In this document: in pieces, positions 1-64,000 of the stretch | How the letters are laid out: each line of letters begins with the position of its first letter | How positions within the stretch are numbered: the stretch's first letter is position 1 | NCBI GenBank assembly: GCA_016699615.1 | Contig: CP064984.1 | Span: 2,383,855-2,447,854 of the forward strand | From: Sphingobacteriales bacterium | GTDB taxonomy: Bacteria > Bacteroidota > Bacteroidia > Chitinophagales > JADIYW01 | DNA: 64,000 nt | Reading direction: 5' to 3' | Translations under genes and position numbers: made by a program | Notes under the pieces: generated by a model | What the model saw: the letters and a program-made list of their open reading frames with translations, nothing else | Database searches by the model: none | What the model was told of the DNA's origin: nothing

Positions 1-3000
1 CAGTGGTAATGTATACACAGCATTAGCAGATGGTTGTATTGCGATTACAAGAAGTGGCGTAGTAGGTTACAACTTAGATACCTTATGTATAGTTAAGACA
101 GATACAGTAACAGGTATCAGTGATACAACAGTAGCAATTATCAGCAACTTACCGAAACGTGATACCATTAGAGATACAAATGTTATCATCACGACAGATA
201 CAGTATGTGTAGAAGTAGAGTTAGGCATGAATGCCGACAGTATCTACATCGTAGACTGTGCAGGTTCGATGAACAACAGTGGTAATGTATACACAGTAAT
301 ACCAGGCACAACATGTATCGTAGTAGATAGAAGCAATAAAGTAGGCTATAACTTAGATACATTATGTGTAGTAACAGTAGATACAACGACAGGTATTACA
401 GATACGACAGTAGTTATCATCAGTAATACACCGACAAGAGATACGATCAGAGATACGAATGTTATCTATACAACAGACACAATATGTGCTAGTATAGATA
501 ATGGTATGAGTAATATCAGAACAACGATAGTAGACTGTGCAGGAGCGATGAACAATAGTGGCAATGTATATACAGCGTTAACAGATGGTTGTATTGCGAT
601 TACAAGAAGTGGCGTAGTAGGTTACAACTTAGATACCTTATGTATCGTTAAGACAGATACTGTAACAGGCATCAGTGATACAACAGTAGCGATTATCAGT
701 AATCTACCTAAGCGCGATACGATTAGAGATACGAATGTTATCATCACGACAGACACAGTATGTGTAGATGTAGAGTTAGGCATGAATGCCGACAGTATCT
801 ACATAGTAGACTGTGCAGGCGCGATGAACAACAGTGGTAATGTATACACAGTTATCCCAGGTACGACATGTATCGTAGTAGATAGAAGCAATAAAGTAGG
901 CTATAACTTAGATACATTATGTGTAGTAACAGTAGATACAACGACAGGCATAACAGATACGACAGTAGTTATCATCAGTAATACACCGACACGTGATACG
1001 ATCAGAGATACGAATGTTATCTATACAACAGACACAATATGTGCTAGCATAGATAATGGTATGAGTAATATCGTAACGACGATAGTAGACTGTGCAGGCG
1101 CGATGAACAACAGTGGTAATGTATACACAGCGTTAGCAGATGGCTGTATTGCTATTACAAGAAGTGGCGTAGTAGGCTACAACTTAGATACCTTATGTAT
1201 CGTTAAGACAGATACTGTAACAGGCATCAGTGATACAACAGTAGCGATTATCAGTAATCTACCTAAGCGCGATACGATTAGAGATACGAATGTTATCATC
1301 ACGACAGACACAGTATGTGTAGATGTAGAGTTAGGCATGAATGCCGACAGTATCTACATCGTAGACTGTGCAGGCGCGATGAACAACAGTGGTAATGTAT
1401 ACACAGTTATCCCAGGTACGACATATATCGTAGTAGATAGAAGCAATAAAGTAGGCTATAACTTAGATACATTATGTGTAGTAACAGTAGATACAACGAC
1501 AGGCATAACAGATACGACAGTAGTTATCATCAGTAATACACCGACACGTGATACGATCAGAGATACGAATGTTATCTATACAACAGACACAATATGTGCT
1601 AGCATAGATAATGGTATGAGTAATATCGTAACGACGATAGTAGACTGTGCAGGCGCGATGAACAACAGTGGTAATGTATACACAGCGTTAGCAGATGGCT
1701 GTATTGCTATTACAAGAAGTGGCGTAGTAGGCTACAACTTAGATACCTTATGTATCGTTAAGACAGATACTGTAACAGGCATCAGTGATACAACAGTAGC
1801 GATTATCAGTAATCTACCTAAGCGCGATACGATTAGAGATACGAATGTTATCATCACGACAGACACAGTATGTGTAGATGTAGAGTTAGGCATGAATGCC
1901 GACAGTATCTACATAGTAGACTGTGCAGGTTCGATGAACAACAGTGGTAATGTATACACAGTTATCCCAGGTACGACATGTATCGTAGTAGATAGAAGCA
2001 ATAAAGTAGGCTATAACTTAGATACATTATGTGTAGTAACAGTAGATACAACGACAGGCATAACAGATACGACAGTAGTTATCATCAGTAATACACCGAC
2101 ACGTGATACGATCAGAGATACGAATGTTATCTATACAACAGACACAATATGTGCTAGCATAGATAATGGTATGAGTAATATCGTAACGACGATAGTAGAC
2201 TGTGCAGGCGCGATGAACAACAGTGGTAATGTATACACAGCGTTAGCAGATGGCTGTATTGCTATTACAAGAAGTGGCGTAGTAGGTTACAACTTAGATA
2301 CCTTATGTATAGTTAAGACAGATACAGTAACAGGCATCAGTGATACAACAGTAGCAATTATCAGTAATCTACCTAAGCGCGATACGATTAGAGATACGAA
2401 TGTTATCATCACGACAGATACAGTATGTGTAGATGTAGAGTTAGGCATGAATGCCGACAGTATCTACATCGTAGACTGTGCAGGAGCGATGAACAACAGT
2501 GGCAATGTATACACAGTTATCCCAGGTACGACATGTATCGTAGTAGATAGAAGCAATAAAGTAGGCTACAACTTAGATACTTTATGTGTAGTAACAGTAG
2601 ATACAACGACAGGCATTACAGATACGACAGTAGTAATTATTAGTAATACACCGACAAGAGATACGATCAGAGATACGAATGTTATCTATACGACAGACAC
2701 AATATGTGCGAGCATAGATAATGGTATGAGTAATATCGTAACGACGATAGTAGACTGTGCAGGTGCGATGAACAACAGTGGTAATGTATACACAGCATTA
2801 GCAGATGGTTGTATTGCGATTACAAGAAGTGGCGTAGTAGGTTACAACTTAGATACCTTATGTATCGTTAAGACAGATACCGTAACAGGCATCAGTGATA
2901 CAACAGTAGCAATTATCAGTAACTTACCGAAACGTGATACTATTAGAGATACAAATGTTATCATTACGACAGATACAGTATGTGTAGATGTAGAGTTAGG

Positions 3001-6000
3001 CATGAATGCAGACAGTATCTACATAGTAGACTGTGCAGGTTCGATGAACAACAGTGGTAATGTATACACAGTTATCCCAGGTACGACATGTATCGTAGTA
3101 GATAGAAGCGATAAAGTAGGTTACAACTTAGATACATTATGTGTAGTAACAGTAGATACAACGACAGGTATTACAGATACGACAGTAGTAATTATTAGTA
3201 ATACACCGACAAGAGATACTATCAGAGATACGAATGTTATCTATACGACAGACACAATATGTGCGAGCATAGATAATGGTATGAGTAATATCGTAACGAC
3301 GATAGTAGACTGTGCAGGTGCGATGAACAACAGTGGTAATGTATACACAGCATTAGCAGATGGTTGTATTGCGATTACAAGAAGTGGCGTAGTAGGTTAC
3401 AACTTAGATACCTTATGTATAGTTAAGACAGATACAGTAACAGGTATCAGTGATACAACAGTAGCAATTATCAGCAACTTACCGAAACGTGATACCATTA
3501 GAGATACAAATGTTATCATCACGACAGATACAGTATGTGTAGAAGTAGAGTTAGGCATGAATGCCGACAGTATCTACATCGTAGACTGTGCAGGTTCGAT
3601 GAACAACAGTGGTAATGTATACACAGTAATACCAGGCACAACATGTATCGTAGTAGATAGAAGCAATAAAGTAGGCTATAACTTAGATACATTATGTGTA
3701 GTAACAGTAGATACAACGACAGGTATTACAGATACGACAGTAGTAATTATTAGTAATACACCGACAAGAGATACGATCAGAGATACGAATGTTATCTATA
3801 CAACAGACACAATATGTGCTAGTATAGATAATGGTATGAGTAATATCAGAACAACGATAGTAGACTGTGCAGGAGCGATGAACAATAGTGGCAATGTATA
3901 TACAGCGTTAACAGATGGTTGTATTGCGATTACAAGAAGTGGCGTAGTAGGTTACAACTTAGATACCTTATGTATCGTTAAGACAGATACTGTAACAGGC
4001 ATCAGTGATACAACAGTAGCGATTATCAGTAATCTACCTAAGCGCGATACGATTAGAGATACGAATGTTATCATCACGACAGATACAGTATGTGTAGAAG
4101 TAGAGTTAGGCATGAATGCCGACAGTATCTACATCGTAGACTGTGCAGGTTCGATGAACAACAGTGGCAATGTATACACAGTAATACCAGGCACAACACT
4201 ATCGTAGTAGATAGAAGCAATAAAGTAGGCTATAACTTAGATACATTATGTGTAGTAACAGTAGATACAACGACAGGTATTACAGATACGACAGTAGTAA
4301 TTATTAGTAATACACCGACAAGAGATACGATCAGAGATACGAATGTTATCTATACAACAGACACAATATGTGCTAGCATAGATAATGGTATGAGTAATAT
4401 CGTAACGACGATAGTAGACTGTGCAGGCGCAATGAACAACAGTGGCAATGTATACACAGCATTAGCAGATGGTTGTATTGCTATTACAAGAAGTGGCGTA
4501 GTAGGTTACAACTTAGATACCTTATGTATCGTTAAGACAGATACTGTAACAGGCATCAGTGATACAACAGTAGCGATTATCAGTAATCTACCTAAGCGCG
4601 ATACGATTAGAGATACGAATGTTATCATCACGACAGATACAGTATGTGTAGATGTAGAGTTAGGCATGAATGCCGACAGTATCTACATCGTAGACTGTGC
4701 AGGTTCGATGAACAACAGTGGTAATGTATACACAGTAATACCAGGCACAACATGTATCGTAGTAGATAGAAGCAATAAAGTAGGCTATAACTTAGATACA
4801 TTATGTGTAGTAACAGTAGATACAACGACAGGTATTACAGATACGACAGTAGTTATCATCAGTAATACACCGACAAGAGATACGATCAGAGATACGAATG
4901 TTATCTATACAACAGACACAATATGTGCTAGTATAGATAATGGTATGAGTAATATCAGAACAACGATAGTAGACTGTGCAGGAGCGATGAACAATAGTGG
5001 CAATGTATATACAGCGTTAACAGATGGTTGTATTGCGATTACAAGAAGTGGCGTAGTAGGTTACAACTTAGATACCTTATGTATCGTTAAGACAGATACT
5101 GTAACAGGCATCAGTGATACAACAGTAGCGATTATCAGTAATCTACCTAAGCGCGATACGATTAGAGATACGAATGTTATCATCACGACAGATACAGTAT
5201 GTGTAGAAGTAGAGTTAGGCATGGATGCTGACAGTATCTACATCGTAGACTGTGCAGGCGCGATGAACAACAGTGGCAATGTATACACAGTTATCCCAGG
5301 CACGACATGTATCGTAGTAGATAGAAGCGATAAAGTAGGCTATAACTTAGATACATTATGTGTAGTAACAGTAGATACAACTACAGGTATTACAGATACA
5401 ACAGTAGTAATCATTAGTAATACACCGACACGTGATACGATCAGAGATACGAATATTATCTATACGACAGACACAATATGTGCTAGCATAGATAATGGTA
5501 TGAGTAATATCGTAACGACGATAGTAGACTGTGCAGGCGCGATGAACAACAGTGGTAATGTATACACAGCGTTAGCAGATGGCTGTATTGCTATTACAAG
5601 AAGTGGCGTAGTAGGCTACAACTTAGATACCTTATGTATCGTTAAGACAGATACTGTAACAGGCATCAGTGATACAACAGTAGCGATTATCAGTAATCTA
5701 CCTAAGCGCGATACGATTAGAGATACGAATGTTATCATCACGACAGACACAGTATGTGTAGATGTAGAGTTAGGCATGAATGCCGACAGTATCTACATCG
5801 TAGACTGTGCAGGCGCGATGAACAACAGTGGTAATGTATACACAGTTATCCCAGGTACGACATGTATCGTAGTAGATAGAAGCAATAAAGTAGGCTATAA
5901 CTTAGATACATTATGTGTAGTAACAGTAGATACAACGACAGGCATAACAGATACGACAGTAGTAATTATTAGTAATACACCGACACGTGATACGATCAGA

Positions 6001-9000
6001 GATACGAATGTTATCTATACAACAGACACAATATGTGCTAGCATAGATAATGGTATGAGTAATATCGTAACGACGATAGTAGACTGTGCAGGCGCGATGA
6101 ACAACAGTGGTAATGTATACACAGCGTTAGCAGATGGCTGTATTGCTATTACAAGAAGTGGCGTAGTAGGCTACAACTTAGATACCTTATGTATCGTTAA
6201 GACAGATACTGTAACAGGCATCAGTGATACAACAGTAGCGATTATCAGTAATCTACCTAAGCGCGATACGATTAGAGATACGAATGTTATCATCACGACA
6301 GACACAGTATGTGTAGATGTAGAGTTAGGCATGAATGCCGACAGTATCTACATAGTAGACTGTGCAGGTTCGATGAACAACAGTGGTAATGTATACACAG
6401 TTATCCCAGGTACGGCATGTATCGTAGTAGATAGAAGCAATAAAGTAGGCTATAACTTAGATACATTATGTGTAGTAACAGTAGATACAACGACAGGCAT
6501 AACAGATACGACAGTAGTTATCATTAGTAATACACCGACACGTGATACGATCAGAGATACGAATGTTATCTATACAACAGACACAATATGTGCTAGCATA
6601 GATAATGGTATGAGTAATATCGTAACGACGATAGTAGACTGTGCAGGCGCGATGAACAACAGTGGTAATGTATACACAGCGTTAGCAGATGGCTGTATTG
6701 CTATTACAAGAAGTGGCGTAGTAGGCTACAACTTAGATACCTTATGTATCGTTAAGACAGATACTGTAACAGGCATCAGTGATACAACAGTAGCGATTAT
6801 CAGTAATCTACCTAAGCGCGATACGATTAGAGATACGAATGTTATCATCACGACAGATACAGTATGTGTAGATGTAGAGTTAGGCATGAATGCCGACAGT
6901 ATCTACATCGTAGACTGTGCAGGCGCGATGAACAACAGTGGTAATGTATACACAGTTATCCCAGGTACGACATGTATCGTAGTAGATAGAAGCAATAAAG
7001 TAGGCTATAACTTAGATACATTATGTGTAGTAACAGTAGATACAACGACAGGTATTACAGATACGACAGTAGTAATTATTAGTAATACACCGACAAGAGA
7101 TACGATCAGAGATACGAATGTTATCTATACAACAGACACAATATGTGCTAGCATAGATAATGGTATGAGTAATATCGTAACGACGATAGTAGACTGTGCA
7201 GGAGCAATGAACAACAGTGGCAATGTATACACAGCATTAGCAGATGGTTGTATTGCTATTACAAGAAGTGGCGTAGTAGGTTACAACTTAGATACCTTAT
7301 GTATCGTTAAGACAGATACTGTAACAGGCATCAGTGATACAACAGTAGCGATTATCAGTAATCTACCTAAGCGCGATACGATTAGAGATACGAATGTTAT
7401 CATCACGACAGATACAGTATGTGTAGATGTAGAGTTAGGCATGAATGCAGACAGTATCTACATAGTAGACTGTGCAGGTTCGATGAACAACAGTGGTAAT
7501 GTATACACAGTTATCCCAGGTACGACATGTATCGTAGTAGATAGAAGCGATAAAGTAGGTTACAACTTAGATACATTATGTGTAGTAACAGTAGATACAA
7601 CGACAGGTATTACAGATACGACAGTAGTAATTATTAGTAATACACCGACAAGAGATACTATCAGAGATACGAATGTTATCTATACGACAGACACAATATG
7701 TGCGAGCATAGATAATGGTATGAGTAATATCGTAACGACGATAGTAGACTGTGCAGGTGCGATGAACAACAGTGGTAATGTATACACAGCGTTAGCAGAT
7801 GGTTGTATTGCGATTACAAGAAGTGGCGTAGTAGGTTACAACTTAGATACCTTATGTATAGTTAAGACAGATACAGTAACAGGTATCAGTGATACAACAG
7901 TAGCAATTATCAGCAACTTACCGAAACGTGATACCATTAGAGATACAAATGTTATCATCACGACAGATACAGTATGTGTAGAAGTAGAGTTAGGCATGAA
8001 TGCCGACAGTATCTACATCGTAGACTGTGCAGGTTCGATGAACAACAGTGGTAATGTATACACAGTAATACCAGGCACAAACATGTATCGTAGTAGATAG
8101 AAGCAATAAAGTAGGCTATAACTTAGATACATTATGTGTAGTAACAGTAGATACAACGACAGGTATTACAGATACGACAGTAGTAATTATTAGTAATACA
8201 CCGACAAGAGATACGATCAGAGATACGAATGTTATCTATACAACAGACACAATATGTGCTAGTATAGATAATGGTATGAGTAATATCAGAACAACGATAG
8301 TAGACTGTGCAGGAGCGATGAACAATAGTGGCAATGTATATACAGCGTTAACAGATGGTTGTATTGCGATTACAAGAAGTGGCGTAGTAGGTTACAACTT
8401 AGATACCTTATGTATCGTTAAGACAGATACTGTAACAGGCATCAGTGATACAACAGTAGCGATTATCAGTAATCTACCTAAGCGCGATACGATTAGAGAT
8501 ACGAATGTTATCATCACGACAGATACAGTATGTGTAGAAGTAGAGTTAGGCATGAATGCCGACAGTATCTACATCGTAGACTGTGCAGGTTCGATGAACA
8601 ACAGTGGCAATGTATACACAGTAATACCAGGCACAACATGTATCGTAGTAGATAGAAGCAATAAAGTAGGCTATAACTTAGATACATTATGTGTAGTAAC
8701 AGTAGATACAACGACAGGTATTACAGATACGACAGTAGTAATTATTAGTAATACACCGACAAGAGATACGATCAGAGATACGAATGTTATCTATACAACA
8801 GACACAATATGTGCTAGCATAGATAATGGTATGAGTAATATCGTAACGACGATAGTAGACTGTGCAGGCGCAATGAACAACAGTGGCAATGTATACACAG
8901 CATTAGCAGATGGTTGTATTGCTATTACAAGAAGTGGCGTAGTAGGTTACAACTTAGATACCTTATGTATCGTTAAGACAGATACTGTAACAGGCATCAG

Positions 9001-9615
9001 TGATACAACAGTAGCGATTATCAGTAATCTACCTAAGCGCGATACGATTAGAGATACGAATGTTATCATCACGACAGATACAGTATGTGTAGATGTAGAG
9101 TTAGGCATGAATGCCGACAGTATCTACATCGTAGAGGGTGCAGGTTCGATGGACAACAGTGGTAATGTAGACACAGTAGGACCAGGCACAACGTGTATGG
9201 TAGTAGAGAGAAGCAGGAAAGTAGGCTAGAACTGAGATACATTATGTGTAGTAACAGTAGATGCAACGACAGGTATTACAGATACAACAGTAGTAATCAT
9301 TAGTAATACACCAAGCAGAGATACGATCAGAGATACGAATGTTATCTATACAACAGACACAATATGTGCGAGCATAGATAATGGTATGAGTAATATAGTA
9401 ACGACGATAGTAGACTGTGCAGGTTCGATGAACAACAGTGGCAATGTATACACAGCATTAGAAGATGGCTGTATTGCGATTACAAGAAGTGGCGTAGTAG
9501 GCTACAACTTAGATACCTTATGTATCGTTAAGACAGATACAACGACAGGCATCAGTGATACAACAGTAGCGATTATCTCTAACTTACCAAACTGTAAAGA
9601 TATCATTAGAGATAC
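1..9615 (+). repeat. Coding tandem array, at least 17 units of 555 bp (279-bp A subrepeat + 276-bp B subrepeat), continuing past the left edge
   Basis: ATGAATGCCGACAGT recurs at 227, 782, 1337, 1892, 2447, 3002, 3557, 4112, 4666, 5221, 5776, 6331, 6886, 7441, 7996, 8552 and 9107. The B subrepeat (ATGAGTAATATC) lies 279 nt after each. Units are near-identical and the last one degenerates at ~9600. Confidence 0.95.
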
Positions 9616-11806
9616 AGTATTACCATGTAGAGGAGAAGAGGAAGTAGCTTATTGTTTACCATTAGATATGAAAACATTACAACAATACCATATTTACATA
9701 GATGGTACAAAACAAGCAATGGCATTTAGTTCATTAAGTGGTTGTGGTGAAGAGGAAGTAGCTGGTGGTTATAGCTTTAATGCTAATCAATACCTAGATG
9801 GTGTAGGGCATATATTAGAGCGTTGGGGTATAGATAGTAATAGAACTTTATCACCAAATATCAGCTTTACAACATTAGAAGAGTTAGTAGTGTATATGAA
9901 TAGTGTAGATGCTCAAGGCATGTGGTATGCAGAAGATATGATAATCAAAGCAGGTAATCCAAGCAGATTGTATAATACAGGAATAGGACTACAAATCTTT
10001 GCATTAGATCCAAGAGTTGGAACATTCATAAATGAATACAATAGCTATGTTACCTATACAGGAAGTAAATTAATGCTTGATAGAGGTTGTCATATGGTTG
10101 TGTTAGAAGATACAATAACAGGCTGTGTAGACAGTGCTCTAATTTGTGTAGAATGTGTAGAATGTGATAGCATAATAGAAGAGACTTATGTTGAAGTGCC
10201 TTGTGTAAATGGAGAAGGTCAATACTGTTTACCAATTGCATTTGTAGATTTAACAAACTACAATGTTTATATTGATGAGACAAGATTGAATACATTTGAT
10301 ATGAGTGGCTGTGATTATGATACAACAGCAGGGTATGACTTCAGTACACATATCTTATCAGGAGGTTATAACAATGGTGTATTACACAGATTAGATAGTG
10401 TTAGAATAAATGGAGTAAAATATGGTGCATTTAGCTATACATCTTACACTGAGTTAGTAGCTTACTTAAATAGCATAGATCCATTAGGAGCATGGGTAGT
10501 AGATGGAGATAGAGTAGCAGGTGGTCGCCGAGGAGGCATATATGGCGATATGCGTATCTTAAGTACAAATACAGGTGTAAGACATACGGTAGGATACAAT
10601 ATCAATGAATTACCTAAAGGTAGTGAGGTTATCATTCCATCAGGCTGTCATTGGGTAGTAGTAGAGGGCAAGGAGAGTGGCTGTAGAGATAGTGTTCGAG
10701 TATGTGTAGTAGGCTGTACAGTTAAAGATACGATCAGAGACACGACATGTTATAACTGTCCAGTACCAGTATGTGTAGACACAACAGAGTTACCAGGTAC
10801 AGTAATTAGTATTACAACATGTGATACGGATAACAAAGTAACGATAGATGGCTTGAATCCATGTATAACATACACACCATCAAAAGGACAAACAGGTAAT
10901 GATACGACATGTATAGTAGTATGTGATGACAAAGGCTACTGCGATACAACGATTATCATCATTACTGTAGAGACACCAAGAGACACGATAAGAGATAGCT
11001 TACCAGTGAATAGCGTAGATAGTATTTGTGATTTCTTACAACCACGAGGAACAGACATCACAGTAACGAGCTGTGCAGGTCAGACCTCAGGAACAGGAAA
11101 TTACATCACATGGACTATCAACGAGCAAGGTTGCTTAGTATACACAGCAGGTAAAGTAAAAGGTACAGATACCTTATGTATTATGAGCTGCATTACAGGC
11201 ACAGATACATGTATAGAGACTACAGTTTATGTAACCGTAACAGGTATACCACCGATAGCAATTAATAATGACACAACAACGAAAGTTAATGTACCAGTAG
11301 TTATAAATGTTATAGGCAATGATATCCAGACAGACAGTGATCCATTACAATTATGTGATGATGCTATAGTTACATACCCAGTAAATGGAACATTAAGTAA
11401 TATCAATACACCATCAGGAAATGTGACTTATACACCAAATACAGACTTTACAGGAGTAGACAGCTTCCAATATGTGATATGTGATCCAGATGGTAATGAT
11501 ACAGCATGGGCATATGTAAGAATAGTAAGAGAAAATGAGTGTGAGTTGTATGATGCTTTCTCACCGAATGGCGATGGAGTAAATGATTACTATACGATAC
11601 CATGTCCAAGTTCAAGTGCGATAGTATTCTGTGTGTACAACAGATGGGGCATAGAGGTTTACAGAAATGAGGATTACCGAGGCGAGTGGGATGGTAGATA
11701 CAAAGGTGCACCACTTCCAGATGGTACATACTACTATGTTATCAAGTATATAAACAGTGCAGGAGATGATATTAATAAAGCAGGGTTTATCGTTATACAT
11801 AGATAA
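2..11806 (+). pseudogene. Giant T9SS-dependent (type-B CTD) repeat surface protein / adhesin-like, 5' end outside window; ORF broken by 1-nt indels near 4199 and 8080 and by TAG/TGA stops at 9227-9235
   Basis: Frame 2 is open from nt 2. The four ORF-track pieces (227-4207, 4090-8100, 8276-9229, 9386-11806) encode the same 93+92-aa repeat and join seamlessly if the lesions are repaired. The unique C-terminal region has Cys-rich Ig/cadherin-like modules (an ..INNDTTTKVNVPVVINVIGND..DSFQYVICD.. tandem-95-like module) and ends in a CHU_C/T9SS type-B sorting domain. Confidence 0.85.
11531..11803 (+). other. T9SS type-B C-terminal sorting domain (gliding-motility-associated CTD / CHU_C) of the giant protein
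   Basis: The terminal 91 aa are ENECELYDAFSPNGDGVNDYY...YNRWGIEVY...WDGRYKGAPLPDGTYYYVIKY...GFIVIHR. This matches the FSPNGDGxND / NRWG / WDG / G.Y.Y signature of type-B CTDs. Confidence 0.85.
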
Positions 11807-11822
11807 GATGATATAAAGAGAT

Positions 11823-11848
11823 GGTGGTAGTCAAACATTGCTACCACC
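11823..11848 (+). terminator. Weak hairpin after the giant gene (GGTGGTAG-loop-CTACCACC), poor T tract
   Basis: An 8-bp perfect stem lies 17 nt after the stop codon. Downstream is TTATCTCC, not a clear U tract. Confidence 0.3.
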
Positions 11849-11924
11849 TTATCTCCGAAAAGGAATAAAAAGGTAAACACAGATTCAGCTCAAAAAAGAT
11901 AAATAAAAAGCAAAAGTAAAAATC

Positions 11925-12929
11925 ATGATAAGATTAAATCAAATGAGGATAACAGTTGTAGCGATGTTGTTATTAATGACATCGATGCTGTATGGCCAAC
12001 AGGAGCCTCAGTACACCCAATACATGTACAATAAGTTGCCTATGAATGCTGGTTACACAGGCTCACGCGAGGTATTAAGTATCCGCGCCTTGTATCGCAA
12101 TCAGTGGGCAGGCATCAAGGGTGCACCACAGACAGCGACGTTTGCCATTCATAGTCCATTGAAGAAGGAATCCTCAGCGATAGGTTTCTATTTAGTCAAT
12201 GACAGACTAGGCGTTACAAACCAGACATGGTTTGATGCTAGCTATGCCTATAGAGTAAACTTAGGCAAAGGCGTTAAGTTGAGTTTAGGAATAAATGCAG
12301 GTATATTGTGGTACAAGAGTAATCTAACAGACTTAAACATAGAAAATCAACAGGATGTAGTTTTTCAGCAGAATGTAAGTAGAATACTACCAGATGTAGG
12401 CGCAGGTTTATATTTATACCATAAATATTGGTATTTTGGAGCAAGTGTACCAAACTTTATCAAAGGCGATTTACACAATAAGGATGTTATCAAAGCTTAT
12501 GCTAATGATAATACAGGGAGTTTTCTAAGTGCACACCGTACACCACATTTTATTACCATGGCAGGAGGCGTAATACCAGCAGGCAAGGTATTAAAAATAC
12601 GTCCACAGATGATGTACAGATATATAGCCAGTGCGGAGCAGAAGATACCCCATACCTTAGATTTTAACTTGAGTTTATTGATTTATGATAGAGTGAATAT
12701 AGGCGGAAGCTACAGAACATCATTCCACAATAAGAAGACAGGCTTAACGAACAGTGATAGCTTTGATGCTTTATTAGAAGTATGGCCAACGAAGCAGTTA
12801 TTGATAGGATTTGCGTATGATTATACACTAACGAAATTAGGAGATTACAACAAAGGAAGCTATGAGGTTATCTTAGGCTATGATTTTAATTTTGAGAAGA
12901 AACGAGTAATAACGCCGAGATATTTTTAA
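11925..12929 (+). CDS. Type IX secretion system membrane protein, PorP/SprF family
   Basis: Signal peptide followed by the QQEPQYTQYMYNKLPMNAGYTGS motif and ...LYRNQWAGIKGAPQT..., typical of the PorP/SprF N-terminus. It sits immediately downstream of a type-B CTD cargo gene. Confidence 0.88.
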   Translation: MIRLNQMRITVVAMLLLMTSMLYGQQEPQYTQYMYNKLPMNAGYTGSREVLSIRALYRNQWAGIKGAPQTATFAIHSPLKKESSAIGFYLVNDRLGVTNQTWFDASYAYRVNLGKGVKLSLGINAGILWYKSNLTDLNIENQQDVVFQQNVSRILPDVGAGLYLYHKYWYFGASVPNFIKGDLHNKDVIKAYANDNTGSFLSAHRTPHFITMAGGVIPAGKVLKIRPQMMYRYIASAEQKIPHTLDFNLSLLIYDRVNIGGSYRTSFHNKKTGLTNSDSFDALLEVWPTKQLLIGFAYDYTLTKLGDYNKGSYEVILGYDFNFEKKRVITPRYF

Positions 12930-12983
12930 AAGAAGAAGAAGAAAAACAATAAAACTTACCCAAGCAAGGAAAAAGTAAAATAT

Positions 12984-15523
12984 ATGAATACAATCAAACA
13001 GCTTAAACGTCAGATATTGCTAGTGCTATTACTAATGGTTATAGGAGTTTCTAGTATAGACGCACAGGTTATCGAAGGAGGCACATCAGGAGCAGGTACC
13101 ACAGTAGGAGGTATAGGCAAAGCCCAGAAGTTGTATAATGATTTAGCTTACTATGAAGCGATACCATTATATGAGAGTTATCTAAAGAAGCACGATAGCA
13201 CAAGAGCGATGTGTGAGCTAGGCGATTGCTACCGATTAACCTCAAACTTTGAGCGTGCAGAATATTGGTATGGCAAGGCAGTAGAGAAAGGCGATGTAGA
13301 ACCGGAGTATAAGTTATACTATGCAAAGATGTTGCAGGCGAATGAGAAATACGAAGAAAGCAAAATGGTATGCTACCTACAAACAGAGTGTTCCAGAAGA
13401 CAAGAGAGCAGGCAATCAGTTAAAAGCGAGTGCAGATTATGGACAGTACTTATTAACGAGAGATAGATATCAGATAAAGAATTTAAGTTTTAATACTTCG
13501 GGTTATGATTTTGCACCCATGTGGTTTGAGAAAGGACTAGTCTATTCTAGTTCTCGAGACAGTTCAAAGGCAATAGGAAGAGAACACACATGGACAGGCA
13601 CACAGTTTTTTGATATGTATTATGTAGAAGGCGAGAAGACGACCTTTGGCAAGCCAAAACAGATGAAAGCAGATGCATCGACAAAATACCACGAAGCAGC
13701 AGCTACCTTTACCCCAGACAATAAGAAAGTATATTTTACGAGAAACAATTATTATCATGGTAAGGCAAAGACGAGTGATGATAAGATAATCAAATTAAAG
13801 ATATTTGAGTCAGATGTAGAAGGTACGACATGGAAGAATGACAAACCATTCCAATACAACAATGATGAATATAGTGTAGGACATCCAGCACTTACACCAG
13901 ATGGTAATACGATGTATTTTATTAGCGATATGCCAGGTGGCTATGGAGGCACAGATGTTTATATTACAAAGAAAGAAGGCGAAAGCTGGAGCACACCCAA
14001 GAACTTAGGCGAGCAGATCAATACAGAAGGCATGGAGATGTTCCCGTATGTATCTGAAGATGGTGTACTATATTTTGCTAGTGATGGACATGGTGGCTTA
14101 GGCGGATTGGATATCTTTAGAGTAAAGCCAGATGCTAAGACAAATCAATATGGTAAGATCAGAAATATAGGCGCACCAATCAATAGTAGTTATGATGATT
14201 TTAGCTTAGTATATGGACAAGACAAGTCAGTAGGTTATTTTACCTCAAACAGACCAGAAGGGCAAGGCTTAGATGATATCTATAGTTTTGAGGATGATGG
14301 TATTTACTTAGAAGGAATTGTAGTAGATGCAAAGACAGGCGAGCCGATATGCAACAGTAAAGTTATAATGAAGGCAAAGCTGACACAGAGTGAAGAAGGA
14401 AGAATGGAAACGGAGTGTGATGGCGAGTTTGAGTTTGGCGTAGTAAGAAACATGGATTATTGTTTTGTTGCGAGCGCAGAAGGATATAGTAGCAATGACA
14501 AAGTATGTGCTACGACAAAAGGTGTAAAAGCAGGCGAGACGGTATATGTAAAAATACCATTAGATAAAGGACAAGAGTATGCTATGAGTGTACAGGTCTT
14601 GGGCAAGAGCTTAAAATCATTACAAAATAAGAGTATAGATAGCAAGAGTCCAACATCACCGAAGAGTATAGACAGCAAGAATATAGAAAACAAAGATATA
14701 GAGAATAAGAGCATAGATAGCAAAAAGTCCAACATCACCAAAGAGTATAGACAGCAAAAGTCCAGAAGACTTAAAGCCACTAGCAGGAGCAAAGATACTA
14801 TTGTCTAGCAAGTGTGAAGGCTGGACCAAAGCGTTGGTAGCAGATGAGAATGGTAAGATATGCGAGATAGTAAGATGTGATTGTGATTATATCATAGTTG
14901 CCAATGCACAAGGCTATTTGCCAGGCTATACAGAAGTTATCAAAGATGATGGCGATTGTAAGATAGACAGAAAGTGTGGAGTAAATCCAAGAGAAGAAGA
15001 AGTAATCTTAGATCCAATACCAGGCATGCCAGATGGCTATGTCTATGATCCAGAGACAGGTAAGTGGGTAGATCCAAAGACAGGCGATCAGATGGATGCG
15101 CCAAGTATAGAATTGAGAGACATTTACTATGACTTTGATAAATGGTACATAAGAGAGGAGAGTGAGCGAGACTTGAATAAGTTATTAGGTTTCTTGCAAG
15201 AGAATCCAGAAGCAATAGTTGAGATAGGCTCACACACAGATGCGAGAGCGCCGTATGATTACAATATCAAGTTATCACAACGCAGAGCACAAAGTGTAGT
15301 AGATTGGTTGATAGCGAGAGGCATTAGTAGAAATAGATTAAAACCAAAAGGATATGGCGAGACAAAGCCAGTGAATGGCTGTACAGATGGAGTAGTATGT
15401 ACGGAGTATGAACACCAGAGAAACAGAAGAACAGAGTTTAAGGTCATAGGTGGTAAATTTGATATTAGCTCACTACAAAGATTTGATATGCAAGTGGATC
15501 CGTGTAAACAATGTCCATTCTAA
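12984..15523 (+). pseudogene. PorE-like OmpA-family protein (TPR + TolB/PD40-like beta-propeller + CRD-like + OmpA_C), split into three ORFs by frameshifts at A-runs near 13362 and 14722
   Basis: ORFs 12984-13466, 13321-14808 and 14801-15523 are contiguous parts of one protein. It has N-terminal TPR, PD40-type repeats (..TPDGNTMYFISD..GGLGGLDIFRV) and a C-terminal OmpA_C (..GSHTDARAPYDYNIKLSQRRAQSVVDWL..NRRTEFKV). Confidence 0.8.
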
Positions 15524-15561
15524 GAAGGAAGAGACACAAACACAAAATAAGATAAACAAGC

Positions 15562-15595
15562 ATACAGCGTCCAACACCAGGACGCTGTATCTTTT
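15562..15595 (+). terminator. Rho-independent terminator after the PorE-like gene
   Basis: An 11-bp perfect stem ATACAGCGTCC / GGACGCTGTAT with a 7-nt loop, followed by CTTTT. Confidence 0.7.
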
Positions 15596-15652
15596 AAATA
15601 TTAAAAAATCAATACCTATGTGAATTCAATATGAATTCAAATCATTTATTTC

Positions 15653-15660
15653 TATATTTG
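15653..15660 (+). promoter_or_regulatory. Bacteroidota-type -7 box (TATATTTG) upstream of ilvB
   Basis: Matches TAnnTTTG about 19 nt before the ATG at 15679. A direct repeat GAATTCAA-N3-GAATTCAA lies just upstream (~15622-15640). Confidence 0.35.
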
Positions 15661-15678
15661 TGTAAATAGTTAAAATAA

Positions 15679-17396
15679 ATGTCAAATACATATTCAAACA
15701 ATAAGATATCTGGTTCAGAAGCAGTCATTCGTTCATTAGTAGAAGAAGGAATTGATTATATATATGGATATCCAGGTGGAGCAATTATGCCAATATATGA
15801 TGCACTATGGCATTATTCTGATAAAATTACACATATTCTAACAAGACACGAACAAGGCGCAACACATGCAGCAGAAGGTTATGCAAGAGTAAAGGGAAAA
15901 GCAACAGCAGTTTTTGCTACTTCTGGTCCAGGTGCAACAAATTTAGTTACAGGCATAGCAGATGCAATTATGGATTCAACACCAATGGTTTGTATTACTG
16001 GTCAGGTACCAAAACATCTTTTAGGTACTGATGCATTTCAGGAAACAGATGTCGTAGGCATTACAATGCCAATTGTAAAGTGGAATTATCAAGTAACTAA
16101 TGCAGCAGAAATTCCAGCAATTATTGCAAAAGCATTTTATATAGCCAATACAGGCAAACCAGGTCCAGTTTTAATTGATATTACAAAAAATGCACAGTTT
16201 GAGATGATGGAATGGAGTGGATATGAGAAGTGCGAATCTGTAAGAGCATATGATGCAAAACCAGTTATTAATATTGAGAAAATAAAACAGGCAATGCAGT
16301 AATTAATGCAGCAAAGAAACCATTGATAGTTGCTGGTCAAGGTGTAATTATTTCTAAAGCAAAAATAGAATTAGAAGCATTATCTGAAAAATCTGGTATT
16401 CCAGTTTGCTTAACGATGCAAGGCTTAGGTGCTTTTAATCCAAAAGATAAAAACTTTGTAGGCATTCCAGGTATGCATGGCAATTATTCAGTAAATATAA
16501 AAATGAATGAATGTGATGTAATGATTGCCATAGGTATGCGTTTTGATGATAGAGTAACTGGCGATGTGACAAAATTTGGAAAACAAGCTAAAATTGTTCA
16601 TATTGAAATAGACCCAGTTGAGATTGATAAAGTTTTAAAAACTGAAGTTGGTGTATTAGGTGATGCAAAAGAAGTTTTAGAACAATTATTACCATATATT
16701 AATGAAAATAATCATCAAGGATGGATAAATAGTTTCAAAGAATTAGATAAAGCAGAATTGGACAAAGTAATAGATACTGCCATTCATCCAAAAACTGGTG
16801 GTATAAAAATGGGCGAAATCATGCATTTGATTGATGAAAAAACAAATGGAAACGCAATCATAGTTCCAGATGTTGGACAACATCAGATGTATGCCATGCG
16901 ATATTATACATATAATTTGCCAAACTCTTGGGTAAGTAGTGGTGGATTAGGTACAATGGGATTTTCATTGCCAGCAGCAATTGGTGCGCAAATGGCAGCA
17001 CCAGAGAGAACAGTGGTAGCAATAATAGGAGATGGCTGTTTCCAAATGACGATACAAGAATTAGGCACAATTTGGCAACAAAAATTACCAATCAAAATAG
17101 TGATTTTCAATAATAATTATTTGGGAATGGTAAGGCAATGGCAACAATTATTCTTTGATAATAGATACTCGCAAGTAGAATTAAAAAATCCAGATTTTGT
17201 TGCAATTTCAAAAGGATTTGGTATAGCATCATCTAAAGTAGCTGAAAGAGAAAACTTGAGTGCTGCGTTAGATGAAATGTTTGCACATGATGGACCATAT
17301 GTTTTGGAAGTTACAGTAGAGAAGGAAGAAAATTTATTTCCGATGGTGCCAAGTGGCGCAGCATGTAGTGATGTGATTTTAGAACCAGCACAATAA
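15679..17396 (+). pseudogene. ilvB: Acetolactate synthase large subunit (ThDP-dependent), split by a frameshift near 16298
   Basis: N-terminal piece is [32 protein letters not shown]. The frame-0 continuation [16 protein letters not shown] begins at ~16299. The C-terminal piece has GGLGTMGFSLPAAIGA and IGDGCFQM. Confidence 0.85.
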
Positions 17397-17403
17397 TATC
17401 TAA

Positions 17404-18411
17404 ATGTATGATGCATTACAGCTTTTTAAACATGTGCTTGATGCAGATAAAATAGAACTTCAAGCTTATTTAGAAAAAAGCAAACAACTTACAAGAGAAA
17501 GATTTGGGAATACCATTCAGCTTTTTGCGCCATTATATTTAAGTAATGAATGTCAAAATATTTGTACTTATTGTGGTTTTAGTTTAGATAATAAACTGAA
17601 AAGAAAAACACTTACTGATAACGAAATTTTAGAAGAGGCAAAAGTATTAAAATCACTAGGTTTTGACGCTGTTCTTTTAGTAACTGGCGAAGATTATAGA
17701 GTAGATACACAGTATATTATAAATGCAATAAAATTACTAAAGCCATATTTTGCACAAATTTCTATTGAAGTACAACCATTAGAATATGATGATTATGTGC
17801 AATTGAAAAGTAATGGTGTTTATGCTGTTTTGGTTTATCAAGAAACATATAATAAAAATACATATAAATTAGTTCATCCAAAAGGAAAGAAAGCAAATTT
17901 TGAATACAGATTATCTACGCCTGAGAAAATTGGGAAAGCTGAAATTTACAAAATTGGACTTGGTGTATTGTTTGGCTTAGATACAGATTGGAAACAAGAT
18001 GCCATTAAATTAGCTGAACACATTATTTTGTTATCTAAAAAATATTGGAAGTCTAAGTTTTCTGTTTCTTTTCCTAGAATTCGTCCACACGAAGGTGAAT
18101 TCCAACCAAATTGCGAACTTACAGAGATTGATTTGCTTAGATTAATTGCTGCATTTAGATTAACTTTTCCAGATATCGAAATTATATTATCTACACGTGA
18201 AAGAGCAGAATTTAGAGATATTGCAATGCCTTATGGTATTACAACAATGAGTGCAGGCAGCAAAACAGCACCAGGCGAATATCATCAGCAAGAAGATAGT
18301 CTACAACAATTTGAAATAAGTGATGATAGAACGCCAAATGAAGTAGCAATACTTATCAATCATTCAGGACTAGAAGTTATATGGAAAGATTGGGATTATT
18401 GTTTGGTGTAA
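17404..18411 (+). CDS. thiH: 2-iminoacetate synthase ThiH (radical SAM, thiamine biosynthesis)
   Basis: Collinear with E. coli ThiH: RFGNT..APLYLSNECQNICTYCGFS, VYQETY, GKK, SVSFPRIRP, WKDWD. Confidence 0.85.
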   Translation: MYDALQLFKHVLDADKIELQAYLEKSKQLTRERFGNTIQLFAPLYLSNECQNICTYCGFSLDNKLKRKTLTDNEILEEAKVLKSLGFDAVLLVTGEDYRVDTQYIINAIKLLKPYFAQISIEVQPLEYDDYVQLKSNGVYAVLVYQETYNKNTYKLVHPKGKKANFEYRLSTPEKIGKAEIYKIGLGVLFGLDTDWKQDAIKLAEHIILLSKKYWKSKFSVSFPRIRPHEGEFQPNCELTEIDLLRLIAAFRLTFPDIEIILSTRERAEFRDIAMPYGITTMSAGSKTAPGEYHQQEDSLQQFEISDDRTPNEVAILINHSGLEVIWKDWDYCLV

Positions 18412-18418
18412 TTTTATA

Positions 18419-19648
18419 TTATTCATATCTTAAAGCTTCAATTGGATCAAGTTTCGATGCTTTTATCGCAGGATAAATTCCAGATATAATTCCTACAATA
18501 ATACAAAAACCAATTCCTAAACTTATCCAATTCCAAGGTATAATAAAAGTACCACCTATCATTAACGAAACCATGTTGCCTACAGTTACACCAAGTATTA
18601 CGCCTAAAATTCCACCAAGAAGACAGATAACTATTGCCTCTAGCAAAAATTGAGTCATTATGTTTTTATTGTTTGCACCAATTGCTTTTAATGTGCCAAT
18701 TTCTTTTGTTCTTTCAGTAACACTCACAAGCATAATATTCATAAGTCCAACTGCTGCGCCAAATAATGTAATGATTCCAATTATAAAGCCAGCTAATGTA
18801 GCCATACTCATTTTTTCAACAAACATACCAGAAATGCTATCACTTTTTAAAATATCAAAATTGTTTTCTTGGTTTGGTCTTAGTTTTCTTACATTTCTCA
18901 TAATAATTGTAGATGCATCAACAGCAACACCAAGGCTATCGTCTTTATTGCCTTTGATGCTAATCACATAAGATGGGTCACCATAGGCAAAATCTCGTTT
19001 TGCTTTTTTTAATGTTGTTAAAACGATATTGTCTGTGGTAATAAAACTCGAACCTTTTTCATTTAATACACCAATTACAAAATATTTTATATCATTTATT
19101 TTAATTGCATTATTGTTGATAGTGTAATTGCTTCCAAATAATTTTTTTGCAACAGAATAACCAAGTATAGCTACATTCATTCCAGATTTTAATTCTTTAG
19201 TATTGAAATTTCTTCCTTTTATAATATTGTAACCTTCAGTACTAATGTAATTTTCATCAGTACCAAGTATCATAATGTTTGGACTTGTTTTAACGTTTTT
19301 ATATTTAACTGTGGCAGCTTGTGTTGCTAAATATTGGATAGAACAATCTAAGTCTTTCGCATGTTCTTTAAATGTAATAGCTTCAAGGTAAGTAATATTT
19401 CTGTATACTTTTGGTGCTACATTGTCGCCATCCAAATTAAAGCCAAGACTTTTATTTCTTATCTTAAATGTGTTTGCGCCCATTGCACTAAAACTATTTG
19501 AAAGATAAATTTTTAAACCATCTACAGATGTAAGTATGCAAACCAATGCCATAATGCCAATGCCAATAATACTACACGTAATGATTGTTCGTACAATATT
19601 TGTTTTTATTGCTTGGAAAGATATTTTAATTGTGTCTAAAATTACCAC
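18419..19648 (-). CDS. ABC transporter permease, FtsX/MacB-like
   Basis: 409 aa with an N-terminal TM helix, a large periplasmic domain, and a C-terminal FtsX 3-TM region ending ..PAIKASKLDPIEALRYE. Confidence 0.8.
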   Translation of the reverse strand: MVILDTIKISFQAIKTNIVRTIITCSIIGIGIMALVCILTSVDGLKIYLSNSFSAMGANTFKIRNKSLGFNLDGDNVAPKVYRNITYLEAITFKEHAKDLDCSIQYLATQAATVKYKNVKTSPNIMILGTDENYISTEGYNIIKGRNFNTKELKSGMNVAILGYSVAKKLFGSNYTINNNAIKINDIKYFVIGVLNEKGSSFITTDNIVLTTLKKAKRDFAYGDPSYVISIKGNKDDSLGVAVDASTIIMRNVRKLRPNQENNFDILKSDSISGMFVEKMSMATLAGFIIGIITLFGAAVGLMNIMLVSVTERTKEIGTLKAIGANNKNIMTQFLLEAIVICLLGGILGVILGVTVGNMVSLMIGGTFIIPWNWISLGIGFCIIVGIISGIYPAIKASKLDPIEALRYE

Positions 19649-19727
19649 TTGCCAAATGTAAGTATTTTTTACATTTCTTAATTGTGTCTACCTTAATTTA
19701 ATTAATAATTGAGTACTAAAATTTGGG

Positions 19728-19735
19728 TATTTTTG
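19728..19735 (+). promoter_or_regulatory. Candidate -7 box TATTTTTG
   Basis: Matches TAnnTTTG about 50 nt upstream of the ATG at 19787. Confidence 0.25.
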
Positions 19736-19786
19736 TAGTATTGTTTGTATAATATTATATAATATATTACTTTTAAAAAAAATAAG

Positions 19787-20698
19787 ATGATGAAGAAAAT
19801 GTTCTTTTTATTGATGTTGTTTGTGATTAAAATAAGCAATGCACAAGATAAATTAGTAGATTTTAATAGCAATACAATATTGGTTAAAATTATAGAAGTT
19901 GGAGATGATTATATTCTATTTAAAAAATATGATAATCTTGAAGGGCCAGATTATAAAGAAAGTAAATCAAATTATTCAACAGTAGTATTTGAAAATGGGA
20001 AAGTAGAAGTACTTAATAAAAAATATGTAGGTAAAAAAGATAAATCAAACAGACCTAGATTTAAATTAGTTAATAACTTTAAATACAATACAATAGAACT
20101 AGACCTTCTGGCATTTTACACAAATGATGTGCTTGTACAATATACAAGATTTTTAAAGAAAAAAAATATAGCAATCACCATTCCATTCAGAGCTGGATGG
20201 ATTAGAAACAGATACAATGGTATTTATCTAATCGATTTGCCAAATTATTATCCAGAAAGTTATTATAACAACAGTAGTAGTTATTATTATTACGACAATT
20301 ATAATTATAAAAAATCACATGGATATAAATTTTTAACTGGTGCAAATTTCAAGTTTTTCTGGAGAGATAAATATAAAGTAAGAGGCTATGCTGGACCAGA
20401 ATTTATTGTCGGTTTTTTGAGCACTAAGGCATCAAATTATAATTATAGTTATTATGGAAATGGTTCTTATTATCAATATAGATATACAAAAGGCTTTATT
20501 GGCTTGATGGGAACTGTAGGTATGATAGCTCAACCAACAAATATGCTTAGCTTTAAATTAGAATGGGCAGGTGGTTTTGTTGGAGTATTAGGAAAAAAGA
20601 ATATAAGCTACAGTAATTCATATTATAGTTATAATTTTTACAATCAAAAAGTAAGAGGAATTGGTAGAATGACGTTTAGTATAGGATTCAATTTCTAG
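19787..20698 (+). CDS. Hypothetical secreted / outer-membrane beta-barrel-like protein with a Tyr/Asn-rich region
   Basis: Signal peptide (..VIKISNAQD), alternating aromatic pattern, low-complexity NYYPESYYNNSSSYYYYDNYNY, and a C-terminal ..FSIGFNF (terminal Phe beta-signal). Confidence 0.45.
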   Translation: MMKKMFFLLMLFVIKISNAQDKLVDFNSNTILVKIIEVGDDYILFKKYDNLEGPDYKESKSNYSTVVFENGKVEVLNKKYVGKKDKSNRPRFKLVNNFKYNTIELDLLAFYTNDVLVQYTRFLKKKNIAITIPFRAGWIRNRYNGIYLIDLPNYYPESYYNNSSSYYYYDNYNYKKSHGYKFLTGANFKFFWRDKYKVRGYAGPEFIVGFLSTKASNYNYSYYGNGSYYQYRYTKGFIGLMGTVGMIAQPTNMLSFKLEWAGGFVGVLGKKNISYSNSYYSYNFYNQKVRGIGRMTFSIGFNF

Positions 20699-20702
20699 GC
20701 TA

Positions 20703-21650
20703 CTAATCTACGAAAGGCAATACTTTTGGTCCTTGTGCATTTACTTTGCTCACATATACTTCAGACTTAATACCCAAATTATTCATGACTGCTTTCATAG
20801 CATCGCCAACTTGGTGTGCAACGTCTTTGCCTTTGCACAGTGCAAATACACTTGGGCCACTTCCACTAATGCTACTACCTAATGCACCATTTTCTATGGC
20901 AGCATTTTTCATATCATAAAATCCAGGAATTAATTTGCTTCTGTATGGTTCTGCAATATAGTCTATTAAGCTTCTTCCAATTAAATCATAATCACCACGC
21001 AATAAACCTATCATTAAACCACCAACATTGGCACTTTGACGTAATGAATGTGCTAATGATATATCTTTTGGTAATATTTCTCTTGCTTCTTTAGTTAATA
21101 CAATCACATCTGGATTGATAACGGCACACCATAATTCTTCTGGAACAGGAATTTGAATGATGTCTAATGGTTCGTAGCTTCTTACTAAAATGAAGACACC
21201 AAACAAACTTGCTGCTACATTGTCTGCAATGGCTGCATCACAAGCTGCTTTTTCAGCATCAATTAAAAATGGAAGCATTTCATTTTTTGTCAATTTTTCA
21301 TTGCATAGCATATTTATAGCATATACACCAGCTACTGCACTAGCTGCACTACTACCTAAACCACTTCCACTTGGCATCATTTTTTTAAGCCAAATTTTGC
21401 AACCAAAATCAACATTGATGTAATCTAAATATTCTTGAATAGCTACTGTTGCAGAGTTTTTTAGTGGATTTCTTGGTAATACACCACCATCGCCTTCTAT
21501 GTCTACGATTTCTACGCCTTTTTCTGCTTTAATTTCCATTATCAACTCATCACCTGGTTTTTCGATTGCAAAACCTAAAACATCAAAACCACATGCTACA
21601 TTTGCTACTGTTGCTGGTGCGAAAACTCTAATTTTATCTCCAATTTTCAT
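20703..21650 (-). CDS. thrB: Homoserine kinase
   Basis: VFAPATVANVACGFDVLGFA and the GHMP kinase motif PSGSGLGSSAASAVAG. Confidence 0.88.
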   Translation of the reverse strand: MKIGDKIRVFAPATVANVACGFDVLGFAIEKPGDELIMEIKAEKGVEIVDIEGDGGVLPRNPLKNSATVAIQEYLDYINVDFGCKIWLKKMMPSGSGLGSSAASAVAGVYAINMLCNEKLTKNEMLPFLIDAEKAACDAAIADNVAASLFGVFILVRSYEPLDIIQIPVPEELWCAVINPDVIVLTKEAREILPKDISLAHSLRQSANVGGLMIGLLRGDYDLIGRSLIDYIAEPYRSKLIPGFYDMKNAAIENGALGSSISGSGPSVFALCKGKDVAHQVGDAMKAVMNNLGIKSEVYVSKVNAQGPKVLPFVD

Positions 21651-21675
21651 TTTATTTCCTTCAATCTTATATCAA

Positions 21676-24131
21676 TTAATTGGCTAAATAATTGCCTAAA
21701 CTAATTATTTCTGCAAATACGCCAGCTGCAGTTACTTCTGCTCCAGCACCTGGTCCTTTTACTACTAATGGGTTGTTTTTATATCTATCTGTTGTAAATA
21801 CTATCATGTTGTCACTACCATTCAAATTGTAAAATGGATGTTGAGTATCTACTTCTTTTAGAGCAATTTCTACTTTGTTGTTTTCAATAATTGCCATGTA
21901 TCTAAGCACTTTGTCTTTTTTCTCAGCTTTAGATTTTAGTTTTTCATACAATTCATCTAACTCTGTTAGTTTTTGCATAAAACTCTTTAAATCTAAACTT
22001 CTTAATTCTTTTGGTACTAAATTTTCTACTTTAATTTGTTCAAGCTCCAATTGGCTACCACATTCTCTTGAAAGTATAAGTGCTTTTCTTGCAACATCCA
22101 ATCCACTCAAATCATCTCTTGGATCTGGTTCTGTAAATCCTTTTTCTTTTATACAATGTTAGAAAATAATGCATCACCTTTATAATTATTAAAAATATAA
22201 GAAAGTGTGCCAGAAAGTACAGCTTCAATTTTTAGAATTCTATCGCCAGAGTTTAATAGTGCATGTAATGTATTGATGATTGGTAAGCCAGCACCAACAT
22301 TGGTTTCATACATAAATCTTGAGTTCGATTTTTTTGCTGTTTCTCTCAATGCAACATATTTTGCATAAGAAAGTGTATTTGCAATTTTATTTGGCGTTAC
22401 AATAGATATGCTTTTCTTTAATATTTTTTCGTAATGTTCTACATAAGCTTTGTTTGATGAGCAATCTACTAAAATTGAATTTGCAAAGTTTAATTCAATT
22501 ATTCTATTGATAAATGTATTTGTATTTGCGTCTTCTTTTTGTTCTTCAATCGTTGCTTGTATATTATTTATGTTGATGCCATTGCTATCAATAACCATTT
22601 GTTTAGAATTGATGATTCCAATCAAATTAATTTTTACATTTTTCTCTTTTTCTAAGTATTGTTGTTGTTGGTGTAATTGTTTTATCAATGTACTTCCAAT
22701 TAGTCCTGTGTAGCCAACTAAGAAAATATTGATTGATTGTTTGTCTTGAATAAAAAAGATTTCGTGCAGTGCGTTTAATGCTTTTGCTTCATTGTATCTA
22801 TCGATTACAGCAGTGATATTTAATTCTGATGAACCTTGTGCAATTGCTTTAACATTGATGCCATTTTTTCCTAATGCTTTAAACATTTTTGCAGAAACGC
22901 CTGGTACACTGTTCATGTTTTCGCCAATTACTGCAATAATTGTTTTATCTAATTCTATTACTAATGGTTGTATATATTTATTTTGAATTTCATATTTGAA
23001 TTCTTCTTCAACAGCTTTTTGGCATTTTTTTACATCATTTGGTAGTACACCAAAGCAAATCGAATGTTCTGATGAGCCTTGTGTAAGGAAAATTATATTT
23101 ACACCAGCTCTTGAAAATGCACCAAATAATCTTGATGCTATTCCAATCACACCTACCATTCCTGTACCTTCCATTCTTAATAATGCAATGTCAGAAATAG
23201 ATGAAATGCCTTTGATAATATTGCTTGACTTGCCTGTGTTTTTAGAAATATACGTGCCTGGGTGTTCTGGATTAAAAGTATTTTTAATAATAATAGGAAT
23301 GCCTTTTACATAAGCTGGTTGAATTGTAGGTGGATAAATTACCTTAGCACCAAAGTGTGATAATTCCATAGCTTCTTTATAACTTAAAGTAGGAATAGTA
23401 AGTGCCTGCTCAACTCTTCTTGGGTCTGCTGTAAGTACACCATTTACATCTGTCCAAATTTCTATTGAATCTACTTTTAGTGCTGCACCAAAAATTGCTG
23501 CAGTATAGTCTGAGCCACCTCTGCCTAACGTTGTAATGTTATCATGCTCATCTGTGCCAATAAAACCTGTGACAACAGCAGTGCCGTGTATATTGTCAAA
23601 ATATTCAATGATATTTTTATTAGTTCTATCGAAATTTACTTTTGCAGATAAATAATTGCTGTCAGTTTTTATTAATTGCGTAGCATTTACATAAATACCT
23701 TTTAATCCAACTTCTTTCAATGCACCAGCAATGATAAAACATGATAATCTTTCTCCAAAACTCACCAGTCTTGCTAATGTTTTGTCCGACAGTTCGCCTA
23801 ATAAATGTATGCCACCAAGTATGTTTTCTACTCTTTGTAAGCCTTCTTCTAGTTCTTCTACTAATGCTGGTTTTATTGTTTTTTTAGTAATTAAAGCATG
23901 AATAGCATCTAGATGTCTTGCTTTAATGTTTTCTAATATTTCAGTATAAGTATTGTCTCTCTTTTCTGCTAATTTTCCAGCATTAATGAGTTGGTCTGTT
24001 ATTTTGGTAAAAGCAGAACATACAAGTACAACTTCGTTGCCTTGTTTTTTCTCTTTTTTTATGATTTCAATAATTTTTCTGATGTTTTCTACAGAACCTA
24101 CAGACGTTCCTCCAAACTTTAGTATCTTCAT
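21676..24131 (-). pseudogene. thrA: Bifunctional aspartokinase / homoserine dehydrogenase, split by a frameshift near 22141-22153
   Basis: MKILKFGGTSVG aspartokinase N-terminus, ACT region, homoserine dehydrogenase domain. The alternate frame reads ..KEKGFTEPDPRDDLSGLDVARKA, bridging ORFs 22149-24131 and 21676-22110. Confidence 0.85.
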
Positions 24132-24169
24132 AAATATTTTAACTTAATTTGCTTAAATTTGCGTTACTT

Positions 24170-24177
24170 CAAAAGTA
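24170..24177 (-). promoter_or_regulatory. Candidate -7 box (TACTTTTG on the minus strand) upstream of thrA
   Basis: Matches TAnnTTTG about 40 nt upstream of the thrA ATG. Confidence 0.25.
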
Positions 24178-24235
24178 ATAAATAGAATGCTAATATTTAT
24201 GCATACCTTAGTGAATTAAATTAATTTAAAATTAA

Positions 24236-24997
24236 ATGTTGAGGTTTTTATATACTTTATACAGTATTTGGCTTGCGGTCTCATTTTTTTTAATGACACC
24301 ATTCATGTTGCTTTTTTTTATTTTATGTAAAATATTTGTGCCATACAAACATCAAATAAAAGTAGTGTACTATATTAATCGTACTTTTTTCTTTTTTTGG
24401 TCTGCATTTACAGCAATTAGATACAAAATAAAAGGAATAGAATATGTTGATAAAAAACAGACGTACATATGTGTATTAAATCATACAAATTCTGCTGATA
24501 TGATAGCTGCTGCGTATGGTGGCAGAGTGTATGCAAAGCCATTAATCAAAAGAGAATTAACATTGATACCATTTTTAGGTCAAATCTTCAAATTAAGTTG
24601 TATCGCTGTAGATAGAAGCAGCTCTGAAGCAAGAAAACAGAGTAAAGAAAATATGTTAAGTGATTTAAATAAAGGAATTTCTATGCTTATTTTTCCCGAA
24701 GGAACTAGAAATAGAACAGGCAAGCCATTGAAGGAATTTTTTGATGGTGCATTTGATATTGCTGTAAGTGCAAATTTACCAGTAATTCCTATGGTATTTA
24801 CAAATATAAAAAAAATAAATCCAAGACATGACTTGGTATTTAAGCCAGAAACTTTGGAAGTTAATCATCTAGAACCAATTTTTCCTGATGGAAACGATGA
24901 GTTGGCTGTGCAAACTTTAAAAGAAAAAACATTCAAAGCAATGTGGAATTTTTTAGTGATGCATGATGAAGGATTTAAAAATTTTGAATTAATATGA
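24236..24997 (+). CDS. plsC: 1-acyl-sn-glycerol-3-phosphate acyltransferase family (PlsC-like)
   Basis: N-terminal TM segments, the NHTNSAD (H-x4-D) box and the FPEGTR box. Confidence 0.75.
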   Translation: MLRFLYTLYSIWLAVSFFLMTPFMLLFFILCKIFVPYKHQIKVVYYINRTFFFFWSAFTAIRYKIKGIEYVDKKQTYICVLNHTNSADMIAAAYGGRVYAKPLIKRELTLIPFLGQIFKLSCIAVDRSSSEARKQSKENMLSDLNKGISMLIFPEGTRNRTGKPLKEFFDGAFDIAVSANLPVIPMVFTNIKKINPRHDLVFKPETLEVNHLEPIFPDGNDELAVQTLKEKTFKAMWNFLVMHDEGFKNFELI

Positions 24998-25683
24998 GTG
25001 TCGGAATTAGTTATTTGTCTGTTGTGCCTATACGTGCAACACCTTCAGATAAAGCTGAGTTAGTTAGTCAGCTATTATTTGGTGAAACATTTGACATTAT
25101 AGAACAGCAAGAAAAATGGACTAAGATTAGATTGCACCATGATGCATATGAAGGTTGGATTGATAATAAACAATATCAATTGGTTGATAAATTAAATAGT
25201 AATAAATTTGTTGTAGATAAAAACTTATTATATAAAAATAAAATTTATTATACAATGGGCAGTTTTGTTGATTTTGACATTAAAAAAAAGCAACAAAATT
25301 CAATTATTTCTACTGCAAAACAACTACTAAATGTTCCGTATTTGTGGGGCGGTCGTTCTATTTTTGGTATTGATTGTTCTGGATTTGTGCAGATTGTTTA
25401 TCGTGTAAATGGAATTAATTTGCCACGTGATGCCTATCAGCAAGCAGAAGTAGGTGAGTTGGTAGATATTGAAAATGCTAAAACTAATGACCTAGCATAT
25501 TTTGCCAACGATGCTGGTAAAATAATACATGTAGGTATTGTAATTAGAAATAGAAATTCGATAAAAATCATTCATGCATCAGGCAAAGTAAGAATAGATA
25601 TTTTAAACAAAAAAGGCATCTATAATGAAGAAACTAAGACGTATTCACATCAATTACATAGCATAAAAAGAATTGAGAAGTGA
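24994..25683 (+). CDS. C40 (NlpC/P60) family peptidase with N-terminal SH3-like domain
   Basis: PYLWGGRSIFGIDCSGFVQ catalytic Cys motif and a downstream ..HVGIV.. His. Confidence 0.8.
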   Translation: MSVGISYLSVVPIRATPSDKAELVSQLLFGETFDIIEQQEKWTKIRLHHDAYEGWIDNKQYQLVDKLNSNKFVVDKNLLYKNKIYYTMGSFVDFDIKKKQQNSIISTAKQLLNVPYLWGGRSIFGIDCSGFVQIVYRVNGINLPRDAYQQAEVGELVDIENAKTNDLAYFANDAGKIIHVGIVIRNRNSIKIIHASGKVRIDILNKKGIYNEETKTYSHQLHSIKRIEK

Positions 25684-28320
25684 CTATGATAAGTCAGTCA
25701 AACTTTTCTCTAAAGTATTTAATTTAGATTGTCCATCTTCTAATTTCTTTCTTTCGTTTTCTATTATTTCTGGCTTAGCATTTTGTACGAATTTTTCATT
25801 GCTTAATTTTTTCTCAATGCTTGCAATAAAACCTTTGTAATACTCAATTTCTTTTTCTATTTTTTGTTTTTCTTCTGCTGTATTTACTTGAATTCCTGTA
25901 ATGATGTATAATTTGTCTTTGTCAATAAGTTGTGATACACTATTGGCAACTTCTGATGATGTGAATTGTATTGGATTGATGTTTGCCAGTTTTACTAATG
26001 CTGCTTCATATTCTTTGTAGAATGATGCGTCTTCGCATTGTACTTGTACATCTATCACATGTTTTGGCGATAGTCCATTTCTATTTCTTACGTCTCTGAT
26101 TGCTGCAATAAATTGCTTTGCTTTTTCGCCTTTCGCTATTTCTTTTTCATTAATATTTCCAGCACTTGGGTATGTTGCAACAATAATATCAGTATTGTTT
26201 TCATTTAATAAATGATAGATTTCTTCAGTAACAAATGGCATAAATGGATGCATTAATTTCATTAATTGCTCAAAATATGCAATAGTTTTTTGGTATGTAT
26301 TTTTGTCTATTTTTTCGCCAAATGGTGGCTTTACATATTCCAAATACCAAGAGCAAAAATCATCCCAAATAAAACTATAAAGTGTTGTTAGTACTTCTGA
26401 TAAACGATATTGTTCGTATAGTTTATTGGTGGTTTCAATGGTTTGATTTAATTTATTTTCAAACCATGTAAATGCTGATTGATTTAGGATTTGTGAAGTA
26501 GAATGTTCATTATCTATTTCCCAACCTTTTACTAATCGCAAAGCATTCCATATTTTATTGGTGAAGTTTCTACCTTGCTCACAAGATTTTTCATCAAATA
26601 ATAAATCGTTTCCAGCAGGCGAGGAGAATAGCATTCCAGTGCGCACACCATCAGCACCATATTTGTCAATCAAATCAATTGGGTCAGGCGAGTTGCCTAA
26701 TGATTTAGACATTTTTCTGCCTTGTTTGTCACGAACAATTCCTGTTAGATATACATTTCTAAAAGGTTTCTCATTTCGGTATTCATATCCAGCAATAATC
26801 ATACGTGCAACCCAAAAGAATAAAATTTCTGGTGCAGTAACTAAATCATTAGTTGGATAATAATAATTGATATCTTTTCCGTTTGGTTCTTTAAATCCAT
26901 CGAAAACAGATATTGGCCATAGCCAAGATGAGAACCAAGTATCTAATACATCTTCATCTTGTTTTAGATTTGATGTGTTTGAATTCGGATTTTTTTCTAA
27001 ATATATTTTTAATGCTTCATCATGTGTTTTTGCTACTACATGGTTTCCTTTATCATCATACCAAGCAGGAATTTGATGTCCCCACCATAATTGTCTTGAG
27101 ATGCACCAATCGTGTACATTTTCCATCCAATGCTTGTATGTGTTCTTAAACTTTTCAGGCATTAATTTAATTTCATCATCCATTACTGATTTTAATGCTG
27201 GTTGTGCTAATTCTTCCATTTTCAAAAACCATTGCATAGAAAGTTTTGGTTCTATTACAGCATCTGTGCGTTCAGAATAGCCAACTTTATTTTTAATGTC
27301 TTCAATTTTAAGTAGATGATTTTTTTCTTCTAATTCGATAGCCACTTTTTTTCGCGCAGCAAATCTATCTTCGCCAATATATAATTGAGCTTTTTCACTC
27401 AAGGTGCCATCGTCATTCAATATATCAATTACTTCAAGATTGTGTTTTATACCAAGATTATAATCATTAATATCATGTGCTGGTGTTACTTTTAATGCAC
27501 CTGTTCCAAATTCAATATCAATGTAATCATCAAAAATAACTGGAATTATTTTGTTGAGTAATGGTAGAATTGCCTTTTTTTCTTTTAAGTGTTTGTATCT
27601 TTCATCATCTGGATGTACACAAACTGCAGTATCACCAAATAACGTTTCTGGTCTTGTTGTGGCAACAGTGATATATTCATCAGTTGCTTGATTGTTTTCA
27701 TCAGCGATGAAATATTTAATGTAATATAATTTGGAGTTAACTTCTTTATGAATTACTTCTTCATCAGAAACAGCAGTTTTGCCTTTTGGATCCCAATTGA
27801 CCATACGTACACCACGATATATTTTTCCTTTATTGTATAAATCAATAAAAACTTCTATCACTGCATCACTCAATGAATCATCCATAGTGAATTTTGTGCG
27901 TTCCCAGTCGCATGATGCACCAAGTTTTTCTAGTTGTTTCAGGATAATTCCACCATATTTGCTTTTCCATTCCCAAGCATGTTCTAAAAACTCTTTTCTA
28001 CTTAAATCTTTTTTTTCAATTCCTTTTTCTTTTAGTAATGCAACTACCTTTGCTTCTGTTGCAATAGATGCGTGGTCTGTGCCTGGAACCCAACATGCGT
28101 TTTTTCCTTGCATGCGCGCACGTCTAATCAATACATCTTGTATAGTATTGTTGAGCATGTGTCCCATGTGCAAAACGCCTGTTACGTTTGGTGGTGGAAT
28201 TACAATTGTATATGGTTCTCTCTCGTCTGGCTCAGAATGAAAATATCCTTTTTCCATCCAGTGTTTGTACCATTTTTGCTCTATCTCGTTTTGGTTTATA
28301 TTTTTAGGTAGTTCCATCAT
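25684..28320 (-). CDS. valS: Valine--tRNA ligase
   Basis: 878 aa with PPPNVTGVLHMGH (HIGH), KMSKSLGN (KMSKS) and a C-terminal coiled coil. Confidence 0.93.
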   Translation of the reverse strand: MMELPKNINQNEIEQKWYKHWMEKGYFHSEPDEREPYTIVIPPPNVTGVLHMGHMLNNTIQDVLIRRARMQGKNACWVPGTDHASIATEAKVVALLKEKGIEKKDLSRKEFLEHAWEWKSKYGGIILKQLEKLGASCDWERTKFTMDDSLSDAVIEVFIDLYNKGKIYRGVRMVNWDPKGKTAVSDEEVIHKEVNSKLYYIKYFIADENNQATDEYITVATTRPETLFGDTAVCVHPDDERYKHLKEKKAILPLLNKIIPVIFDDYIDIEFGTGALKVTPAHDINDYNLGIKHNLEVIDILNDDGTLSEKAQLYIGEDRFAARKKVAIELEEKNHLLKIEDIKNKVGYSERTDAVIEPKLSMQWFLKMEELAQPALKSVMDDEIKLMPEKFKNTYKHWMENVHDWCISRQLWWGHQIPAWYDDKGNHVVAKTHDEALKIYLEKNPNSNTSNLKQDEDVLDTWFSSWLWPISVFDGFKEPNGKDINYYYPTNDLVTAPEILFFWVARMIIAGYEYRNEKPFRNVYLTGIVRDKQGRKMSKSLGNSPDPIDLIDKYGADGVRTGMLFSSPAGNDLLFDEKSCEQGRNFTNKIWNALRLVKGWEIDNEHSTSQILNQSAFTWFENKLNQTIETTNKLYEQYRLSEVLTTLYSFIWDDFCSWYLEYVKPPFGEKIDKNTYQKTIAYFEQLMKLMHPFMPFVTEEIYHLLNENNTDIIVATYPSAGNINEKEIAKGEKAKQFIAAIRDVRNRNGLSPKHVIDVQVQCEDASFYKEYEAALVKLANINPIQFTSSEVANSVSQLIDKDKLYIITGIQVNTAEEKQKIEKEIEYYKGFIASIEKKLSNEKFVQNAKPEIIENERKKLEDGQSKLNTLEKSLTDLS

Positions 28321-28435
28321 CTGAATTAAAGTTGCAATTTATATAAAAATGCAAATTTAATCATTTAGATTACTAATGAAAATTCTAATTTAAAATGAAA
28401 TGTTTTGATAATGTATGTGTTCTAATTTATGAGAT

Positions 28436-29341
28436 TTAGTTTGTGCTTATTGGCGTTACTGTAAAGCCTTTGTTTTGTAATAGTTTTATTAAACCATTTT
28501 TGCCTGCAAGATGACCAGCGCCAACAGCAAAAAAACTTGTTTTTTTGCTTGCAATTTGTTCAATTTTTGCTATCCATTTTTCGTTTCTATCGTCTAATAA
28601 TATTATCTTATAAATGCTCATATCGCCAGTAAAATTATTTTCAAATTGCTCGTTTAAATAATTTAAATCTTGTTTTTTATAAGCTTGAACCATTTCATTA
28701 TACTGTGTGATTTGTTCATCGTAGTTGTGTAGGTTTTTTACTAAGTTTTGATATTGTAATTTTAGCGGAATACTATCGATAATTGCTAATTGTTCTTCAA
28801 ATTTTTCCAATCCAATTTTTCCAATATTATTTTCGGATGCTAAATCATTTAATTCATTTTCGTAAACTTTTTTATTTTCTCCAATGATGCTTAATAAGAT
28901 AAATTGTTCTACATAAAATGGTTTAAGCTTTGTGTATACATTTTCAAAAATTGCTTTGCTCATGCCAAATTTTTCAATTAAAAATTCTTCTAAATCATTG
29001 TATTCTTTATCAGAAATAAAGTCCTTGATGTTTTTGTCTTCTGGTAATAAACTTAATTCTGTTAGTTTTGCTTCATTTATCTCAGTCAAGTCTAGTTCCA
29101 TAACTAATTGCTCACATGCTTTAAGTTTTTTTATGGTATTCTTCCCAATAAAAAAATCATCATATGGTATTGCATGGATAGTGCCAAATAGATATGATGG
29201 TGCTTTAAGATTATTGCCTGATATTTCCCACAGAATAGAATTTTGATTAGGTAAAGTTGTTTTGTTACTTTTTTTAGATTTCTCTGTTGCAGATAAAAGT
29301 TGTATGGCAAACATCATGATAATAAAAGCATTAGATTTCAT
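28436..29341 (-). CDS. TraB/GumN family protein
   Basis: Signal peptide, LWEISGNNLKAPSYLFGTIH and C-terminal ..FFAVGAGHLAG.. motifs. Confidence 0.75.
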   Translation of the reverse strand: MKSNAFIIMMFAIQLLSATEKSKKSNKTTLPNQNSILWEISGNNLKAPSYLFGTIHAIPYDDFFIGKNTIKKLKACEQLVMELDLTEINEAKLTELSLLPEDKNIKDFISDKEYNDLEEFLIEKFGMSKAIFENVYTKLKPFYVEQFILLSIIGENKKVYENELNDLASENNIGKIGLEKFEEQLAIIDSIPLKLQYQNLVKNLHNYDEQITQYNEMVQAYKKQDLNYLNEQFENNFTGDMSIYKIILLDDRNEKWIAKIEQIASKKTSFFAVGAGHLAGKNGLIKLLQNKGFTVTPISTN

Positions 29342-29433
29342 TGTCTTTTTTTACAAATTTAATGTATTATGGAATACCAAATTATTTCTAAACATTTTTT
29401 AAGAATTTTATTTTGCTAAGTATAAATTAAGGT

Positions 29434-30012
29434 ATGATATTTGACAACTTACTTTTTATGCGAAATAGTATATTCATATTTGTTGCTTTAATTTTATTTT
29501 CTTTTACACCTACAAAAGATGAGCCATATGTTTTATGGAACAAAGAAAGAAAATTACTATGGTCAGATTTTAATGCAAAGCCAAATAATCTTGGTGCAGA
29601 AGCAGCCATGACTTCATCTTCTATAGAATTTGGCTATTCTGCAACAAACACAAAATATCAATTTCAAATTATAAGTAAGTTTTTCCCCAATCTTTCTTGG
29701 AGTATAAAGAGCAAGCAATCAAATTATATTTTACAACACGAACAGTTGCATTTTGATATTACAGAACTGTACACGAGAAAACTTATAAAAAGTATTCAGG
29801 ATAATGTAAAAACAAAAAAAGATGTAAATAAAATTAGTGTGCTTGTACAGAAAAATATGAGTGATTGGAATAAAGATCAGGATTTATATGATAAGGAAAC
29901 AAAACACAGCATCAATACTGAAAAACAAGCATATTGGAATGAATACGTTAATTCACAATTGGACTCAATGCAGAAATATACAAATTATAAGTTTGTGAAA
30001 ATTTTAAAATAA
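29434..30012 (+). CDS. DUF922 domain protein (putative zinc-dependent)
   Basis: The pattern ..KLLWSDFNAKP..AAMTSSSI.. and LQHEQLHFDITELY (HExxH-like) is typical of DUF922. Confidence 0.6.
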   Translation: MIFDNLLFMRNSIFIFVALILFSFTPTKDEPYVLWNKERKLLWSDFNAKPNNLGAEAAMTSSSIEFGYSATNTKYQFQIISKFFPNLSWSIKSKQSNYILQHEQLHFDITELYTRKLIKSIQDNVKTKKDVNKISVLVQKNMSDWNKDQDLYDKETKHSINTEKQAYWNEYVNSQLDSMQKYTNYKFVKILK

Positions 30013-30480
30013 ATTCTGTTTGCTATTAATTTCTGATTCATATCCAATATCAACTAATAGGTTATTACTATCAGCAGCAGTTGTAGCTAAAAAATCACAT
30101 CTTTCATTTTCTTTATGCTCATTGTGTCCTTTTATCCAAGTAAATTTTATTTGATGTTTTTTGTATGATGCATAAAATCTCAACCAAAGGTCTTTGTTCT
30201 TCTTTTTAGCAAAGTCAGGTTTCTTTAGCCAAGAAAATAACCAAGATTTTTCTACACTATCTACTACATATTTTGAGTCAGAAAATATTGTAATATTCTG
30301 CCCATCTTTTTTTATTGCTTCTAAGCCAATAATACATGCCAAAAGTTCCATTCTATTGTTTGTTGTTAGCCTGAAGCCTTCACTAATTTCTTTGTAATGT
30401 TGTCCTAAACGCAAAATTACACCATATCCACCTTTCCCAGGATTTCCTCTTGCGGCACCATCTGTGTAAATTTCAATCAT
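30004..30480 (-). CDS. rnhA: Ribonuclease HI
   Basis: IYTDGAARGNPG.., ..TNNRMEL.., ..IFSDSKYV.., ..W.KGH..H..NE.CD.. catalytic pattern. Confidence 0.9.
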   Translation of the reverse strand: MIEIYTDGAARGNPGKGGYGVILRLGQHYKEISEGFRLTTNNRMELLACIIGLEAIKKDGQNITIFSDSKYVVDSVEKSWLFSWLKKPDFAKKKNKDLWLRFYASYKKHQIKFTWIKGHNEHKENERCDFLATTAADSNNLLVDIGYESEINSKQNLF

Positions 30481-30519
30481 TATTTTGAGTATCTTGCAAA
30501 TCTATTCATAATTAGTAAT

Positions 30520-31151
30520 ATGACCAAGAAAGAAAAGGCATCTTTTGTTGTAGATATATTAAATCAATTATTTCCAGAAACACCAATACCATTGGATCAC
30601 AAAGATGCATACACCATGTTGATAGCTGTCTTGCTTTCAGCACAATGCACAGATGAACGCGTAAATAAAATAACACCATTGTTGTTTAAGAAAGCAGATA
30701 CACCAAAAAAATGATACAACTTTCTGTAGAAGAAATTAAAGAAATAATTAGACCATGTGGTTTGTCTCCACAAAAATCAAAAGCAATATATGAGTTGTCA
30801 AAAATTTTAGTAGAACAATATAATTCTAATGTTCCAAGTACATTTGAGGCATTAGAAGCATTGCCGGGTGTTGGACACAAAACTGCATCTGTTGTGATGA
30901 GCCAGATTTTTGGCTATCCAGCTTTTCCAGTAGATACACATATTCACAGGCTTGCTTATCGTTGGGGTTTGAGTAATGGCAAGAGCGTAACACAGACAGA
31001 AAAAGATTTAAAGCATATATTTAATGAAAATTTATGGAATAAATTACATTTGCAAATTATATATTATGGTAGAACATATTGTAAGGCAAGACAACATATA
31101 GTAGAGAATTGTGTAATGTGTAAAAATATTGGAGTTAAGAGCAGAATTTAA
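30520..31151 (+). pseudogene. nth: Endonuclease III, split by a frameshift in an A-run at ~30705-30711
   Basis: ORF 30520-30714 (..LLSAQCTDERVNKITPLLFKKADTPKK*) continues directly as MIQLSVEEIKEIIRPCGL..LPGVGHKTASVV..VDTHIHR in the next frame. Confidence 0.85.
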
Positions 31152-31195
31152 TTTTTTTTATTATCTTTATCCGAAACTAATCTTAATTTAATATT

Positions 31196-32287
31196 ATGAG
31201 TAGAAAAAAAATATTGTTATTTACTTTAGTAGTAACTTTTGTATTACAAACTCAAAATTCATTCGCACAAAAAAAGAAAAACTTTGGTGGCGATGATGCA
31301 AGTGGTCATGCTGTTGGTATATCTTTAGGGCCAGCATGGGCATTAACTGATTTAGGTGGTGCTAATAAAATTAGTACACCATTTATAAAAGATTTAGATT
31401 TCCCAGGTACAAAATTTGGATTATCTGCTTTTTATAAATATCACATAAATGAATGGGTTGCTGTTAGAGCAAATTTAATGTGGGCTATGTTGCATGGAGA
31501 TGATAGATTTATTAGTGGACCAGATGTTTATGCAGTACATAGTGATGTAAATGATGCATTTTTTAGAAAAGTAAGAAATCTAGATTTTAAAACTCATTTG
31601 TTTCAAATAAATGCTATGGCAGAAGTAAATTTGAAGAAATACGATCCAAGAGCATATGGAAAAGGAGATAAATTGAGATGGGCACCATATGTAGGTGGTG
31701 GTGTAGGAATGTTTTTCTTTAATCCATGGACTAAAACATTTGATGCAACCAATGTAGCTGATAATCCATATATTTCAACAGCTGAGGCTACAGCATTAGA
31801 AGAATATAATGGTAAAAAGATTAAACTTAGAAAATTAGCTACAGAAGGAAGTTCATATAAACCAATTAATTTTAATTTATCTGCGATGTTAGGTATTAAG
31901 TTTAATGTTTCAGAAAGAATTTCAGTAGCATTAGAAGGTTGGTATCATCAAACATTTACGGATAGATTAGATGATGTGGATGGAAATTATCCAAATTTAG
32001 ATGTATATACTGCAATGACACCATTACAAAAAGCAATGTCTGTAAGATATTATGAAATTGCTTCTGATATAGATCCAAATGGTTACTATAGTGCAAGTAT
32101 ATGGTCTGGAAATACAGGACAAGAAAGAGGCGATAATAATATTACGGATGCTAAAGGTAAAAATGACCAGTTTTTTAATATACATGCAACAGTAACTATT
32201 AACTTGTTAAGAAACAATAAAGGTAAATCATTTGGTTGTGGAAGTAGGAATCCATACAATCATAAATTTAGTTGCCCAAAATGGTAA
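31196..32287 (+). CDS. Outer-membrane beta-barrel protein (DUF6089-like), hypothetical
   Basis: Signal peptide (..NSFAQKK) and repeated amphipathic beta-strand pattern. The family assignment is from memory only. Confidence 0.45.
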   Translation: MSRKKILLFTLVVTFVLQTQNSFAQKKKNFGGDDASGHAVGISLGPAWALTDLGGANKISTPFIKDLDFPGTKFGLSAFYKYHINEWVAVRANLMWAMLHGDDRFISGPDVYAVHSDVNDAFFRKVRNLDFKTHLFQINAMAEVNLKKYDPRAYGKGDKLRWAPYVGGGVGMFFFNPWTKTFDATNVADNPYISTAEATALEEYNGKKIKLRKLATEGSSYKPINFNLSAMLGIKFNVSERISVALEGWYHQTFTDRLDDVDGNYPNLDVYTAMTPLQKAMSVRYYEIASDIDPNGYYSASIWSGNTGQERGDNNITDAKGKNDQFFNIHATVTINLLRNNKGKSFGCGSRNPYNHKFSCPKW

Positions 32288-32316
32288 TATAACTTTTAAT
32301 ATAATTTTATTGGAAA

Positions 32317-32348
32317 GGCTGTCAATTTTGACAGCCATTCTTTTTTTA
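32317..32348 (+). terminator. Rho-independent terminator
   Basis: GGCTGTCAA/TTGACAGCC stem followed by ATTCTTTTTTT. Confidence 0.7.
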
Positions 32349-32401
32349 ACAAAAGTATAGTTTCTTGCAACTCATATTGCATATATTTGAAAGAAATACT
32401 T

Positions 32402-33712
32402 ATGTCTGATAAAAATTCTTTCTTTAGTTTATCTAATTATTTCAGTTTATACAATCAATTCTTGGATACGCCAATTGCCAAGTCATTAAATCTTAGAAAA
32501 ATATCTGAAAAATTTGTTTATGAAGGCGCAAAAAATGGTGTAAAAATCGCCTCGAAAACTTCTACAATTTTTAAATCAAATAACAAACAACCCGAAAGAT
32601 TAAATCCAAAATCTAGTAATAATGTTTTTGACTTAAATTATAATGAAGAGCAAATAATTATTCAAGAAACTATCCAGCAGTTTGCACAAAAAATGAGAGT
32701 TGATGCAGAAAAAACAGATGAAGCTGGAAAAATATCAGATGATTTGTGGCAATCTTATCATGAATTGCAGCTACCATACATGCAAACACCAGAGCGTTTA
32801 GGTGGAATTATGCAAGAAAAATCAACTGTAACTCAAATGTTGATAATAGAAAATTTAGCACATGGAGATTTGGGAATGACTTATGCGTTTTATACAAGCA
32901 ATAGTGTATTAAATGCAATTGTTGAGTTTGGAACAAATGCGCAACAAGAAGAATTAGTTCCAAAGTTTCTAAGTGATACACCAATGATAGCTACAATTGC
33001 TGTTAATGAACCAACACCATTATTTTCTCCATTTGAACTGAGTACAAAAGCCACAAAAAACGAAGAAAATTACATTTTAAATGGTATAAAAAATATGGTA
33101 CCACTTGGCAAGCAAGCAGAATATCTTTTAGTTGCTGCTCAAGATGAAAGTAATAGCATAAAAATATTCATTGTTGCAACAAATCAAAATGGTTTAGAAA
33201 TAACTACAGATAAGAGTATGGGACTTAACTCAGCAGAATTATGTACTGTTAAATTAGATAATGTTGTCGTACATGCATCTGCAATATTAGGTGATGATAG
33301 TTTTAATTATGATAAGTTTATAACGTACAGTAGATTAGGTTGGTGTGCTTTAGCAGTTGGTTGTTGCCAAGCAGTTTTGGATTATGTAATACCATATGCA
33401 AATGATAGATATGCATTTGGTGAGCCAATAAGCAACAGGCAAGCAGTTGCATTTATGATTGCAGATATGAAAATTGAATTGGATAGTATGCGCATTTTGT
33501 TGCAAAGAGCTGTTGCATTAGCAGAACAAGATAAAGATTTCTCCAAACAAGCATATTTGGCATATATATTATGTTCTGAAAAATCTATGCAGATAGGCAC
33601 AAATGGCGTGCAACTATTGGGAGGACATGGATATGTTCGAGATTTTCCAGTAGAAAGATGGTATAGAGATTTAAGAGCAGTATCTATTTGTACAAATGGA
33701 TTACATATTTAA
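32402..33712 (+). CDS. Acyl-CoA dehydrogenase family protein (with N-terminal extension)
   Basis: ACAD C-terminal signature ..LLGGHGYVRDFPVERWYRDLR... ATG at 32402 is preferred over the TTG at 32387 used by the track. Confidence 0.75.
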   Translation: MSDKNSFFSLSNYFSLYNQFLDTPIAKSLNLRKISEKFVYEGAKNGVKIASKTSTIFKSNNKQPERLNPKSSNNVFDLNYNEEQIIIQETIQQFAQKMRVDAEKTDEAGKISDDLWQSYHELQLPYMQTPERLGGIMQEKSTVTQMLIIENLAHGDLGMTYAFYTSNSVLNAIVEFGTNAQQEELVPKFLSDTPMIATIAVNEPTPLFSPFELSTKATKNEENYILNGIKNMVPLGKQAEYLLVAAQDESNSIKIFIVATNQNGLEITTDKSMGLNSAELCTVKLDNVVVHASAILGDDSFNYDKFITYSRLGWCALAVGCCQAVLDYVIPYANDRYAFGEPISNRQAVAFMIADMKIELDSMRILLQRAVALAEQDKDFSKQAYLAYILCSEKSMQIGTNGVQLLGGHGYVRDFPVERWYRDLRAVSICTNGLHI

Positions 33713-33736
33713 TTAAATTATTTTAATAATAAACAT

Positions 33737-34929
33737 ATGAATTTAGAAATACCAAAAAAGTTTTATGCATTACAGAATGCAGCAACTTTAGTAGCAAAAA
33801 ATATATTTAGACCAATTTCAAGAAAATACGATGTAGCTGAACATGATTATCCAGTTGAGCTAGATTTATTAGCATCTGGACTTAATGGATTGAATGATGG
33901 CTCAGATGCACCAATTGGTGGCACAAATGCAAAGTCTGACTCAAACACTGATGCAGTGAAGAATGGTGCTAATATGGCTAACTGTGTTAATATTCAAGCG
34001 TTATGCTACGGTGATGTTGGATTGTTATTGTCAATACCAGGACAAGGTTTAGGCAATGCAGCAATTAATGCTGTAGCAAATAAAGAACAATTAGAAAAAT
34101 TCTCAAAATCTTGGGCAGCAATGGCAATTACAGAACCCAATTGTGGTTCAGATTCTTCTGCAATAACTACCACAGCAACAAAAGATGGCGATGATTATAT
34201 TTTAAATGGCGAAAAATATTTGTTACAGCAGGCGAACGTGCCAATGCTGTTGTAGTTTGGGCTACATTAGATAAAAATATTGGAAAAGCTGCAATCAAAT
34301 CTTTTGTGGTAGAAAAAGGCACACCAGGAATGGAAATTGCTCGCTTAGAAAAAAAATTAGGCATTCGCGCATCAGATACAGCAGCAATTACATTTACAGA
34401 TTGTAGAGTGCCAGCAAAAAATCTTTTAGGTACTGCCGAAATTGATGTGAAAAAAGGATTTGGTGGTGTAATGGAAACATTTGATAACACTAGACCATTT
34501 GTGGCATCAATGGCAAATGGTGTAGCAGAAGCATGTATTGAAAGAACTAAAGAATTATTAAAAGAAAAAGTAAATTTAGATTATAAAACACCAATTAATA
34601 ATACCAAAACAATAGAAGCTGAGCTATATAAAATGGAAGCCGAATATGAAGCAACAAGATTATTGACTCTAAAAGCATGGATGGCTGATAATAGAAAGCC
34701 AAACTCTTTAGAAGCTTCTATTTGTAAAGCAAAAGCTGGTAGGATTACAAATTATATTTCGCTAAAGTGTGTTGAGTTATGTAGTTCATTAGGCTATTCT
34801 CATGCTGAATTATTAGAAAAATGGGCACGTGACTCTAAGATTTTAGATATATTTGAAGGAACTCAACAAATACAACAACTAATTATTGCAAGAAGATTAT
34901 TAAATAAATCATCTGCAGAATTGAAATAA
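33737..34929 (+). pseudogene. Acyl-CoA dehydrogenase family protein, split by a frameshift in an A-run at ~34212
   Basis: ..AMAITEPNCGSDS..DGDDYILNGEK then continues in the alternate frame as IFVTAGERANAVVVWATLDKNIGKAAIKSFVVEKGTPGM.. The C-terminus has IFEGTQQIQ. Confidence 0.8.
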
Positions 34930-34936
34930 TATTATT

Positions 34937-36746
34937 ATGATTAAAAAGGAAATTACTTTTTCAGATATCGTTACTCAACTACCAAAAGTAATCACAGATT
35001 TACCTAAAATTGCAACTGCATTATATTATAATTTTACAGTAAAATCTAATACTGAGATTACATTTGCTGATCTATTTCAGAAGACAGCAACAAAATTTCC
35101 TAATAATATATGTATTTATTATTTAGATAAAAAATGGACATACAAAGCATTTGATTTGTGGACGAATAGATTAGCCAATCAGTTTTCTTCATTAGGTATT
35201 AGAAAAGGTGATGTTGTTGCAGTATTATTAGAAAATAGACCAGAAGTATTAGCTGTGGCTATGGCTATGGCAAAAATTGGTGGCATTGTTGCATTGATAA
35301 ATCCTGCACAGAAAAACAAAACACTAATTCATAGCTTGAAGTTAGCATCGCCAAAATTGTTTTTAGTTGGTACAGAACTTATACAAAACTATATTGATAT
35401 TAAAGATGAATTAGAATTATCAAAAAAACAGATTTTTTGTTATTCAAAACGAGTTAATCAAATATAAAAAAAATAATATCGAAGTATTTGATATAGAATC
35501 TGAAAACTTTTCTGAAACAAAACTTACAAAGAAAGTTCAATTATTTGCAAAAGATCCAGTGTTGTATATATATACATCAGGTACAACAGGCTTGCCAAAA
35601 GCATCAGTAATTAGTAATTTAAGATGGATAAAAGCATACAGTGCATTTGGATTAACAACATTAAGATTAAACGATAAAGATATTCTATATGTGCCATTGC
35701 CATTAATACATGGTACTGCAATGTTAGTATGTTGGTCGTCTGTGTTGGCTGGTGGCGCAGCTATGGTAATTAAAAATAAATTTAGTGTATCTGATTTTTG
35801 GAAAGATATAAAATATTATAATGCAACAGGTTTTGGATATATTGGAGAAATGTGTCGTTATTTGTTGAATACATCAGAACATCCATTGGAAAAAAATAAT
35901 TCTTTGCAAAAAATGATAGGCAATGGAATGCGCCCAGAAATTTGGCAACAATTTAAACAGAGATTTGATATAGAGCAAGTGGCGGAGTTTTATGCATCAA
36001 GCGAAGGCAATATTGCATTCTTTAATATATTTAATCTAGACCAAACTATGGGTTTCTCAATTACAAGCTATGCCATAGTTGAATATGATAAAGAAAAAGA
36101 TGAAATTGTAAGAGATAAAAATGGCTTTTGCAAAAAAGTGGGCAGCAACCAAATAGGCTTGTTGCTTGGCGAAATTAATGAGCGTTATCCTTTTGATGGT
36201 TATACAGAAAAAGATAAAACATCATCATCTGTTATGAAAAATGTATTTAAAAAAGGCGATGCATATTTTAATACTGGTGATTTGGTGAAAGATATGGGCT
36301 TTGCACACACACAATTTGTAGATAGGCTAGGTGATACATTTAGATGGAAAAGCGAAAACGTTTCAACAACTGAGGTAGAAAGTATTATTAACCAATATAA
36401 ATTAATAGATGAAAGTGTAGTGTATGGTGTAAGCGTTGCTGGCGCAAATGGAAGAGCAGGAATGGCAAATCTAATTTTTAAACCAAAAAATGCTGAAAAT
36501 TTTAATTTTGAATTATTCTATAATTATCTGTCTAAAGAATTGCCACCATATGCAATTCCAATATTCTTAAAAATATCCAAACAAACAACAGTTACATCAA
36601 CATTTAAGTATCAAAAAAATGAGCTTAAAGAAAACGCATATCATCAATACAAAAATGAAGATATATATATATTGATTGATAAGAAGTATGTTTTGATGAA
36701 TGACGAAATTTATGAAAAATTAATGAGTGAACAGATACGGTTGTAA
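34937..36746 (+). pseudogene. Long-chain acyl-CoA synthetase / fatty-acid transport protein (FATP)-like, split by a frameshift at the A7/T6 runs ~35422-35438
   Basis: AMP-binding YIYTSGTTGLPKA and the FATP-type FRWKSENVSTTEVE motif. The alternate frame bridges the gap (..FFVIQNELIKYKKNNIEVFD..KDPVLYIYTSG). Confidence 0.8.
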
Positions 36747-36776
36747 AACTTATGTGCTATTATTGTTCATCATTAT

Positions 36777-37268
36777 ATGAAAATTAGAATAGCTTTTCAT
36801 TCAGATATTCCAAAAATTATTGCTGTTGCAGAAAAAGTATTTAAGCAACACTATGCAAATATTCTTTCTCAAGCGCAAATAGATTATATGTATGATAAAA
36901 CATATAGTAACGAATCTTTGCTACAACAGATGAAAGATGGCGTTACTTATTTTATTTGTGAAATTGATGAAATACCAGTTGCGTATATGGCATATTTTTT
37001 AAAAGAAGATAATAATATTTATCTATCAAAGTTGTATGTAGATATGTCTATGCACAAATCTGGTGTAGGAAAACAATTGTATCAAACTTTAGAAAATATC
37101 GCAATTAAGAATAAATGCGATTATATAGAATTGAATGTACATAGAAAAAATACAGCTATGTATTTCTATAAAAAAATGGGTTTTGAACTACATGAAAATA
37201 CTGATATTGCCTTTGGCAAATATTCGTTGTGTGATTATGTATTAAGAAAATACTTGAAGCCAAAATAG
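36777..37268 (+). CDS. GNAT family N-acetyltransferase
   Basis: 163 aa with a ..HKSGVGKQLY.. acetyl-CoA binding loop (Q/RxxGxG/A type). Confidence 0.75.
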   Translation: MKIRIAFHSDIPKIIAVAEKVFKQHYANILSQAQIDYMYDKTYSNESLLQQMKDGVTYFICEIDEIPVAYMAYFLKEDNNIYLSKLYVDMSMHKSGVGKQLYQTLENIAIKNKCDYIELNVHRKNTAMYFYKKMGFELHENTDIAFGKYSLCDYVLRKYLKPK

Positions 37269-37290
37269 CTTCAAGTACTTCAATTTTTAT

Positions 37291-37704
37291 TTAGCAATAT
37301 TCTTCGTATGCAGCAACTAAATTGTCTGCTATCATTTTGGCTGGTCTTCCTTCTATCATATGTCTTTCGATGAAGTGTACCAACTTGCCATCTTTGAACA
37401 ATGCAATGCTTGGTGAGCTTGGTGGATAAGGAAATGTAAGCTCTCTTGCTTTTGCAACAGCTTCGCTATCTACACCAGCAAATACAGTTGCTAATTTGCT
37501 TGGTTTTTTTTCTGCTTCAGTAGAAATAATTGCAGCTGGACGTGCATTTGCAGCAGCGCAACCACAAACTGAATTAATGACTAAAAGCACTGTTCCTTCA
37601 GATTGAGCAACAACTTCTGTTACTTCGTCTGCTGTTTTTAATGCTTGAAAACCTTTTGATGTTAATTCGGCTTCCATTGGTTTGGTTAAGTGTTCTGGAT
37701 ACAT
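37291..37704 (-). CDS. Bacilliredoxin, BrxA/BrxB (YphP/YqiW, DUF1094) family
   Basis: ..VLLVINSVCGCAAANARPA.. CGC redox motif and ..PSSPSIALFKDGKLVHFIERH.. family pattern. Confidence 0.8.
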   Translation of the reverse strand: MYPEHLTKPMEAELTSKGFQALKTADEVTEVVAQSEGTVLLVINSVCGCAAANARPAAIISTEAEKKPSKLATVFAGVDSEAVAKARELTFPYPPSSPSIALFKDGKLVHFIERHMIEGRPAKMIADNLVAAYEEYC

Positions 37705-37869
37705 ATTTGTGTATTTTGATAATTAAGTAATAAAATATTTTAATAAAGATGTTCAAAAATTGTGCTATGGTTTTTCTATGTCAATTTGTCTTTTTTATTT
37801 GAAATTTTAATTCTTGGATTTATGAATTATACAGTAATAATTTCATTATTACATTGCTCCATTATTAAA

Positions 37870-38202
37870 TTATAAAAACCCAAGTTCTAATTTTGCTTCT
37901 TCAGTCATCATATCTTGATCCCAAGGTGGGTCGAAAAGTAATTTCAACATTGCAACTTCATTTACGCCATCAATTGCTTTTATTTTTTGCTCTACTTCAG
38001 CTGGCAAACTTTCTGCTGCTGGACAGTTTGGTGCTGTTAATGTCATTAATATATGCACGTCATTGTTTAGATTTACGTTTATTTCGTAGATTAATCCTAA
38101 TGCATATATATTTACTGGAATTTCTGGATCGTAGATAGTTTGTATCTGAGTGATACATTCGTCTTTAATTTCCATAAAAGTTTTATTTAATACATTTTCC
38201 AT
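37870..38202 (-). CDS. Fe-S assembly protein, DUF59/SufT (MIP18) family
   Basis: ..IYDPEIPVNIYALGLIY..MTLTAPNCPAAE.. is the hallmark DUF59 motif. Confidence 0.8.
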   Translation of the reverse strand: MENVLNKTFMEIKDECITQIQTIYDPEIPVNIYALGLIYEINVNLNNDVHILMTLTAPNCPAAESLPAEVEQKIKAIDGVNEVAMLKLLFDPPWDQDMMTEEAKLELGFL

Positions 38203-38221
38203 ATGAATGAATAACTATTTT

Positions 38222-38638
38222 CTAATTTGAATGTGCTATTGCGTAATATTTCATTTGCTTTATCATGCTTACTAAGCCATTGGCACGAGTAGGTGATAAG
38301 TGCTCTTTTAATCCTATTTCTTCTATAAAATATAAGTTTGCTTCGGTGATTTCTTTTGGTGTGTGTCCACTCAAAACTTTTATCAATAATCCAATAATGC
38401 CTTTGGTAATTATTGCATCACTATCTGCATAAAAAAATATTTTGCCATCTTGTATTTCAGAATGCAACCATACTCTACTTTGACAACCATGTATTCTGTT
38501 TTCTTCTGTTTTATACTGTTCATCAATTAATGGCAAAGACTTTCCAAAATCAATTAGATATTCGTATTTGTCATTCCAATCATCATACATGGAAAAGTCT
38601 GCTATAATTTCATCTTGTATTTCGTTTATGCTGCTCAT
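38222..38638 (-). CDS. sufE: SufE-family sulfur acceptor
   Basis: ..NRIHGCQSRVWL.. conserved-Cys motif; 138 aa. Confidence 0.85.
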   Translation of the reverse strand: MSSINEIQDEIIADFSMYDDWNDKYEYLIDFGKSLPLIDEQYKTEENRIHGCQSRVWLHSEIQDGKIFFYADSDAIITKGIIGLLIKVLSGHTPKEITEANLYFIEEIGLKEHLSPTRANGLVSMIKQMKYYAIAHSN

Positions 38639-38679
38639 TATTTTTGCAAAATTATATTTTATATTTCAGTAGAATTAAT

Positions 38680-39573
38680 TTATTTATCTCTTCTGAGAAA
38701 GTATACACCAATTAATATTAAAACTACACCCAATATATCAGAAATATTTAATGGTTCTTTTCCAACTAATACGCCAATAAATATGGCAACAATTGGTGTA
38801 ATGTAAGTTACAGACGCTGCTTTAACTGCACCCATCTTATCAATGATATAGTAATAAATTAAAAATGAAATACCTGTTCCTAAGATAGCAAGACCAAGTA
38901 TTGTTTCAATTGTTATGGTTAGGTTCTGAAATATTTTATCAATTCCACTAAATGGTGTAATGAATAATAATATTATGGTTGCACTTACCAATTGATAGGT
39001 TGTTAATGCAATGCCTGATATTTTTAAAGGTGTGATGAATTTTCTAGCATAGATAAATGATGCACTAAATGATAATGCTCCAATCATCATAAATGATATT
39101 CCTTTTAATGTGTTGCTGTCAAATTCAGCATCAAATGGTTTTGAAAGTACTATTATTCCAATTATTCCAAGTAATAATCCAATACTTCTGCTTTTAGTAA
39201 TACTTACTTCTTTAATAAATAATAAACTAAGTATAAATGTAAAAATTGGTACTGTTCCACTTATAGAACCAGCAATGCCAGAATATAATAAATGTGAGCC
39301 AATAACAAAGCAGAATAAATAAATGACTCCAGCTAATAATGACATAGCTAAAAAGTGATACCAATATTTTAAATGATGTACACTGTATGATTTGTTTATT
39401 ATTCCATAAATAATAAGTGGTATTATAGATATTGAAATTCTTAAAAAAACAACTTGAATTGTAGAAATATATTCTGTTGCATTCTTCATAAATAAAAAAT
39501 TGCTTCCCCAGAATAATCCAAGTAATAGAAATGCAATGTTTGAGTTTATATCTTGTTTTAAATTTTTGTACAC
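38680..39573 (-). CDS. EamA/DMT-family transporter
   Basis: About 10 TM segments as two EamA repeats; 297 aa. Confidence 0.75.
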   Translation of the reverse strand: MYKNLKQDINSNIAFLLLGLFWGSNFLFMKNATEYISTIQVVFLRISISIIPLIIYGIINKSYSVHHLKYWYHFLAMSLLAGVIYLFCFVIGSHLLYSGIAGSISGTVPIFTFILSLLFIKEVSITKSRSIGLLLGIIGIIVLSKPFDAEFDSNTLKGISFMMIGALSFSASFIYARKFITPLKISGIALTTYQLVSATIILLFITPFSGIDKIFQNLTITIETILGLAILGTGISFLIYYYIIDKMGAVKAASVTYITPIVAIFIGVLVGKEPLNISDILGVVLILIGVYFLRRDK

Positions 39574-39590
39574 AATATTATTTTATAGTT

Positions 39591-40810
39591 TTAACTCAAC
39601 ATTTTTTTTGCTTTTAAAATTCCATCATACAATAAATCTATTTCTTCTTTCGTATTATAAAACGCAAAAGATGCTCTCGTGTTCCTGGTATAGAATAAAA
39701 ATCCATCACTGGTTGCGCACAATGGTGTCCTGTTCTGATGGCAATGCCCATATTGTCTAAAATAACGCCAACATCATACGGATGAATACCATCTAACAAA
39801 AATGAAATAACAGATGATTTATTTGTTGCTGTACCATAAATTTTTAATCCATCTATTGATGATAATTTCTCTGTGGCATATTGCAATAATTCGTCTTCGT
39901 ATTTTTTTATATTTTCTAAACCTAAATTTTCTATATATTCTATTGTTGCGTTAAGTGCAATGCAGCCAGCAATATTTGGTGTTCCAGCTTCAAACTTAAA
40001 TGGCAAATCATTAAAAACTGTACCTTTGAATGATACAGATTTTATCATATCTCCACCACCTTCAAATGGTGGTATTTCGTTTAGTATATCTTCTTTTCCA
40101 TATAATATTCCAGTACCTGTTGGTCCATAAATTTTATGGCCACTAAATGCTAAAAAATCACAATCTAATGCTTGAACATCAATTGAAATATGTTGTATAG
40201 CTTGTCTTGCATCTATCAATATTTTCGCATTATTTTTTTTAGCTATCGCAATAATTTCTCTTATTGGATTGATAGTACCTAATGCATTAGATACATACGT
40301 AATTGATACTAATTTTGTTTTTGTTGTAATGATTTTTTCTGCATCTTCAATTTTAATACTACCATCTTCTTGCAATGGAATTACTTTTAAGATACATTTT
40401 TTTTCTTCGCACAGCATTTGCCATGGCACAATATTAGAATGGTGTTCCATTTCTGTCACCACAATTTCATCACCTTCATGAATAAATTTTTTACCAAAAG
40501 TATAGGCAATCAAATTTATACTATTTGTTGTACCTTTTGTAAATATTATTTCGTGCTCATGTTTTGCATTGATAAATTGTTGAACTTTTTTCCTTGTTTG
40601 TTCGTATAAATCTGTGCCAATTTGCGATAGGTAATGCACACCACGATGTATGTTTGCATTTTGATGTTCGTAGAAATATGTTTCAGCATCAATTACTGCT
40701 TGTGGCTTTTGAGTTGATGCGCCATTGTCTAAATAAACAAGTTGCTTGCCACGAATTTTTTCATTTAATATTGGAAATTGATTTCTTATATGTTGTATGT
40801 CTAATGCCAT
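39591..40810 (-). pseudogene. sufS: Cysteine desulfurase SufS, with a frameshift about 30 codons from the C-terminus (~39671-39686)
   Basis: ..YLDNGASTQKP.., ..FSGHKIYGPTG.. (PLP Lys), ..RTGHHCAQP... The alternate frame gives the expected tail ..ASFAFYNTKEEIDLLYDGILKAKKMLS* ending at 39591. Confidence 0.88.
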
Positions 40811-40875
40811 TGTATATTAATTAGCTATTGTATTTTTCCTTATAATAAACACTCGAGTTTATCTTTTTTCATGGC

Positions 40876-42123
40876 TTAAATATTTAATTTTGCCTCAACA
40901 GCTTCGATAAGATAGTTGCAAGAATCTTTGCTGTCTACTTTTTCTATTACTTCTTCAGCAAATGCAATCGTTAATAATGCTCTTGCTTTTTCTTTTCCAA
41001 TGCCACGTGCTTGCAAATAAAATAATTCTGTATCTTCAATTTGTGCAATTGTAGCACCATGCGAACATTTTACATCATCAGCAAAAATTTCTAATTGTGG
41101 CTTAGTATAAATATTTGCTTTGTCATTAATAATAATGTTTTTATTGCTTTGAAATGCATTTGTTTTCTGAGCAATTTGGTCTACTAATATTTTTCCATTA
41201 AATACGCCAGTAGCTTCTCCATCTACAATTCCTTTGTACAATTCATTGCTATTGGTGTTTGGTTGGTTATGATTTACTTTGGTTCTATTGTCACAATGCT
41301 CATGTCCGTTCAACAAGTACAAACCATTCATATTGCATTCAGCATGCTCGCCATTGATGTCTACAACTAAGTTGTTTCTTGTAATTGCACCAGAAACTGT
41401 AATTGTGTTTACTGTAAATATCGATGATTTTTCTTGCTGTACAAATGTATTGTCTGTAATATAAAATTGTTGTTTTCCATTTTGAATTTTATCCCATTTT
41501 ACAATACTATTTTCATGTATAGAAATGTTATTTACAATGTTGTAGTATGTTTTTAAATGATTTGGATTGATATAATATTCTGTGAAATGTACTTGTGTTT
41601 TTTTAGCAATATTTATTTTGTGTTTTAAATTGATGATTTGATCTGATTTTGTTGCTATATATAATATTGCTATTGCTTTTTCTTCTTCAAAACTTTTATC
41701 AATATTTATGTTGATGCCATCAGAGCTCAAAGCATTATTTAATTCTAATAAAAAATCTTTGGTAGCTTGTTCTTCTATGTTATTGCTATTCCAAAATGTA
41801 AACTTTGGTGTGTTTGGTATGTAAGATAATTCTGCAATAAAAACACCATCTACAAAAACAATTTTATATGTTGCATTGAATTGTGTTTCTATATGATTTT
41901 TAATTTCATCTATAGTACCATCACTCAACTTATATGCATCATCTGCTTTGCTTGTGATATTGCTGAAATTATTGTCAATAATCTTATTGTAATAAGTATA
42001 TTTCCATTCTTCATTTTTCATTGATGGAATGCCAATGCTTATTGCATTCAATAAAGATTGCTGTTGTTTCTTATCAATTATGTTTGGTAGTAAACTTTTA
42101 AGTATGTCTGTATTTGAATTCAT
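40876..42123 (-). CDS. sufD: Fe-S cluster assembly protein SufD
   Basis: 415 aa. C-terminal ..QLEIFADDVKCSHGATI..LFYL..RGI.. pattern, in suf context. Confidence 0.88.
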   Translation of the reverse strand: MNSNTDILKSLLPNIIDKKQQQSLLNAISIGIPSMKNEEWKYTYYNKIIDNNFSNITSKADDAYKLSDGTIDEIKNHIETQFNATYKIVFVDGVFIAELSYIPNTPKFTFWNSNNIEEQATKDFLLELNNALSSDGININIDKSFEEEKAIAILYIATKSDQIINLKHKINIAKKTQVHFTEYYINPNHLKTYYNIVNNISIHENSIVKWDKIQNGKQQFYITDNTFVQQEKSSIFTVNTITVSGAITRNNLVVDINGEHAECNMNGLYLLNGHEHCDNRTKVNHNQPNTNSNELYKGIVDGEATGVFNGKILVDQIAQKTNAFQSNKNIIINDKANIYTKPQLEIFADDVKCSHGATIAQIEDTELFYLQARGIGKEKARALLTIAFAEEVIEKVDSKDSCNYLIEAVEAKLNI

Positions 42124-42138
42124 TAATTTGATAATTCG

Positions 42139-42498
42139 TTAATTTGATAATGGTTTTTTTGATGTGGCAATTATTTTTGTTGTAATTTTTTTTATTTCAA
42201 ATAATTGTTCAATTAATTCTTTACTTGTAGGATAGCCGTCAGAATGTTCACAAATTAATAACCAATATTCTGTTTCTTCAATTTCTTTCGCAGCAATTTT
42301 TAGTTTATGAATGAAATCTGATTTGCTTTCTGCGTTTTGTGCTTCTCTAATATTTGCACCTATTGATGTTCCCGATTTTAATAACTGTCTTGCAATAATA
42401 TATTTCCTATCATTTTCTAATAATGTAACATACTTTACTATTTGTAAAGCAAATTGAAAAGATTTTTGAACAATGATATTATCTTCTGTTTTTTGCAT
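42139..42498 (-). CDS. Four-helix-bundle protein (23S rRNA intervening-sequence protein / Avd family), inserted between sufC and sufD
   Basis: 119 aa with ..QLLKSGTSIGANIREAQNAESKSDFIHKLKIAAKEIEETEYWL.., the signature of this family. Confidence 0.85.
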   Translation of the reverse strand: MQKTEDNIIVQKSFQFALQIVKYVTLLENDRKYIIARQLLKSGTSIGANIREAQNAESKSDFIHKLKIAAKEIEETEYWLLICEHSDGYPTSKELIEQLFEIKKITTKIIATSKKPLSN

Positions 42499-42532
42499 AA
42501 TTACTTCATTAACGAATTAATGAATTGATAAA

Positions 42533-43279
42533 TTATTTAATTAATTCATATTCCTCGTATCCTTTTTCTTCTAGTTCTAATGCTAGATTTTTATCGCCAG
42601 TTTTTACAATTTTACCATCATACATCACATGTACAAAATCTGGAACTATATAATCTAATAATCTTTGGTAGTGTGTAATAACAATAAATGCATTGTCTTT
42701 AGAATGTAACTTATTTACGCCATTAGCTACAATACGCAATGCATCAATGTCTAACCCAGAATCTGTTTCATCTAAGATAGCAAGCTTTGGATCTAACATT
42801 GCCATTTGGAAAATTTCGTTACGTTTCTTTTCGCCACCTGAAAAGCCAACATTTACAGAACGAGAAATAAAATCTTTTTTCATTTCTACCAATTCCATTT
42901 TTTCACGCATTAATTTCAAAAATTCATTTGCTGGCATAGGTTCTTCGCCATTAGATTTGCGTTGTTCGTTGATGGCAGCTTTTAAGAAATTTGCATTGCT
43001 CACACCAGGAATTTCTACTGGATATTGAAATGCCAAGAACAAACCTTTTTGCGCACGTTCATGTGTTTCTAATTCTAATAAATTCATTCCATCAAACTTG
43101 ATGGTGCCTTGTGTAATTTCATAGCCTTCTTTTCCAGCAAGCACATTTCCCAGTGTAGATTTTCCTGTTCCGTTTGGTCCCATGATAGCGTGTATTTCGC
43201 CTTTGTTTACTGTTAAAGAAAATCCTTTTAAGATTTCTTTATTGTCAATTGATACGTGTAAGTTGTTTATTTTAAGCAT
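42533..43279 (-). CDS. sufC: Fe-S cluster assembly ATPase SufC
   Basis: Walker [13 protein letters not shown] signature FSGGEKKR, Walker [11 protein letters not shown]. The start is placed at MLKINNLHV; the track's 22-codon extension reads into an intergenic repeat. Confidence 0.9.
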
Positions 43280-43299
43280 GATGTTGTTGTTCAATTTTT

Positions 43300-43412
43300 T
43301 AATTAGCGAATTTTTTACTACAAAGTTCGCAAAGTTGATTCGCAAAGTTCACAGAGTGAGATTTTGCTATGAGTTCTTTGTGTATTCCGAAGTTTCGGAA
43401 CTTAGTGTGCTT
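43300..43412 (-). repeat. Structured intergenic element: TTCGCAAAGTT x2 (43326-43336, 43339-43349) plus palindrome TTCCGAA-GT-TTCGGAA (43385-43400)
   Basis: Direct repeats with a 13-nt period and a 7-bp inverted repeat, read directly from the sequence. The element translates to the '..NFANFVVK..' pseudo-peptide that extends the sufC ORF. Confidence 0.5.
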
Positions 43413-43419
43413 TGTGGTT

Positions 43420-44205
43420 TCATTTTTCATGTTTTATATCGAATAGTTTTTCATATTTATTGAATGATATTTCACTTTGGCTAAATGAAAAATACAATAG
43501 TTTACAATTTTCATCATTAGGATTTTTCTCCAAATATACCACCAAAGACTGCTTTAACATTTTAAAAGGTGTTTTATATTTATTCATTTCATTAAATAAA
43601 TTTTTCTTTAAATAATTATCAATATTTTCACTTTCGTGTAAATATTCAAATAATACAGTCATGCCAAAATCTACATTTATAATATCCAGACATAATGCCT
43701 TAAATTTTGGTGAGTATGTGTCGATTTTTTTATTTAATATTCTATTAGTCAATTCAAATATTGCATATGAAGATTTAAATATTTCGCCTTCATCATAAAA
43801 CATTAAGTTGTCATATAAATGTAATATTCTATTGTATTTACTCAGAGCGATTCCATATTGTTTTTCTGAAAGATTATTTATCTTTTCATCCTCTATGATT
43901 TTAAGTTGAATTTCATTAGCTTTTTTTTGTTCCTTAAATGCTATATAAACTAAAAATGCTGAAAAAAATGCTATTATTGGACCAATAATTCCTCCAATTG
44001 TATGACCTATTTCATTTGGATCTAATATTTCTTTTTCGTTATATAGTAATGAAGTTATTATAAATATAGATGCAACTATTATTATAATTAATATAAAAAT
44101 TAGAATAAAGCTATAAAGCAAGTTGTTTGAAACCCATTCTAAAATATGCTTGTCATTTTCTTGTAATTTTTTTTGATATTTATTAATAAATATTTTCATT
44201 TTCAA
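43420..44205 (-). CDS. Hypothetical 2-TM membrane protein, possibly putAbiC-like (abortive-infection family), inserted between sufB and sufC
   Basis: Two N-terminal TM helices flank ..NEIGHTIGGIIGPIIAFFSAFLVYIAFKEQ.., which resembles the G-x-x-GG-x3-P motif I associate with the putAbiC family. The C-terminus is helical. G+C is lower than in the flanking suf genes. The ATG at 44199 is an alternative start. Confidence 0.35.
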   Translation of the reverse strand: MKMKIFINKYQKKLQENDKHILEWVSNNLLYSFILIFILIIIIVASIFIITSLLYNEKEILDPNEIGHTIGGIIGPIIAFFSAFLVYIAFKEQKKANEIQLKIIEDEKINNLSEKQYGIALSKYNRILHLYDNLMFYDEGEIFKSSYAIFELTNRILNKKIDTYSPKFKALCLDIINVDFGMTVLFEYLHESENIDNYLKKNLFNEMNKYKTPFKMLKQSLVVYLEKNPNDENCKLLYFSFSQSEISFNKYEKLFDIKHEK

Positions 44206-44226
44206 ATTATCACATTTACAAATTAA

Positions 44227-45674
44227 TTATCCAACACTACCTTCTAAGCTTATTTCTAATAATTTTCTGGCTTCTACGGCAAATTCCATTGGCAAGTATT
44301 CATTACTTCTTTTACAAATCCATTCACTATCATGGCTACTGCAGTTTCTTGGTCAATTCCTCTCTGTTGAAAGTAGAATAATATGTCTTCGCCTATTTTT
44401 GATGTAGTTGCTTCGTGCTCTACTTTCGCAGATTTGTTACTTACTTCCAAATATGGAAATGTATGTGCGCCACATTGGTTGCCCATTAATAATGAATCGC
44501 ATTGAGAAAAATTGCGTGCATTTTCTGCTTTGCTATGTACTTTTACCAAACCACGATAAGCATTTTGTGATTTTCCTGCAGAAATACCTTTTGATACAAT
44601 TCTGCTTTTAGTGTTTTTGCCAATATGTATCATTTTGGTGCCTGTGTCTGCTTGCTGAAAATTGTTAGTTACAGCAACAGAATAAAATTCTCCAATAGAA
44701 TTATCGCCAGCCAAAATGCAACTCGGATATTTCCAAGTAATAGCAGAACCTGTTTCTACTTGTGTCCATGAAATTTTACTATTATTACCTTTGCAAATTC
44801 CACGTTTAGTTACAAAATTATAAATGCCACCTTTACCATCTTTATCACCTGGATACCAATTTTGTACTGTGCTGTATTTTATTTCTGCATTTTCTAATGC
44901 AATTAATTCAACTACTGCTGCATGCAATTGGTTTTCATCGCGCTGTGGTGCTGTACAACCTTCTAAGTATGATACATATGAACCTTCGTCTGCAATAAGT
45001 AATGTACGCTCAAATTGTCCACTACCAGCTTGGTTTATTCTAAAATAGGTGCTTAGTTCCATTGGACAACGAACACCTTTTTGAATATAACAGAATGAAC
45101 CATCAGAAAATACGGCACTGTTTAATGCAGCATAGTAATTGTCTTTTTGTGAAACAACTGATCCAATATATTTTTGCACCAATTCGCCATGGTCACGTAT
45201 TGCTTCACTCATAGAACAAAATATAATGCCTTTGTCTTTCAATGTTTGTTGGAATGTTGTTTTTACAGAAACAGAATCAAACACAACATCAATTGCTACA
45301 CCAGATAGTCTTTTTTGCTCGTCTAATGATATACCAAGTTTTTCAAATGTTTTTAGTAGCTCTGGATCTACTTCATCTAAACTGTTGAGTTCTTTCTTTG
45401 GTTTTGGTGCAGAATAGTAAATAATATCTTGAAAATTTATTTTTGGAAAATGCACATTTGCCCAAGTTGGCTCAGTCATTTTTTGCCATTGTCTAAATGC
45501 TTTTAAACGCCATTCTAACATCCAGTTTGGTTCTTCTTTTTTTGCAGAAATGAATCTTATGATATCTTCATTTATACCTTTTGGTGTGGTTTCTGCTTCA
45601 ATATTTGTTGTAAAACCGTATTTGTATTCCGAATTTACGACTACATCTAATATTTCATCTTGAGTTTCTTGCAT
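44227..45674 (-). pseudogene. sufB: Fe-S cluster assembly scaffold SufB, with a frameshift about 22 codons from the C-terminus (~44286-44305)
   Basis: Typical SufB throughout. The ORF ends ..[13 protein letters not shown], but the alternate frame gives the canonical tail [22 protein letters not shown] ending at 44227. Confidence 0.9.
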
Positions 45675-45676
45675 AA

Positions 45677-45711
45677 CTAATAATTATTAGCGTATTACCT
45701 AATATTAGGTA
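45677..45711 (-). promoter_or_regulatory. Two adjacent perfect palindromes in the sufB leader: CTAATAATTATTAG (45677-45690) and TACCTAATATTAGGTA (45696-45711); candidate operators
   Basis: Both are exact inverted repeats sharing the half-site CTAATA/TATTAG. They lie between a -7 box and the sufB ATG. Confidence 0.45.
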
Positions 45712-45719
45712 CAAATTTA
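45712..45719 (-). promoter_or_regulatory. Candidate -7 box for the suf operon (TAAATTTG on the minus strand)
   Basis: Matches TAnnTTTG and directly abuts the 16-bp palindrome. Confidence 0.35.
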
Positions 45720-45909
45720 CGAAGATTTATTGTAGAAAAACAGATTAATTTAGATTTAATCTAAATAGTTTCATTTTGTTAATGTTAAATATTAACTGTC
45801 TTTACATTGTACATAGATTTTACTGTTGGATGCATCACTCGTTTTTCTTTGCTGAAATAAATTAACATATTTATTTGCTTTATAATCTAATATTTTATTA
45901 TTATCTTTT

Positions 45910-45917
45910 TATATTTG
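45910..45917 (+). promoter_or_regulatory. Candidate -7 box TATATTTG
   Basis: Matches TAnnTTTG 22 nt upstream of the ATG at 45940. Confidence 0.3.
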
Positions 45918-45939
45918 ATATTTATTTCTATTTTGAATT

Positions 45940-47400
45940 ATGAATGATTTATTTTTTTTAATCCATTCGTTGTCTGCCAATGAAAAAAGATACGTGACTT
46001 TGTATATCAATAGGTTTAGTAATACAAAAAATAATTATTCAAACTTATTCAACACAATTTCAAAAGACATCAATTGTAATGATGATGTAATTATAAAAAA
46101 GCACAGAAAAGATGCATTTATACAAAATTTGTCAGTAACAAAACATTATTTATTTAAGATAATTCTTAATGCAATGTGCGAATATTTCGATGAACAATTT
46201 ATTGATTGGAAGTTAAGGAATCAATTGTCGCATATTTTTGTTTTAACATCAAAAGGATTAGATAAAACAGCACATAAGATGATGCTTAAAACAAAAGAAG
46301 AAGCTGCAAAGTATGAGAATTATTACATCTTGTTGGAGGTAATAAATCATGAACGTTGGTTGTATGGCAATAGAAGAATTATGCAGAAAGATAAGAATTA
46401 TGGCATTCAACTATGCAATGAAGAAAAATCTATATATGATATCTTAAATAAATTACATCAATACAGAGAAATTTGGCATCAGTTAAATAGTGTTGAGCTT
46501 TCGCAACACCAGATGGACAATACTACGTATATTAATAAAATACATGATATAGTCAATGTTGACGCATTAAAGGAAATTCCAACATCTGATTCATTCACAA
46601 TTAAAACTTGGTATTTTTCATGTTTAGCACATTATTATACACTTATTGATGATGCAGAACAACACTTAAAATATTATAAAGAAGTAATACTATTGCGCGA
46701 AAATCAATTTGCATCAAATCCATCAGCTCCAATTGATTTATTTGCGATATTTTATAATTATATGCTAGCATGTTACAAAAGTAAGAATTGGGAAGAGTTG
46801 AAAATTTATTTAGATAAAATATTGCAAGTTGAAGCTAAAACGATTGAAAAAAAGATAAAACTATTCCATGATTATTATCATTGTAAATTATTGTATCTTT
46901 TAGGTACAGAAGAATACATAGATATAGATTTAGTCTTGAATGAAGTAAAAAAAGGTTTGGCGTTATACCAAGAAAGAATAAGAACAGATTTTTTGATTTT
47001 AATTTTGCAATGTTCTGGGTTACTTTGTCTATTTAATAAAAGGTATAAAGAGGCAAATGCATGGTGGCAAAATGTTGTACACATTGAAAAAACAAACATA
47101 GAAATAAAAACACAATGTGCCGTTCATATATATATGCTCATGCTTTCTGTTGATGAGCAGGATTATGATGTATTAGAATATCAAATAAATACAGCAACAA
47201 AATTTTTAAAAGATAATAATCAATACAATAAATCTGAAGAATTATTATTGAAGTCTTTTAAAAAAATATCTAAAAACAAAAACAAACAAAAAGTGTATTT
47301 TTCTGATGTATATCATGAAATATCTAATATAAATAAAGGTAACTTGGTAACCATAATTGATGATTTTATTCTAAAATGGTTGAATCAGAAATTAAACTAA
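45940..47400 (+). CDS. Hypothetical all-alpha (TPR-like) protein, 486 aa
   Basis: Long intact ORF, predicted helical and repeat-like. No motif I can assign. Divergent from the suf operon. Confidence 0.5.
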   Translation: MNDLFFLIHSLSANEKRYVTLYINRFSNTKNNYSNLFNTISKDINCNDDVIIKKHRKDAFIQNLSVTKHYLFKIILNAMCEYFDEQFIDWKLRNQLSHIFVLTSKGLDKTAHKMMLKTKEEAAKYENYYILLEVINHERWLYGNRRIMQKDKNYGIQLCNEEKSIYDILNKLHQYREIWHQLNSVELSQHQMDNTTYINKIHDIVNVDALKEIPTSDSFTIKTWYFSCLAHYYTLIDDAEQHLKYYKEVILLRENQFASNPSAPIDLFAIFYNYMLACYKSKNWEELKIYLDKILQVEAKTIEKKIKLFHDYYHCKLLYLLGTEEYIDIDLVLNEVKKGLALYQERIRTDFLILILQCSGLLCLFNKRYKEANAWWQNVVHIEKTNIEIKTQCAVHIYMLMLSVDEQDYDVLEYQINTATKFLKDNNQYNKSEELLLKSFKKISKNKNKQKVYFSDVYHEISNINKGNLVTIIDDFILKWLNQKLN

Positions 47401-47595
47401 ATCCATTTTTAATTAATTGATTTGTATGTAGTTATGTAGGTTTTTTAAGCTCAGAAATTTAATACACTGAGGTTATTAGCACCAATAATAATAATAATAA
47501 GATATAACTTTGTAATGTGTTGGATGTATTCGCAGCATAAGTAGTAGAAGCATGAAAACTAACTAACTACCTAACTTAAACTACTATTTTAAAGG

Positions 47596-47662
47596 CCGTA
47601 GACTTAACACCTAAAAATTAATGTAATGAGCATTGTTTTTAGTTAGGTCTACGGTTTTTTTT
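47596..47662 (+). terminator. Strong rho-independent terminator (extended ~19-bp interrupted stem + T8)
   Basis: CCGTAGACTTAA..CTAAAAA pairs with TTTTTAG..TTAGGTCTACGG (one G-U, 3-nt bulge), followed by TTTTTTTT. An A-poor 5' flank makes it mainly a + strand terminator. Confidence 0.75.
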
Positions 47663-47671
47663 CAAGATTTA

Positions 47672-48859
47672 TTAATACATTCTGGCTTTATTCTGCTCAT
47701 CTTCTTCAAAAATTTCGTCAGAATAATCTTTAATAGTGTTGTATAATGTGTCTCTTTCTATTGGTTTTCTGCCTACATCTTTGATTAGTTTTACCAACTC
47801 ATAAGTATTCATCGCAGGCTTTTGCTCTTCACTTCCAGCCATCGAATATATTTTTGTAGTATCATCAATAGTACCATCTACATCATCAACACCAAAGTTT
47901 AATGAAAGCTGTGTTGTGTTTCTACCAATCATTGCCCAATAAGACTTTATATGCTCAAAATTATCTAAGTATATTCTAGCAATAGCATAGTTTCTTAAAT
48001 CTTCAACAATACTTACCTCAGGTAGATGTTGCATTTCATTATGTTGGTTCCTAAATTTTAATGGAATAAACGCATTGAAACCACCAGTTTTATCTTGTAG
48101 TTGTCGTAGTCTTTCCATATGGTCAACTCTTTGCTCAAAAGTTTCTATATGACCATACAACATCGTTGCATTACTTGGAATTCCAATACTGTGCGCAGCT
48201 TCATGCACAGCCAACCATTCTTCTGCACTACATTTTCCGCCAGCAATTTCTTCTCTAATTTTTTCATCAAAAATTTCTGCACCACCACCAGGCAAAGAAT
48301 CCAAGCCAGCTTCTTTCATAATTTGTAAACCTTCTTTGTATGTTAGTTTTGCTTTTTTTAATATGTAATGGTATTCTACTGGTGTCAATGCTTTGATATG
48401 CAAATCTGGACGATGTGCTTTAATAGCTTTGAATAATTCTTGATAAAAATTAAAATCTTGCTTTGGCACAACACCACCAGTTATATGCACTTCAGTTACT
48501 GGCTGATTGTCGTATTTTTTTATAATGTTTAATATGTCATCTATCGAATATTCCCAACCTTGTTCTCTGTGTTTTATTAACCTAGAATAAGAGCAAAATT
48601 TGCAAGTATACACGCAAATATTTGTAGGTTCAATATGAAAATTTCTATTGAAATATGTATTGTCACCATGTTTGTAATTTCTAATATAATTGGCTAAAGC
48701 ACCAACAAAACCTAGTGTTGCATGTTTGTATAAATACACACCTTCGTCAAAAGAAATACGTTCTTTATTTAAAACTTTTGATGTAATTATTTGTAAGTTT
48801 TTATCTGAATTATTGAACGCTAAGATTGTTTCAATATTATCTTTTTCCACCATATTCAT
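47672..48859 (-). CDS. Radical-SAM menaquinone (futalosine pathway) enzyme, MqnE/MqnC (CofH-like) family
   Basis: ..HIEPTNICVYTCKFCSYSR.. CxxxCxxC cluster and ..VHITGG.., ..PGGGAEIF.. motifs. I cannot separate MqnE from MqnC by eye. Confidence 0.65.
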   Translation of the reverse strand: MNMVEKDNIETILAFNNSDKNLQIITSKVLNKERISFDEGVYLYKHATLGFVGALANYIRNYKHGDNTYFNRNFHIEPTNICVYTCKFCSYSRLIKHREQGWEYSIDDILNIIKKYDNQPVTEVHITGGVVPKQDFNFYQELFKAIKAHRPDLHIKALTPVEYHYILKKAKLTYKEGLQIMKEAGLDSLPGGGAEIFDEKIREEIAGGKCSAEEWLAVHEAAHSIGIPSNATMLYGHIETFEQRVDHMERLRQLQDKTGGFNAFIPLKFRNQHNEMQHLPEVSIVEDLRNYAIARIYLDNFEHIKSYWAMIGRNTTQLSLNFGVDDVDGTIDDTTKIYSMAGSEEQKPAMNTYELVKLIKDVGRKPIERDTLYNTIKDYSDEIFEEDEQNKARMY

Positions 48860-48959
48860 AATTCAAAATTACTGATATCAAACAATAAAATAAAATTATT
48901 GTTGAGTTAAGGTTTGTATTTCTAGAAAAATAAAATTTTAACTAATGTATTTTTGAGTA

Positions 48960-50149
48960 ATGGAAAATGAAAAGCAGATAATTTATGTACTTACATTTAT
49001 GTGGTTCTGTGCTGTTGTAGACTTTATGCTGATGATGCCATTCGGTGCTGATTTTATGAATATCTATAGCATTCAGCCAAGTCAATTTAGTCTACTCATT
49101 TCTGCATATTCAATTGCTGCTGGTACTTCTGCATTTTTAGCTACATTATATATTGATAGATACGATAGAAAAAAAATATTAATGACTGCATTTTTTCTAT
49201 TTTCATTAGGTAGTATATTTTGCTCATTTGCTGCAAATTTTTATATGATGTTTGTCGCAAGATTCATCACTGGTGCATTTGGTGGAATACTAGGCTGCGT
49301 TACTATTGCTATTATTTCAGATTTAGTACCATTTAGTAGAAGAGGAAAAGCAATGGGCGTACTCAATATGGCTTTTGGTATGGCATCTATTGTAGGCATA
49401 CCGCTAGGTTTATTAATTAGTAAATATTCAGATGTGTTTTTCCCATTTAGAGTTATTGGTGTTCTAGGTTTAATTGTATTCTTTTTGCAAATAGAATTAT
49501 TCCATCATTAGAGAAATACATCAGACAAGAATCTAAAATTAAATTTAATGATATAAAAGATTTAGTATTAGATAAAAATATATTAAATGCATTAGTTTTA
49601 GTCTTCTTTTTAATTGTTGGACATTTTATGTTTATCTCATTTGTTAATCCATATCTAACAGAAAATTTAAAGTTTACTAAGAATGATACTACTTTAATGT
49701 ATGTTGTTGGTGGTTTGTGTGTTGCACTATCATCATCTTATGTTGGTATGCAAATAGACAAGATAGGAAAATATAAATCTTTTGTTATTCTAATCATTTT
49801 GTCATTTATTCCAATTTTGGCAATTGCACATTTACAAAGAGGCAGTTTAGTTTTGTCGCTTGTATTGTGCGCAATGTTGTTTGTATTTAGTTCAGGAAGA
49901 ATGATGGCAGCAATGACTTTATTAACAGGCGCACCAACAGAACAACAAAGGTCAAAGTTTTTAGCAATTCGTTCAGCAATTATTGAGTTTAGCGAAGGTA
50001 TTGCAGTATCTATAGGTGGATTAATTTTATCCAAAAACCAAGTAGACGGCACCATTGAAAATTATTCTATCTTAAGTTATATCACAGTTGTTGTTGGTAT
50101 TCTATGTATATTCTTAGCAAAAAGAGTAAAAATCAGAGAACAAGATTAA
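48960..50149 (+). pseudogene. MFS transporter, split by a frameshift at the T-run ~49482-49486
   Basis: Six TM segments in each half, with ..DRYDRKK.. between TM2 and TM3. The alternate frame bridges the two ORFs (..ANRIIPSLEKYIRQESKIKFNDIKD..GHFMFISF). Confidence 0.75.
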
Positions 50150-50280
50150 ATATAGTACATTTTCTATTCCAAAATTCATCATATAAACATTAACTTCAAA
50201 TTAATATTTATCTTCTTATTTTCGCAACAAGGTAGCAAAGAAAAACTTTCTACTTATTACTAAATACTTAATAATTTTTT

Positions 50281-52025
50281 ATGTATAGATCGCATACTTG
50301 TGGAGAATTACGCATTTCTGATGTTGGCAAAGCAGTCCAATTATCAGGTTGGTTACAAACAACACGTAACTTTGGAGAACTTATCTTTTTAGATTTAAGA
50401 GATAGATATGGCATTACTCAGCTAGTATTCAATCGTGATAATAATCCAATTATTGCTGATAAAATCAAATACCTTGCAAGAGAATTTGTAATTCAAGCAG
50501 AAGGAAAAGTTGTAGAACGTTCTAATAAAAATCCTAAAAATCCTACTGGAGATATCGAAATAATAGTTAATGATTTTAGAATTTTATCTGAGTCTAAAAC
50601 ACCACCATTTACTATAGAAAATGAAACCGATGGTGGCGATGATTTAAGAATGCAATACAGGTATTTAGATTTAAGAAGGGGAGAAGTACAAGAAAAAATT
50701 ATGTTCAGACATAAAGTTGGACATGAAGTGCGTACATACTTAAATGCTAACGGATTTTTAGATATAGAAACACCATTTCTAATAAAATCTACACCAGAAG
50801 GTGCAAGAGATTTCGTGGTGCCAAGTAGGATGAATCCAGGACAATTTTATGCATTACCACAATCACCTCAAACTTTCAAACAATTATTGATGGTTTCAGG
50901 ATTTGATAAGTATTATCAAATTACAAGATGTTTTAGAGACGAAGACTTGCGTGCAGATAGACAACCAGAGTTCACACAAATAGACTGCGAAATGGCATTT
51001 GTAGAGCAAGAAGATATTTTAAATATGTTCGAAGGTTTAATTAAACACGTTTTCAAAACAGTAAAAAATATTGATTTGCCAGAATTCCCACGTATGCAAT
51101 ACGATGATGCTATGAAATTATATGGCAGCGATAAGCCAGATATTCGTTTCGGAATGCAATTCGTAGAAATGAATGACATTGTAAAAGGAAAAGGATTTGG
51201 TGTTTTTGATAATGCAGAATTAGTCATTGGTATTAATGCAGAAAATTGTGCAGAGTTTACACGCAAACAATTAGATGAATTAACAGATTTTGTAAAACGT
51301 CCACAAATTGGAGCAACAGGCTTAATTTATTTAAGATATAATTCTGATGGCACTTTAAAATCTTCAGTAGATAAATTTTATAATGAAGATGAATTGAAAA
51401 AATGGGCAGATGCAGCACAGATGAAACAAGGCGATTTGTTGTTGGTACTATGTGGTAATACAGACAAAGTACGTAAGCAAATGAATGAGTTGCGATTAGA
51501 AATGGGCAACCGTCTTGGATTGAGAGATAAAAACGTATTCAAACCATTGTGGGTATTAGACTTTCCATTGTTAGAATACATAGAAGAAGATAATCGTTGG
51601 TTTGCAATGCACCATCCATTTACATCACCAAAAAAAGAAGACATAGAATTTTTATATACTGATCCAGCTCGTGTGCGTGCAGATGCATATGATTTAGCAA
51701 TTAATGGTGTAGAAGTTGGCGGTGGTTCTATAAGAATTTTCGACAAGCAGCTACAAGCAAAAATGTTTGAACGTTTAGGATTTACAGATGAAGAAGCACA
51801 AAAACAATTTGGCTTCTTAATGAATGCATTTGAATACGGTGCACCACCACATGCGGCTTAGCATTTGGTTTCGATAGATTATGTGCTGTAATGAATGGCG
51901 TAGACTCTATTAGAGATTATATTGCATTTCCAAAAAATAACTCAGGCAGAGATGTAATGTTAGATGCACCAAGCACCATAGACGAAAAACAGATGAAAGA
52001 GCTGAATATAAAGACTATGGTGTAG
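50281..52025 (+). pseudogene. aspS: Aspartate--tRNA ligase, frameshift at ~51853 (GG read as G)
   Basis: Class II motifs (..[18 protein letters not shown]..). The ORF ends ..YGAPPHAA*, while the alternate frame gives the canonical ..[30 protein letters not shown].. Confidence 0.92.
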
Positions 52026-52107
52026 GTAAACAATAATATTTTCATAAAATAATTTGTATTTGATTTATTTTCCAATAGATGTTGCTGAAAGTAATTTTAG
52101 GGAATTT

Positions 52108-52199
52108 TATTTTTAGGATTAAATCCAAAATAATTATGTTTAATTTTGATTGTAATCCAAAATTATTATGTATTTTTAGGATTGAAATCCAAAGTTATG
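52108..52199 (+). repeat. Three tandem ~29-32-nt repeats (TATTTTTAGGATTnAAATCCAAAAnnATTATG); the last supplies the ATPase start codon
   Basis: Copies at about 52108-52138, 52139-52170 and 52171-52199. Each contains a GGATT..AATCC inverted core. Confidence 0.7.
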
Positions 52200-53321
52200 A
52201 TAGTACGCACGCAACTCAAATATGCGCAAGATCGATTATTTAAAGGCAAAGCATTGCTGATTTTTGGTCCAAGACAAGCAGGAAAATCTACTTTCGTAGC
52301 ACAGTTATTGGCTCAGAATAAAAAGAAAAAAGTGTTGCATTTAAATGGCGATGATGACGATACAAGAGAATTGCTTAGAAAACCCAATTCGACCAAACTG
52401 AAAAATATAATAGGAAAGAACGATGTTCTATTTATAGATGAAGCTCAGCGTATCAATGATATTGGAATTGTTGTAAAAATTATTGTTGATCAAATAAAAA
52501 CTGTACAAGTAATTGCAACTGGCTCATCTGCATTTGAATTAGCTAATAAAACCAATGAACCACTAACAGGCAGAAAGTATGAGATGTATTTATTCCCTTT
52601 TTCATTTAATGAATTAGTTGAAGAGTTTGGAATTATAGAAGAAAAACGACAATTAGACCAACGATTAATTTATGGTTCGTATCCTGAAATAGTAGTAAAG
52701 CCTAAGGATGCTGAGGAACATATTAAGCTATTAGCTAGTAGTTATTTATATAAAGATTTATTTAGACTAGAACAATTAGGTAAGCCTGTATTGTTAGAAA
52801 AAATTGTAAAAGCTCTTGCGTTGCAAATTGGAAGTGAAGTGAATTATAATGAATTAAGTCAGTTGGTTGGTGCAGACAACAAAACAATTGAAAAATATAT
52901 AGATTTATTAGAAAAAGCATTTGTGGTTTTCAAATTACCTGCATTGAATAAAAATGTAAGAAATGAAATTAAAAAAGGTAAAAAAATATATTTTTATGAT
53001 AATGGTATTGTAAACGCTATTACTGGAAATTTTTTACCACTACATAGTAGAAATGATGTAGGTGCTTTATGGGAAAACTATGTAATTAGCGAAAGAAAAA
53101 AATATTTATACCAAAAACACTTAGCATACGATACTTTCTTTTGGCGTACCACACAGCAACAAGAGATAGACTATATAGAGAAACATCAAAAAAAGTATCT
53201 TGCTGTTGAAATAAAATGGAACGCAAAGTCTAAACATAAAATTTCTAACACTTTTTTAAATGCCTATCCTTCTGATAATTTGTTGATTACTTCAAATAAT
53301 ATAGAAAATTTCTTGATATAA
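52197..53321 (+). CDS. AAA-family ATPase with C-terminal DUF4143-like domain
   Basis: Walker A GPRQAGKST, Walker B LFIDEAQ. The architecture is typical of the AAA_14 + DUF4143 'ATP-binding protein' family. ATG at 52197 is preferred over the track's TTG at 52146. Confidence 0.75.
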   Translation: MIVRTQLKYAQDRLFKGKALLIFGPRQAGKSTFVAQLLAQNKKKKVLHLNGDDDDTRELLRKPNSTKLKNIIGKNDVLFIDEAQRINDIGIVVKIIVDQIKTVQVIATGSSAFELANKTNEPLTGRKYEMYLFPFSFNELVEEFGIIEEKRQLDQRLIYGSYPEIVVKPKDAEEHIKLLASSYLYKDLFRLEQLGKPVLLEKIVKALALQIGSEVNYNELSQLVGADNKTIEKYIDLLEKAFVVFKLPALNKNVRNEIKKGKKIYFYDNGIVNAITGNFLPLHSRNDVGALWENYVISERKKYLYQKHLAYDTFFWRTTQQQEIDYIEKHQKKYLAVEIKWNAKSKHKISNTFLNAYPSDNLLITSNNIENFLI

Positions 53322-53349
53322 TAGCGTATTAGTGTTATTAATACTAATG

Positions 53350-53443
53350 TTGTCTTTTATGATTTTCCAAAATAAGTATGTTTATTTAGGAATGTAATCC
53401 AAAACTATTATGTTTATTTAGGAATGTAATCCAAAATAATTAT
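53350..53443 (+). repeat. Two to three more copies of the same ~32-nt repeat (TTTATTTAGGAATGTAATCCAAAAnTATTATG) downstream of the ATPase gene, reaching the kdsA stop codon
   Basis: Copies at about 53380-53411 and 53412-53443, plus a degenerate one at 53350-53379. They have the same orientation as the upstream copies. Confidence 0.7.
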
Positions 53444-54219
53444 ACTTTTATTGCTAGTAGTTTTCTTAACATATCTTCAATAGTATCTAATCTAAGCATG
53501 TTTTTGCCATCACTTAGTGCAAGTTCTGGGTTTGGATGCGTTTCTAAAAATATACCATCAACACCAGCTATAATACCACATTTAGCCAACGTTTCTGCAA
53601 ATTGTGGTTGCCCATGCGTAATGCCATTTTCTTTATTGGGTTGTTGCAAACTATGCGTAATGTCTAATACTACATTATTGCCTTGTGATTTTAATATAGG
53701 AATATTTCTAAAATCAACAATCAAATCTTCATAGCCAAAACTATTGCCACGTTCTGTAATCCAAATTTTATTATTTCCAGTTGATAAAACTTTTTCTCTG
53801 GCAAATTGCATTTGTGTAGCATTGGCAAATTGTCCTTTTTTTATATTTATAATCTTTCCAGTTTCTCCTGCAGCAATCAAAAGTTCTGTTTGTCTACACA
53901 AGAAAGCCGGAATTTGTATCACATCCACAATATTTTTTATTTTTTTAATATCAGATGTTTCGTGTATGTCTGTTACTATTTTTAAGTTTAATATTTCTTT
54001 TATATTTTTTAAAATATCAATTGCTTTGTCTTCGCCAATCGTAGAAAAAGAATGTATAGATGTTCTATTTGCTTTTTTATAAGATGCTTTAAAATAAAAT
54101 GGAATATTGAGTTTAGTTGTAATTGTTTTTAAATTTTCAGCAATCTCAAATGTAATAGCTTTATTTTCTACAACACATGGCCCAGCAATTAAAAAAAAAC
54201 TATTTGTATTGTTGTGCAT
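53440..54219 (-). CDS. kdsA: 3-deoxy-8-phosphooctulonate (KDO-8-P) synthase
   Basis: ..LIAGPCVVE.., ..FKASYKKANR.., ..DVIQIPAFLCRQT.., ..DITHSLQ.. motifs. Confidence 0.9.
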   Translation of the reverse strand: MHNNTNSFFLIAGPCVVENKAITFEIAENLKTITTKLNIPFYFKASYKKANRTSIHSFSTIGEDKAIDILKNIKEILNLKIVTDIHETSDIKKIKNIVDVIQIPAFLCRQTELLIAAGETGKIINIKKGQFANATQMQFAREKVLSTGNNKIWITERGNSFGYEDLIVDFRNIPILKSQGNNVVLDITHSLQQPNKENGITHGQPQFAETLAKCGIIAGVDGIFLETHPNPELALSDGKNMLRLDTIEDMLRKLLAIKV

Positions 54220-54231
54220 TTATATATTAGT

Positions 54232-55485
54232 TTAATAATTATACTTTTGTTGCCACCTTTCTTTTAAAAATTTTCTCAATTCCTCTTCTCTTGCATTTCT
54301 TCCTGGTTCATAAAATTTTGTTCCAGATATTTCTTTAGGTAAAAATTCTTGTTCTATAAAGTTTTTCTCATACTCATGTGCATACTTATAATTTTTACCA
54401 TATTCTAAATCTTTCATAAGTTTGGTAGGAGCATTTCTTAAATGCAGTGGAACAGATAAATTACTTGTTCTTTCGGCCAATGCAATTGCATTGTTGATGG
54501 CTACATAGCTTGCATTGCTCTTTGCTGAACTTGCCAAATACACAACACATTGTCCAAGTATGATTCTACATTCAGGATAACCAATTTTCGTTACAGCATC
54601 GAATGTTGCGTTGGCTAATAATAATGCATTTGGGTTTGCATTACCTATGTCTTCAGATGCTAAGATGAGCATCCTACGTGCAATAAACTTTGGGTCTTCG
54701 CCAGCATTTATCATGCGTGCCATCCAATACAAGGCAGCATTTACATCACTACCTCTTATAGATTTTATAAAAGCTGATATGATATCATAATGTTGTTCGC
54801 CACTTTTATCGTATCTCGCAATATTATTTTGTATTATTTCTTCTACTTCTTTGTTAGTAATATTATTTGGGTTGCTTGTATTTTCAAATACTAATTCCAA
54901 AATGTTCAATAACTTTCTTGCATCACCATTTGAAAAATATATTAATGCATCATATTCGGCTATTTTTATATTTCTTTCTTTAAAGTATTCATCTTTTTCC
55001 AAAACATCATTGCATAATTGTATCAATTCTTCTTCGCTCAATGCGCTTAAAGTATACACTTGACATCTTGATAGTAATGCAGCATTTACTTCAAAGGATG
55101 GATTTTCTGTTGTTGCACCAATTAATATAAGTGTTCCGTCTTCTGCTGCACCAAGTAGTGCATCTTGTTGTGATTTGTTGAATCTATGTATCTCATCAAT
55201 GAATAATATTTTTCTACCAAATTTTTTAGCTTCATCTATAATCAATCTAATTTCTTTTACACCAGCAGCAATTGCACTCATTTGTTCAAAAGGCAAATTA
55301 CTATACTGTGCAATTAGCCTTGCTAAGGTTGTTTTTCCTACACCTGGTGGTCCCCAAAAAATCATAGAATGTACATTGCCAGATTCTAATTGATTTCTAA
55401 AAGCTTTACCTTGAGCCAAAAGATGCTGTTGTCCAATAATTTCTTGGATAGAGTTTGGTCGCATTCTTTCAGCAAGTGGTTTCAT
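54232..55485 (-). CDS. rarA: Replication-associated recombination protein A (MgsA/RarA AAA+ ATPase)
   Basis: ..MIFWGPPGVGKTTLA.., ..LFIDEIHRFNK.QQD.LL.. and the MgsA C-terminal domain. Confidence 0.9.
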   Translation of the reverse strand: MKPLAERMRPNSIQEIIGQQHLLAQGKAFRNQLESGNVHSMIFWGPPGVGKTTLARLIAQYSNLPFEQMSAIAAGVKEIRLIIDEAKKFGRKILFIDEIHRFNKSQQDALLGAAEDGTLILIGATTENPSFEVNAALLSRCQVYTLSALSEEELIQLCNDVLEKDEYFKERNIKIAEYDALIYFSNGDARKLLNILELVFENTSNPNNITNKEVEEIIQNNIARYDKSGEQHYDIISAFIKSIRGSDVNAALYWMARMINAGEDPKFIARRMLILASEDIGNANPNALLLANATFDAVTKIGYPECRIILGQCVVYLASSAKSNASYVAINNAIALAERTSNLSVPLHLRNAPTKLMKDLEYGKNYKYAHEYEKNFIEQEFLPKEISGTKFYEPGRNAREEELRKFLKERWQQKYNY

Positions 55486-55495
55486 GGTTTATATT

Positions 55496-55927
55496 TTATT
55501 TTACAATTTTCATGACCATCATAGTCAGTCTTGAGATATTTAATAATTGCTCAGCATCATTGTAGATTTTTATTTCCCAAACATGTGTTTGTTTGCCAAT
55601 ATGAATTGGTTTCGCAATGCCATGTACATAGCCATTATTCACACTTTTTAGATGATTTGAGTTGATATCTAAACCTACTGCATATTCTTGTGTGTTGTCT
55701 AAGCATAAGTTTGCTCCAAGGCTACCTAATGATTCAGCTAATACAACATGAGCACCACCATGCAAAATGCCCATAGGCTGTTTTGTTTTTTCATTTACTG
55801 GCATTTTGGCTCTTATAAAATCATCACCAATTTCAGTGTATTCAATTTCAAGAAATTCCATCATTGTGCCTTTTCTTCTGAGTTGCAAAGCATCCAAAGT
55901 AATTTCATCTCTTTTCCAAATTCTCAT
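55496..55927 (-). CDS. Hotdog-fold thioesterase, PaaI/YbdB (DHNA-CoA hydrolase-like) family
   Basis: ..MEFLEIEYTEIGDDFIRAKMPV..QPMGILHGGA..LAES.. pattern. The start is placed at MRIWKRDE.. (ATG 55927). Confidence 0.7.
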   Translation of the reverse strand: MRIWKRDEITLDALQLRRKGTMMEFLEIEYTEIGDDFIRAKMPVNEKTKQPMGILHGGAHVVLAESLGSLGANLCLDNTQEYAVGLDINSNHLKSVNNGYVHGIAKPIHIGKQTHVWEIKIYNDAEQLLNISRLTMMVMKIVK

Positions 55928-56024
55928 TTTCTTTTTTATTTCAAACATAGATAAAATATACGATAATGTATAGAGCAATTAAATATTACTGATATTTTTT
56001 TACTTTTGTTGTAAATAACAAAAT

Positions 56025-57002
56025 TTGTATACATTAAGACATATCGCAAGCTTGGTAGATGCTGAAATTATTGGAAATCCAGATTACGAAATTCACGTGG
56101 CATCGAAGATAGAAGAAGCAAATGCAGAAACAATCTCATTTTTAGCTAATGAGAAATATATAGATGTATTGTTAACTGTGCAAATTGGTGCATTATTAAT
56201 ATCAAAACATATTTATAATATTATTAAAGATAAAAAGATTGCTTGTGATGTAAAAGGTGGTTTTTTGTTGGTAGATGATGCATACCAAATTCTTCCAAAG
56301 CTTTTGGATATTTTTCAAATAAAACAAAACAAAGATTACATTATTGGAGAAAATACAAAAGTATATCCGAATGTGTATATTGGTAAAAATGTGCAAATTG
56401 GCAATGATTGTATTGTGTATCCTAATGTGTGTATTTATGATAATTGTGTAATTGGTAATAATGTTATTATTCATGCTGGCGCAGTAATTGGTGCAGATGG
56501 ATTTGGCTTTGCACCACAAAAAGATGGTTCGTATACAAAAATAGCACAATTAGGTAATGTAGTAATTGAAGATGATTGTGAAATTGGCGCAAATACATGT
56601 ATAGATAGAGCAACAATGGGTTCTACAATAATTAGAAAAAGTGTGAAATTGGATAACTTAATTCAGGTTGGACATAATGTAGAAATTGGAGAACATACTG
56701 TAATTGCTGCACAAACAGGAATTGCTGGCTCTACAAAAATTGGCAATTATTGTATGATTGGTGGGCAAGTTGGTTTTGTTGGTCATATTAGCATTGCACC
56801 TTATACTAAAATTAATGCACAAAGTGGTATTGCTAGTAGTATTCAAAAAGCAGAAAGTGTAGTTGGTGGCTCACCAGCATTTGAGTTGAAATCATTTTTT
56901 AAATCATCAATAGTGTTTAAAAACTTACCTTTAATGCAACAAAAAATAATGAGCTTAGAAAAAGAAATTGAAGCATTAAAAAAATCTAATCTTAATGATT
57001 GA
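56025..57002 (+). CDS. lpxD: UDP-3-O-acylglucosamine N-acyltransferase
   Basis: N-terminal LpxD domain plus hexapeptide left-handed beta-helix repeats (..IGNNVIIHAGAVIGADGFGF..). TTG start as in the track. Confidence 0.88.
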   Translation: MYTLRHIASLVDAEIIGNPDYEIHVASKIEEANAETISFLANEKYIDVLLTVQIGALLISKHIYNIIKDKKIACDVKGGFLLVDDAYQILPKLLDIFQIKQNKDYIIGENTKVYPNVYIGKNVQIGNDCIVYPNVCIYDNCVIGNNVIIHAGAVIGADGFGFAPQKDGSYTKIAQLGNVVIEDDCEIGANTCIDRATMGSTIIRKSVKLDNLIQVGHNVEIGEHTVIAAQTGIAGSTKIGNYCMIGGQVGFVGHISIAPYTKINAQSGIASSIQKAESVVGGSPAFELKSFFKSSIVFKNLPLMQQKIMSLEKEIEALKKSNLND

Positions 57003-58338
57003 TAAGTTTGAACAATATATAGCAAAGAATAATTTATTTAATAAAGGCACACCATTACTAATTGCATGTAGTGGTGGTGTAGATTCTATGGTGCTTTTAG
57101 ATATATTACAAAAGTTAGAATATAATATTTTAGTCGCGCATTGTAATTTTAAATTGAGAGGTGCGGAGAGTGATGCTGATACTGCATTTGTGAAAAAATA
57201 TTGTGAAGAAAATAATATAAAATATTTTATAAAAGAATTTGATACTACGAAATATAAAAAAGAACATAAAATATCTACGCAAGTTGCTGCAAGAAACTTA
57301 AGATATGAATGGTTTGAACAAATAAGAATAGAAAATAAAATCCATTTTATTGTAACAGCACATCATGCTGATGACCAACTGGAAACTATTTTGTTGAATT
57401 TTGCAAAAGGCACTGGATTGAATGGTTTGATTGGCATGAAAGCAAAAAATAATTTTATTGTAAGACCGATGTTGCAAATTTCTAAAGCAGAAATTTTGAA
57501 TTATGCTACTGAAAATAAGATTGAATTTAGAGAAGATAGTAGCAATGAAAGTATAGATTATACAAGAAATAAGATAAGACATCAAATATTACCAATACTA
57601 AATGAAATCAATTCAAGTATAGTTTATAATATAGATGATTTTAGTCAAAGAATGAAAGATATTTCTTTGTTGTTGGAAACGCAAATCAAACAAATAAAGA
57701 AAAAATGTTGGACAGAAAAAGATGGTGTTGTATATGTAAAAATTAATTACATTAAAAATCATTCATCAAGAGATACGGTTTTGTATTATTTGCTCAAAGA
57801 TTTTGGTTTTACAAATGATGTTTTAAATAATGTAGTTAATCATAAAAATATTAGTGCGCAATTTTTTTCTGATACACATAGAATGATTATTGATAGAAAT
57901 GAATTAATTATTTCATCAATTAGTGAAGTGAAAAATAATATTCTATGTTTTGATAAAATTCCAAATCAAATAATATTCAATAATTTTACGATTCAGTGTA
58001 GTTTGGTTCCAATTGAAAAACTGAATTTAAAAGAAAATAAAAACTATGCATACTTAGATGTAGATTGTATAGATTTTCCAATTGTAGTTAGAAATTTAAA
58101 AGATGGCGATTATTTTTATCCATTTGGAATTGGAAAAGCAAAGAATAAAAGCAAAGTTGGAAAAAAGAAAATCTCAAAATATTTTAGAGACTTAAAATTA
58201 AATTTATTAGAAAAAGAAAACACACCTATTGTATTCTCAAATGAGCGCGCATTGTGGTTGGTTGGCTATGCTATTGATGATAGATTTAAAGTAACAGCAA
58301 ATACAAAACAAGTCTTAAAAATGAAAATTATTTGCTAA
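56995..58338 (+). CDS. tilS: tRNA(Ile)-lysidine synthase
   Basis: PP-loop ..LIACSGGVDSMVL.. and ..TAHHADDQLET.. It overlaps the lpxD stop by 8 nt. Confidence 0.9.
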   Translation: MIDKFEQYIAKNNLFNKGTPLLIACSGGVDSMVLLDILQKLEYNILVAHCNFKLRGAESDADTAFVKKYCEENNIKYFIKEFDTTKYKKEHKISTQVAARNLRYEWFEQIRIENKIHFIVTAHHADDQLETILLNFAKGTGLNGLIGMKAKNNFIVRPMLQISKAEILNYATENKIEFREDSSNESIDYTRNKIRHQILPILNEINSSIVYNIDDFSQRMKDISLLLETQIKQIKKKCWTEKDGVVYVKINYIKNHSSRDTVLYYLLKDFGFTNDVLNNVVNHKNISAQFFSDTHRMIIDRNELIISSISEVKNNILCFDKIPNQIIFNNFTIQCSLVPIEKLNLKENKNYAYLDVDCIDFPIVVRNLKDGDYFYPFGIGKAKNKSKVGKKKISKYFRDLKLNLLEKENTPIVFSNERALWLVGYAIDDRFKVTANTKQVLKMKIIC

Positions 58339-58731
58339 CTATCCATTTCCTAAAGCCTTTGCCAAGTCTTTAAGTTGACTTTGCCATAATTCTTTAGCAC
58401 TTTCTATATCAGCTTTTTCTGCAAAATCAGTTATGGTTAGTATAGTTTCTTTCGTAATATCAGTAACTTTTATTCTGTATTCAAAATAGGCTTTGTCATC
58501 TTCTTCATCTTCCCATTGTAATTTTACATATTCATCATCTTCATAAGCTAAAACAACTGCTTTTTGTTCATCTCCATTCCACTCAAAAGTAAATACTTCA
58601 CCATTTGGGTCTAGGTCTACATAATCTGCAAACCACTGTACTAAGCCTGATGGTGTCGTAATAAAATTATACAAAATTGCAGGTGATGATCTGAAAGTTC
58701 TTTCTACTGTAAATGGAATTTTTTTGCCCAT
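58339..58731 (-). CDS. START-like / SRPBCC-superfamily small protein (hypothetical)
   Basis: 130 aa in a beta-alpha pattern ..SPAILYNFITTPSGLVQWFAD... The family assignment is tentative. Confidence 0.45.
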   Translation of the reverse strand: MGKKIPFTVERTFRSSPAILYNFITTPSGLVQWFADYVDLDPNGEVFTFEWNGDEQKAVVLAYEDDEYVKLQWEDEEDDKAYFEYRIKVTDITKETILTITDFAEKADIESAKELWQSQLKDLAKALGNG

Positions 58732-58791
58732 ATTCGATTATTGATTGTGAAGTGCAATTAAAAACAAATTTTTATTTTATCCAAATATATT

Positions 58792-60086
58792 TTAACTTTT
58801 TTTTGATAAAATATCTTCCAAAATAAAAAAGCTGCCAATTATCAAAATTAAGTCATTGTTTTTTGATGCTTTCTTAGCTTGTTGTAATGCATTTTGGGGT
58901 TCAGTAAATGCATTTCCATTTAATTGATGTTTTTTTGCGCTTTCCAGAAGAATATTTGCATCAAGTTTGCGTTCTATTTTAGCTTCAGTAAAATAATATG
59001 TAGCATCTTTTGGCAAAAGTGGAAGTATCTTATCAATATATTTGTCTTTTACGGCGCTATAAATGATATGTAAATGATTGTATTGCTCATTTTTTAATTG
59101 TTCTAATGCATGATTTATGCCATCTTCATTGTGTGCTACATCAATAATTGTTTTAGGATTTTTGCCAATACATTGCCATCGTGCAAGTAATTTTGTATTG
59201 GTACAAACATTACTTAAACCTTGTTCTATATTTTTCTGTTTTATTTTATTTTTTGCATTTCTATTATATATATCTATACTTGATAGAATTGTTTGTATAT
59301 TTTCTACTTGATATTTTCCAGATAAATCAGATTTTATTTTTCTTTCTTTTGATTTTATAGCGTAACGTACCTTATTGTATTTATTATTTTGTTTCGATTC
59401 AATAAGCTTGGTTGTATCTTCACTAAAAAACAATTTTGCATTTTGCTGTTTTGAAGTTTCTATAAATACTTTATCTGTTTCAGCATTTTTTCGACCAATT
59501 ACTACTGGCGTATTTTTTTTAATGATGCCAGCTTTTTCTCTGGCAATTTCAGTAAGCGTATTGCCCAAAATACTTTGATGGTCATATGAAATATTAGTAA
59601 TAACAGACAATTCTGGATGAATAATATTTGTAGAATCCAATCTTCCACCCAATCCAGTTTCTATAATTGCAATATCTACTTTTTTTGTGCAAAATAATGG
59701 AAAGCCATAGCAACTGTAATTTCAAAAAACGATGGCTGAATTTCCTCAATTATTGGCATCAACTTTTGCGTAATTTCTACAACATATTTTTTTGAGCAAA
59801 GTTGCCCATTTATTTTTATTCTTTCTCTAAAATCAATAATATGTGGCGAAGTGTACAAACCAGTTTTGTAGCCTTGTGCCTGAAAAATACTTGCTAAGCC
59901 ATGTGCTGTAGAACCTTTTCCATTTGTGCCAGCAATATGTATCGTTTTTATTTTTTTATGTGGATTGCCCAGAAATGCACACAATTTAATTGTGTTGGCT
60001 AAATCTTTTTTAATTGCTTTTTCTCCTATTTTAGAAAACATAGGTAGCTGTGTATATAAAAAATTTATACTGTCCTTGTATCGCAT
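58792..60086 (-). pseudogene. folC: Folylpolyglutamate synthase / dihydrofolate synthase, split by a frameshift in a homopolymer at ~59680-59686
   Basis: ..HIAGTNGKGST.. P-loop in the upstream piece. ..FAQKK* should continue VDIAIIETGLGGRLDSTN.. in the adjacent frame. Confidence 0.88.
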
Positions 60087-60131
60087 GTATAAATATAATT
60101 AAGTTTCACGAATTATGTTATTTTTGTAGCT

Positions 60132-61061
60132 ATGAGAGTGTTCAGAGGATTGGATTCGTTGCCAAAATTTAAAAACGCAGTATTGACAATTGGCACATAT
60201 GATGGTGTGCATTTAGGTCATCAACATATTGTACATAGAATAAATGATTTGGCAAAAAATATAGAAGGTGAAAGTATTTTATTGACTTTCTATCCACATC
60301 CAAGACTGATTTTGCATCCAGAAGATAATACTTTAAAGCTGATAACAACCATTGACGAGAAAATTGAATTGTTAGAAGGACTTGGATTACAAAACTTAGT
60401 AATCTTACCATTTTCAAATGATTTGGCAAATTTAGAAGCAGAAGATTATATAAAAAATATACTAATTAAATATTTTAATCCATCGTATATTTGTGTAGGA
60501 TACGACCATAAGTTTGGAAAAGGTAGGACAGGAGATTATCATTTATTAGAACAATTAAAAGATAAATATCAATACCAATTAGAAGAAATACCAGCACAAA
60601 CCATTGATGAGATTTCTGTAAGCTCAACCAAAGTTAGAAAGGCATTGTTGGAAGGAAATATTAAAATTGCGAATCAATTTTTATCGCATCCATTTAGTAT
60701 AAAAAGTAAAGTAATTCATGGTAATAAAGTAGGCAGACTGTTAGGCTTTCCTACTGCAAATATTGATGTTGCTGACGAGCATAAATTAATTCCAGCATCT
60801 GGTGTGTATGCAGTTTGGGTAAAAATAGATAATCAATTGCTGAAAGGTGCTTTGAGTATTGGTTATAGAGAAACTGTATTTGATAATAGTGAACTGACTA
60901 TCGAAGTATTTATTTTAGATTTTAATCAAATGATTTATGATAAATCTATAGAGTTGATATTTGTTGATTATGTACGTCCACAAATTAAATATGATAATTG
61001 GGAATTGCTTCAAGACCAAATAAAAAAAGATGTTCAACAAGTGGAACATCTTTTAAGCTAA
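60132..61061 (+). CDS. ribF: Bifunctional riboflavin kinase / FMN adenylyltransferase
   Basis: ..LTIGTYDGVHLGHQ.., ..FGKGRTGD.., ..GFPTANI.. motifs. Confidence 0.9.
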   Translation: MRVFRGLDSLPKFKNAVLTIGTYDGVHLGHQHIVHRINDLAKNIEGESILLTFYPHPRLILHPEDNTLKLITTIDEKIELLEGLGLQNLVILPFSNDLANLEAEDYIKNILIKYFNPSYICVGYDHKFGKGRTGDYHLLEQLKDKYQYQLEEIPAQTIDEISVSSTKVRKALLEGNIKIANQFLSHPFSIKSKVIHGNKVGRLLGFPTANIDVADEHKLIPASGVYAVWVKIDNQLLKGALSIGYRETVFDNSELTIEVFILDFNQMIYDKSIELIFVDYVRPQIKYDNWELLQDQIKKDVQQVEHLLS

Positions 61062-61078
61062 TTATATTTTAGTAATGT

Positions 61079-63205
61079 TTATGCTTCTTTAGGCATTAAT
61101 GCTTTCTTAGATAGCTTAAATTTACCAGTTTTTTGGTCTATACCTATTAATTTTACTTGTACAATATCGCCTTCTTTTAGTATTCCATCTAAATTTTCTA
61201 ACCTTTTGTGGTCTACTTCAGAAATGTGTAATAAGCCATCTTTTCCTGGCATAAACTCTACAAATGCACCAAATGCTAGTATAGATTTTACTTTTCCTTC
61301 GTACACTTCGCCAACTTCAGGAACAGCTACTATACCTTTTATTCTTGTTACAGCAGCATCCATGTTATCTTTATTGTTCGATAGAATAACTACTTTCCCA
61401 ATTCCTTTTTCTTTATTCTCTTCAATAGTTACAACTGTCTTAGTTTTTTCTTGTATGTCTTGTATTACTTTTCCGCCTGGTCCAATTACTGCACCAATAA
61501 ATTCTTTAGGAATTTCAAAAGTCACAGCTCTTGGTACATGTGGTTTCAACTCAGGTCTTGGTGCAGAAATACATTGTTCCATTGCATTTAATATATGTAA
61601 TCTTCCTTTTCTTGCTTGCTCTAAAGCTTCTGACAATATTTCGTAAGAAAGTCCATCAACTTTTAAGTCCATTTGTACACCACAAATGCCATCTTTTGTT
61701 CCAGTTACTTTAAAGTCCATATCACCAAGATGATCTTCATCACCAAGAATATCAGATAAAATAGCATATTTCCCATTTTCTGCAATCATACCCATTGCAA
61801 TTCCAGATACTAATTTTTTAAATGGAATACCTGCGTCCATTAATGCTAATGAACCAGCGCAAACTGTTGCCATAGATGAAGAACCATTGCTTTCTAATAT
61901 ATCAGATACAACTCTTATTGTATAAGGATTTACATCATCACTTGGTAGCATTTGTTTTAGTGAACGTAATGCTAAGTTTCCATGCCCAACTTCTCTACGT
62001 GAAGTACCACGCATTGGTTTTACTTCGCCAGTTGAAAAAGGTGGGAAATTATAGTGCAATAAGAATTTACTATATGTTAATTCCTCAGCTTTATCAATCA
62101 TTTGCTCATCTTGCTTAGAGCCTAATGTTACAGTAGTTAATGATTGTGTTTCGCCTCTTGTAAATAATGCAGAACCATGTGGTGTTGGCAATACATCAAT
62201 TTCCATATCCAGTGGTCTTATTTCATCAGTTTTTCTACCATCTAATCTAACTCTATCATTCAAAACTGTATTTCTAATTGCATTTTTTTCTACTTTAGAA
62301 TAGTATTTTGAGAAAAGACCTTTGTTGAAAGTTTCTAATGCTTCTTCACTTAATGTTGCTAAATAATCTTCCTTTATTTGTTTTAATGCATTTTTTCTTT
62401 CATGTTTGCCTGTTGCCGATTTTGCTATTTCAATCACTTTATTTTCTGCAAATGCTTTAACTGATTGGTATAATTCTTCGTCACTTTCTGGCAATTCTAC
62501 AGCCATTTTCTCTTTGCCTGCTAATTTTTGTAATTCAATCTGTGCATTACAGTGTTGTTTTATTACATCATGTCCAGTTTTTATAGCATTGATCAAATCT
62601 GTTTCAGATGCTTCATTTGCTTCACCTTCAACCATTAAGATATTATCTAATGTGCCAGCAAGTATAATGTTTAAAGTAGCTTCTGTTTCTTGTGTTGGTG
62701 TAGGATTAACGATTAAATCGTTTCCTAATTTAATAACTCTAACTTCTGAAATTGGACCTTCAAATGGAATTGAAGATATAGTTAATGCAGCTGATGCTGC
62801 TAAGCCAACCAACGTATCTGGATTTACATTCTCATCATGCGAAATTAAGCTAATTAAGACTTGTGTGTCATTAACAAAGTTATCAGCAAACATAGGTCTA
62901 ATTGCTCTGTCCACTAATCTTGATATTAATACTTCAAAATCTGATAATTTTGCCTCTCTTCTATGGAATGAACCTGGAATTCTACCAGCAGCAGCAAATT
63001 TCTCTTGATAATCTACTGTTAATGGAAAGAAATCCACACCTTCTTTAGGTTTGTCTGTTGCACATACTGTAGCTAATATATAGCAATTGCCTTTTTTTAC
63101 TAATACTGCACCATCAGCTTGTCTTGCAAGTTTCCCAGTTTCTATTGTTACTTCATCAGTATTATTGTAATTGCATGAAATTTTTTGTTGTTTAAATTCT
63201 ATCAT
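61079..63205 (-). CDS. pnp: Polyribonucleotide nucleotidyltransferase (PNPase)
   Basis: Two RNase PH domains, then KH and S1 (..GEVYEGKVKSILAFGAFVEF..). The start is placed at MIEFKQQ.. because the track's extension runs through the rpsO terminator. Confidence 0.92.
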   Translation of the reverse strand: MIEFKQQKISCNYNNTDEVTIETGKLARQADGAVLVKKGNCYILATVCATDKPKEGVDFFPLTVDYQEKFAAAGRIPGSFHRREAKLSDFEVLISRLVDRAIRPMFADNFVNDTQVLISLISHDENVNPDTLVGLAASAALTISSIPFEGPISEVRVIKLGNDLIVNPTPTQETEATLNIILAGTLDNILMVEGEANEASETDLINAIKTGHDVIKQHCNAQIELQKLAGKEKMAVELPESDEELYQSVKAFAENKVIEIAKSATGKHERKNALKQIKEDYLATLSEEALETFNKGLFSKYYSKVEKNAIRNTVLNDRVRLDGRKTDEIRPLDMEIDVLPTPHGSALFTRGETQSLTTVTLGSKQDEQMIDKAEELTYSKFLLHYNFPPFSTGEVKPMRGTSRREVGHGNLALRSLKQMLPSDDVNPYTIRVVSDILESNGSSSMATVCAGSLALMDAGIPFKKLVSGIAMGMIAENGKYAILSDILGDEDHLGDMDFKVTGTKDGICGVQMDLKVDGLSYEILSEALEQARKGRLHILNAMEQCISAPRPELKPHVPRAVTFEIPKEFIGAVIGPGGKVIQDIQEKTKTVVTIEENKEKGIGKVVILSNNKDNMDAAVTRIKGIVAVPEVGEVYEGKVKSILAFGAFVEFMPGKDGLLHISEVDHKRLENLDGILKEGDIVQVKLIGIDQKTGKFKLSKKALMPKEA

Positions 63206-63228
63206 AATATTTTTTAGGATAAGGTAAT

Positions 63229-63254
63229 AAAAAAAAAGCGAGGTTTTGCCTCGC
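63229..63254 (-). terminator. Rho-independent terminator between rpsO and pnp
   Basis: The minus strand reads GCGAGG-CAAAA-CCTCGC followed by T9. Confidence 0.8.
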
Positions 63255-63268
63255 TTCATTATTTTGGT

Positions 63269-63538
63269 TTATTTTCTTAGGTTAAGTTTCTCAATTAGCC
63301 TTCTGTACTTATTGATGTCTTTACTAGATAAGTATTTTAGTAGTTTTTTTCTTTGACCTACCAATTTGTATAAAGATCTAGTAGATGAATGATCTTTTCT
63401 ATTTGAACGTAAATGTTCAGAAATATGGTTGATTCTATGTGTAATTAATGCCACTTGCGACTCCACAGCACCTGTATTGGTAGCTGCTCCACCAAATTCT
63501 TTAAAAATTTCAATTTTCTTTTCAGTTGTTAAACTCAT
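63269..63538 (-). CDS. rpsO: 30S ribosomal protein S15
   Basis: 89 aa, ..TGAVESQVALITHRINHISEHLRSNRKDHSSTRSL.. Confidence 0.93.
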   Translation of the reverse strand: MSLTTEKKIEIFKEFGGAATNTGAVESQVALITHRINHISEHLRSNRKDHSSTRSLYKLVGQRKKLLKYLSSKDINKYRRLIEKLNLRK

Positions 63539-63635
63539 AATGTTTAGAATTAATAAGAGTGCAAAGATAGTAAAATATTATTTAATTAAACAAGAAAATA
63601 AATCTACACAGGTTAATTTAATTTTAAAGTTTTTT

Positions 63636-64000
63636 TTAATCTTTAACACAACGGACATTGTAAAATATGTTTGCATGTGGACCTTCAATTACATAAATAT
63701 CTGGAAATGTATTATCCATTGCTTGGTAGTATGCCCTAGCTGTAGTTGCACCTTCTGTACTTGACCATAAGAATGAACTTGCACCTACAGATTGGAATGT
63801 TGATGTAGATGCACTATATCTACCTGCTAATATTTGGCCAAATCCTGTTGTATTTGTTCCTTGTCCAGTACCACCACCTTGGTCTTGTCTTTTAAGAGTA
63901 TTGCCATCATCTACAACAGCAGCAGATAATGCATCAAATTCTTCTTTTGATGGTAGATGCCATCCTGTAGGACATACACCTTTTACAATGCCTGTGCCAC
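63636..64000 (-). CDS. FISUMP (Fibrobacter succinogenes major paralogous) domain protein, C-terminal part only (the gene continues past the right edge)
   Basis: Not in the ORF track because it has no start in the window. My minus-strand translation reads ..GVCPTGWHLPSKEEFDALS..GFGQILAGRY..FLWSSTE..NVRCVKD*, the TIGR02145-type signature. Confidence 0.7.
   Translation of the reverse strand, partial: GTGIVKGVCPTGWHLPSKEEFDALSAAVVDDGNTLKRQDQGGGTGQGTNTTGFGQILAGRYSASTSTFQSVGASSFLWSSTEGATTARAYYQAMDNTFPDIYVIEGPHANIFYNVRCVKD

What the first reader, a model, noticed from the sequence alone, without database searches (positions are those of the whole stretch)
4190..8090. Two compensating 1-nt indels at the same codon position of two A-subrepeats, 7 units apart
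In intact units the sequence is CCAGGCACAACATGTATCG (..PGTTCIV..). At ~4199 it reads ..ACAACACTATCG (TGT replaced by CT, net -1). At ~8079-8081 it reads ..CACAAACATGTATCG (an extra A, net +1). The 3.9 kb between them still encodes perfect repeats, but in frame 1 instead of frame 2. Taken literally, translation from upstream stops at 4207 and the product would lack the C-terminal T9SS signal. Both lesions hit homologous positions of the same unit variant, and each has an intact twin in the duplicated segment (8639 and 3640). This suggests either very recent events or consensus errors, and perhaps a site prone to slippage or mis-joining.
Basis: partly seen in the sequence, partly recalled or inferred. 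Interest (0 to 1): 0.55.

Follow-up and report, generated by a model that had tools for sequence, protein, structure and literature searches.

The report
Sequencing-error frameshifts in repeat adhesin gene
The two one-base frameshifts are really in the deposited sequence, but they are almost certainly Nanopore consensus errors at one error-prone motif (ACATGT) inside a roughly 14-kb repetitive surface-protein gene, so they are an assembly artefact, not biology.

Summary
In an array of 555-bp units, ACATGT reads ACACT at 4196-4200 (-1), and AA reads AAA at 8079-8081 (+1). This splits one giant T9SS type-B cargo gene into separate ORFs.

"Compensating" is only arithmetic. GenBank annotates the gene as five CDS. 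A third -1 lesion lies at the same site just upstream of the window. Two stop codons at 9227 and 9233 lie in a patch where 14 of 14 private changes are N->G.

The window comes from a single-contig 2.99-Mb MAG (locus tags IPK18_). I compared 43 kb of unique window sequence with 18 short-read contigs at 98.5-99.98% identity. The window alone carries about 10 more indels, about 1 per 4.3 kb, the same density as in the array. They break SufS, AspRS, FolC, a TPP enzyme, HhH-GPD and others. They sit in homopolymers, at GCNGC (p=3e-6) and at ACATGT (2 of 14 sites, p=0.004).

The sufS error (ACATGT->CGTGT) matches the upstream lesion as inferred from its protein tail. It also closely resembles the reverse complement of the 4199 lesion.

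Verdict: these are systematic long-read consensus errors, probably linked to DNA modification, and left unpolished in near-identical repeats. The reads were not available, so this is not proven for the two sites themselves.

The parts
1..9590 (+). Tandem array of 555-bp (185-aa) units, each made of two related sub-repeats of about 92 aa. It belongs to one giant gene, runs off the 5' end of the window and has an 8-unit higher-order period.
   Evidence: TRF found period 276 with 34.5 copies. No Pfam or NCBIfam family matches a unit.
4196..4200 (+). Lesion of -1: ACATGT reads ACACT (T->C plus loss of G). The frame-2 reading then stops at TAG 4205-4207.
   Evidence: The twin unit at 8546 is intact and differs only here.
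8079..8081 (+). Lesion of +1: AA reads AAA immediately 5' of ACATGT (8081-8086). The frame-1 reading stops at TAG 8098-8100.
   Evidence: The twin unit at 3551 is intact and differs only here.
9136..9263 (+). Patch in the last A sub-repeat where 14 of 14 window-private changes are N->G (6 T>G, 5 A>G, 3 C>G). It creates TAG 9227-9229 and TGA 9233-9235, the third break of the gene inside the window.
   Evidence: One search compared it with unit u15 and the independent contig L001. One search shows these are the only stops left after the two indels are repaired.
9591..11806 (+). Unique C-terminal part of the same gene. It holds Big_9/cadherin-like domains and the T9SS type B sorting domain (nt 11543-11797).
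   Evidence: CHU_C 1.1e-22 and Big_9 1e-20. TIGR04131 1.9e-13. The product equals QQR97445.1.
9808..9813 (+). Unique-sequence ACATGT site that the window reads as GCATAT (A1->G, G5->A). These are the same two changes seen as private variants of units u11 and u02.
   Evidence: Three relatives read GGACATGTATT here, and a fourth (L003) begins inside the motif and reads CATGTATT.
39678..39682 (+). Unique-sequence ACATGT site in sufS that the window reads as CGTGT (loss of A plus A3->G). SufS is truncated from 406 to 390 aa. The signature is the same as the one inferred for the upstream lesion of the giant gene.
   Evidence: L017 and L018 read GCTCTACATGTTCC against GCTCT-CGTGTTCC in the window.
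11925..12929 (+). PorP/SprF-family T9SS outer-membrane protein gene, the usual partner of a type B cargo gene.
   Evidence: PF11751 1.8e-69 and TIGR03519 6.6e-68. The product equals QQR97446.1.
12984..15523 (+). OmpA-family gene (846 aa in relatives) that the window splits into three ORFs. The causes are a -2 lesion at 13358 (GCGGC site) and a +1 lesion at 14722 (A5 against A4).
   Evidence: Five of 5 and 3 of 3 covering relatives disagree with the window.

Best explanation
The two indels are base-level consensus errors of a long-read (Nanopore R9.4.1-type) metagenome assembly. They are not features of the organism.

The real gene is most likely one open frame of about 4,700 codons. It would encode a signal peptide, an N-terminal domain, about 20 repeats of 185 aa, Big_9/cadherin-like domains and a T9SS type B sorting domain. 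A PorP/SprF gene follows it.

Both lesions sit at the palindrome ACATGT, which occurs once per unit. This assembly miscalls ACATGT repeatedly. The likely reason is that the DNA is modified there, as it also appears to be at GCNGC. That step is inferred.

The errors survived short-read polishing because the units have near-identical twins. Accurate short reads align best to the error-free copy, so the erroneous copy stays unpolished. That step is also inferred, from how such polishers behave.
For: (1) Source. ORF products in the window equal QQR97443.1-QQR97446.1 exactly. These belong to a single 2,986,948-bp MAG contig with locus tags IPK18_. Every short-read contig recovered for this species ends in or before the array, so the 2.99-Mb contig must be a long-read assembly.

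(2) Background error rate. I compared 43.1 kb of unique window sequence with 18 short-read contigs at 98.5-99.98% identity. The window alone has indels at 13358, 14722, 15591, 16294, 30704, 39677, 51852 and 59679. Every covering relative disagrees with the window, with 2 to 5 relatives per site. At 39677 the two relatives are two assemblies of a single sequencing run. A further indel at 49481 is covered by one relative. That is about 1 per 4.3 kb, against 2 per 9.4 kb in the array. All but one (the intergenic 15591) break genes that are intact in the relatives: the OmpA-like gene (twice), a TPP enzyme (572 aa split into 207+357), HhH-GPD (210 into 64+146), SufS, an MFS transporter, AspRS (581 to 526) and FolC.

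(3) Indel-to-substitution ratio. L013 differs from the window over 17 kb by 4 substitutions and 3 indels. L016 differs over 9.1 kb by 1 and 1. That ratio is an error signature, not an evolutionary one.

(4) Motif link. In unique sequence, ACATGT has window-private changes at 2 of 14 sites (p=0.004). GCNGC has them at 6 of 66 sites (p=3e-6).

(5) Matching signatures. The sufS error ACATGT->CGTGT equals the lesion inferred from the QQR97441.1 tail PGTRVS*. It closely resembles the reverse complement of the 4199 lesion (ACACT, reverse complement AGTGT). The changes at 9808/9812 (A1->G, G5->A) equal the private variants of u11 and u02. A paralogue starts MIRTCIVVCDD, which implies a +A before CATGT like the lesion at 8080.

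(6) No decay. The lesion is the only difference from each twin unit. After repair, frame 2 is open from position 2 to 9227.

(7) No homopolymer option. The unit has no homopolymer longer than 3, so motif-type errors are the ones to expect there.

(8) Precedent. Modification motifs, including GCWGC/GCSGC, cause systematic ONT errors (PMC10687267). R9.4.1 indels fragment gene calls (PMC9262707). Short-read polishing fails in repeats (PMC8812927).
Against: No reads were available, so neither lesion was tested directly.

No independent assembly covers units u07 or u14. Both metagenome scans, including the all-forms control, found nothing, so they had no power.

Twelve of the 17 ACATGT-type sites of the array inside the window are normal.

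The +A signature at 8080 has no counterpart at a unique site.

The sufS comparison rests on one sequencing run assembled twice, at 99.4-99.65% identity.

The link of IPK18_ to the Nanopore project PRJNA629478 is inferred. The supplementary table is truncated and does not show a 2,986,948-bp MAG.

DNA modification at ACATGT is inferred only from error patterns.
Confidence: 0.88

Rival explanations
1. The lesions are real and very recent frameshift mutations. The giant adhesin gene would be a fresh pseudogene in this strain, and ACATGT would be a true mutational hotspot, for example at a methylated or restriction-type palindrome.
For: The lesions are present in the deposited sequence. They recur at one site. 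G->A changes at the motif could come from deamination of a methylated cytosine. Large repeat adhesins are often dispensable.
Against: The same reasoning would make SufS, AspRS, FolC and other genes pseudogenes in this strain only. Contigs 99.96-99.98% identical to the window have them intact. That rate implies several hundred frameshifts in a 3-Mb genome. The 3.9 kb between the lesions shows no decay. No known mutational process gives a substitution plus an adjacent 1-nt deletion at a palindrome.
Confidence: 0.07
2. The lesions are scars of a structural mis-assembly. The array would have been wrongly expanded or stitched, for example by duplicating an 8-unit block, and the indels would mark the joins.
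For: There is an 8-unit higher-order period with near-identical twins; u00 equals u08, and u05-u07 are nearly the same as u13-u15. The reads may be shorter than the 10.5-kb array.
Against: The lesions are 7 units apart, not 8. One duplication gives one junction, not two. The blocks are not simple copies: u01 against u09 and u04 against u12 differ at 14-18 sites. The same lesion signature occurs at unique ACATGT sites far from any repeat.
Confidence: 0.03
3. The lesions are a programmed switch. They would act as phase variation by slipped-strand mispairing, or be bypassed by ribosomal frameshifting, so that the full-length protein is still made or is turned on and off.
For: Surface adhesins are classic phase-variable genes, and the lesions recur at one site.
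Against: There is no repeat tract. The run is only AA/AAA, and the other lesion is TG->C. There is no X XXY YYZ heptamer or +1 shift site in CCA GGC ACA ACA CTA TCG TAG or in CCA GGC ACA AAC ATG TAT (read directly). The net shift across the gene is -1, and two nonsense codons follow.
Confidence: 0.02

Closest known systems
Modification-mediated systematic errors in Nanopore consensus sequences (Chiou et al. 2023, PMC10687267; Dabernig-Heinz et al. 2024, PMC11610573)
   Same: The errors recur at short, conserved, partly palindromic motifs and contradict short-read data. A GCWGC/GCSGC-type motif is hit, as in the Listeria cases. The miscalls differ from site to site within one motif.
   Different: Those reports describe mainly substitutions in isolates. 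Here several events are a substitution plus a 1-nt indel, the second motif is ACATGT, and modification itself was not measured.
Residual R9.4.1 homopolymer indels that fragment gene calls in MAGs (Sereika et al. 2022, PMC9262707)
   Same: The window has private, mostly deletion-type indels in A/T runs of 4-8 (14722, 15591, 30704, 49481, 59679). They split genes that are intact in the relatives.
   Different: The two lesions of this finding are not in homopolymers. The repeat unit has no run longer than 3.
Blind spot of alignment-based short-read polishing in repeats (Polypolish paper, PMC8812927)
   Same: The errors persist in units that have an error-free, near-identical twin 4.4 kb away.
   Different: In this assembly errors also persist in unique sequence, so polishing was weak overall, not only in repeats.
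SprB-type giant T9SS type B cargo proteins with a PorP/SprF partner
   Same: The gene has a type B C-terminal sorting domain, a very long repetitive extracellular region and a PorP/SprF gene immediately downstream.
   Different: The 185-aa repeat matches no Pfam or NCBIfam family, including the SprB repeat. The function was not tested.
Phase-variable contingency loci
   Same: It is a surface protein gene interrupted by 1-nt indels at a recurrent position.
   Different: There is no homopolymer or short tandem repeat tract at the site.

Membership tests
Long-read consensus error (assembly artefact) | The same assembly shows an excess of frameshifting indels in conserved single-copy genes. | tested here: met
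   There are about 10 private indels in 43 kb of unique sequence. They break the OmpA-like gene, a TPP enzyme, HhH-GPD, SufS, an MFS transporter, AspRS and FolC.
Long-read consensus error (assembly artefact) | The discrepancy is absent from independent accurate assemblies of the same strain or species. | tested here: inconclusive
   This is met for every comparable site in unique sequence, where all 1-5 covering relatives disagree with the window. It is also met for the two A-sites present in L001. No independent contig covers units u07 or u14 themselves.
Long-read consensus error (assembly artefact) | The errors depend on context, with the same motif and signature at unrelated loci. | tested here: met
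   ACATGT is hit at 2 of 14 unique sites (p=0.004) and GCNGC at 6 of 66 (p=3e-6). The sufS signature CGTGT equals the upstream lesion as inferred from its protein tail, and closely resembles the reverse complement of the 4199 lesion.
Long-read consensus error (assembly artefact) | The record was produced from error-prone long reads. | tested here: inconclusive
   The source is a single 2.99-Mb MAG contig that spans a 10.5-kb near-identical array. The indel spectrum is biased to deletions in homopolymers. The link to the CANU/R9.4.1/Racon/Medaka pipeline of PMC8012365 is inferred from the locus-tag series and was not found in the truncated supplement.
Modification-mediated Nanopore error | The DNA is modified at the motif. 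| not testable with these tools
   This needs raw signal or a whole-genome-amplified control. Only the error pattern is available.
Phase-variable contingency locus | A homopolymer or short tandem repeat tract at the indel site, long enough for slippage. | tested here: not met
   The site is CACAACATGT. The longest run in the unit is A3. One lesion is TG->C.
Programmed ribosomal frameshift | A slippery heptamer or a known +1 shift site at the frame change. | tested here: not met
   The codons at the sites are CCA GGC ACA ACA CTA TCG TAG and CCA GGC ACA AAC ATG TAT. Neither contains a slippery motif.
T9SS type B cargo protein | A C-terminal type B sorting domain (TIGR04131 / PF13585). | tested here: met
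   PF13585 at 1.1e-22 (80 bits, cut-off 27) and TIGR04131 at 1.9e-13 (50 bits, cut-off 35).
T9SS type B cargo protein | An adjacent PorP/SprF-family gene. | tested here: met
   The gene at 11925..12929 matches PF11751 at 1.8e-69 and TIGR03519 at 6.6e-68.
T9SS type B cargo protein | An N-terminal signal peptide. | tested here: inconclusive
   QQR97441.1 starts MRKIIQLKSNKQLFKKSGLLLIALSLSLLSYSV. It looks like a signal peptide by eye, but no predictor was run.
Diversity-generating retroelement (considered for the N->G patch at 9136-9263) | Changes are confined to template adenines. | tested here: not met
   The changed bases are 6 T, 5 A and 3 C, and all become G.

The most novel reading that the evidence does not exclude
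ACATGT would be a genuine mutational hotspot in this bacterium, for example damage or repair at a methylated or restriction-type palindrome. Because one copy sits in every repeat unit, giant T9SS adhesin genes would be switched off, and perhaps on again by conversion from twin units, at high frequency.
Probability: 0.04. Interest if true: 0.55.

Novelty: not a real feature. Interest (0 to 1): 0.08.

Why it matters
There is little biological significance. The practical value is a warning. In the public record, this adhesin gene of about 4,700 codons is split into five 'hypothetical proteins' (QQR97441.1-QQR97445.1). Roughly one gene in four or five nearby is also broken by consensus errors.

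Analyses of pseudogenes, gene length or adhesin repertoires that use this MAG, or similarly produced MAGs, should correct frameshifts first.

A by-product is an inference that this uncultured Bacteroidota strain modifies ACATGT and GCNGC. That could be checked in the raw signal.

Tried and rejected
(1) An exact look-up of the 806-aa C-terminal ORF and of three other window ORFs in the gene-position index found nothing. P0004 and P0005 were also not indexed, so the DNA of the upstream lesion and of the paralogues could not be read. Those lesions are inferred from protein termini.

(2) Two scans of GTDB representative genomes found no relative. One used the C-terminal protein and one used an all-forms DNA pattern of the site.

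(3) A JGI metagenome scan used a pattern that matches both lesions but not the intact form. It gave 0 hits (the pattern was validated on the window). The control pattern for all forms also gave 0 hits, so the negative result carries no weight.

(4) The homologue search found only 15 proteins. None is an independent assembly of this array. More distant homologues, including one from another MAG with the same series of locus tags, also end in out-of-frame tails or carry internal out-of-frame stretches.

(5) A direct link of IPK18_ to PRJNA629478 was not found in the paper's truncated supplement or by text search.

(6) Racon or Medaka window-boundary artefacts were considered and set aside. The lesions are 3,881 bp apart, which does not fit 500-bp or 10-kb windows.

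(7) A Dcm-like CCAGG motif lies 8-13 nt upstream of the lesions. It was set aside because it is too far away, and 21 CCWGG sites in unique sequence show no private change.

(8) DGR mutagenesis as the cause of the N->G patch was rejected. A two-colour-chemistry poly-G artefact is unlikely if the project used HiSeq X. The patch remains unexplained.
Full report
**What is in the sequence**

Positions 1-9590 are a tandem array of 555-bp units. Each unit encodes 185 aa as two related sub-repeats. TRF reports period 276 with 34.5 copies. An anchor search places unit starts at 221, 776 … 9101. All are 555 bp apart except 554 for the unit at 4106 and 556 for the unit at 7990.

At 4187 the sequence reads CCAGGCACAACACTATCG. 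At 8071 it reads CCAGGCACAAACATGTATCG. The intact form is CCAGGCACAACATGTATCG. The mechanical ORFs are 227..4207 (frame 2), 4090..8100 (frame 1), 8276..9229 and 9386..11806 (both frame 2). The stretch between the lesions translates as clean repeats.

**What the gene is**

The last ORF ends in a T9SS type B sorting domain (PF13585 1e-22; TIGR04131 2e-13), preceded by Big_9/cadherin-like domains. The next gene is a PorP/SprF family member. The repeat unit itself matches no curated family.

Exact protein look-ups identify the source as an NCBI MAG named 'Sphingobacteriales bacterium'. It is a single contig of 2,986,948 bp with locus tags IPK18_. The gene is annotated there as five consecutive CDS:
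- QQR97441.1, 492 aa, with an N-terminus that looks like a signal peptide
- QQR97442.1, 1603 aa, whose last 1401 residues equal the window's frame 2 up to 4204
- QQR97443.1, 1336 aa
- QQR97444.1, 317 aa
- QQR97445.1, 806 aa

If repaired, the gene would be about 14 kb, or about 4,700 codons.

**'Compensating' does not hold**

QQR97441.1 ends …NVYTVIPGTRVS*. That tail is the -1 frame at exactly the same site, in the unit two positions upstream of the window. It implies ACAACATGT -> ACACGTGT. The gene therefore carries -1, -1 and +1 lesions, a net shift of -1.

After both window lesions are repaired in silico, frame 2 is open from position 2 to 9227. The only remaining stops are TAG 9227 and TGA 9233. 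Both lie in a 128-bp patch (9136-9263) where all 14 window-private differences from the neighbouring unit and from the independent contig L001 are N->G.

In any case, a ribosome coming from upstream stops at 4207. The +1 lesion at 8080 cannot rescue anything.

**The recurrence at one site is not chance**

Among 16 units there are 15 unit-private changes. Five of them (four events) fall in aligned columns 89-95:
- +A in u14
- A->G in u11
- T->C plus loss of G in u07
- G->A in u02, which turns a conserved Cys into Tyr

The permutation p is about 0.001. The site is the 6-bp palindrome ACATGT.

Two paralogous loci of the same MAG show more of the same. QQR98830.1 starts MIRTCIVVCDD. Against window 10895-10925 (…ACGACATGTATAG…), that implies an extra A just before CATGT, as at 8080. 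QQR98919.1 ends …NVYSYPRYGMYRSR*. That implies a -2 lesion about 20 nt upstream plus the A->G change before CATG.

**Is the assembly trustworthy?**

Exact look-ups of neighbouring proteins retrieved 18 short-read contigs from activated-sludge and other metagenomes. They are 98.5-99.98% identical to the window. All contigs that approach the array break in or at its edge.

Across 43.1 kb of unique sequence, the window alone carries the following indels:

| Position | Change in window | Context | Relatives disagreeing |
|---|---|---|---|
| 13358 | -2 | GCGGC | 5/5 |
| 14722 | +A | A5 vs A4 | 3/3 |
| 15591 | -T | T run | 3/3 |
| 16294 | A for GC | GCAGCTGC | 4/4 |
| 30704 | -A | A7 vs A8 | 2/2 |
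| 39677 | -A plus A->G | ACATGT | 2/2 (same run) |
| 49481 | -T | T run | 1/1 |
| 51852 | -G | GCGGC | 2/2 |
| 59679 | -T | T7 vs T8 | 4/4 |

The rate is about one per 4.3 kb, the same as in the array (2 in 9.4 kb).

All but one (the intergenic 15591) break genes that are intact in the relatives:
- the 846-aa OmpA-family gene, twice
- a 572-aa TPP enzyme
- HhH-GPD
- SufS
- an MFS transporter
- AspRS
- FolC

Contig L013 differs from the window over 17 kb by 4 substitutions and 3 indels. L016 differs over 9.1 kb by 1 and 1. That ratio, and frameshifts in genes such as aspS, are not credible as biology for a strain whose near-identical relatives are intact.

**Why this site**

The unit has no homopolymer longer than 3, so the usual Nanopore error cannot occur there.

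The non-homopolymer errors of this assembly are bound to motifs. In unique sequence, GCNGC carries window-private changes at 6 of 66 sites (p=3e-6). ACATGT carries them at 2 of 14 sites (p=0.004).

The two unique ACATGT cases reproduce the array anomalies:
- At 9808/9812 the window reads GCATAT where three relatives read ACATGT and a fourth, starting inside the motif, reads CATGT. The changes A1->G and G5->A are the private variants of u11 and u02.
- In sufS the window reads CGTGT for ACATGT. That is identical to the inferred upstream lesion. The 4199 lesion ACACT, read on the other strand as AGTGT, shows the same A3->G with one of the two preceding bases lost.

Systematic, motif-bound Nanopore errors caused by DNA modification are documented, including at GCWGC/GCSGC (PMC10687267).

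I infer that ACATGT and GCNGC are modified in this organism, but I did not show it. I also infer that the errors persisted because alignment-based short-read polishing is unreliable in repeats (PMC8812927). Each lesion-bearing unit has a twin that differs from it only by the lesion, so accurate reads would align to the intact twin.

**Likely origin of the record**

The locus-tag series, the naming and the activated-sludge relatives fit the MAG set of Singleton et al. 2021. That pipeline used CANU on R9.4.1 flip-flop reads, Racon, two rounds of Medaka and one Racon round with HiSeq X reads (PMC8012365).

I could not confirm the link. The supplementary table is truncated and does not list a 2,986,948-bp MAG. 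The same laboratory later stated that R9.4.1 indels fragment gene calls (PMC9262707).

**Rival explanations**

- Real recent mutations would require the same explanation for a dozen broken housekeeping genes. They are also contradicted by the lack of any decay between the lesions.
- A structural mis-join does not fit. The lesions are 7 units apart, not 8, the blocks are not simple copies, and the signature occurs at unique loci.
- Phase variation and programmed frameshifting lack a repeat tract or a slippery site.

**Limits**

No reads were available, and no independent assembly covers units u07 and u14. The collection scans had no power. The N->G patch is unexplained.

**Verdict**

The cause is an assembly artefact with about 0.88 confidence. 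The interest is low.

Noticed in passing
window 9136-9263: All 14 window-private differences in this 128-bp patch are N->G (6 T>G, 5 A>G, 3 C>G). They create TAG 9227 and TGA 9233 in the last A sub-repeat. The patch is not in contig L001 or in the neighbouring unit. It is not DGR-like. It is probably an artefact of unknown origin.
   Followed up: partly
window 13358, 16294, 39945, 40206, 51852: The window-private indels and substitutions outside homopolymers cluster at GCNGC (GCGGC, GCAGCTGC, GCTGC). Six of 66 sites are hit, p=3e-6. This suggests a GCNGC-type DNA modification in this organism that disturbs Nanopore base-calling.
   Followed up: partly
window 12984-15523, 15679-17396, 30520-31151, 39638-40810, ~48900-50250, 50281-51861, 58792-~60000: Seven neighbouring genes are split or truncated by window-private indels but are intact in all short-read relatives. 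They are the OmpA-family gene, a TPP enzyme, HhH-GPD, SufS, an MFS transporter, AspRS and FolC/Mur ligase.
   Followed up: yes
window 221-9100: The array has an 8-unit (4,440-bp) higher-order period. u00 equals u08, and u05/u13, u06/u14 and u07/u15 differ at 1-2 columns. Other offsets differ at 17-26 columns. Whether this is real or an assembly duplication could not be tested.
   Followed up: partly
outside the window (QQR98829.1, QQR98830.1, QQR98917.1, QQR98919.1 of the same MAG): The MAG has at least two further loci with the same repeat family and sorting domain, and an identical second PorP/SprF copy. Their cargo genes are also fragmented, with breaks at or near the same ACATGT-type motif.
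   Followed up: partly
P0003, P0011 (IPL21_12715/12725, Saprospirales MAG), P0002, P0006, P0007: Distant homologues of the repeat protein in other metagenome assemblies also end in out-of-frame tails. One (P0011) contains an internal out-of-frame stretch of about 45 codons between two compensating shifts. Fragmentation of this gene family in assemblies appears to be common.
   Followed up: no
window 11831, 11866, 19774, 20281-20283, 53376, 37940-37953: Some indels are shared by only part of the relatives, or lie in a divergent patch. Examples are a 3-bp TTA-repeat difference, a 33-bp insertion in L014 and single T differences between genes. These look like genuine strain polymorphisms rather than errors.
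   Followed up: no

Follow-up and report, generated by a model that had tools for sequence, protein, structure and literature searches.

Frameshifted genes in a 64-kb window of an activated-sludge Bacteroidota genome are very probably residual consensus errors

The frameshifts that break 12 of the approximately 47 genes in the window (the whole stretch of DNA analysed, 64,000 nucleotides of contig CP064984.1) are, judging from sequence comparison, almost certainly consensus errors left over in a MAG that derives from long reads and was polished incompletely, the real genes being intact. The organism is an uncultured activated-sludge bacterium of the Bacteroidota. The broken genes are regarded as consensus mistakes because independent assemblies of the species, made from short reads, have them intact; only the window's assembly shows the lesions. 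A preliminary description had reported at least 12 of about 50 genes as split and had preferred indel errors in the consensus as the explanation. Its gene count agrees with ours, all 14 of the lesions that it listed were present within a few bases of where it had placed them, and its preferred reading is strongly backed by the lesion-free independent assemblies and by repair of the ORFs. That the lesions constitute an artefact, a data-quality problem and not biology, is strongly supported.

For comparison, 46 short-read contigs assigned to this species were taken from metagenomes of activated sludge sampled in many projects (JGI, ENA, Logan and NCBI). They come from other samples or strains than the window's MAG and show 98.5–100% nucleotide identity to the window, most lesions being flanked by sequence that matches theirs completely or almost so. 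Comparison with a second assembly, a check proposed in the preliminary description, proved decisive: none of the 52 site-by-contig observations carried the window allele, all of the affected genes were full length in these contigs, and every lesion-bearing gene was a single uninterrupted ORF in all relatives. Contig L125 could be aligned to the window over 5,478 nt with 0 mismatches, the sole gap being the 7-nt lesion in thrA, and L084 over 20.5 kb, where there are 8 mismatches and the 4 gaps are the lesions in sufB, the MFS transporter gene, aspS and folC. Contigs L086 and L087 (9.1 and 8.3 kb) each showed one mismatch, at nucleotide 59040, and one gap, both in folC, while the tract at 32,500–37,500 differed from L081/L082 by one mismatch yet contained two frameshifts. 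In the L125, L084 and L086 alignments the ratio of indels to substitutions at the flanks is far above natural. A chimeric consensus of mixed strains was considered for thrA and rejected, since L125 matches the window without a difference to the left and right of the lesion. The valS product of the window is 100% identical to QQR99342.1, from a MAG labelled 'Sphingobacteriales bacterium', and the closest valS relatives were in Chitinophagales MAGs. Among the matches listed in a contig search of genomes with sufB there were only relatives at 80% amino acid identity or less; a metagenome contig scan with the second MFS fragment matched patterns and confirmed no relative; exact-protein look-ups gave no match for the ORF at 43420–44205, thrB or rpsO, and that with sufC retrieved only a 1.2-kb contig.

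Among the genes on the forward strand, the PorE-like (CHU_0125) OmpA-family gene, which specifies 846 amino acids when intact, contains two lesions: GAAGAAGCGGCAAAA is changed to GAAGAAAGCAAAA at 13359–13360 (-2 nt; 7/7 covering contigs differ), and at 14722–14726 the window has A5 against A4 elsewhere (+1; 3/3 contigs). The intergenic run at 15592–15595 is T4 in the window and T5 elsewhere (-1; 3/3 contigs). In ilvB, the gene for the large subunit of acetolactate synthase (intact 572 AA), GGCAGCTGCAG is replaced by GGCAATGCAG at 16293–16295, a loss of one base plus a miscall (5/5 contigs). The nth gene (endonuclease III; intact 210 AA) possesses A7 at 30705–30711 in place of the true A8 (-1; 2/2 contigs), within a tract of 0 mismatches to other contigs. 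The acyl-CoA dehydrogenase (ACAD; intact 398 AA) has A5 for the true A6 at 34212–34216 (-1; 2/2 contigs) and has also lost an in-frame GCA at 34677–34678 (AGCAGCA to AGCA; 2/2 contigs), which may be either an error or a natural variant. A gain is seen in the FATP-like long-chain acyl-CoA synthetase (intact 602 AA), where the window shows T6 and the true run is T5 (35433–35438, +1; 2/2 contigs). The MFS transporter gene (intact 396 AA) contains T5 for the true T6 at 49482–49486 (-1; 9/9 contigs), and in aspS (intact 581 AA) CACATGGCGGC has become CACATGCGGC at 51853–51854, GG being read as G (-1; 7/7 contigs).

The remaining four affected genes lie on the reverse strand. The aspartate kinase/homoserine dehydrogenase gene thrA (intact 820 AA) carries a complex change of CTTTTGCATCTTTTACAATG to CTTTTATACAATG at 22151–22152, with a net loss of 7 nt (4/4 contigs). 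In sufS (intact 406 AA), CTCTACATGTTCC is changed to CTCTCGTGTTCC at 39678–39679, with loss of one base and, within an ACATGT site, G called for A (2/2 contigs). The sufB lesion (44298–44300; intact 482 AA), CAAGTGGTCCATT to CAAGTATTCATT, combines a loss of one base with two miscalls (GTGGTCC to GTATTC; 2/2 contigs), and folC (intact 416/431 AA) has T7 at 59680–59686 where the true run is T8 (-1; 4/4 contigs). The gene names were confirmed by full-length NCBIfam matches of the intact versions, ten genes being scanned. The description of these lesions as single-base frameshifts is correct for most of them and fails for the PorE-like gene (-2 nt) and thrA (-7 nt). Similarly, two sites had been said to look like GG read as G, but only aspS is a clean example; the lesion in sufB is complex.

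The left edge of the window cuts off a giant adhesin gene of the CHU_C type (T9SS; nucleotides 1–11806, forward strand), the CHU_C domain being called at the 3' end of the gene in contig L113. From position 1 to approximately 9660 it consists of a tandem array, also picked up by TRF, of at least 17 near-identical units of 555 bp (185 AA). The spacing of the units is exactly 555 bp with two exceptions, namely 554 bp for the unit starting at 4112 and 556 bp for that starting at 7996. The former contains the lesion at 4198–4200, in which ACATGTATC is changed to ACACTATC (TG to C, net -1 nt), and the latter that at 8079–8081, in which CACAACATG is changed to CACAAACATG (AA to AAA, +1 nt) and the original reading frame is regained. 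Since short-read assemblies cannot resolve the array, the lesions at 4199 and 8080 are without an external check. In the last repeat unit, 14 substitutions occur between nucleotides 9136 and 9263 of the forward strand, all of them to G (P of all to G approximately 2e-7), and both the array consensus and the independent contig L105 have a non-G base at 14/14 of these positions. The cluster gives rise to two in-frame stops, TAG (9227–9229) and TGA (9233–9235), which had not been remarked upon in the preliminary description. Mutagenesis of the DGR type was rejected as the source of this cluster, since A, C and T alike are changed to G, and not A to N. With the two indels and the 14 G miscalls repaired, the adhesin gene forms a single open frame to 11806, specifying more than 3,935 AA.

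For the other genes, reading frames were repaired by patching the lesion sites alone (12 sites). The resulting ORFs specified 846, 572, 820, 210, 397, 602, 406, 482, 396, 581 and 431 AA, lengths that equal those of the independent gene calls except for ACAD (397 versus 398 AA), which lacks one residue since its 3-nt loss had not been patched. Repair thus gave full-length ORFs with no extra stops, in agreement with the statement that the gene pieces lack secondary decay.

Relative to the other assemblies the window contains 16 indels, 13 deletions and 3 insertions. Fourteen of these window-private indels are frame-breaking, one is intergenic and one is in frame, compared with 0/11 frame-breaking among the natural indel polymorphisms of the assemblies (Fisher 6e-6). 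Per 100 kb there are about 25 such errors, private to the window and mostly frame-breaking. Most sites had been placed in or next to A/T homopolymers; only 7/16 indels, which is not most, are in A/T runs of at least 4 (4–8 nt), and 9/16 are outside runs in this 30% GC genome, though the enrichment is strong, 6/16 falling in A/T runs of at least 5 nt, which account for 4.75% of bases (P=6e-5). Discordance rose with A/T-run length, being 0.12% (4 nt), 0.6% (5 nt), 1.6% (6 nt) and 7.7% (8 nt), with none among the 56 runs of 7 nt. Errors affect only about 1% of the A/T runs of at least 5 nt, an evident sign that the assembly had been polished. Several indels carry adjacent miscalls. The hexamer ACATGT is corrupted at 4/28 sites, twice as ACATGT to ACGTGT (Poisson 1.4e-5, post hoc), and the corrupted contexts are those of both adhesin indels, the adhesin terminal unit and sufS. 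The attribution to homopolymer-type errors thus holds in part, since about half are complex context-specific miscalls, to which substitution errors must be added.

A very different explanation is that the lesions are real: the window's strain would have lost these genes very recently, owing to relaxed selection or a mutator background or because it is becoming restricted to a host or dependent on cross-feeding, while its sister strains kept them intact. The deposited sequence truly contains the lesions, natural frameshift mutations too arise most commonly as homopolymer indels, and the window strain may differ from that of every short-read contig. We consider this explanation very unlikely, since the frameshifts in aspS, sufB, folC and the MFS gene are accompanied by so few substitutions relative to L084, and since the complex change in thrA sits inside a 5.5-kb tract with none. 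Joint loss of AspRS, SufB and SufS would not be viable unless paralogues exist. Nor do the broken genes have an excess of non-synonymous differences (113 synonymous : 21 non-synonymous, i.e. 84% synonymous, with 137 : 59 in other genes) or any secondary stops once repaired; neither raised dN/dS nor secondary decay was found in them from substitution counts and the repaired ORFs. No transposase or gene remnant was seen in the ORF lists of this one window, the Pfam labels of the relatives or the NCBIfam scan of ten genes. The lesions recur in no related strain and are not fixed in the lineage, and the changes of 14/14 bases to G, the repeated corruption of ACATGT and the indels beside miscalls are non-biological patterns. 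The relatives, moreover, live free in activated-sludge communities worldwide. The alternative offered in the preliminary description, recent relaxed selection as in a host-restricted lineage, is contradicted by this habitat, by the predominance of synonymous differences and by the lack of frame-breaking natural indels. Mycobacterium leprae and Sodalis glossinidius have the pseudogene-rich genomes of recently host-restricted bacteria; as in these, about a quarter of the window's genes are split, housekeeping genes included, but the pieces here are undecayed, dN/dS is not relaxed, near-identical strains lack the lesions and the habitat is free-living activated sludge.

Alternatively, the adhesin lesions alone might be real, as phase-variation switches or recombination scars in the 555-bp array, the housekeeping lesions being errors. 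Repeat-bearing surface adhesins are classic contingency loci, and it is the adhesin lesions that lack the external check. This is nevertheless highly improbable, as neither lesion is at a simple-sequence tract, both are in the ACATGT context, further corrupted copies of which are found in the last unit of the array and in sufS, one is a complex TG to C change, and the G cluster in the same gene is contradicted by L105. Phase-variable tract length was not found, the other assemblies agreeing on one in-frame length at each run-type lesion. Tolerance of the frameshifts through programmed ribosomal frameshifting or transcriptional slippage on A/T runs is scarcely credible. Such rescue at poly(A) tracts was reportedly described by Tamas et al. 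in 2008 for some endosymbionts, which the window resembles in its low GC content and in its seven lesions in A/T runs. Efficient slippage typically needs 9 or more A's; the runs here are shorter (4–8 nt), nine lesions are outside any run, and a programmed site should be conserved, but the relatives all show the run at its in-frame length. An Rfam scan of the window revealed no frameshift element and a tRNA scan nothing, so that an explanation through a frameshift element or RNA is not indicated. It is also very unlikely that a minority of the lesions, such as the adhesin frame switches or some A/T-run changes, are real or, in a milder version, that the ACATGT corruption betrays CATG/ACATGT-specific methylation. 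In the first case, a bacterium living free in activated sludge would show phase variation or would very recently have lost genes in this one strain; in the second, an uncultured lineage would possess a CATG/ACATGT-specific DNA methylation system.

Under the preferred explanation of consensus errors, the assembler or polisher would have miscounted A/T runs, usually losing one base, and certain contexts, notably ACATGT/CATG, would have been mis-resolved to give small indels and adjacent miscalls. A G may likewise have been written by the assembler or polisher at 14 positions across one 128-nt repeat stretch, for which polishing inside the repeat with short reads of two-colour chemistry is a guess only. 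Low short-read coverage or strain mixture are candidate reasons for the errors left over after polishing. The use of long reads is indicated by the 2.99-Mb contig and the fully resolved 9.6-kb array of near-identical 555-bp repeats. The bias towards deletions and the motif-specific miscalls, which may reflect base methylation, suggest in turn that the platform was nanopore. Nanopore consensus sequences are known to keep homopolymer indels, leading to frameshifted gene calls unless they are polished with short reads (PMC9262707). The window resembles long-read consensus, especially that of the Oxford Nanopore R9 era, in its private frame-breaking indels, its deletion bias and homopolymer-length dependence, in neighbouring ORF pieces that continue one protein, and in the disappearance of its lesions on short-read comparison. 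That leftover indel errors of long-read consensus fragment gene calls was reportedly pointed out by Watson and Warr in 2019. The window differs from the typical long-read case in that so few A/T runs are wrong, as expected of a polished assembly with leftovers, in that about half of its indels fall outside homopolymers (at ACATGT/CATG and GC-containing k-mers), and, with respect to nanopore, in the local cluster of changes to G. Motif-specific systematic errors of nanopore basecalling at methylated sites are said to have been described by Wick, Judd and Holt in 2019, and the corruption of the palindrome ACATGT, with two identical A to G changes, is similar. Unlike that situation, no methyltransferase gene is found within the window and the ACATGT statistic is post hoc; CATG methylation here is putative.

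A public MAG with an apparently closed 2.99-Mb contig thus carries indel errors at the above density together with substitution errors, and the genes split in the window include aspS, sufB, sufS, folC, ilvB and thrA. Conclusions drawn from this MAG on auxotrophy, pseudogene load, genome reduction or protein families would mislead. Homopolymer-only correction would not fix the assembly, because of the motif-linked errors and the G cluster; public short-read contigs supply the sequence needed to repair the 12 broken genes of the window.

Substitutions that are private to the window are 3 synonymous : 7 non-synonymous, compared with 247 : 73 for natural differences (P=0.0025). Three of them deserve mention, all on the reverse strand. 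At 40206–40207 a miscall changes Ala202 of SufS to Arg in the D-G-A-Q-A motif, which we take to be conserved. In SufB, Pro198 is changed to Gln (45082); the residue is Pro in 5/5 contigs and in 72/72 distant homologs in which the motif was located, from 80 loci listed. The third is an Asp to Tyr change in FolC (59040), where the window reads K-D-K-Y and the relatives K-D-K-D (4/4 contigs). Like the intergenic change at 15592 and the 3-nt loss at 34678, the non-synonymous miscalls at conserved residues were absent from the preliminary description.

Inspection of the window sequence confirmed that all of the frameshift lesions in the preliminary description are present, each within a few bases of the position assigned to it. 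The ORF map showed splits in the PorE-like gene (CHU_0125, OmpA family; 12984–13466, 13321–14808 and 14801–15523), ilvB (15679–16302 and 16323–17396), thrA (22149–24131 and 21676–22110), nth (30520–30714 and 30711–31151), an acyl-CoA dehydrogenase (ACAD) gene (33737–34255 and 34306–34929), an acyl-CoA synthetase gene (34937–35467 and 35559–36746), an MFS transporter gene (48960–49511 and 49628–50149) and folC (59676–60086 and 58792–59652); sufS, sufB and aspS possess frameshifted tails. The explanation preferred at that stage, indel errors in the consensus, is almost certainly correct: independent contigs are intact and their flanks identical. The frameshift load is not a biological feature, and the result serves chiefly to caution users of this public genome.

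Independent short-read contigs of the same species (46) were retrieved by exact-protein look-ups with intact window proteins (those of valS, sufC, kdsA and sufD, a radical-SAM protein, PorP, a CofH-like protein and an acyltransferase). The source assemblies (JGI, ENA, Logan and NCBI) span many projects on activated-sludge metagenomes, and the contigs are 98.5–100% identical to the window and jointly cover 8229–64000. In their gene calls the affected genes are all uninterrupted, specifying proteins of 846 (PorE-like), 572 (ilvB), 820 (thrA), 210 (nth), 398 (ACAD), 602 (acyl-CoA synthetase), 406 (sufS), 482 (sufB), 396 (MFS), 581 (aspS) and 416/431 (folC) amino acids. NCBIfam gave end-to-end matches for the named families: aspS, sufB, ilvB, thrA, nth and the acyl-CoA synthetase matched equivalog models with scores above the curated cut-off, sufS and folC matched subfamily models, and PorE and ACAD scored below the cut-offs. 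The comparison with a second assembly, which the preliminary description had proposed, found the window allele in 0 of 52 site-by-contig observations (14 lesion sites, from 13360 onwards). Twelve short patches from the relatives' sequence restored single ORFs with the lengths found in the independent assemblies, except for ACAD (397 versus 398 amino acids, a 3-nt loss being left unpatched), and the pieces, as had been claimed, show no secondary decay after this repair.

Relative to the other contigs the window is a mosaic, with zero-difference kilobase tracts alternating with 2–8% divergence, mostly at the third codon position; the majority of the lesions lie inside zero-difference tracts. One contig (L125) matches the window base for base over 5,478 nt, with the sole exception of a 7-nt gap in thrA. 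Over 20.5 kb, another (L084) has 8 substitutions and 4 gaps relative to the window, and these gaps are exactly the sufB, MFS, aspS and folC lesions; L086 and L087 (9.1 and 8.3 kb) each show a single substitution and a single gap, both of them in folC, and L097 (5.6 kb) two substitutions and the ilvB gap. Between 32.5 and 37.5 kb a single substitution distinguishes the window from L081/L082, but there are two frameshifts and a 3-nt loss. Over 20000–38300 against L081/L082, and at other loci, zero-difference tracts of 2–5 kb alternate with 2–8% divergent ones, with, for example, 41 mismatches in 31500–32000 and 31–36 in 25000–25500. Frequent homologous recombination between co-existing strains could account for such a mosaic.

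Sixteen indels, 13 deletions and 3 insertions, are window-private; one is intergenic (15592). A/T runs of at least 5 make up 4.75% of bases and hold six of the 16 (P=6e-5). The discordant fraction broadly climbs with A/T-run length (0.12, 0.6, 1.6 and 7.7% at lengths 4, 5, 6 and 8), the exception being length 7 (0 of 56 runs). Nine of the 16 are not homopolymer miscounts, and most of these combine an indel with adjacent miscalls, which is unlike simple mutations; examples of such complex changes are GCAGCTGCAG to GCAATGCAG, CTACATGT to CTCGTGT, GTGGTCC to GTATTC (sufB), GAAGCGGC to GAAAGC and CTTTTGCATCTTTTAC to CTTTTATAC. Fourteen of the 16 break the frame, versus none of about 11 natural indel polymorphisms (Fisher 6e-6); the natural ones, which either vary from one short-read assembly to another or fall in tracts of natural divergence, are all intergenic or leave the frame unchanged overall. 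Since natural indels never break the frame, selection against frameshifts is strong in the population, a constraint that the indels of the window do not follow.

From position 1 to approximately 9660 the window contains at least 17 near-identical 555-bp (185 amino acid) units in tandem, mostly 96–99% identical to the array consensus and each made up of a pair of diverged halves, about 277 bp long. They form part of a T9SS (CHU_C) surface-adhesin gene that exceeds 3,900 codons and ends at 11806; porP/sprF and the PorE-like gene follow it. Unit spacing is exactly 555 bp except at units 4112 (554 bp) and 7996 (556 bp), and the frame is open from the window edge to 11806 once two indels and 14 G's are repaired. 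A 'GTAATACCAGGCACAAC' subtype is found at units 227, 3557, 4112, 4666, 7996 and 8552, and unit variants recur in blocks, which suggests higher-order duplication. Near-identical 555-bp arrays are beyond short-read assemblers; since the array is resolved, and within a 3-Mb contig, the assembly was probably built from long reads. Homopolymers of C, and likewise of G, reach at most 4 nt (six runs each in the whole window), the expectation per base, estimated by hand from base composition, being about 26 runs of 4 nt and about 5 longer ones; G/C runs may be naturally avoided, or they may have been under-called systematically.

Errors recur at ACATGT/CATG. Of the 28 ACATGT palindromes, four are corrupted (4196, 8081, 9191 and 39688), in two cases to ACGTGT, versus 0.14 expected (P ~1e-5, a post hoc statistic); further errors of this context are at 51848–51857 and 34671–34684, and CATG is within 4 nt of five of the nine non-homopolymer indels. 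Judged by the general behaviour of nanopore reads, these errors fit systematic miscalling by the basecaller, perhaps linked to methylation; no methyltransferase gene is present in the window. In repeat unit 1337–1891 the ACATGT site at unit position ~89 reads ACATAT (conserved Cys to Tyr), and in unit 6331–6885 that at position 85 reads GCATGT (Thr to Ala); these single-base changes, in an array outside the reach of the independent assemblies, may be additional miscalls.

Two classes of substitution had escaped the preliminary description. In the last adhesin repeat unit, a 128-nt stretch (9136–9263) contains 14 substitutions from A, C and T, all to G, creating in-frame stops at 9227–9229 and 9233–9235; both the array consensus and an independent contig (L105) have non-G bases at these positions, and the cluster has the appearance of a G-biased artefact of polishing or base-calling. 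Elsewhere, window-private substitutions number 3 synonymous and 7 non-synonymous versus 247 and 73 natural ones (P=0.0025). The non-synonymous changes (45082, 40206–40207, 59040, 21196, 39946, 63301 and 34654) are contradicted by all covering contigs and indicate substitution errors in addition to the indels. Three of them are at conserved positions: SufB Pro198 to Gln (45082), at a residue that is Pro in 72 of 72 homologues; SufS Ala202 to Arg (40206–40207), within the motif DGAQA; and FolC Asp to Tyr (59040), so that DKD reads DKY.

Real, very recent pseudogenisation is contradicted by the identity of the flanks to independent contigs, by the free-living wastewater habitat from which the relatives all come and by error patterns that are non-biological. 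The relaxed selection offered earlier as the alternative was not borne out, the broken genes showing 113 synonymous and 21 non-synonymous differences versus 137 and 59 in other genes. Programmed frameshifting or transcriptional slippage fails because the frameshifted architecture is conserved in no relative. Phase variation could in principle explain the two adhesin sites, which are out of reach of short reads, but both are at the error-prone ACATGT context and not in a simple-sequence tract. Consensus error of the kind seen here is well documented: unless accurate reads are used for polishing, indels left in a long-read consensus break up gene calls (PMC9262707), and the split genes of the window are a case of it. 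Unlike in the textbook unpolished case, errors affect only ~1% of the window's A/T runs of at least 5, half of all errors depend on sequence context and not on homopolymers, and changes to G are locally clustered.

The window is part of a low-GC Bacteroidota chromosome (29–32% GC over most of its length, ~38% in the first 16 kb), in which scans found no tRNA genes and no Rfam matches. The valS product (25684–28320, minus strand) is 100% identical to QQR99342.1, the valine–tRNA ligase of a MAG labelled Sphingobacteriales bacterium, encoded on a contig of 2,986,948 bp, its next-best matches being at most 81% identical and from Chitinophagales MAGs. The suf cluster (sufB, sufC, sufD, sufS) is broken by two genes, also found in other assemblies: 42139–42498, between sufD and sufC, specifies a 119 amino acid four-helix-bundle protein of the '23S rRNA intervening sequence protein' type, and 43420–44205, between sufC and sufB, a 259 amino acid hypothetical membrane-anchored protein. 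Short 32-nt tandem repeats sharing the core TCCAAAATAATTATGT lie on either side of an AAA_14/DUF4143 ATPase gene (52113–52193 and 53366–53443), and at 53316–53365 one independent contig (L085) has a different, longer sequence. The region with its flanking repeats may represent a small cassette that is mobile or variable.

What the first reader, a model, noticed from the sequence alone, without database searches (positions are those of the whole stretch)
9136..9263. Cluster of 14 substitutions in 128 nt, every one of them to G, creating two in-frame stops
The unit starting at 9107 is otherwise identical to its paralogue at 4666, but it differs at 14 positions. All 14 become G on the + strand. 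T-to-G occurs at 9137, 9170, 9180, 9208, 9216, 9229 and 9234. A-to-G occurs at 9152, 9179, 9193, 9215 and 9263. C-to-G occurs at 9136 and 9199. These changes destroy a conserved Cys (VDCAG becomes VEGAG) and create TAG (9227-9229) and TGA (9233-9235). A one-directional spectrum from three different bases is not what ordinary divergence, deamination or DGR mutagenesis produces. It is what a 'dark-cycle equals G' base-calling artefact of two-colour chemistry, or a poorly supported read end, would give. If real, it would be an unusual strand-specific hypermutation patch.
Basis: partly seen in the sequence, partly recalled or inferred. Interest (0 to 1): 0.55.

Follow-up and report, generated by a model that had tools for sequence, protein, structure and literature searches.

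The report
All-to-G error patch in repeat gene
A 128-base stretch in the last repeat of a giant bacterial adhesin gene carries 14 changes, all to G, that break the gene; this is most likely a consensus or polishing error in an error-prone long-read metagenome assembly, not biology.

Summary
In an alignment of all 18 copies of the 555-bp repeat, the copy at 8882-9436 has 14 private substitutions in 9136-9263. All 14 are to G, and they create TAG 9227-9229 and TGA 9233-9235.

The most likely cause is technical.
- The window is GenBank MAG sequence (Sphingobacteriales bacterium, IPK18 locus tags, 2.99-Mb contig). It is probably from the Aalborg Nanopore R9.4.1 and Illumina activated-sludge set.
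- Compared with independent short-read assemblies, the window has about one private indel per 4 kb. These break at least four conserved genes and sit largely in homopolymers and in ACATGT and GCNGC motifs.
- The bases hit by the G changes (A5, T7, C2) follow local composition.
- 10 of the 11 affected codons change the protein. Reverting the 14 bases restores one 1177-aa ORF.
- An independent contig and a paralogous locus in the same genome both carry the non-G state.

I could not identify the step that introduced the Gs. The two-colour explanation is unverified, and the probable source project reports four-colour HiSeq X. A real strand-specific mutation cluster is not excluded (about 7%).

The parts
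9136..9263 (+). The patch: 14 private substitutions, all to G on the + strand (C>G x2, T>G x7, A>G x5), with no indels.
9227..9229 (+). In-frame TAG made by T>G at 9229. It ends the deposited ORF QQR97444.1.
9233..9235 (+). In-frame TGA made by T>G at 9234.
8882..9436 (+). The last full 555-bp double unit of the array, which holds the patch. Apart from the Gs, 8882-9285 is identical to 4441-4844. 9286-9436 is the diverged terminal part.
4695..4822 (+). The paralogous stretch that shows the unchanged (ancestral) state of the patch.
1..9577 (+). Tandem array of 17.25 double units (279 + 276 nt). Same-type units are 92-100% identical. The array continues upstream of the window.
8276..11806 (+). 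One 1177-aa reading frame once the 14 Gs are reverted. It is deposited as two proteins, 8276-9229 (QQR97444.1) and 9386-11806 (QQR97445.1; Big_9/cadherin-like and CHU_C type IX secretion domains).
7771..9285 (+). Near-perfect 1.5-kb copy of 3332-4844: 1 ordinary mismatch, 2 indel-type errors and the 14 Gs. The patch lies in its last 150 nt.
4197..4200 (+). Private TG>C (-1) at an ACATGT motif. It splits ORF 227-4207 from ORF 4090-8100. This is a long-read type consensus error.
8077..8079 (+). Private extra A (AA>AAA) directly 5' of the ACATGT motif. It splits ORF 4090-8100 from ORF 8276-9229.

Best explanation
The 14 Gs are an error in the deposited consensus of a hybrid (Nanopore plus Illumina) metagenome-assembled genome. 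They are not mutations in the organism.

The true sequence of 9136-9263 is almost certainly that of the other repeat copies. In that case 8276-11806 is the intact 3' part of one giant (about 4,550 aa) type-IX-secreted repeat adhesin gene.

Inferred mechanism. Something overwrote about 14% of the non-G positions of one stretch shorter than 150 nt with G, regardless of the original base. That stretch sits in a sequence present 18 or more times in the genome. There, correct short reads align equally well or better to error-free paralogous copies, so polishing cannot repair the error and can even introduce it.

There are two candidate steps, and I cannot separate them:
(a) one poor short read, with G called at failed cycles, written into the consensus by the last (Racon) polishing round at locally minimal depth;
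(b) a local failure of the long-read consensus or neural polisher that short reads then could not correct.

Shown: the pattern, its uniqueness, its destructive effect, the non-G state elsewhere, and the general error load of this assembly. Inferred: the provenance, and the step at which the Gs entered.
For: 1. Provenance and error load.
- The window's proteins are QQR97442-QQR97480, locus tags IPK18_*, 'MAG: Sphingobacteriales bacterium', on a 2,986,948-bp contig.
- Compared with independent short-read assemblies covering about 44 kb of the window outside the array, there are 56 private differences, including about 11 indel events.
- These indels break an OmpA-family gene, a 572-aa TPP enzyme, a 396-aa MFS transporter and a 581-aa AspRS that are intact elsewhere.
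- They fall in homopolymers (14722, 15591, 49481, 59679), in GCNGC (13359, 16293, 51852; substitutions at 39946 and 40206) and in ACATGT (39677-9; 9808/9812 by substitution).
- All three frameshifts that split the giant gene lie at the same ACATGT of the repeat unit.
- This matches the R9.4.1 / CANU / Racon / medaka / Racon-Illumina pipeline of PMC8012365.

2. Spectrum.
- 14 of 14 changes are to G.
- The source bases A5, T7, C2 compare with 6.9, 4.6, 2.5 expected from composition (p = 0.40). The overwrite is therefore blind to the original base.

3. No sign of selection.
- Codon positions are 5, 3 and 6.
- 10 of 11 affected codons are non-synonymous, 2 of them nonsense, and a conserved Cys is lost.
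- Reverting the 14 bases gives one 1177-aa ORF with no internal stop.

4. The non-G state is found elsewhere.
- Contig L001 (GCA_035909615.1) is identical to the window over 9353-9807, which contains the bases that set the terminal unit apart from the other repeat copies and, at the protein level, from the paralogous locus. It reads through the patch with the non-G base at all 14 sites and an open frame.
- The paralogous locus IPK18_05250 in the same genome has the unchanged peptide.
- So do all the other roughly 20 units of the gene.

5. Shape.
- The patch has substitutions only, no indels, and spans 128 nt, less than one 150-nt read.

6. Literature.
- Short-read polishing is unreliable in repeats (Polypolish abstract).
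- Most polishers introduce false changes at low depth (PMC11261834).
- Base-blind overcalling of G is a described sequencing failure (PMC13218037).
Against: - No reads were available, so support for the Gs was never measured.
- The link to PMC8012365 is inferred from the accession and locus-tag series, the habitat and the error profile. The MAG's row was not in the stored part of the supplement.
- If that link is right, the short reads were HiSeq X (four-colour). That platform has no 'no signal = G' rule, so route (a) loses its simplest cause.
- I know of no documented G-biased failure of medaka, Racon or CANU for route (b).
- A consensus from many reads should not inherit the errors of one read unless local depth was about 1.
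- The patch is a single case: there is no second all-to-G or all-to-C cluster in the array or in the 44 kb compared.
- It lies at the very end of a 1.5-kb near-perfect internal duplicate. That position is also where a recombination-linked mutation cluster would be expected.
Confidence: 0.85

Rival explanations
1. The patch is a real, single-event, strand-asymmetric mutation cluster. Error-prone repair synthesis at the end of a gene-conversion or duplication tract within the array would have put G on the + strand (or C on the - strand) opposite many template positions. Possible routes are a strong dGTP or 8-oxo-dGTP bias, or C insertion opposite abasic sites. The adhesin gene would have been inactivated very recently.
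For: The patch occupies the last 150 nt of a 1.5-kb near-perfect intra-array duplicate, 3332-4844 versus 7771-9285. All changes are on one strand. T>G, the largest class (7 of 14), is the change expected when 8-oxo-dGTP is incorporated into the new strand (textbook mutT signature, from my own knowledge).
Against: A hit rate of about 14% of non-G positions is orders of magnitude above any polymerase error rate I know. The source bases follow composition (p = 0.40) instead of a template-dependent spectrum. Bacteria have no Rev1-type dCMP transferase (my own knowledge). The assembly has many proven errors nearby. The only other contig that reads through this stretch (L001) and the paralogous locus of the same genome lack the Gs.
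Confidence: 0.07
2. The Gs are ordinary divergence of the terminal repeat unit, or sequence copied from or mixed with another repeat copy. The copying could be by gene conversion or by misaligned reads of the other subunit type.
For: The terminal unit is the most diverged copy, with 5 further private substitutions at 9313-9425.
Against: No copy in the window has G at any of the 14 sites. The other subunit type has G at only 1 of the 14 aligned sites. The direction is 14 of 14 to G (P about 2e-7), there are two stops, and no non-G change occurs inside 8641-9285.
Confidence: 0.01
3. The patch is diversity-generating-retroelement (DGR) mutagenesis of a variable repeat, templated by another copy.
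For: The target is a surface adhesin in a Bacteroidota genome with near-identical repeats that could look like a template/variable pair.
Against: DGR changes occur at template adenines only and go to any base. Here the changed bases are A, T and C on the + strand (T, A and G on the other), and all go to G. The changes include stop codons. No reverse transcriptase appeared among the neighbouring genes annotated; this was not a full scan of the window.
Confidence: 0.01
4. The Gs are Nanopore miscalls at methylated motifs, as seen elsewhere in this window.
For: 9193 turns ACATGT into ACGTGT. The same A>G at the same motif occurs at 39679, and the end of the upstream ORF IPK18_11290 implies it too.
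Against: The other 13 sites share no motif. The same sequences in the 16 other units are unaffected. T>G and C>G are not the usual methylation miscalls (my own knowledge). This can explain at most one of the 14 changes.
Confidence: 0.03

Closest known systems
G overcalling / poly-G artefact of Illumina two-colour sequencing
   Same: The replacement by G is blind to the original base, sits on one strand, involves substitutions only, and spans less than one read. G is called when no signal is seen (PMC13218037).
   Different: There is no poly-G run and no rise in density towards one end. The artefact is in an assembly consensus, not in a read. The probable source project used four-colour HiSeq X. 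The published subtle two-colour artefact favours T>G at NT[TG], but 6 of the 7 T>G changes here are followed by A, which is no more than composition predicts (p = 0.20).
Residual or introduced errors after short-read polishing of long-read assemblies in repeats
   Same: The patch sits in sequence present 18 or more times in the genome. The same assembly keeps uncorrected long-read indels in the array, in the duplicated locus and in unique genes elsewhere in the window. Polishing is known to be unreliable in repeats and at low depth.
   Different: Typical residual errors are homopolymer or motif indels, or bases borrowed from a paralogue. A one-directional cluster of 14 substitutions is not a described outcome.
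Strand-coordinated mutation clusters (kataegis-like; repair-associated hypermutation)
   Same: The changes form a dense cluster on one strand next to the edge of a recombination-like tract.
   Different: Known clusters change one base type (for example C in single-stranded DNA). They do not change three different bases into one (my own knowledge).
DGR variable regions
   Same: A near-identical repeat pair with clustered substitutions in a surface protein gene.
   Different: The changes are not adenine-specific, all go to one base, and include nonsense codons.

Membership tests
Two-colour 'dark cycle = G' read artefact | All erroneous calls are G on the strand of the read, whatever the true base. 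| tested here: met
   14 of 14 changes are to G. The source bases A5, T7, C2 fit local composition (p = 0.40).
Two-colour 'dark cycle = G' read artefact | The data were produced on a two-channel instrument (NextSeq, NovaSeq, MiniSeq). | tested here: inconclusive
   The probable source project reports HiSeq X 2 x 150 (PMC8012365), which is four-colour (PMC13218037). The link between this MAG and that project is inferred, not shown.
Two-colour 'dark cycle = G' read artefact | The errors are confined to one read length and consist of substitutions only. | tested here: met
   The span is 128 nt, with no indels against 16 paralogues.
Two-colour 'dark cycle = G' read artefact | G density rises towards the 3' end of the read, or there is a poly-G tail. 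| tested here: not met
   8 changes fall in the first half and 6 in the second. The longest new G run is 3.
Two-colour 'dark cycle = G' read artefact | The G calls have low read support and low base quality. | not testable with these tools
Long-read assembly with residual consensus errors | Private indels relative to independent assemblies, concentrated in homopolymers and recurrent motifs, that break conserved genes. | tested here: met
   About 11 indel events in about 44 kb. They fall in homopolymers, GCNGC and ACATGT and break at least 4 genes.
Long-read assembly with residual consensus errors | The affected site lies in repeated sequence, where short reads cannot be placed uniquely. | tested here: met
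   There are 17 double units in the window, plus a paralogous locus in the same genome.
DGR variable region | Mismatches to the template occur only at template adenines. | tested here: not met
   The changed bases are A (5), T (7) and C (2).
Gene conversion / paralogue mixing | A donor copy carrying the variant bases exists. | tested here: not met
   None of the 17 other units has the Gs. The other subunit type matches at 1 of 14 sites. The paralogous locus has the unchanged peptide.
Nanopore methylation-motif miscalls | The errors recur at one sequence motif. | tested here: not met
   Only 9193 lies in a recurrent error motif (ACATGT). The other 13 sites share none.

The most novel reading that the evidence does not exclude
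The Gs are real. In that case a single repair-synthesis event at the edge of a 1.5-kb intra-array gene conversion wrote G at about one in seven non-G positions of one strand over about 130 nt. That would be a mutational process with a base-blind N>G signature, unknown in bacteria. It would have just inactivated a giant type-IX-secreted adhesin gene.
Probability: 0.06. Interest if true: 0.75.

Novelty: not a real feature. Interest (0 to 1): 0.1.

Why it matters
The main consequence is for data quality.
- One GenBank MAG gene is annotated as five separate proteins (492, 1603, 1336, 317 and 806 aa) because of three motif-linked frameshifts and this G patch. Its true product is probably a single adhesin of about 4,550 aa.
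- A one-directional substitution cluster in a repeat of a hybrid assembly should be read as a polishing or consensus failure until reads say otherwise.
- If the same signature recurs in other MAGs of the same project, it would point to a specific pipeline step worth fixing.
- Only if reads confirmed the Gs would it become a biological finding, namely a new mutational signature.

Tried and rejected
1. I searched the G version of the patch (a 53-mer) in genome contigs and metagenome contigs and found nothing. This is uninformative. A 39-mer anchor from the unchanged part of the same terminal unit, which is present in L001, was also absent from both collections. Those collections therefore do not cover this stretch at all.

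2. A protein search with the 40-aa peptide encoded by the patch returned no candidates, for technical reasons in the word index. It did not even find the parent protein, so it gives no evidence either way.

3. I tried to confirm the MAG's row (size 2,986,948 bp, coverage) in Supplementary Data 3 of PMC8012365. The stored file is cut and the number is absent. A literature search for the locus tag and accessions found only unrelated hits.

4. I tested whether the Gs come from the other subunit type or a shifted register of the array. They do not: 1 of 14 sites matches.

5. I looked for a sequence context for the T>G changes. T followed by A occurs in 6 of 7 cases, which is not significant against composition (p = 0.20).

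6. I looked for a second all-to-G or all-to-C patch and found none. I used private substitutions in all 18 units, the 44 kb compared with other assemblies, and a G/C content scan. In that scan the G-richest 128-nt window outside the array starts at 14370; there other assemblies differ from the window at no position, so the high G is genuine.

7. ORFs on the opposite strand across the patch are short (65 aa or less) and give no alternative coding reading.

8. Pfam gives no credible family for the repeat unit. Only the C-terminal part has domains (Big_9, cadherin-like, CHU_C).

Full report
**1. The observation**

The stretch 9000-9500 and its proposed paralogue were read directly. A base-by-base comparison at offset 4441 shows perfect identity from 8641 to 9135. 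It then shows 14 differences in 9136-9263, every one a G in the downstream copy:
- C>G at 9136 and 9199;
- T>G at 9137, 9170, 9180, 9208, 9217, 9229 and 9234;
- A>G at 9152, 9179, 9193, 9216 and 9263.

Identity resumes up to 9285. From 9286 on there is ordinary mixed divergence. 'Otherwise identical' holds only up to 9285.

**2. The setting**

Window 1-9577 is a tandem array of 17.25 double units of 555 bp (279 + 276 nt). Same-type units are 92-100% identical.

In an alignment of all 18 units the 14 Gs are private to the unit at 8882. At 13 of the 14 sites all 16 other copies agree on one non-G base. No other unit has more than 4 private substitutions.

The probability that 14 substitutions all go to one stated base is about 2e-7. 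The probability of 14 or more private changes in 128 nt, at the rate seen in the other units, is about 6e-22. The cluster is real in the sequence and is not chance.

**3. Effect on coding**

The array and what follows form one gene.
- The C-terminal piece 9386-11806 has Big_9/cadherin-like domains and a CHU_C type IX secretion signal.
- It is followed by a PorP/SprF gene and an OmpA-family gene.
- The 14 changes hit codon positions 1, 2 and 3 five, three and six times.
- They alter 10 of 11 codons, remove a Cys that is conserved in every unit (VDCAG to VEGAG), and make TAG 9227-9229 and TGA 9233-9235.
- Reverting the 14 bases yields one uninterrupted 1177-aa frame, 8276-11806.

**4. Where the window comes from**

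Exact protein look-up identifies the ORFs as QQR97443.1 (4090-8100), QQR97444.1 (8276-9229, ending at the G-made TAG), QQR97445.1 (9386-11806) and their neighbours. They carry IPK18 locus tags from 'MAG: Sphingobacteriales bacterium' on a contig of 2,986,948 bp. The Gs are therefore in the public record and were annotated as they stand.

Several things point to the Aalborg activated-sludge MAG project (PMC8012365):
- the accession and locus-tag series;
- the single-contig MAG;
- the habitat of every related contig, which is activated sludge;
- the error profile described in section 5.

That project's methods are PromethION R9.4.1, Guppy flip-flop, CANU, one Racon round, two medaka rounds and a last Racon round with HiSeq X 2 x 150 reads. 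I could not find the MAG's own row in the stored, truncated supplement. The link is therefore an inference.

**5. This assembly is demonstrably error-prone**

Independent short-read contigs from other samples, fetched through identical neighbouring proteins, cover about 44 kb of the window outside the array at 99.2-99.97% identity.
- Positions where the window disagrees with all of them number 56, including about 11 indel events.
- These indels split genes that are intact elsewhere: the OmpA-family gene (12984-15523), a 572-aa TPP enzyme (15679-17396), a 396-aa MFS transporter (48960-50149) and a 581-aa AspRS (50281-51861).
- The errors sit in homopolymers and, notably, in two motifs of the other assemblies: GCNGC (13359, 16293, 39946, 40206, 51852) and ACATGT (9808/9812, 39677-39679).
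- The three frameshifts that cut the giant gene into separate deposited proteins all lie at the same ACATGT of the repeat unit: 4199, 8079, and the end of the upstream ORF.
- Motif-linked miscalls of this kind are typical of R9.4.1 consensus sequences of methylated DNA (my own knowledge).
- They show that short-read polishing repaired this region poorly.

**6. The non-G state elsewhere**

- Contig L001 (GCA_035909615.1, 7,064 bp) aligns to 8229-15291. It is identical to the window over 9353-9807, which holds the bases that distinguish this terminal unit from the other copies. The peptides those bases encode (IVTT, GSMNN, LEDG) also distinguish it from the paralogous locus.
- L001 reads through the patch in an open frame, with the non-G base at all 14 sites. 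Its array part may be partly collapsed, so it is supporting evidence rather than decisive.
- A paralogous locus in the same genome (IPK18_05250, 99% identical to the reverted query) carries the unchanged peptide.
- So do all the other units of the gene.
- The Gs are not borrowed from the other subunit type, which matches at only 1 of 14 sites.

**7. What the spectrum says**

Among the 100 non-G bases of the ancestral 128 nt (A 49, T 33, C 18), the hits are A 5, T 7, C 2. Composition predicts 6.9, 4.6 and 2.5 (p = 0.40). G therefore replaced whatever was there, at about 14% of positions.

Polymerase misincorporation, deamination, oxidative damage and DGR mutagenesis all depend on the template base, and DGR on adenine only. 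None gives this pattern. A 14% rate is also far above any polymerase error rate I know. A process that writes a default symbol fits better.

**8. Which technical step?**

The patch has no indels and spans 128 nt, less than one 150-nt read. That looks like short-read error rather than Nanopore error, and the last polishing step used short reads. Polishers are known to be unreliable in repeats and to introduce false changes at low depth.

Against this, the base-blind G rule belongs to two-colour chemistry. HiSeq X, the platform reported by the probable source project, is four-colour. The Gs also do not thicken towards one end.

The alternative is a local failure of the long-read consensus or the neural polisher. 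Short reads could then not repair it, because correct reads align better to the error-free identical copy at 4441-4844. I know of no documented G bias of those tools.

I therefore commit to 'consensus or polishing artefact' (0.85) and leave the step open.

**9. The rival that remains**

Segment 7771-9285 is a near-perfect copy of 3332-4844: one ordinary mismatch, two indel-type errors and the 14 Gs. The patch fills its last 150 nt. A real, single-event, strand-specific mutation cluster made during repair synthesis at the end of a conversion tract cannot be excluded without reads. I give it about 0.06-0.07. It would be remarkable if true.

**10. What led nowhere**

- The G 53-mer is absent from both large contig collections. 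So is an unchanged anchor from the same unit, so these negatives carry no weight.
- A 40-aa protein search failed technically.
- No second one-directional patch exists in the array or in the 44 kb compared.

**Verdict**

The artefact interpretation is supported in general but not in its specific two-colour form. This is not a real biological feature, with high but not complete confidence, and its interest is low.

Noticed in passing
window 1-11806 (+), continuing upstream of the window: One giant type-IX-secreted repeat adhesin gene is deposited as five proteins: IPK18_11290 (492 aa), QQR97442.1 (1603 aa), QQR97443.1 (1336 aa), QQR97444.1 (317 aa) and QQR97445.1 (806 aa), about 4,550 aa together. 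All three frameshifts between the pieces lie at the same ACATGT motif of the repeat unit (…PGT|RVS, …PGTT|LS, …PGT|NMYRSR).
   Followed up: partly
window 13359, 16293, 39946, 40206, 51852 (GCNGC); 4199, 8079, 9193, 9808/9812, 39677-39679 (ACATGT): Differences private to the window, relative to 3-7 independent short-read assemblies, concentrate in two motifs of those assemblies, GCNGC and ACATGT. This looks like methylation-linked Nanopore miscalling. It would imply GCNGC (m5C) and ACATGT or CATG (m6A) methyltransferases in this uncultured bacterium. I ran no statistical enrichment test.
   Followed up: partly
window 12984-15523, 15679-17396, 48960-50149, 50281-51861: Four conserved genes are split by private indels in this window but are intact in other assemblies: an OmpA-family protein (846 aa elsewhere), a TPP-dependent enzyme (572 aa), an MFS transporter (396 aa) and aspartyl-tRNA synthetase (581 aa).
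   Followed up: yes
window 3332-4844 and 7771-9285: There is a higher-order structure inside the array. Three consecutive double units recur 4.44 kb downstream with a single ordinary mismatch (3352/7791). This is either a very recent segmental duplication or conversion, or a product of assembling and polishing a 10-kb array.
   Followed up: partly
same genome, outside the window (IPK18_05250/05255; QQR98829.1, QQR98830.1, QQR98917.1): A second, shorter copy of the adhesin gene lies elsewhere in the genome. It has the same N-terminal-type and C-terminal regions and about 3 repeat units, and it is also frameshifted. Elsewhere in the genome there is also an identical PorP/SprF copy beside a C-terminal-domain fragment; I did not establish whether this is the same locus. 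This explains why short-read contigs of this species break at about 10633 and at the array edge.
   Followed up: partly
window 1-9577 (repeat unit, about 92 aa x 2): The roughly 92-aa repeat module (for example RDTIRDTNVIYTTDTICASIDNGMSNIVTTIVDCAGAMNNSGNVYTALADGCIAITRSGVVGYNLDTLCIVKTDTVTGISDTTVAIISNLPK) has no credible Pfam match. It is a Cys-containing, probably Ig-like adhesin repeat that has not been described as a family.
   Followed up: no
window 37918-37966: A dense cluster of 9 differences, including three extra bases in total, separates the window from three other assemblies within 49 nt, inside a small Fe-S assembly gene. The bases involved are mixed. It could be a messy consensus error or a real in-frame variant.
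   Followed up: no

What the first reader, a model, noticed from the sequence alone, without database searches (positions are those of the whole stretch)
42133..44226. The suf operon is interrupted by two unrelated genes, one a possible abortive-infection-type membrane protein
The gene order on the minus strand is sufB - [261-aa 2-TM protein] - sufC - [119-aa four-helix-bundle protein] - sufD - sufS. sufBCDS is normally contiguous. The first insert has visibly lower G+C than its neighbours (about 23% versus about 27-42% in sampled 60-nt lines). It carries an N-terminal TM pair around ..IGHTIGGIIGPIIAFFSAFLVYIAFKEQ.., a motif I associate with the putAbiC family of predicted phage abortive-infection proteins. 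A structured repeat element follows it. Accessory or defence-like cargo embedded co-directionally in an essential, highly expressed operon is unusual. It would guarantee expression and make loss difficult.
Basis: partly seen in the sequence, partly recalled or inferred. Interest (0 to 1): 0.6.

Follow-up and report, generated by a model that had tools for sequence, protein, structure and literature searches.

The report
Selfish gene cassettes inside suf operon
The iron-sulfur (suf) operon of this Sphingobacteriales genome really is interrupted by unrelated genes, but this is routine in its phylum: one insert is an rRNA-intervening-sequence-like selfish cassette, and the other is an uncharacterised, phage-associated membrane protein with a hypervariable tail that does not match the proposed Abi families in any profile search.

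Summary
The minus-strand order is sufB, a 259-aa 2-TM protein ("TM261"), sufC, a 119-aa four-helix-bundle protein, sufD, sufS. A third insert (an EamA transporter) lies before sufE-sufT.

"Unusual" is wrong for this phylum. Of 54 Bacteroidota suf loci showing all four genes, only 20 have contiguous sufBCDS. The closest relative (SufC 93%) carries an unrelated membrane ORF plus a PIN toxin pair at sufB|sufC, and nothing at sufC|sufD.

The 119-aa gene is PF05635/TIGR02436. It is bracketed by inverted repeats forming a ~23-bp stem that covers the sufC stop and the sufD start. This is the anatomy of ORF-bearing 23S rRNA intervening sequences, here in an mRNA spacer. Such flanks are specific to these cassettes (p = 6e-9).

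TM261 does not match Pfam putAbiC, nor PADLOC AbiC at any convincing level. It belongs to a large unannotated family (at least 2,327 clusters; 41/57 match phrog_8999). The family has a conserved small-residue zipper in TM2 and a cytoplasmic domain that is unalignable between strains with 95-100% identical flanks. It occurs in prophages and scattered loci with no constant partner.

An Abi-like or exclusion role is plausible but unproven.

The parts
45712..45719 (-). TAAATTTG, a Bacteroidota-type -7 promoter-like motif about 38 nt upstream of the sufB ATG. It is the likely operon promoter (inferred).
   Evidence: No such motif lies in the intergenic spacers between sufB and sufD on this strand.
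44227..45674 (-). sufB. An apparent 1-nt deletion near 44285-44295 makes the listed ORF stop at 44274. The conserved C-terminus [22 protein letters not shown] continues in another frame to 44227.
44200..44226 (-). Spacer between sufB and TM261. It is homologous to the left arm (AATTTGAAAAT units plus a TTGAAAATG start) of the IVP cassettes that occupy sufB|sufC in L052/L064/L084, and so looks like a relic 'solo arm'.
   Evidence: Alignment. Among the 78 loci examined at this position, the motif occurs only in the three IVP-bearing loci (L052/L064/L084), L008 and an ORF-less relic in L079, not in insert-less spacers. There is no complementary right arm.
43420..44199 (-). TM261, a 259-aa protein (IPK18_11465, 'hypothetical'). 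It has an N-in 2-TM hairpin, a conserved small-residue zipper in TM2 (G65, G69, G73, A77, A81) with invariant P74, Q91 and N95, and a helical cytoplasmic C-domain.
43282..43427 (-). A locus-specific conserved element of about 145 nt. It contains a hairpin at 43384-43401 and AACTTTGCGAA direct repeats (two full copies plus a partial third) at about 43313-43357. Its function is unknown.
   Evidence: It is conserved at the same slot in L008 (nhmmer 6e-33). All three repeat units there read AACATTGCGAA, a concerted change. There was no Rfam hit and no other copy in the window or in the other 179 loci.
42533..43279 (-). sufC.
   Evidence: TIGR01978 2e-112.
42117..42534 (-). IVS-like cassette of 418 nt. 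The 5' arm is 42534..42508 and overlaps the sufC stop. The ORF is 42498..42139 (PF05635/TIGR02436). The 3' arm is 42143..42117 and overlaps the ORF stop and the sufD ATG.
   Evidence: a 23-bp closing stem appears in both the MFE and the centroid structure; PDB 2RLD, 2.3e-24.
40876..42123 (-). sufD.
   Evidence: SUFBD_core 2e-72.
39591..40810 (-). sufS. An apparent 1-nt deletion near 39655-39675 puts the conserved C-terminus RASFAFYNTKEEIDLLYDGILKAKKMLS* in another frame.
38680..39573 (-). Third non-suf insert, a 297-aa EamA-family transporter.
   Evidence: PF00892 5.7e-39.
37870..38638 (-). sufE (38638..38222) and a SufT-like FeS_assembly_P gene (38202..37870), the distal end of the operon.

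Best explanation
The suf operon of this Sphingobacteriales MAG is a landing pad for small accessory and selfish genes, as it is across Bacteroidota. Steps are marked 'shown' or 'inferred'.

**1. The 119-aa gene is the ORF of an IVS-like cassette.**
- Shown: it encodes a PF05635 four-helix-bundle (Avd/S23p-like) protein.
- Shown: the ORF is enclosed by terminal inverted repeats that pair into a ~23-bp stem.
- Shown: this is the same anatomy as the ORF-bearing intervening sequences of 23S rRNA, but here it sits in the sufC-sufD mRNA spacer.
- Inferred: in the polycistronic transcript the stem forms, sequesters the sufD start codon, and is a candidate RNase III substrate. The cassette would persist as a near-neutral selfish element.

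**2. TM261 sits on the relic left arm of a former cassette of the same kind at sufB|sufC (shown).**
- Shown: it is a stand-alone member of a very large, unannotated, partly phage-borne family.
- Shown: its 2-TM hairpin is conserved, with a small-residue zipper in TM2, and its cytoplasmic helical domain is hypervariable between near-identical strains.
- Inferred: the zipper helix mediates homo-oligomerisation in the inner membrane.
- Inferred: the variable domain senses a fast-evolving partner such as a phage protein. This would make it an Abi-like or superinfection-exclusion effector.
- Inferred: it is transcribed by read-through from the suf promoter.

The structural and evolutionary parts are well supported. 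The defence function is a hypothesis.
For: **Gene order and identities:**

**The junctions are hot-spots:**
- Gaps of more than 300 nt occur at B|C in 37/78 loci, C|D in 6/77, D|S in 20/55 and S|E in 23/41.
- The inserts are diverse: NlpE_C-like proteins with lipoprotein-type leaders, MBL hydrolases, FMN reductases, PIN, PDDEXK_3 and IVP.
- All 15 distinct IVP genes in the 80 suf loci lie at suf junctions: upstream of sufB, B|C or C|D.

**IVP arms:**
- A stem forms between 42534..42508 and 42143..42117.
- The flank-duplex z-score has a median of -2.1 for 20 IVP cassettes against 0.06 for 74 other inserted ORFs. Mann-Whitney p = 6e-9; 55% against 1% fall below z = -2.
- The rRNA IVS precedent is a 428-nt element carrying an S23p ORF, with a 28-bp terminal stem cut by RNase III (PMC4990558).

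**TM261 family:**
- At least 2,327 50%-identity clusters match at E<=1e-3.
- 41/57 members match phrog_8999.
- Viral contigs carry the family next to a portal gene and a primase gene. One homolog lies beside an integrase/primase island with AbiH, and another beside a Gp49/HTH toxin-antitoxin pair and a transposase.
- N-terminal identity is 0.66 against 0.19 for the C-terminus.
- L005 and L006 have flanks 95-100% identical and the first 290 nt of the gene 89-96% identical, but the remaining ~500 nt are only 31-51% identical.
- Zipper positions 65/69/73/77/81 are G/A/S in 82-100% of 57 members.
- The AF2 model is confident: pLDDT 89.6.

**Cassette turnover:**
- The window and L008 share the left spacer, including the start codon, and the right element, but hold unrelated ORFs.
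- The left spacer is homologous to the left arms of the L052/L064/L084 IVP cassettes.
Against: - No experimental or transcript data exist, so co-transcription, stem formation and RNase III cleavage are all inferred.
- The window's stem is A-U rich and only moderately better than shuffles (z = -2.1).
- TM261 has no significant match to any defence model, to any solved structure or to any viral model.
- Its neighbours in 80 metagenomic loci are mostly housekeeping genes with no enrichment of defence genes. There were 111 families among 150 neighbours.
- Its closest relatives occupy one conserved slot upstream of an enoyl-CoA hydratase gene in five genomes. This looks more like vertical residence than mobility.
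- GC3 is not atypical.
- Hypervariability could reflect relaxed constraint.
- The 80 suf loci are the best SufC matches and are biased towards Flavobacteriales.
Confidence: 0.55

Rival explanations
1. One reading: TM261 is a member, or a recognisable remote relative, of the putAbiC/AbiC abortive-infection family and acts as such.
For: The architecture fits: an N-terminal TM pair followed by a helical domain of about 250 aa. One of 57 family members gives a weak PADLOC AbiC hit (E=0.0035) and another a weak AbiP hit (E=0.0009). Relatives occur in prophages.
Against: There was no PF16872 hit in any of four Pfam scans covering 67 family members, three of them at E<=10. PADLOC gave nothing for the window protein beyond a chance-level CARF_TM hit (E=0.14). 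The single weak hits are at the level expected from 57 searches. NCBI names the protein 'hypothetical'.
Confidence: 0.1
2. TM261 is an ordinary, dispensable membrane protein with no role in conflict. Its variable tail reflects weak constraint, and it merely sits where insertions are tolerated.
For: Neighbourhoods are heterogeneous and mostly housekeeping. There is no defence-model match. Codon usage looks native. Many other innocuous genes also sit in suf junctions, including NlpE_C-like proteins with lipoprotein-type leaders, FMN reductase and MBL hydrolase.
Against: The C-domain keeps a confidently predicted common fold (pLDDT above 90), yet it is replaced wholesale between strains whose flanks are 95-100% identical, with sharp boundaries inside the gene. 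That pattern indicates allele swapping, not drift. The family also recurs in phage genomes.
Confidence: 0.25
3. The inserts are functional accessory components of Fe-S cluster assembly in this lineage.
For: They are co-directional and tightly spaced within the operon.
Against: The sister genome has different genes at one slot and none at the other. TM261 homologs sit in acyl-CoA catabolic operons, prophages and unrelated loci. IVP cassettes occur at varying suf junctions and in other operons.
Confidence: 0.03
4. The arrangement is an assembly artefact of a long-read MAG.
For: sufB and sufS each show a probable single-base indel error.
Against: The protein is annotated on a 2.99-Mb contig. An independent genome (L008) has the same slot, the same left spacer and the same right element. 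Both inserted ORFs are intact and have many homologs.
Confidence: 0.02

Closest known systems
ORF-bearing intervening sequences (IVS) of 23S rRNA (Leptospira, Coxiella; S23p/PF05635 ORF)
   Same: The length is about 420 nt. The element carries a single PF05635 four-helix-bundle ORF of about 120 aa, and its terminal inverted repeats form a stem of about 23-28 bp that encloses the ORF. Distribution among related genomes is sporadic.
   Different: It sits in an mRNA intergenic spacer (sufC|sufD), not in helix 25/45 of 23S rRNA. The arms overlap a stop codon and a start codon. RNase III excision is untested here.
Avd accessory protein of diversity-generating retroelements
   Same: According to the literature, Avd belongs to the same structural family as PF05635 proteins (CDD cd16375).
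   Different: The immediate neighbours are sufC and sufD, not a reverse transcriptase or template/variable repeats. The wider window was not searched for these.
putAbiC (PF16872) / lactococcal AbiC abortive-infection proteins
   Same: A single-gene protein of about 250-340 aa with N-terminal transmembrane helices and a helical remainder. Relatives occur on phages and mobile elements.
   Different: No profile match. No phenotype is known.
phrog_8999 (phage protein family of unknown function, profile length 270)
   Same: The window protein matches at 3.9e-6 over the TM region. 41/57 family members match, the best at 6.4e-14. The lengths are similar.
   Different: The PHROG has no annotation, and the match covers only the N-terminal third of the window protein.
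Small dispersed gene families of Bacteroidota operon spacers (PDDEXK_3/GxxExxY, small GIY-YIG)
   Same: They occupy the same kind of position, co-directional between operon genes, in L008 and L091.
   Different: They have different folds. Whether they share the flanking-arm architecture was not examined systematically.

Membership tests
Pfam putAbiC (PF16872) | Match to the family HMM at or near the gathering score. | tested here: not met
   No hit for the window protein (E<=1), for 9 close homologs (E<=10), for 57 diverse members (E<=0.01) or for 10 members (E<=10). HMMER's filters may hide very weak matches, and whether PF16872 is present in this library copy was not independently verified.
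Pfam putAbiC (PF16872) | N-terminal pair of transmembrane helices. | tested here: met
   Hydrophobic segments lie at about 25-52 and 66-88, and the AF2 model shows the corresponding helices. This feature is not specific to the family.
AbiC / other Abi models (PADLOC-DB 2.0) | Match to a defence-protein HMM. | tested here: not met
   The window protein's only hit is CARF_TM at E=0.14. Among 57 members there are single weak hits to AbiC (0.0035), AbiP (0.0009) and Csx28 (4.7e-5), each in one member only.
Abortive infection systems in general | Phage-triggered growth arrest or death of the infected cell. | not testable with these tools
   This requires phage challenge of an expressing host.
23S_rRNA_IVP / four helix bundle protein (PF05635, TIGR02436) | HMM match above the curated cut-off. 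| tested here: met
   PF05635 scores 85.6 bits against a cut-off of 33.8. TIGR02436 scores 96.2 against 24. PDB 2RLD matches at 2.3e-24.
23S rRNA intervening sequence element | Terminal inverted repeats forming a stem that encloses the ORF. | tested here: met
   A 23-bp stem forms between 42534..42508 and 42143..42117. The feature is class-wide: p = 6e-9 against other inserts.
23S rRNA intervening sequence element | Located within a 23S (or 16S) rRNA gene helix. | tested here: not met
   The element lies between sufC and sufD. There was no rRNA or Rfam hit in 37500-46500.
23S rRNA intervening sequence element | Excision from the transcript by RNase III. | not testable with these tools
   This needs RNA end-mapping in wild type against an rnc mutant.
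DGR accessory protein Avd | Adjacent reverse transcriptase and template/variable repeats. | tested here: not met
   The flanking genes are sufC and sufD. The wider window was not searched for a reverse transcriptase or template/variable repeats.
SUF Fe-S assembly operon | sufB, sufC, sufD, sufS, sufE and a sufT-like gene co-directional in one cluster. | tested here: met
phrog_8999 | HMM match. | tested here: met
   The window protein matches at 3.9e-6, and 41/57 family members match.

The most novel reading that the evidence does not exclude
IVS-type cassettes (short repeat-unit arms enclosing an ORF) may be a general class of element that colonises the intergenic spacers of highly expressed Bacteroidota operons. 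On this reading their arms are processed at the RNA level, and their ORF slot can be taken over by other cargo. At sufB|sufC the same left arm and start codon precede an IVP gene in three genomes, TM261 in this one, and an unrelated 2-TM ORF in the sister genome. The slot would then work as a small gene-exchange platform that supplies constitutive expression to hypervariable membrane defence genes.
Probability: 0.12. Interest if true: 0.8.

Novelty: new variant of a known kind. Interest (0 to 1): 0.5.

Why it matters
**PF05635 proteins.** These are among the commonest 'hypothetical' small proteins of Bacteroidota and have no known function outside DGRs. If they travel as IVS-like stem-enclosed cassettes inside mRNA operon spacers, and not only inside rRNA, this gives a concrete prediction that can be tested. 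The prediction is RNase III processing of polycistronic mRNAs at cassette arms, with consequences for sufD translation. It would also give a rule for recognising the cassettes and their ORF-less relics.

**TM261.** The result defines a large protein family that is absent from Pfam. The family has a clear modular logic: a conserved zipper-type TM hairpin plus a strain-variable cytoplasmic domain. That makes it a reasonable candidate for screening as a single-gene phage-exclusion system.

**Annotators.** The practical message is that interrupted suf operons in this phylum are normal and should not be flagged on their own.

Tried and rejected
**TM261 searches that found nothing useful**
- Pfam, PADLOC and NCBIfam scans of TM261 found no meaningful family.
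- tblastn of TM261 and of homolog P0156 against the phage and plasmid collections gave no match.
- Foldseek of the AF2 model against PDB and BFVD found nothing below E=0.08.
- A PDB sequence-profile search returned only designed coiled coils.

**Literature**
- Searches for putAbiC, PF16872 and phrog_8999 found no paper.
- Searches for PF05635, TIGR02436, the four-helix-bundle protein name and GxxExxY found none on operon-spacer IVP cassettes.

**RNA and promoter scans**
- Rfam on 37500-46500 gave only a chance miRNA hit.
- The sigma-70 promoter scan is uninformative for Bacteroidota.

**The ~145-nt element**
- An exact-pattern scan of metagenomes for its repeat found nothing.
- It has no other copy in the window or in 179 other loci, so a dispersed REP or MITE identity is not supported.

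**Ideas tested and dropped**
- That TM261 is a complete arm-flanked cassette: rejected, with flank-duplex z = +0.6.
- That low G+C marks recent import: rejected on GC3.
- That the L008 203-aa ORF is a divergent TM261: rejected (BLASTP E=2.2; no HMM hit).
- A search for a precise target-site duplication of the IVP cassette failed, because the sufC-sufD spacers of the window and L008 are not alignable.
Full report
**Source and observation**

The window comes from a MAG labelled 'Sphingobacteriales bacterium'. The 259-aa protein is identical to IPK18_11465, annotated 'hypothetical' on a 2.99-Mb contig. ORF listing and HMM scans confirm the gene order on the minus strand:

- sufB
- a 259/261-aa ORF (TM261; 44199/44205..43420)
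- sufC (43279..42533)
- a 119-aa ORF (42498..42139)
- sufD
- sufS
- an EamA transporter (39573..38680)
- sufE
- a SufT-like gene

TM261 has 21.9% G+C, the lowest of 46 ORFs in the window. Its GC3 (16%) lies within the background of 21 +/- 5.5%, so composition gives no evidence of recent import. A -7-type motif, TAAATTTG, lies upstream of sufB. No such motif lies in the spacers before the inserts, and the sufB-TM261 spacer is only 27 nt. Co-transcription is therefore likely, but it is inferred.

**Is an interrupted suf operon unusual?**

It is not unusual in this phylum. I fetched 80 Bacteroidota suf loci using SufC as the query and mapped the suf genes onto them.

| Junction | Loci with a gap of more than 300 nt |
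|---|---|
| sufB\|sufC | 37/78 |
| sufC\|sufD | 6/77 |
| sufD\|sufS | 20/55 |
| sufS\|sufE | 23/41 |

Only 20 of the 54 loci that show all four genes have contiguous sufBCDS. The occupants are diverse:
- proteins of about 135 aa with an NlpE_C-like domain and lipoprotein-type leaders
- metallo-beta-lactamase-fold proteins
- FMN reductases
- outer-membrane-like proteins
- PF05635 genes

The sample is biased towards Flavobacteriales.

The closest relative is L008, a Chitinophagales MAG with SufB 92% and SufC 93% identical.
- At sufB|sufC it carries an unrelated 203-aa 2-TM ORF, followed by an 87-aa ORF and a PIN_3 toxin.
- Its sufC|sufD junction is empty.
- It has a PDDEXK_3 gene before sufT.

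The arrangement is therefore inserted and fast-changing, not ancestral.

**The 119-aa gene**

The gene is a clear PF05635/TIGR02436 'four helix bundle / 23S rRNA intervening-sequence protein'. It matches PDB 2RLD at 2.3e-24.

Folding the region shows a 23-bp closing stem in both the MFE and the centroid structure. The stem forms between 42534..42508, which overlaps the sufC stop codon, and 42143..42117, which overlaps the ORF stop and the sufD ATG. It encloses the whole ORF and defines a 418-nt cassette.

The same architecture recurs around PF05635 genes in other loci. The arm sequences are unrelated, each built from its own short repeat unit. The upstream/downstream duplex z-score has a median of -2.1 for 20 cassettes, against 0.06 for 74 other inserted ORFs (Mann-Whitney p = 6e-9).

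This is the anatomy described for the ORF-bearing IVS of 23S rRNA. In Coxiella the IVS is a 428-nt 'selfish' element carrying an S23p ORF, with a 28-bp terminal stem cut by RNase III (PMC4990558).

All 15 distinct PF05635 genes in the 80 suf loci sit at suf junctions: upstream of sufB, B|C or C|D. None lies in the flanking sequence. The window's only PF05635 gene is the one in suf.

My reading is that this is an IVS-like selfish cassette resident in an mRNA spacer. RNase III processing and masking of the sufD start codon are predictions, not results. The held literature calls the protein functionally uncharacterised and Avd-like. I found no paper describing operon-spacer cassettes of this kind.

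**TM261: what it is not**

Four Pfam scans gave no putAbiC hit. They covered the window protein, 9 close homologs at E<=10, 57 diverse members at E<=0.01, and 10 members at E<=10. PADLOC gave only a chance-level CARF_TM hit (E=0.14) for the window protein. Among 57 members it gave isolated weak hits, each in a single member: AbiC 0.0035, AbiP 0.0009 and Csx28 4.7e-5. The precomputed Pfam annotation of all database homologs is empty. Remote homology below HMMER's reach could not be tested, because the AlphaFold-database fold libraries were unavailable.

**TM261: what it is**

*Family size.* A profile search finds at least 2,327 50%-identity clusters at E<=1e-3. Nearly all are 220-280 aa.

*Conserved N-terminal module.* This comprises TM1, a short acidic loop and TM2.
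- In TM2, positions 65/69/73/77/81 are G/A/S in 82-100% of 57 members, forming a small-residue zipper.
- P74, Q91 and N95 are invariant.
- The positive-inside rule places both termini in the cytoplasm.

*Fast-evolving C-terminal domain.*
- The AF2 model is confident (pLDDT 89.6). It shows a long helix continuing from TM2 into a helical bundle.
- Mean pairwise identity is 0.66 in the N-terminal part against 0.19 in the C-terminal part among close homologs.
- Two contigs from one metagenome (L005 and L006) are 95-100% identical over 7 kb of flanks, and 89-96% identical over the first 290 nt of the gene. They are only 31-51% identical over the remaining ~500 nt, and identity recovers immediately after the stop codon.
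- That pattern is allele replacement with a breakpoint inside the gene, as seen at loci under conflict-driven diversification.

*Phage association.* 41/57 members match phrog_8999, a phage family of unknown function. Four IMG/VR contigs carry relatives. In one, two tandem copies lie 2 kb from a portal gene. Another lies near a primase.

*Other contexts.*
- One homolog sits beside an integrase/primase island with AbiH.
- One is in a phage-like block.
- One lies beside a Gp49/HTH pair and a transposase.
- The closest homologs sit in a fixed slot upstream of an enoyl-CoA hydratase gene in acyl-CoA catabolic operons of five genomes. Those operons also contain PF05635, PDDEXK_3 and GIY-YIG genes between their genes.
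- In 80 metagenomic loci the neighbours are heterogeneous and mostly housekeeping, with no constant partner.
- No solved or viral structure resembles the model.

*Mechanism I favour (probability about 0.4).* TM261 is a stand-alone inner-membrane effector. Its zipper helix drives oligomerisation, and its variable cytoplasmic domain recognises a fast-evolving ligand such as a phage protein. That would make it Abi-like or exclusion-like in function without being a member of the named Abi families. The main rival (about 0.25) is a dispensable membrane protein with no conflict role.

**The sufB|sufC slot**

Aligning the window with L008 shows three things:
- sufB's 3' end and the spacer up to and including the start (TTGAAAATGAAA) are conserved.
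- The two ORF bodies are unrelated.
- An element of about 145 nt after the ORF is conserved (nhmmer 6e-33).

L008 then has the PIN module, which the window lacks. The conserved left spacer is homologous to the left arm of the PF05635 cassettes that occupy sufB|sufC in L052, L064 and L084. Their ORFs are 62-65% identical to the window's own PF05635 protein. Among the 78 loci examined at this position, the arm motif occurs only in those three cassette-bearing loci, L008 and an ORF-less relic in L079. It is absent from insert-less spacers. TM261 has no complementary right arm (z = +0.6).

TM261 thus appears to sit on the relic of a former IVS-like cassette whose ORF was replaced. ORF-less arm relics occur in several other suf spacers as well.

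The ~145-nt element has a 7-bp hairpin and AACTTTGCGAA direct repeats: two full copies and a partial third. In L008 all three units read AACATTGCGAA, a concerted change. Its function is unknown. It has no Rfam match and no other copies.

**Caveats**

sufB and sufS each show a single-base deletion relative to L008 that shifts the conserved C-terminus out of frame. In a long-read MAG these are most likely errors, but they are unverified. All functional statements about expression, RNA processing and defence are inferences.

**Verdict**

The phenomenon is ordinary for the phylum. The Abi-family label is not supported. Two features are worth following up: IVS-like PF05635 cassettes in mRNA spacers, and a large unannotated 2-TM family with a strain-hypervariable domain.

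Noticed in passing
window 44270-44300 and 39650-39680 (minus strand): sufB and sufS each have an apparent 1-nt deletion relative to the sister genome. This puts their conserved C-termini ([22 protein letters not shown]; RASFAFYNTKEEIDLLYDGILKAKKMLS*) in another frame. These are probably long-read assembly errors, but could be real truncations.
   Followed up: partly
window 38680-39573 (minus strand): A third non-suf gene, an EamA-family transporter, sits between sufS and sufE.
   Followed up: partly
window 43282-43427; L008 1656-1789: A conserved element of about 145 nt follows the variable ORF. Its AACTTTGCGAA repeat units (two full copies plus a partial third) all read AACATTGCGAA in the sister genome, a concerted change. 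No other copies were found anywhere searched, and its function is unknown.
   Followed up: partly
L008 1013-2445 and 7903-8310: The sister genome's suf operon carries an unrelated 203-aa 2-TM ORF, an 87-aa ORF plus a PIN_3 toxin (a likely toxin-antitoxin pair), and a PDDEXK_3 (GxxExxY-type) gene between suf genes.
   Followed up: partly
L005 8001-8732 vs L006 8001-8798: Two contigs from one metagenome are 95-100% identical in their flanks, but the 3' two-thirds of the TM261-family gene is unalignable, with sharp boundaries. This is strain-level allele replacement of the C-terminal domain.
   Followed up: yes
L091 3154-11907; also L001, L093: Acyl-CoA carboxylase / enoyl-CoA hydratase / acyl-CoA dehydrogenase operons of related bacteria are peppered with small co-directional genes (GIY-YIG, TM261 homolog, PDDEXK_3, PF05635). 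The suf operon is therefore not the only colonised operon.
   Followed up: no
L097 5962-7491: An IMG/VR viral contig carries two tandem TM261-family genes about 2 kb from a portal-protein gene.
   Followed up: partly
suf spacers of L079, L076, L038/L061, L041, L060/L080: These sufB-sufC spacers contain short ORF-less runs of the same repeat units that flank PF05635 cassettes elsewhere. They look like relics of lost cassettes.
   Followed up: no
L008 3235-3335: The empty sufC-sufD spacer of the sister genome contains a different hairpin-forming repeat (CGTCATTTCGAG ... TCGAAATGACG).
   Followed up: no
window 45940-47400 (plus strand): A divergently oriented 486-aa ORF upstream of sufB gives a sub-threshold, full-length match to the BT2802 ribose-utilisation family (1.8e-23; 83 bits against a cut-off of 550).
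   Followed up: no
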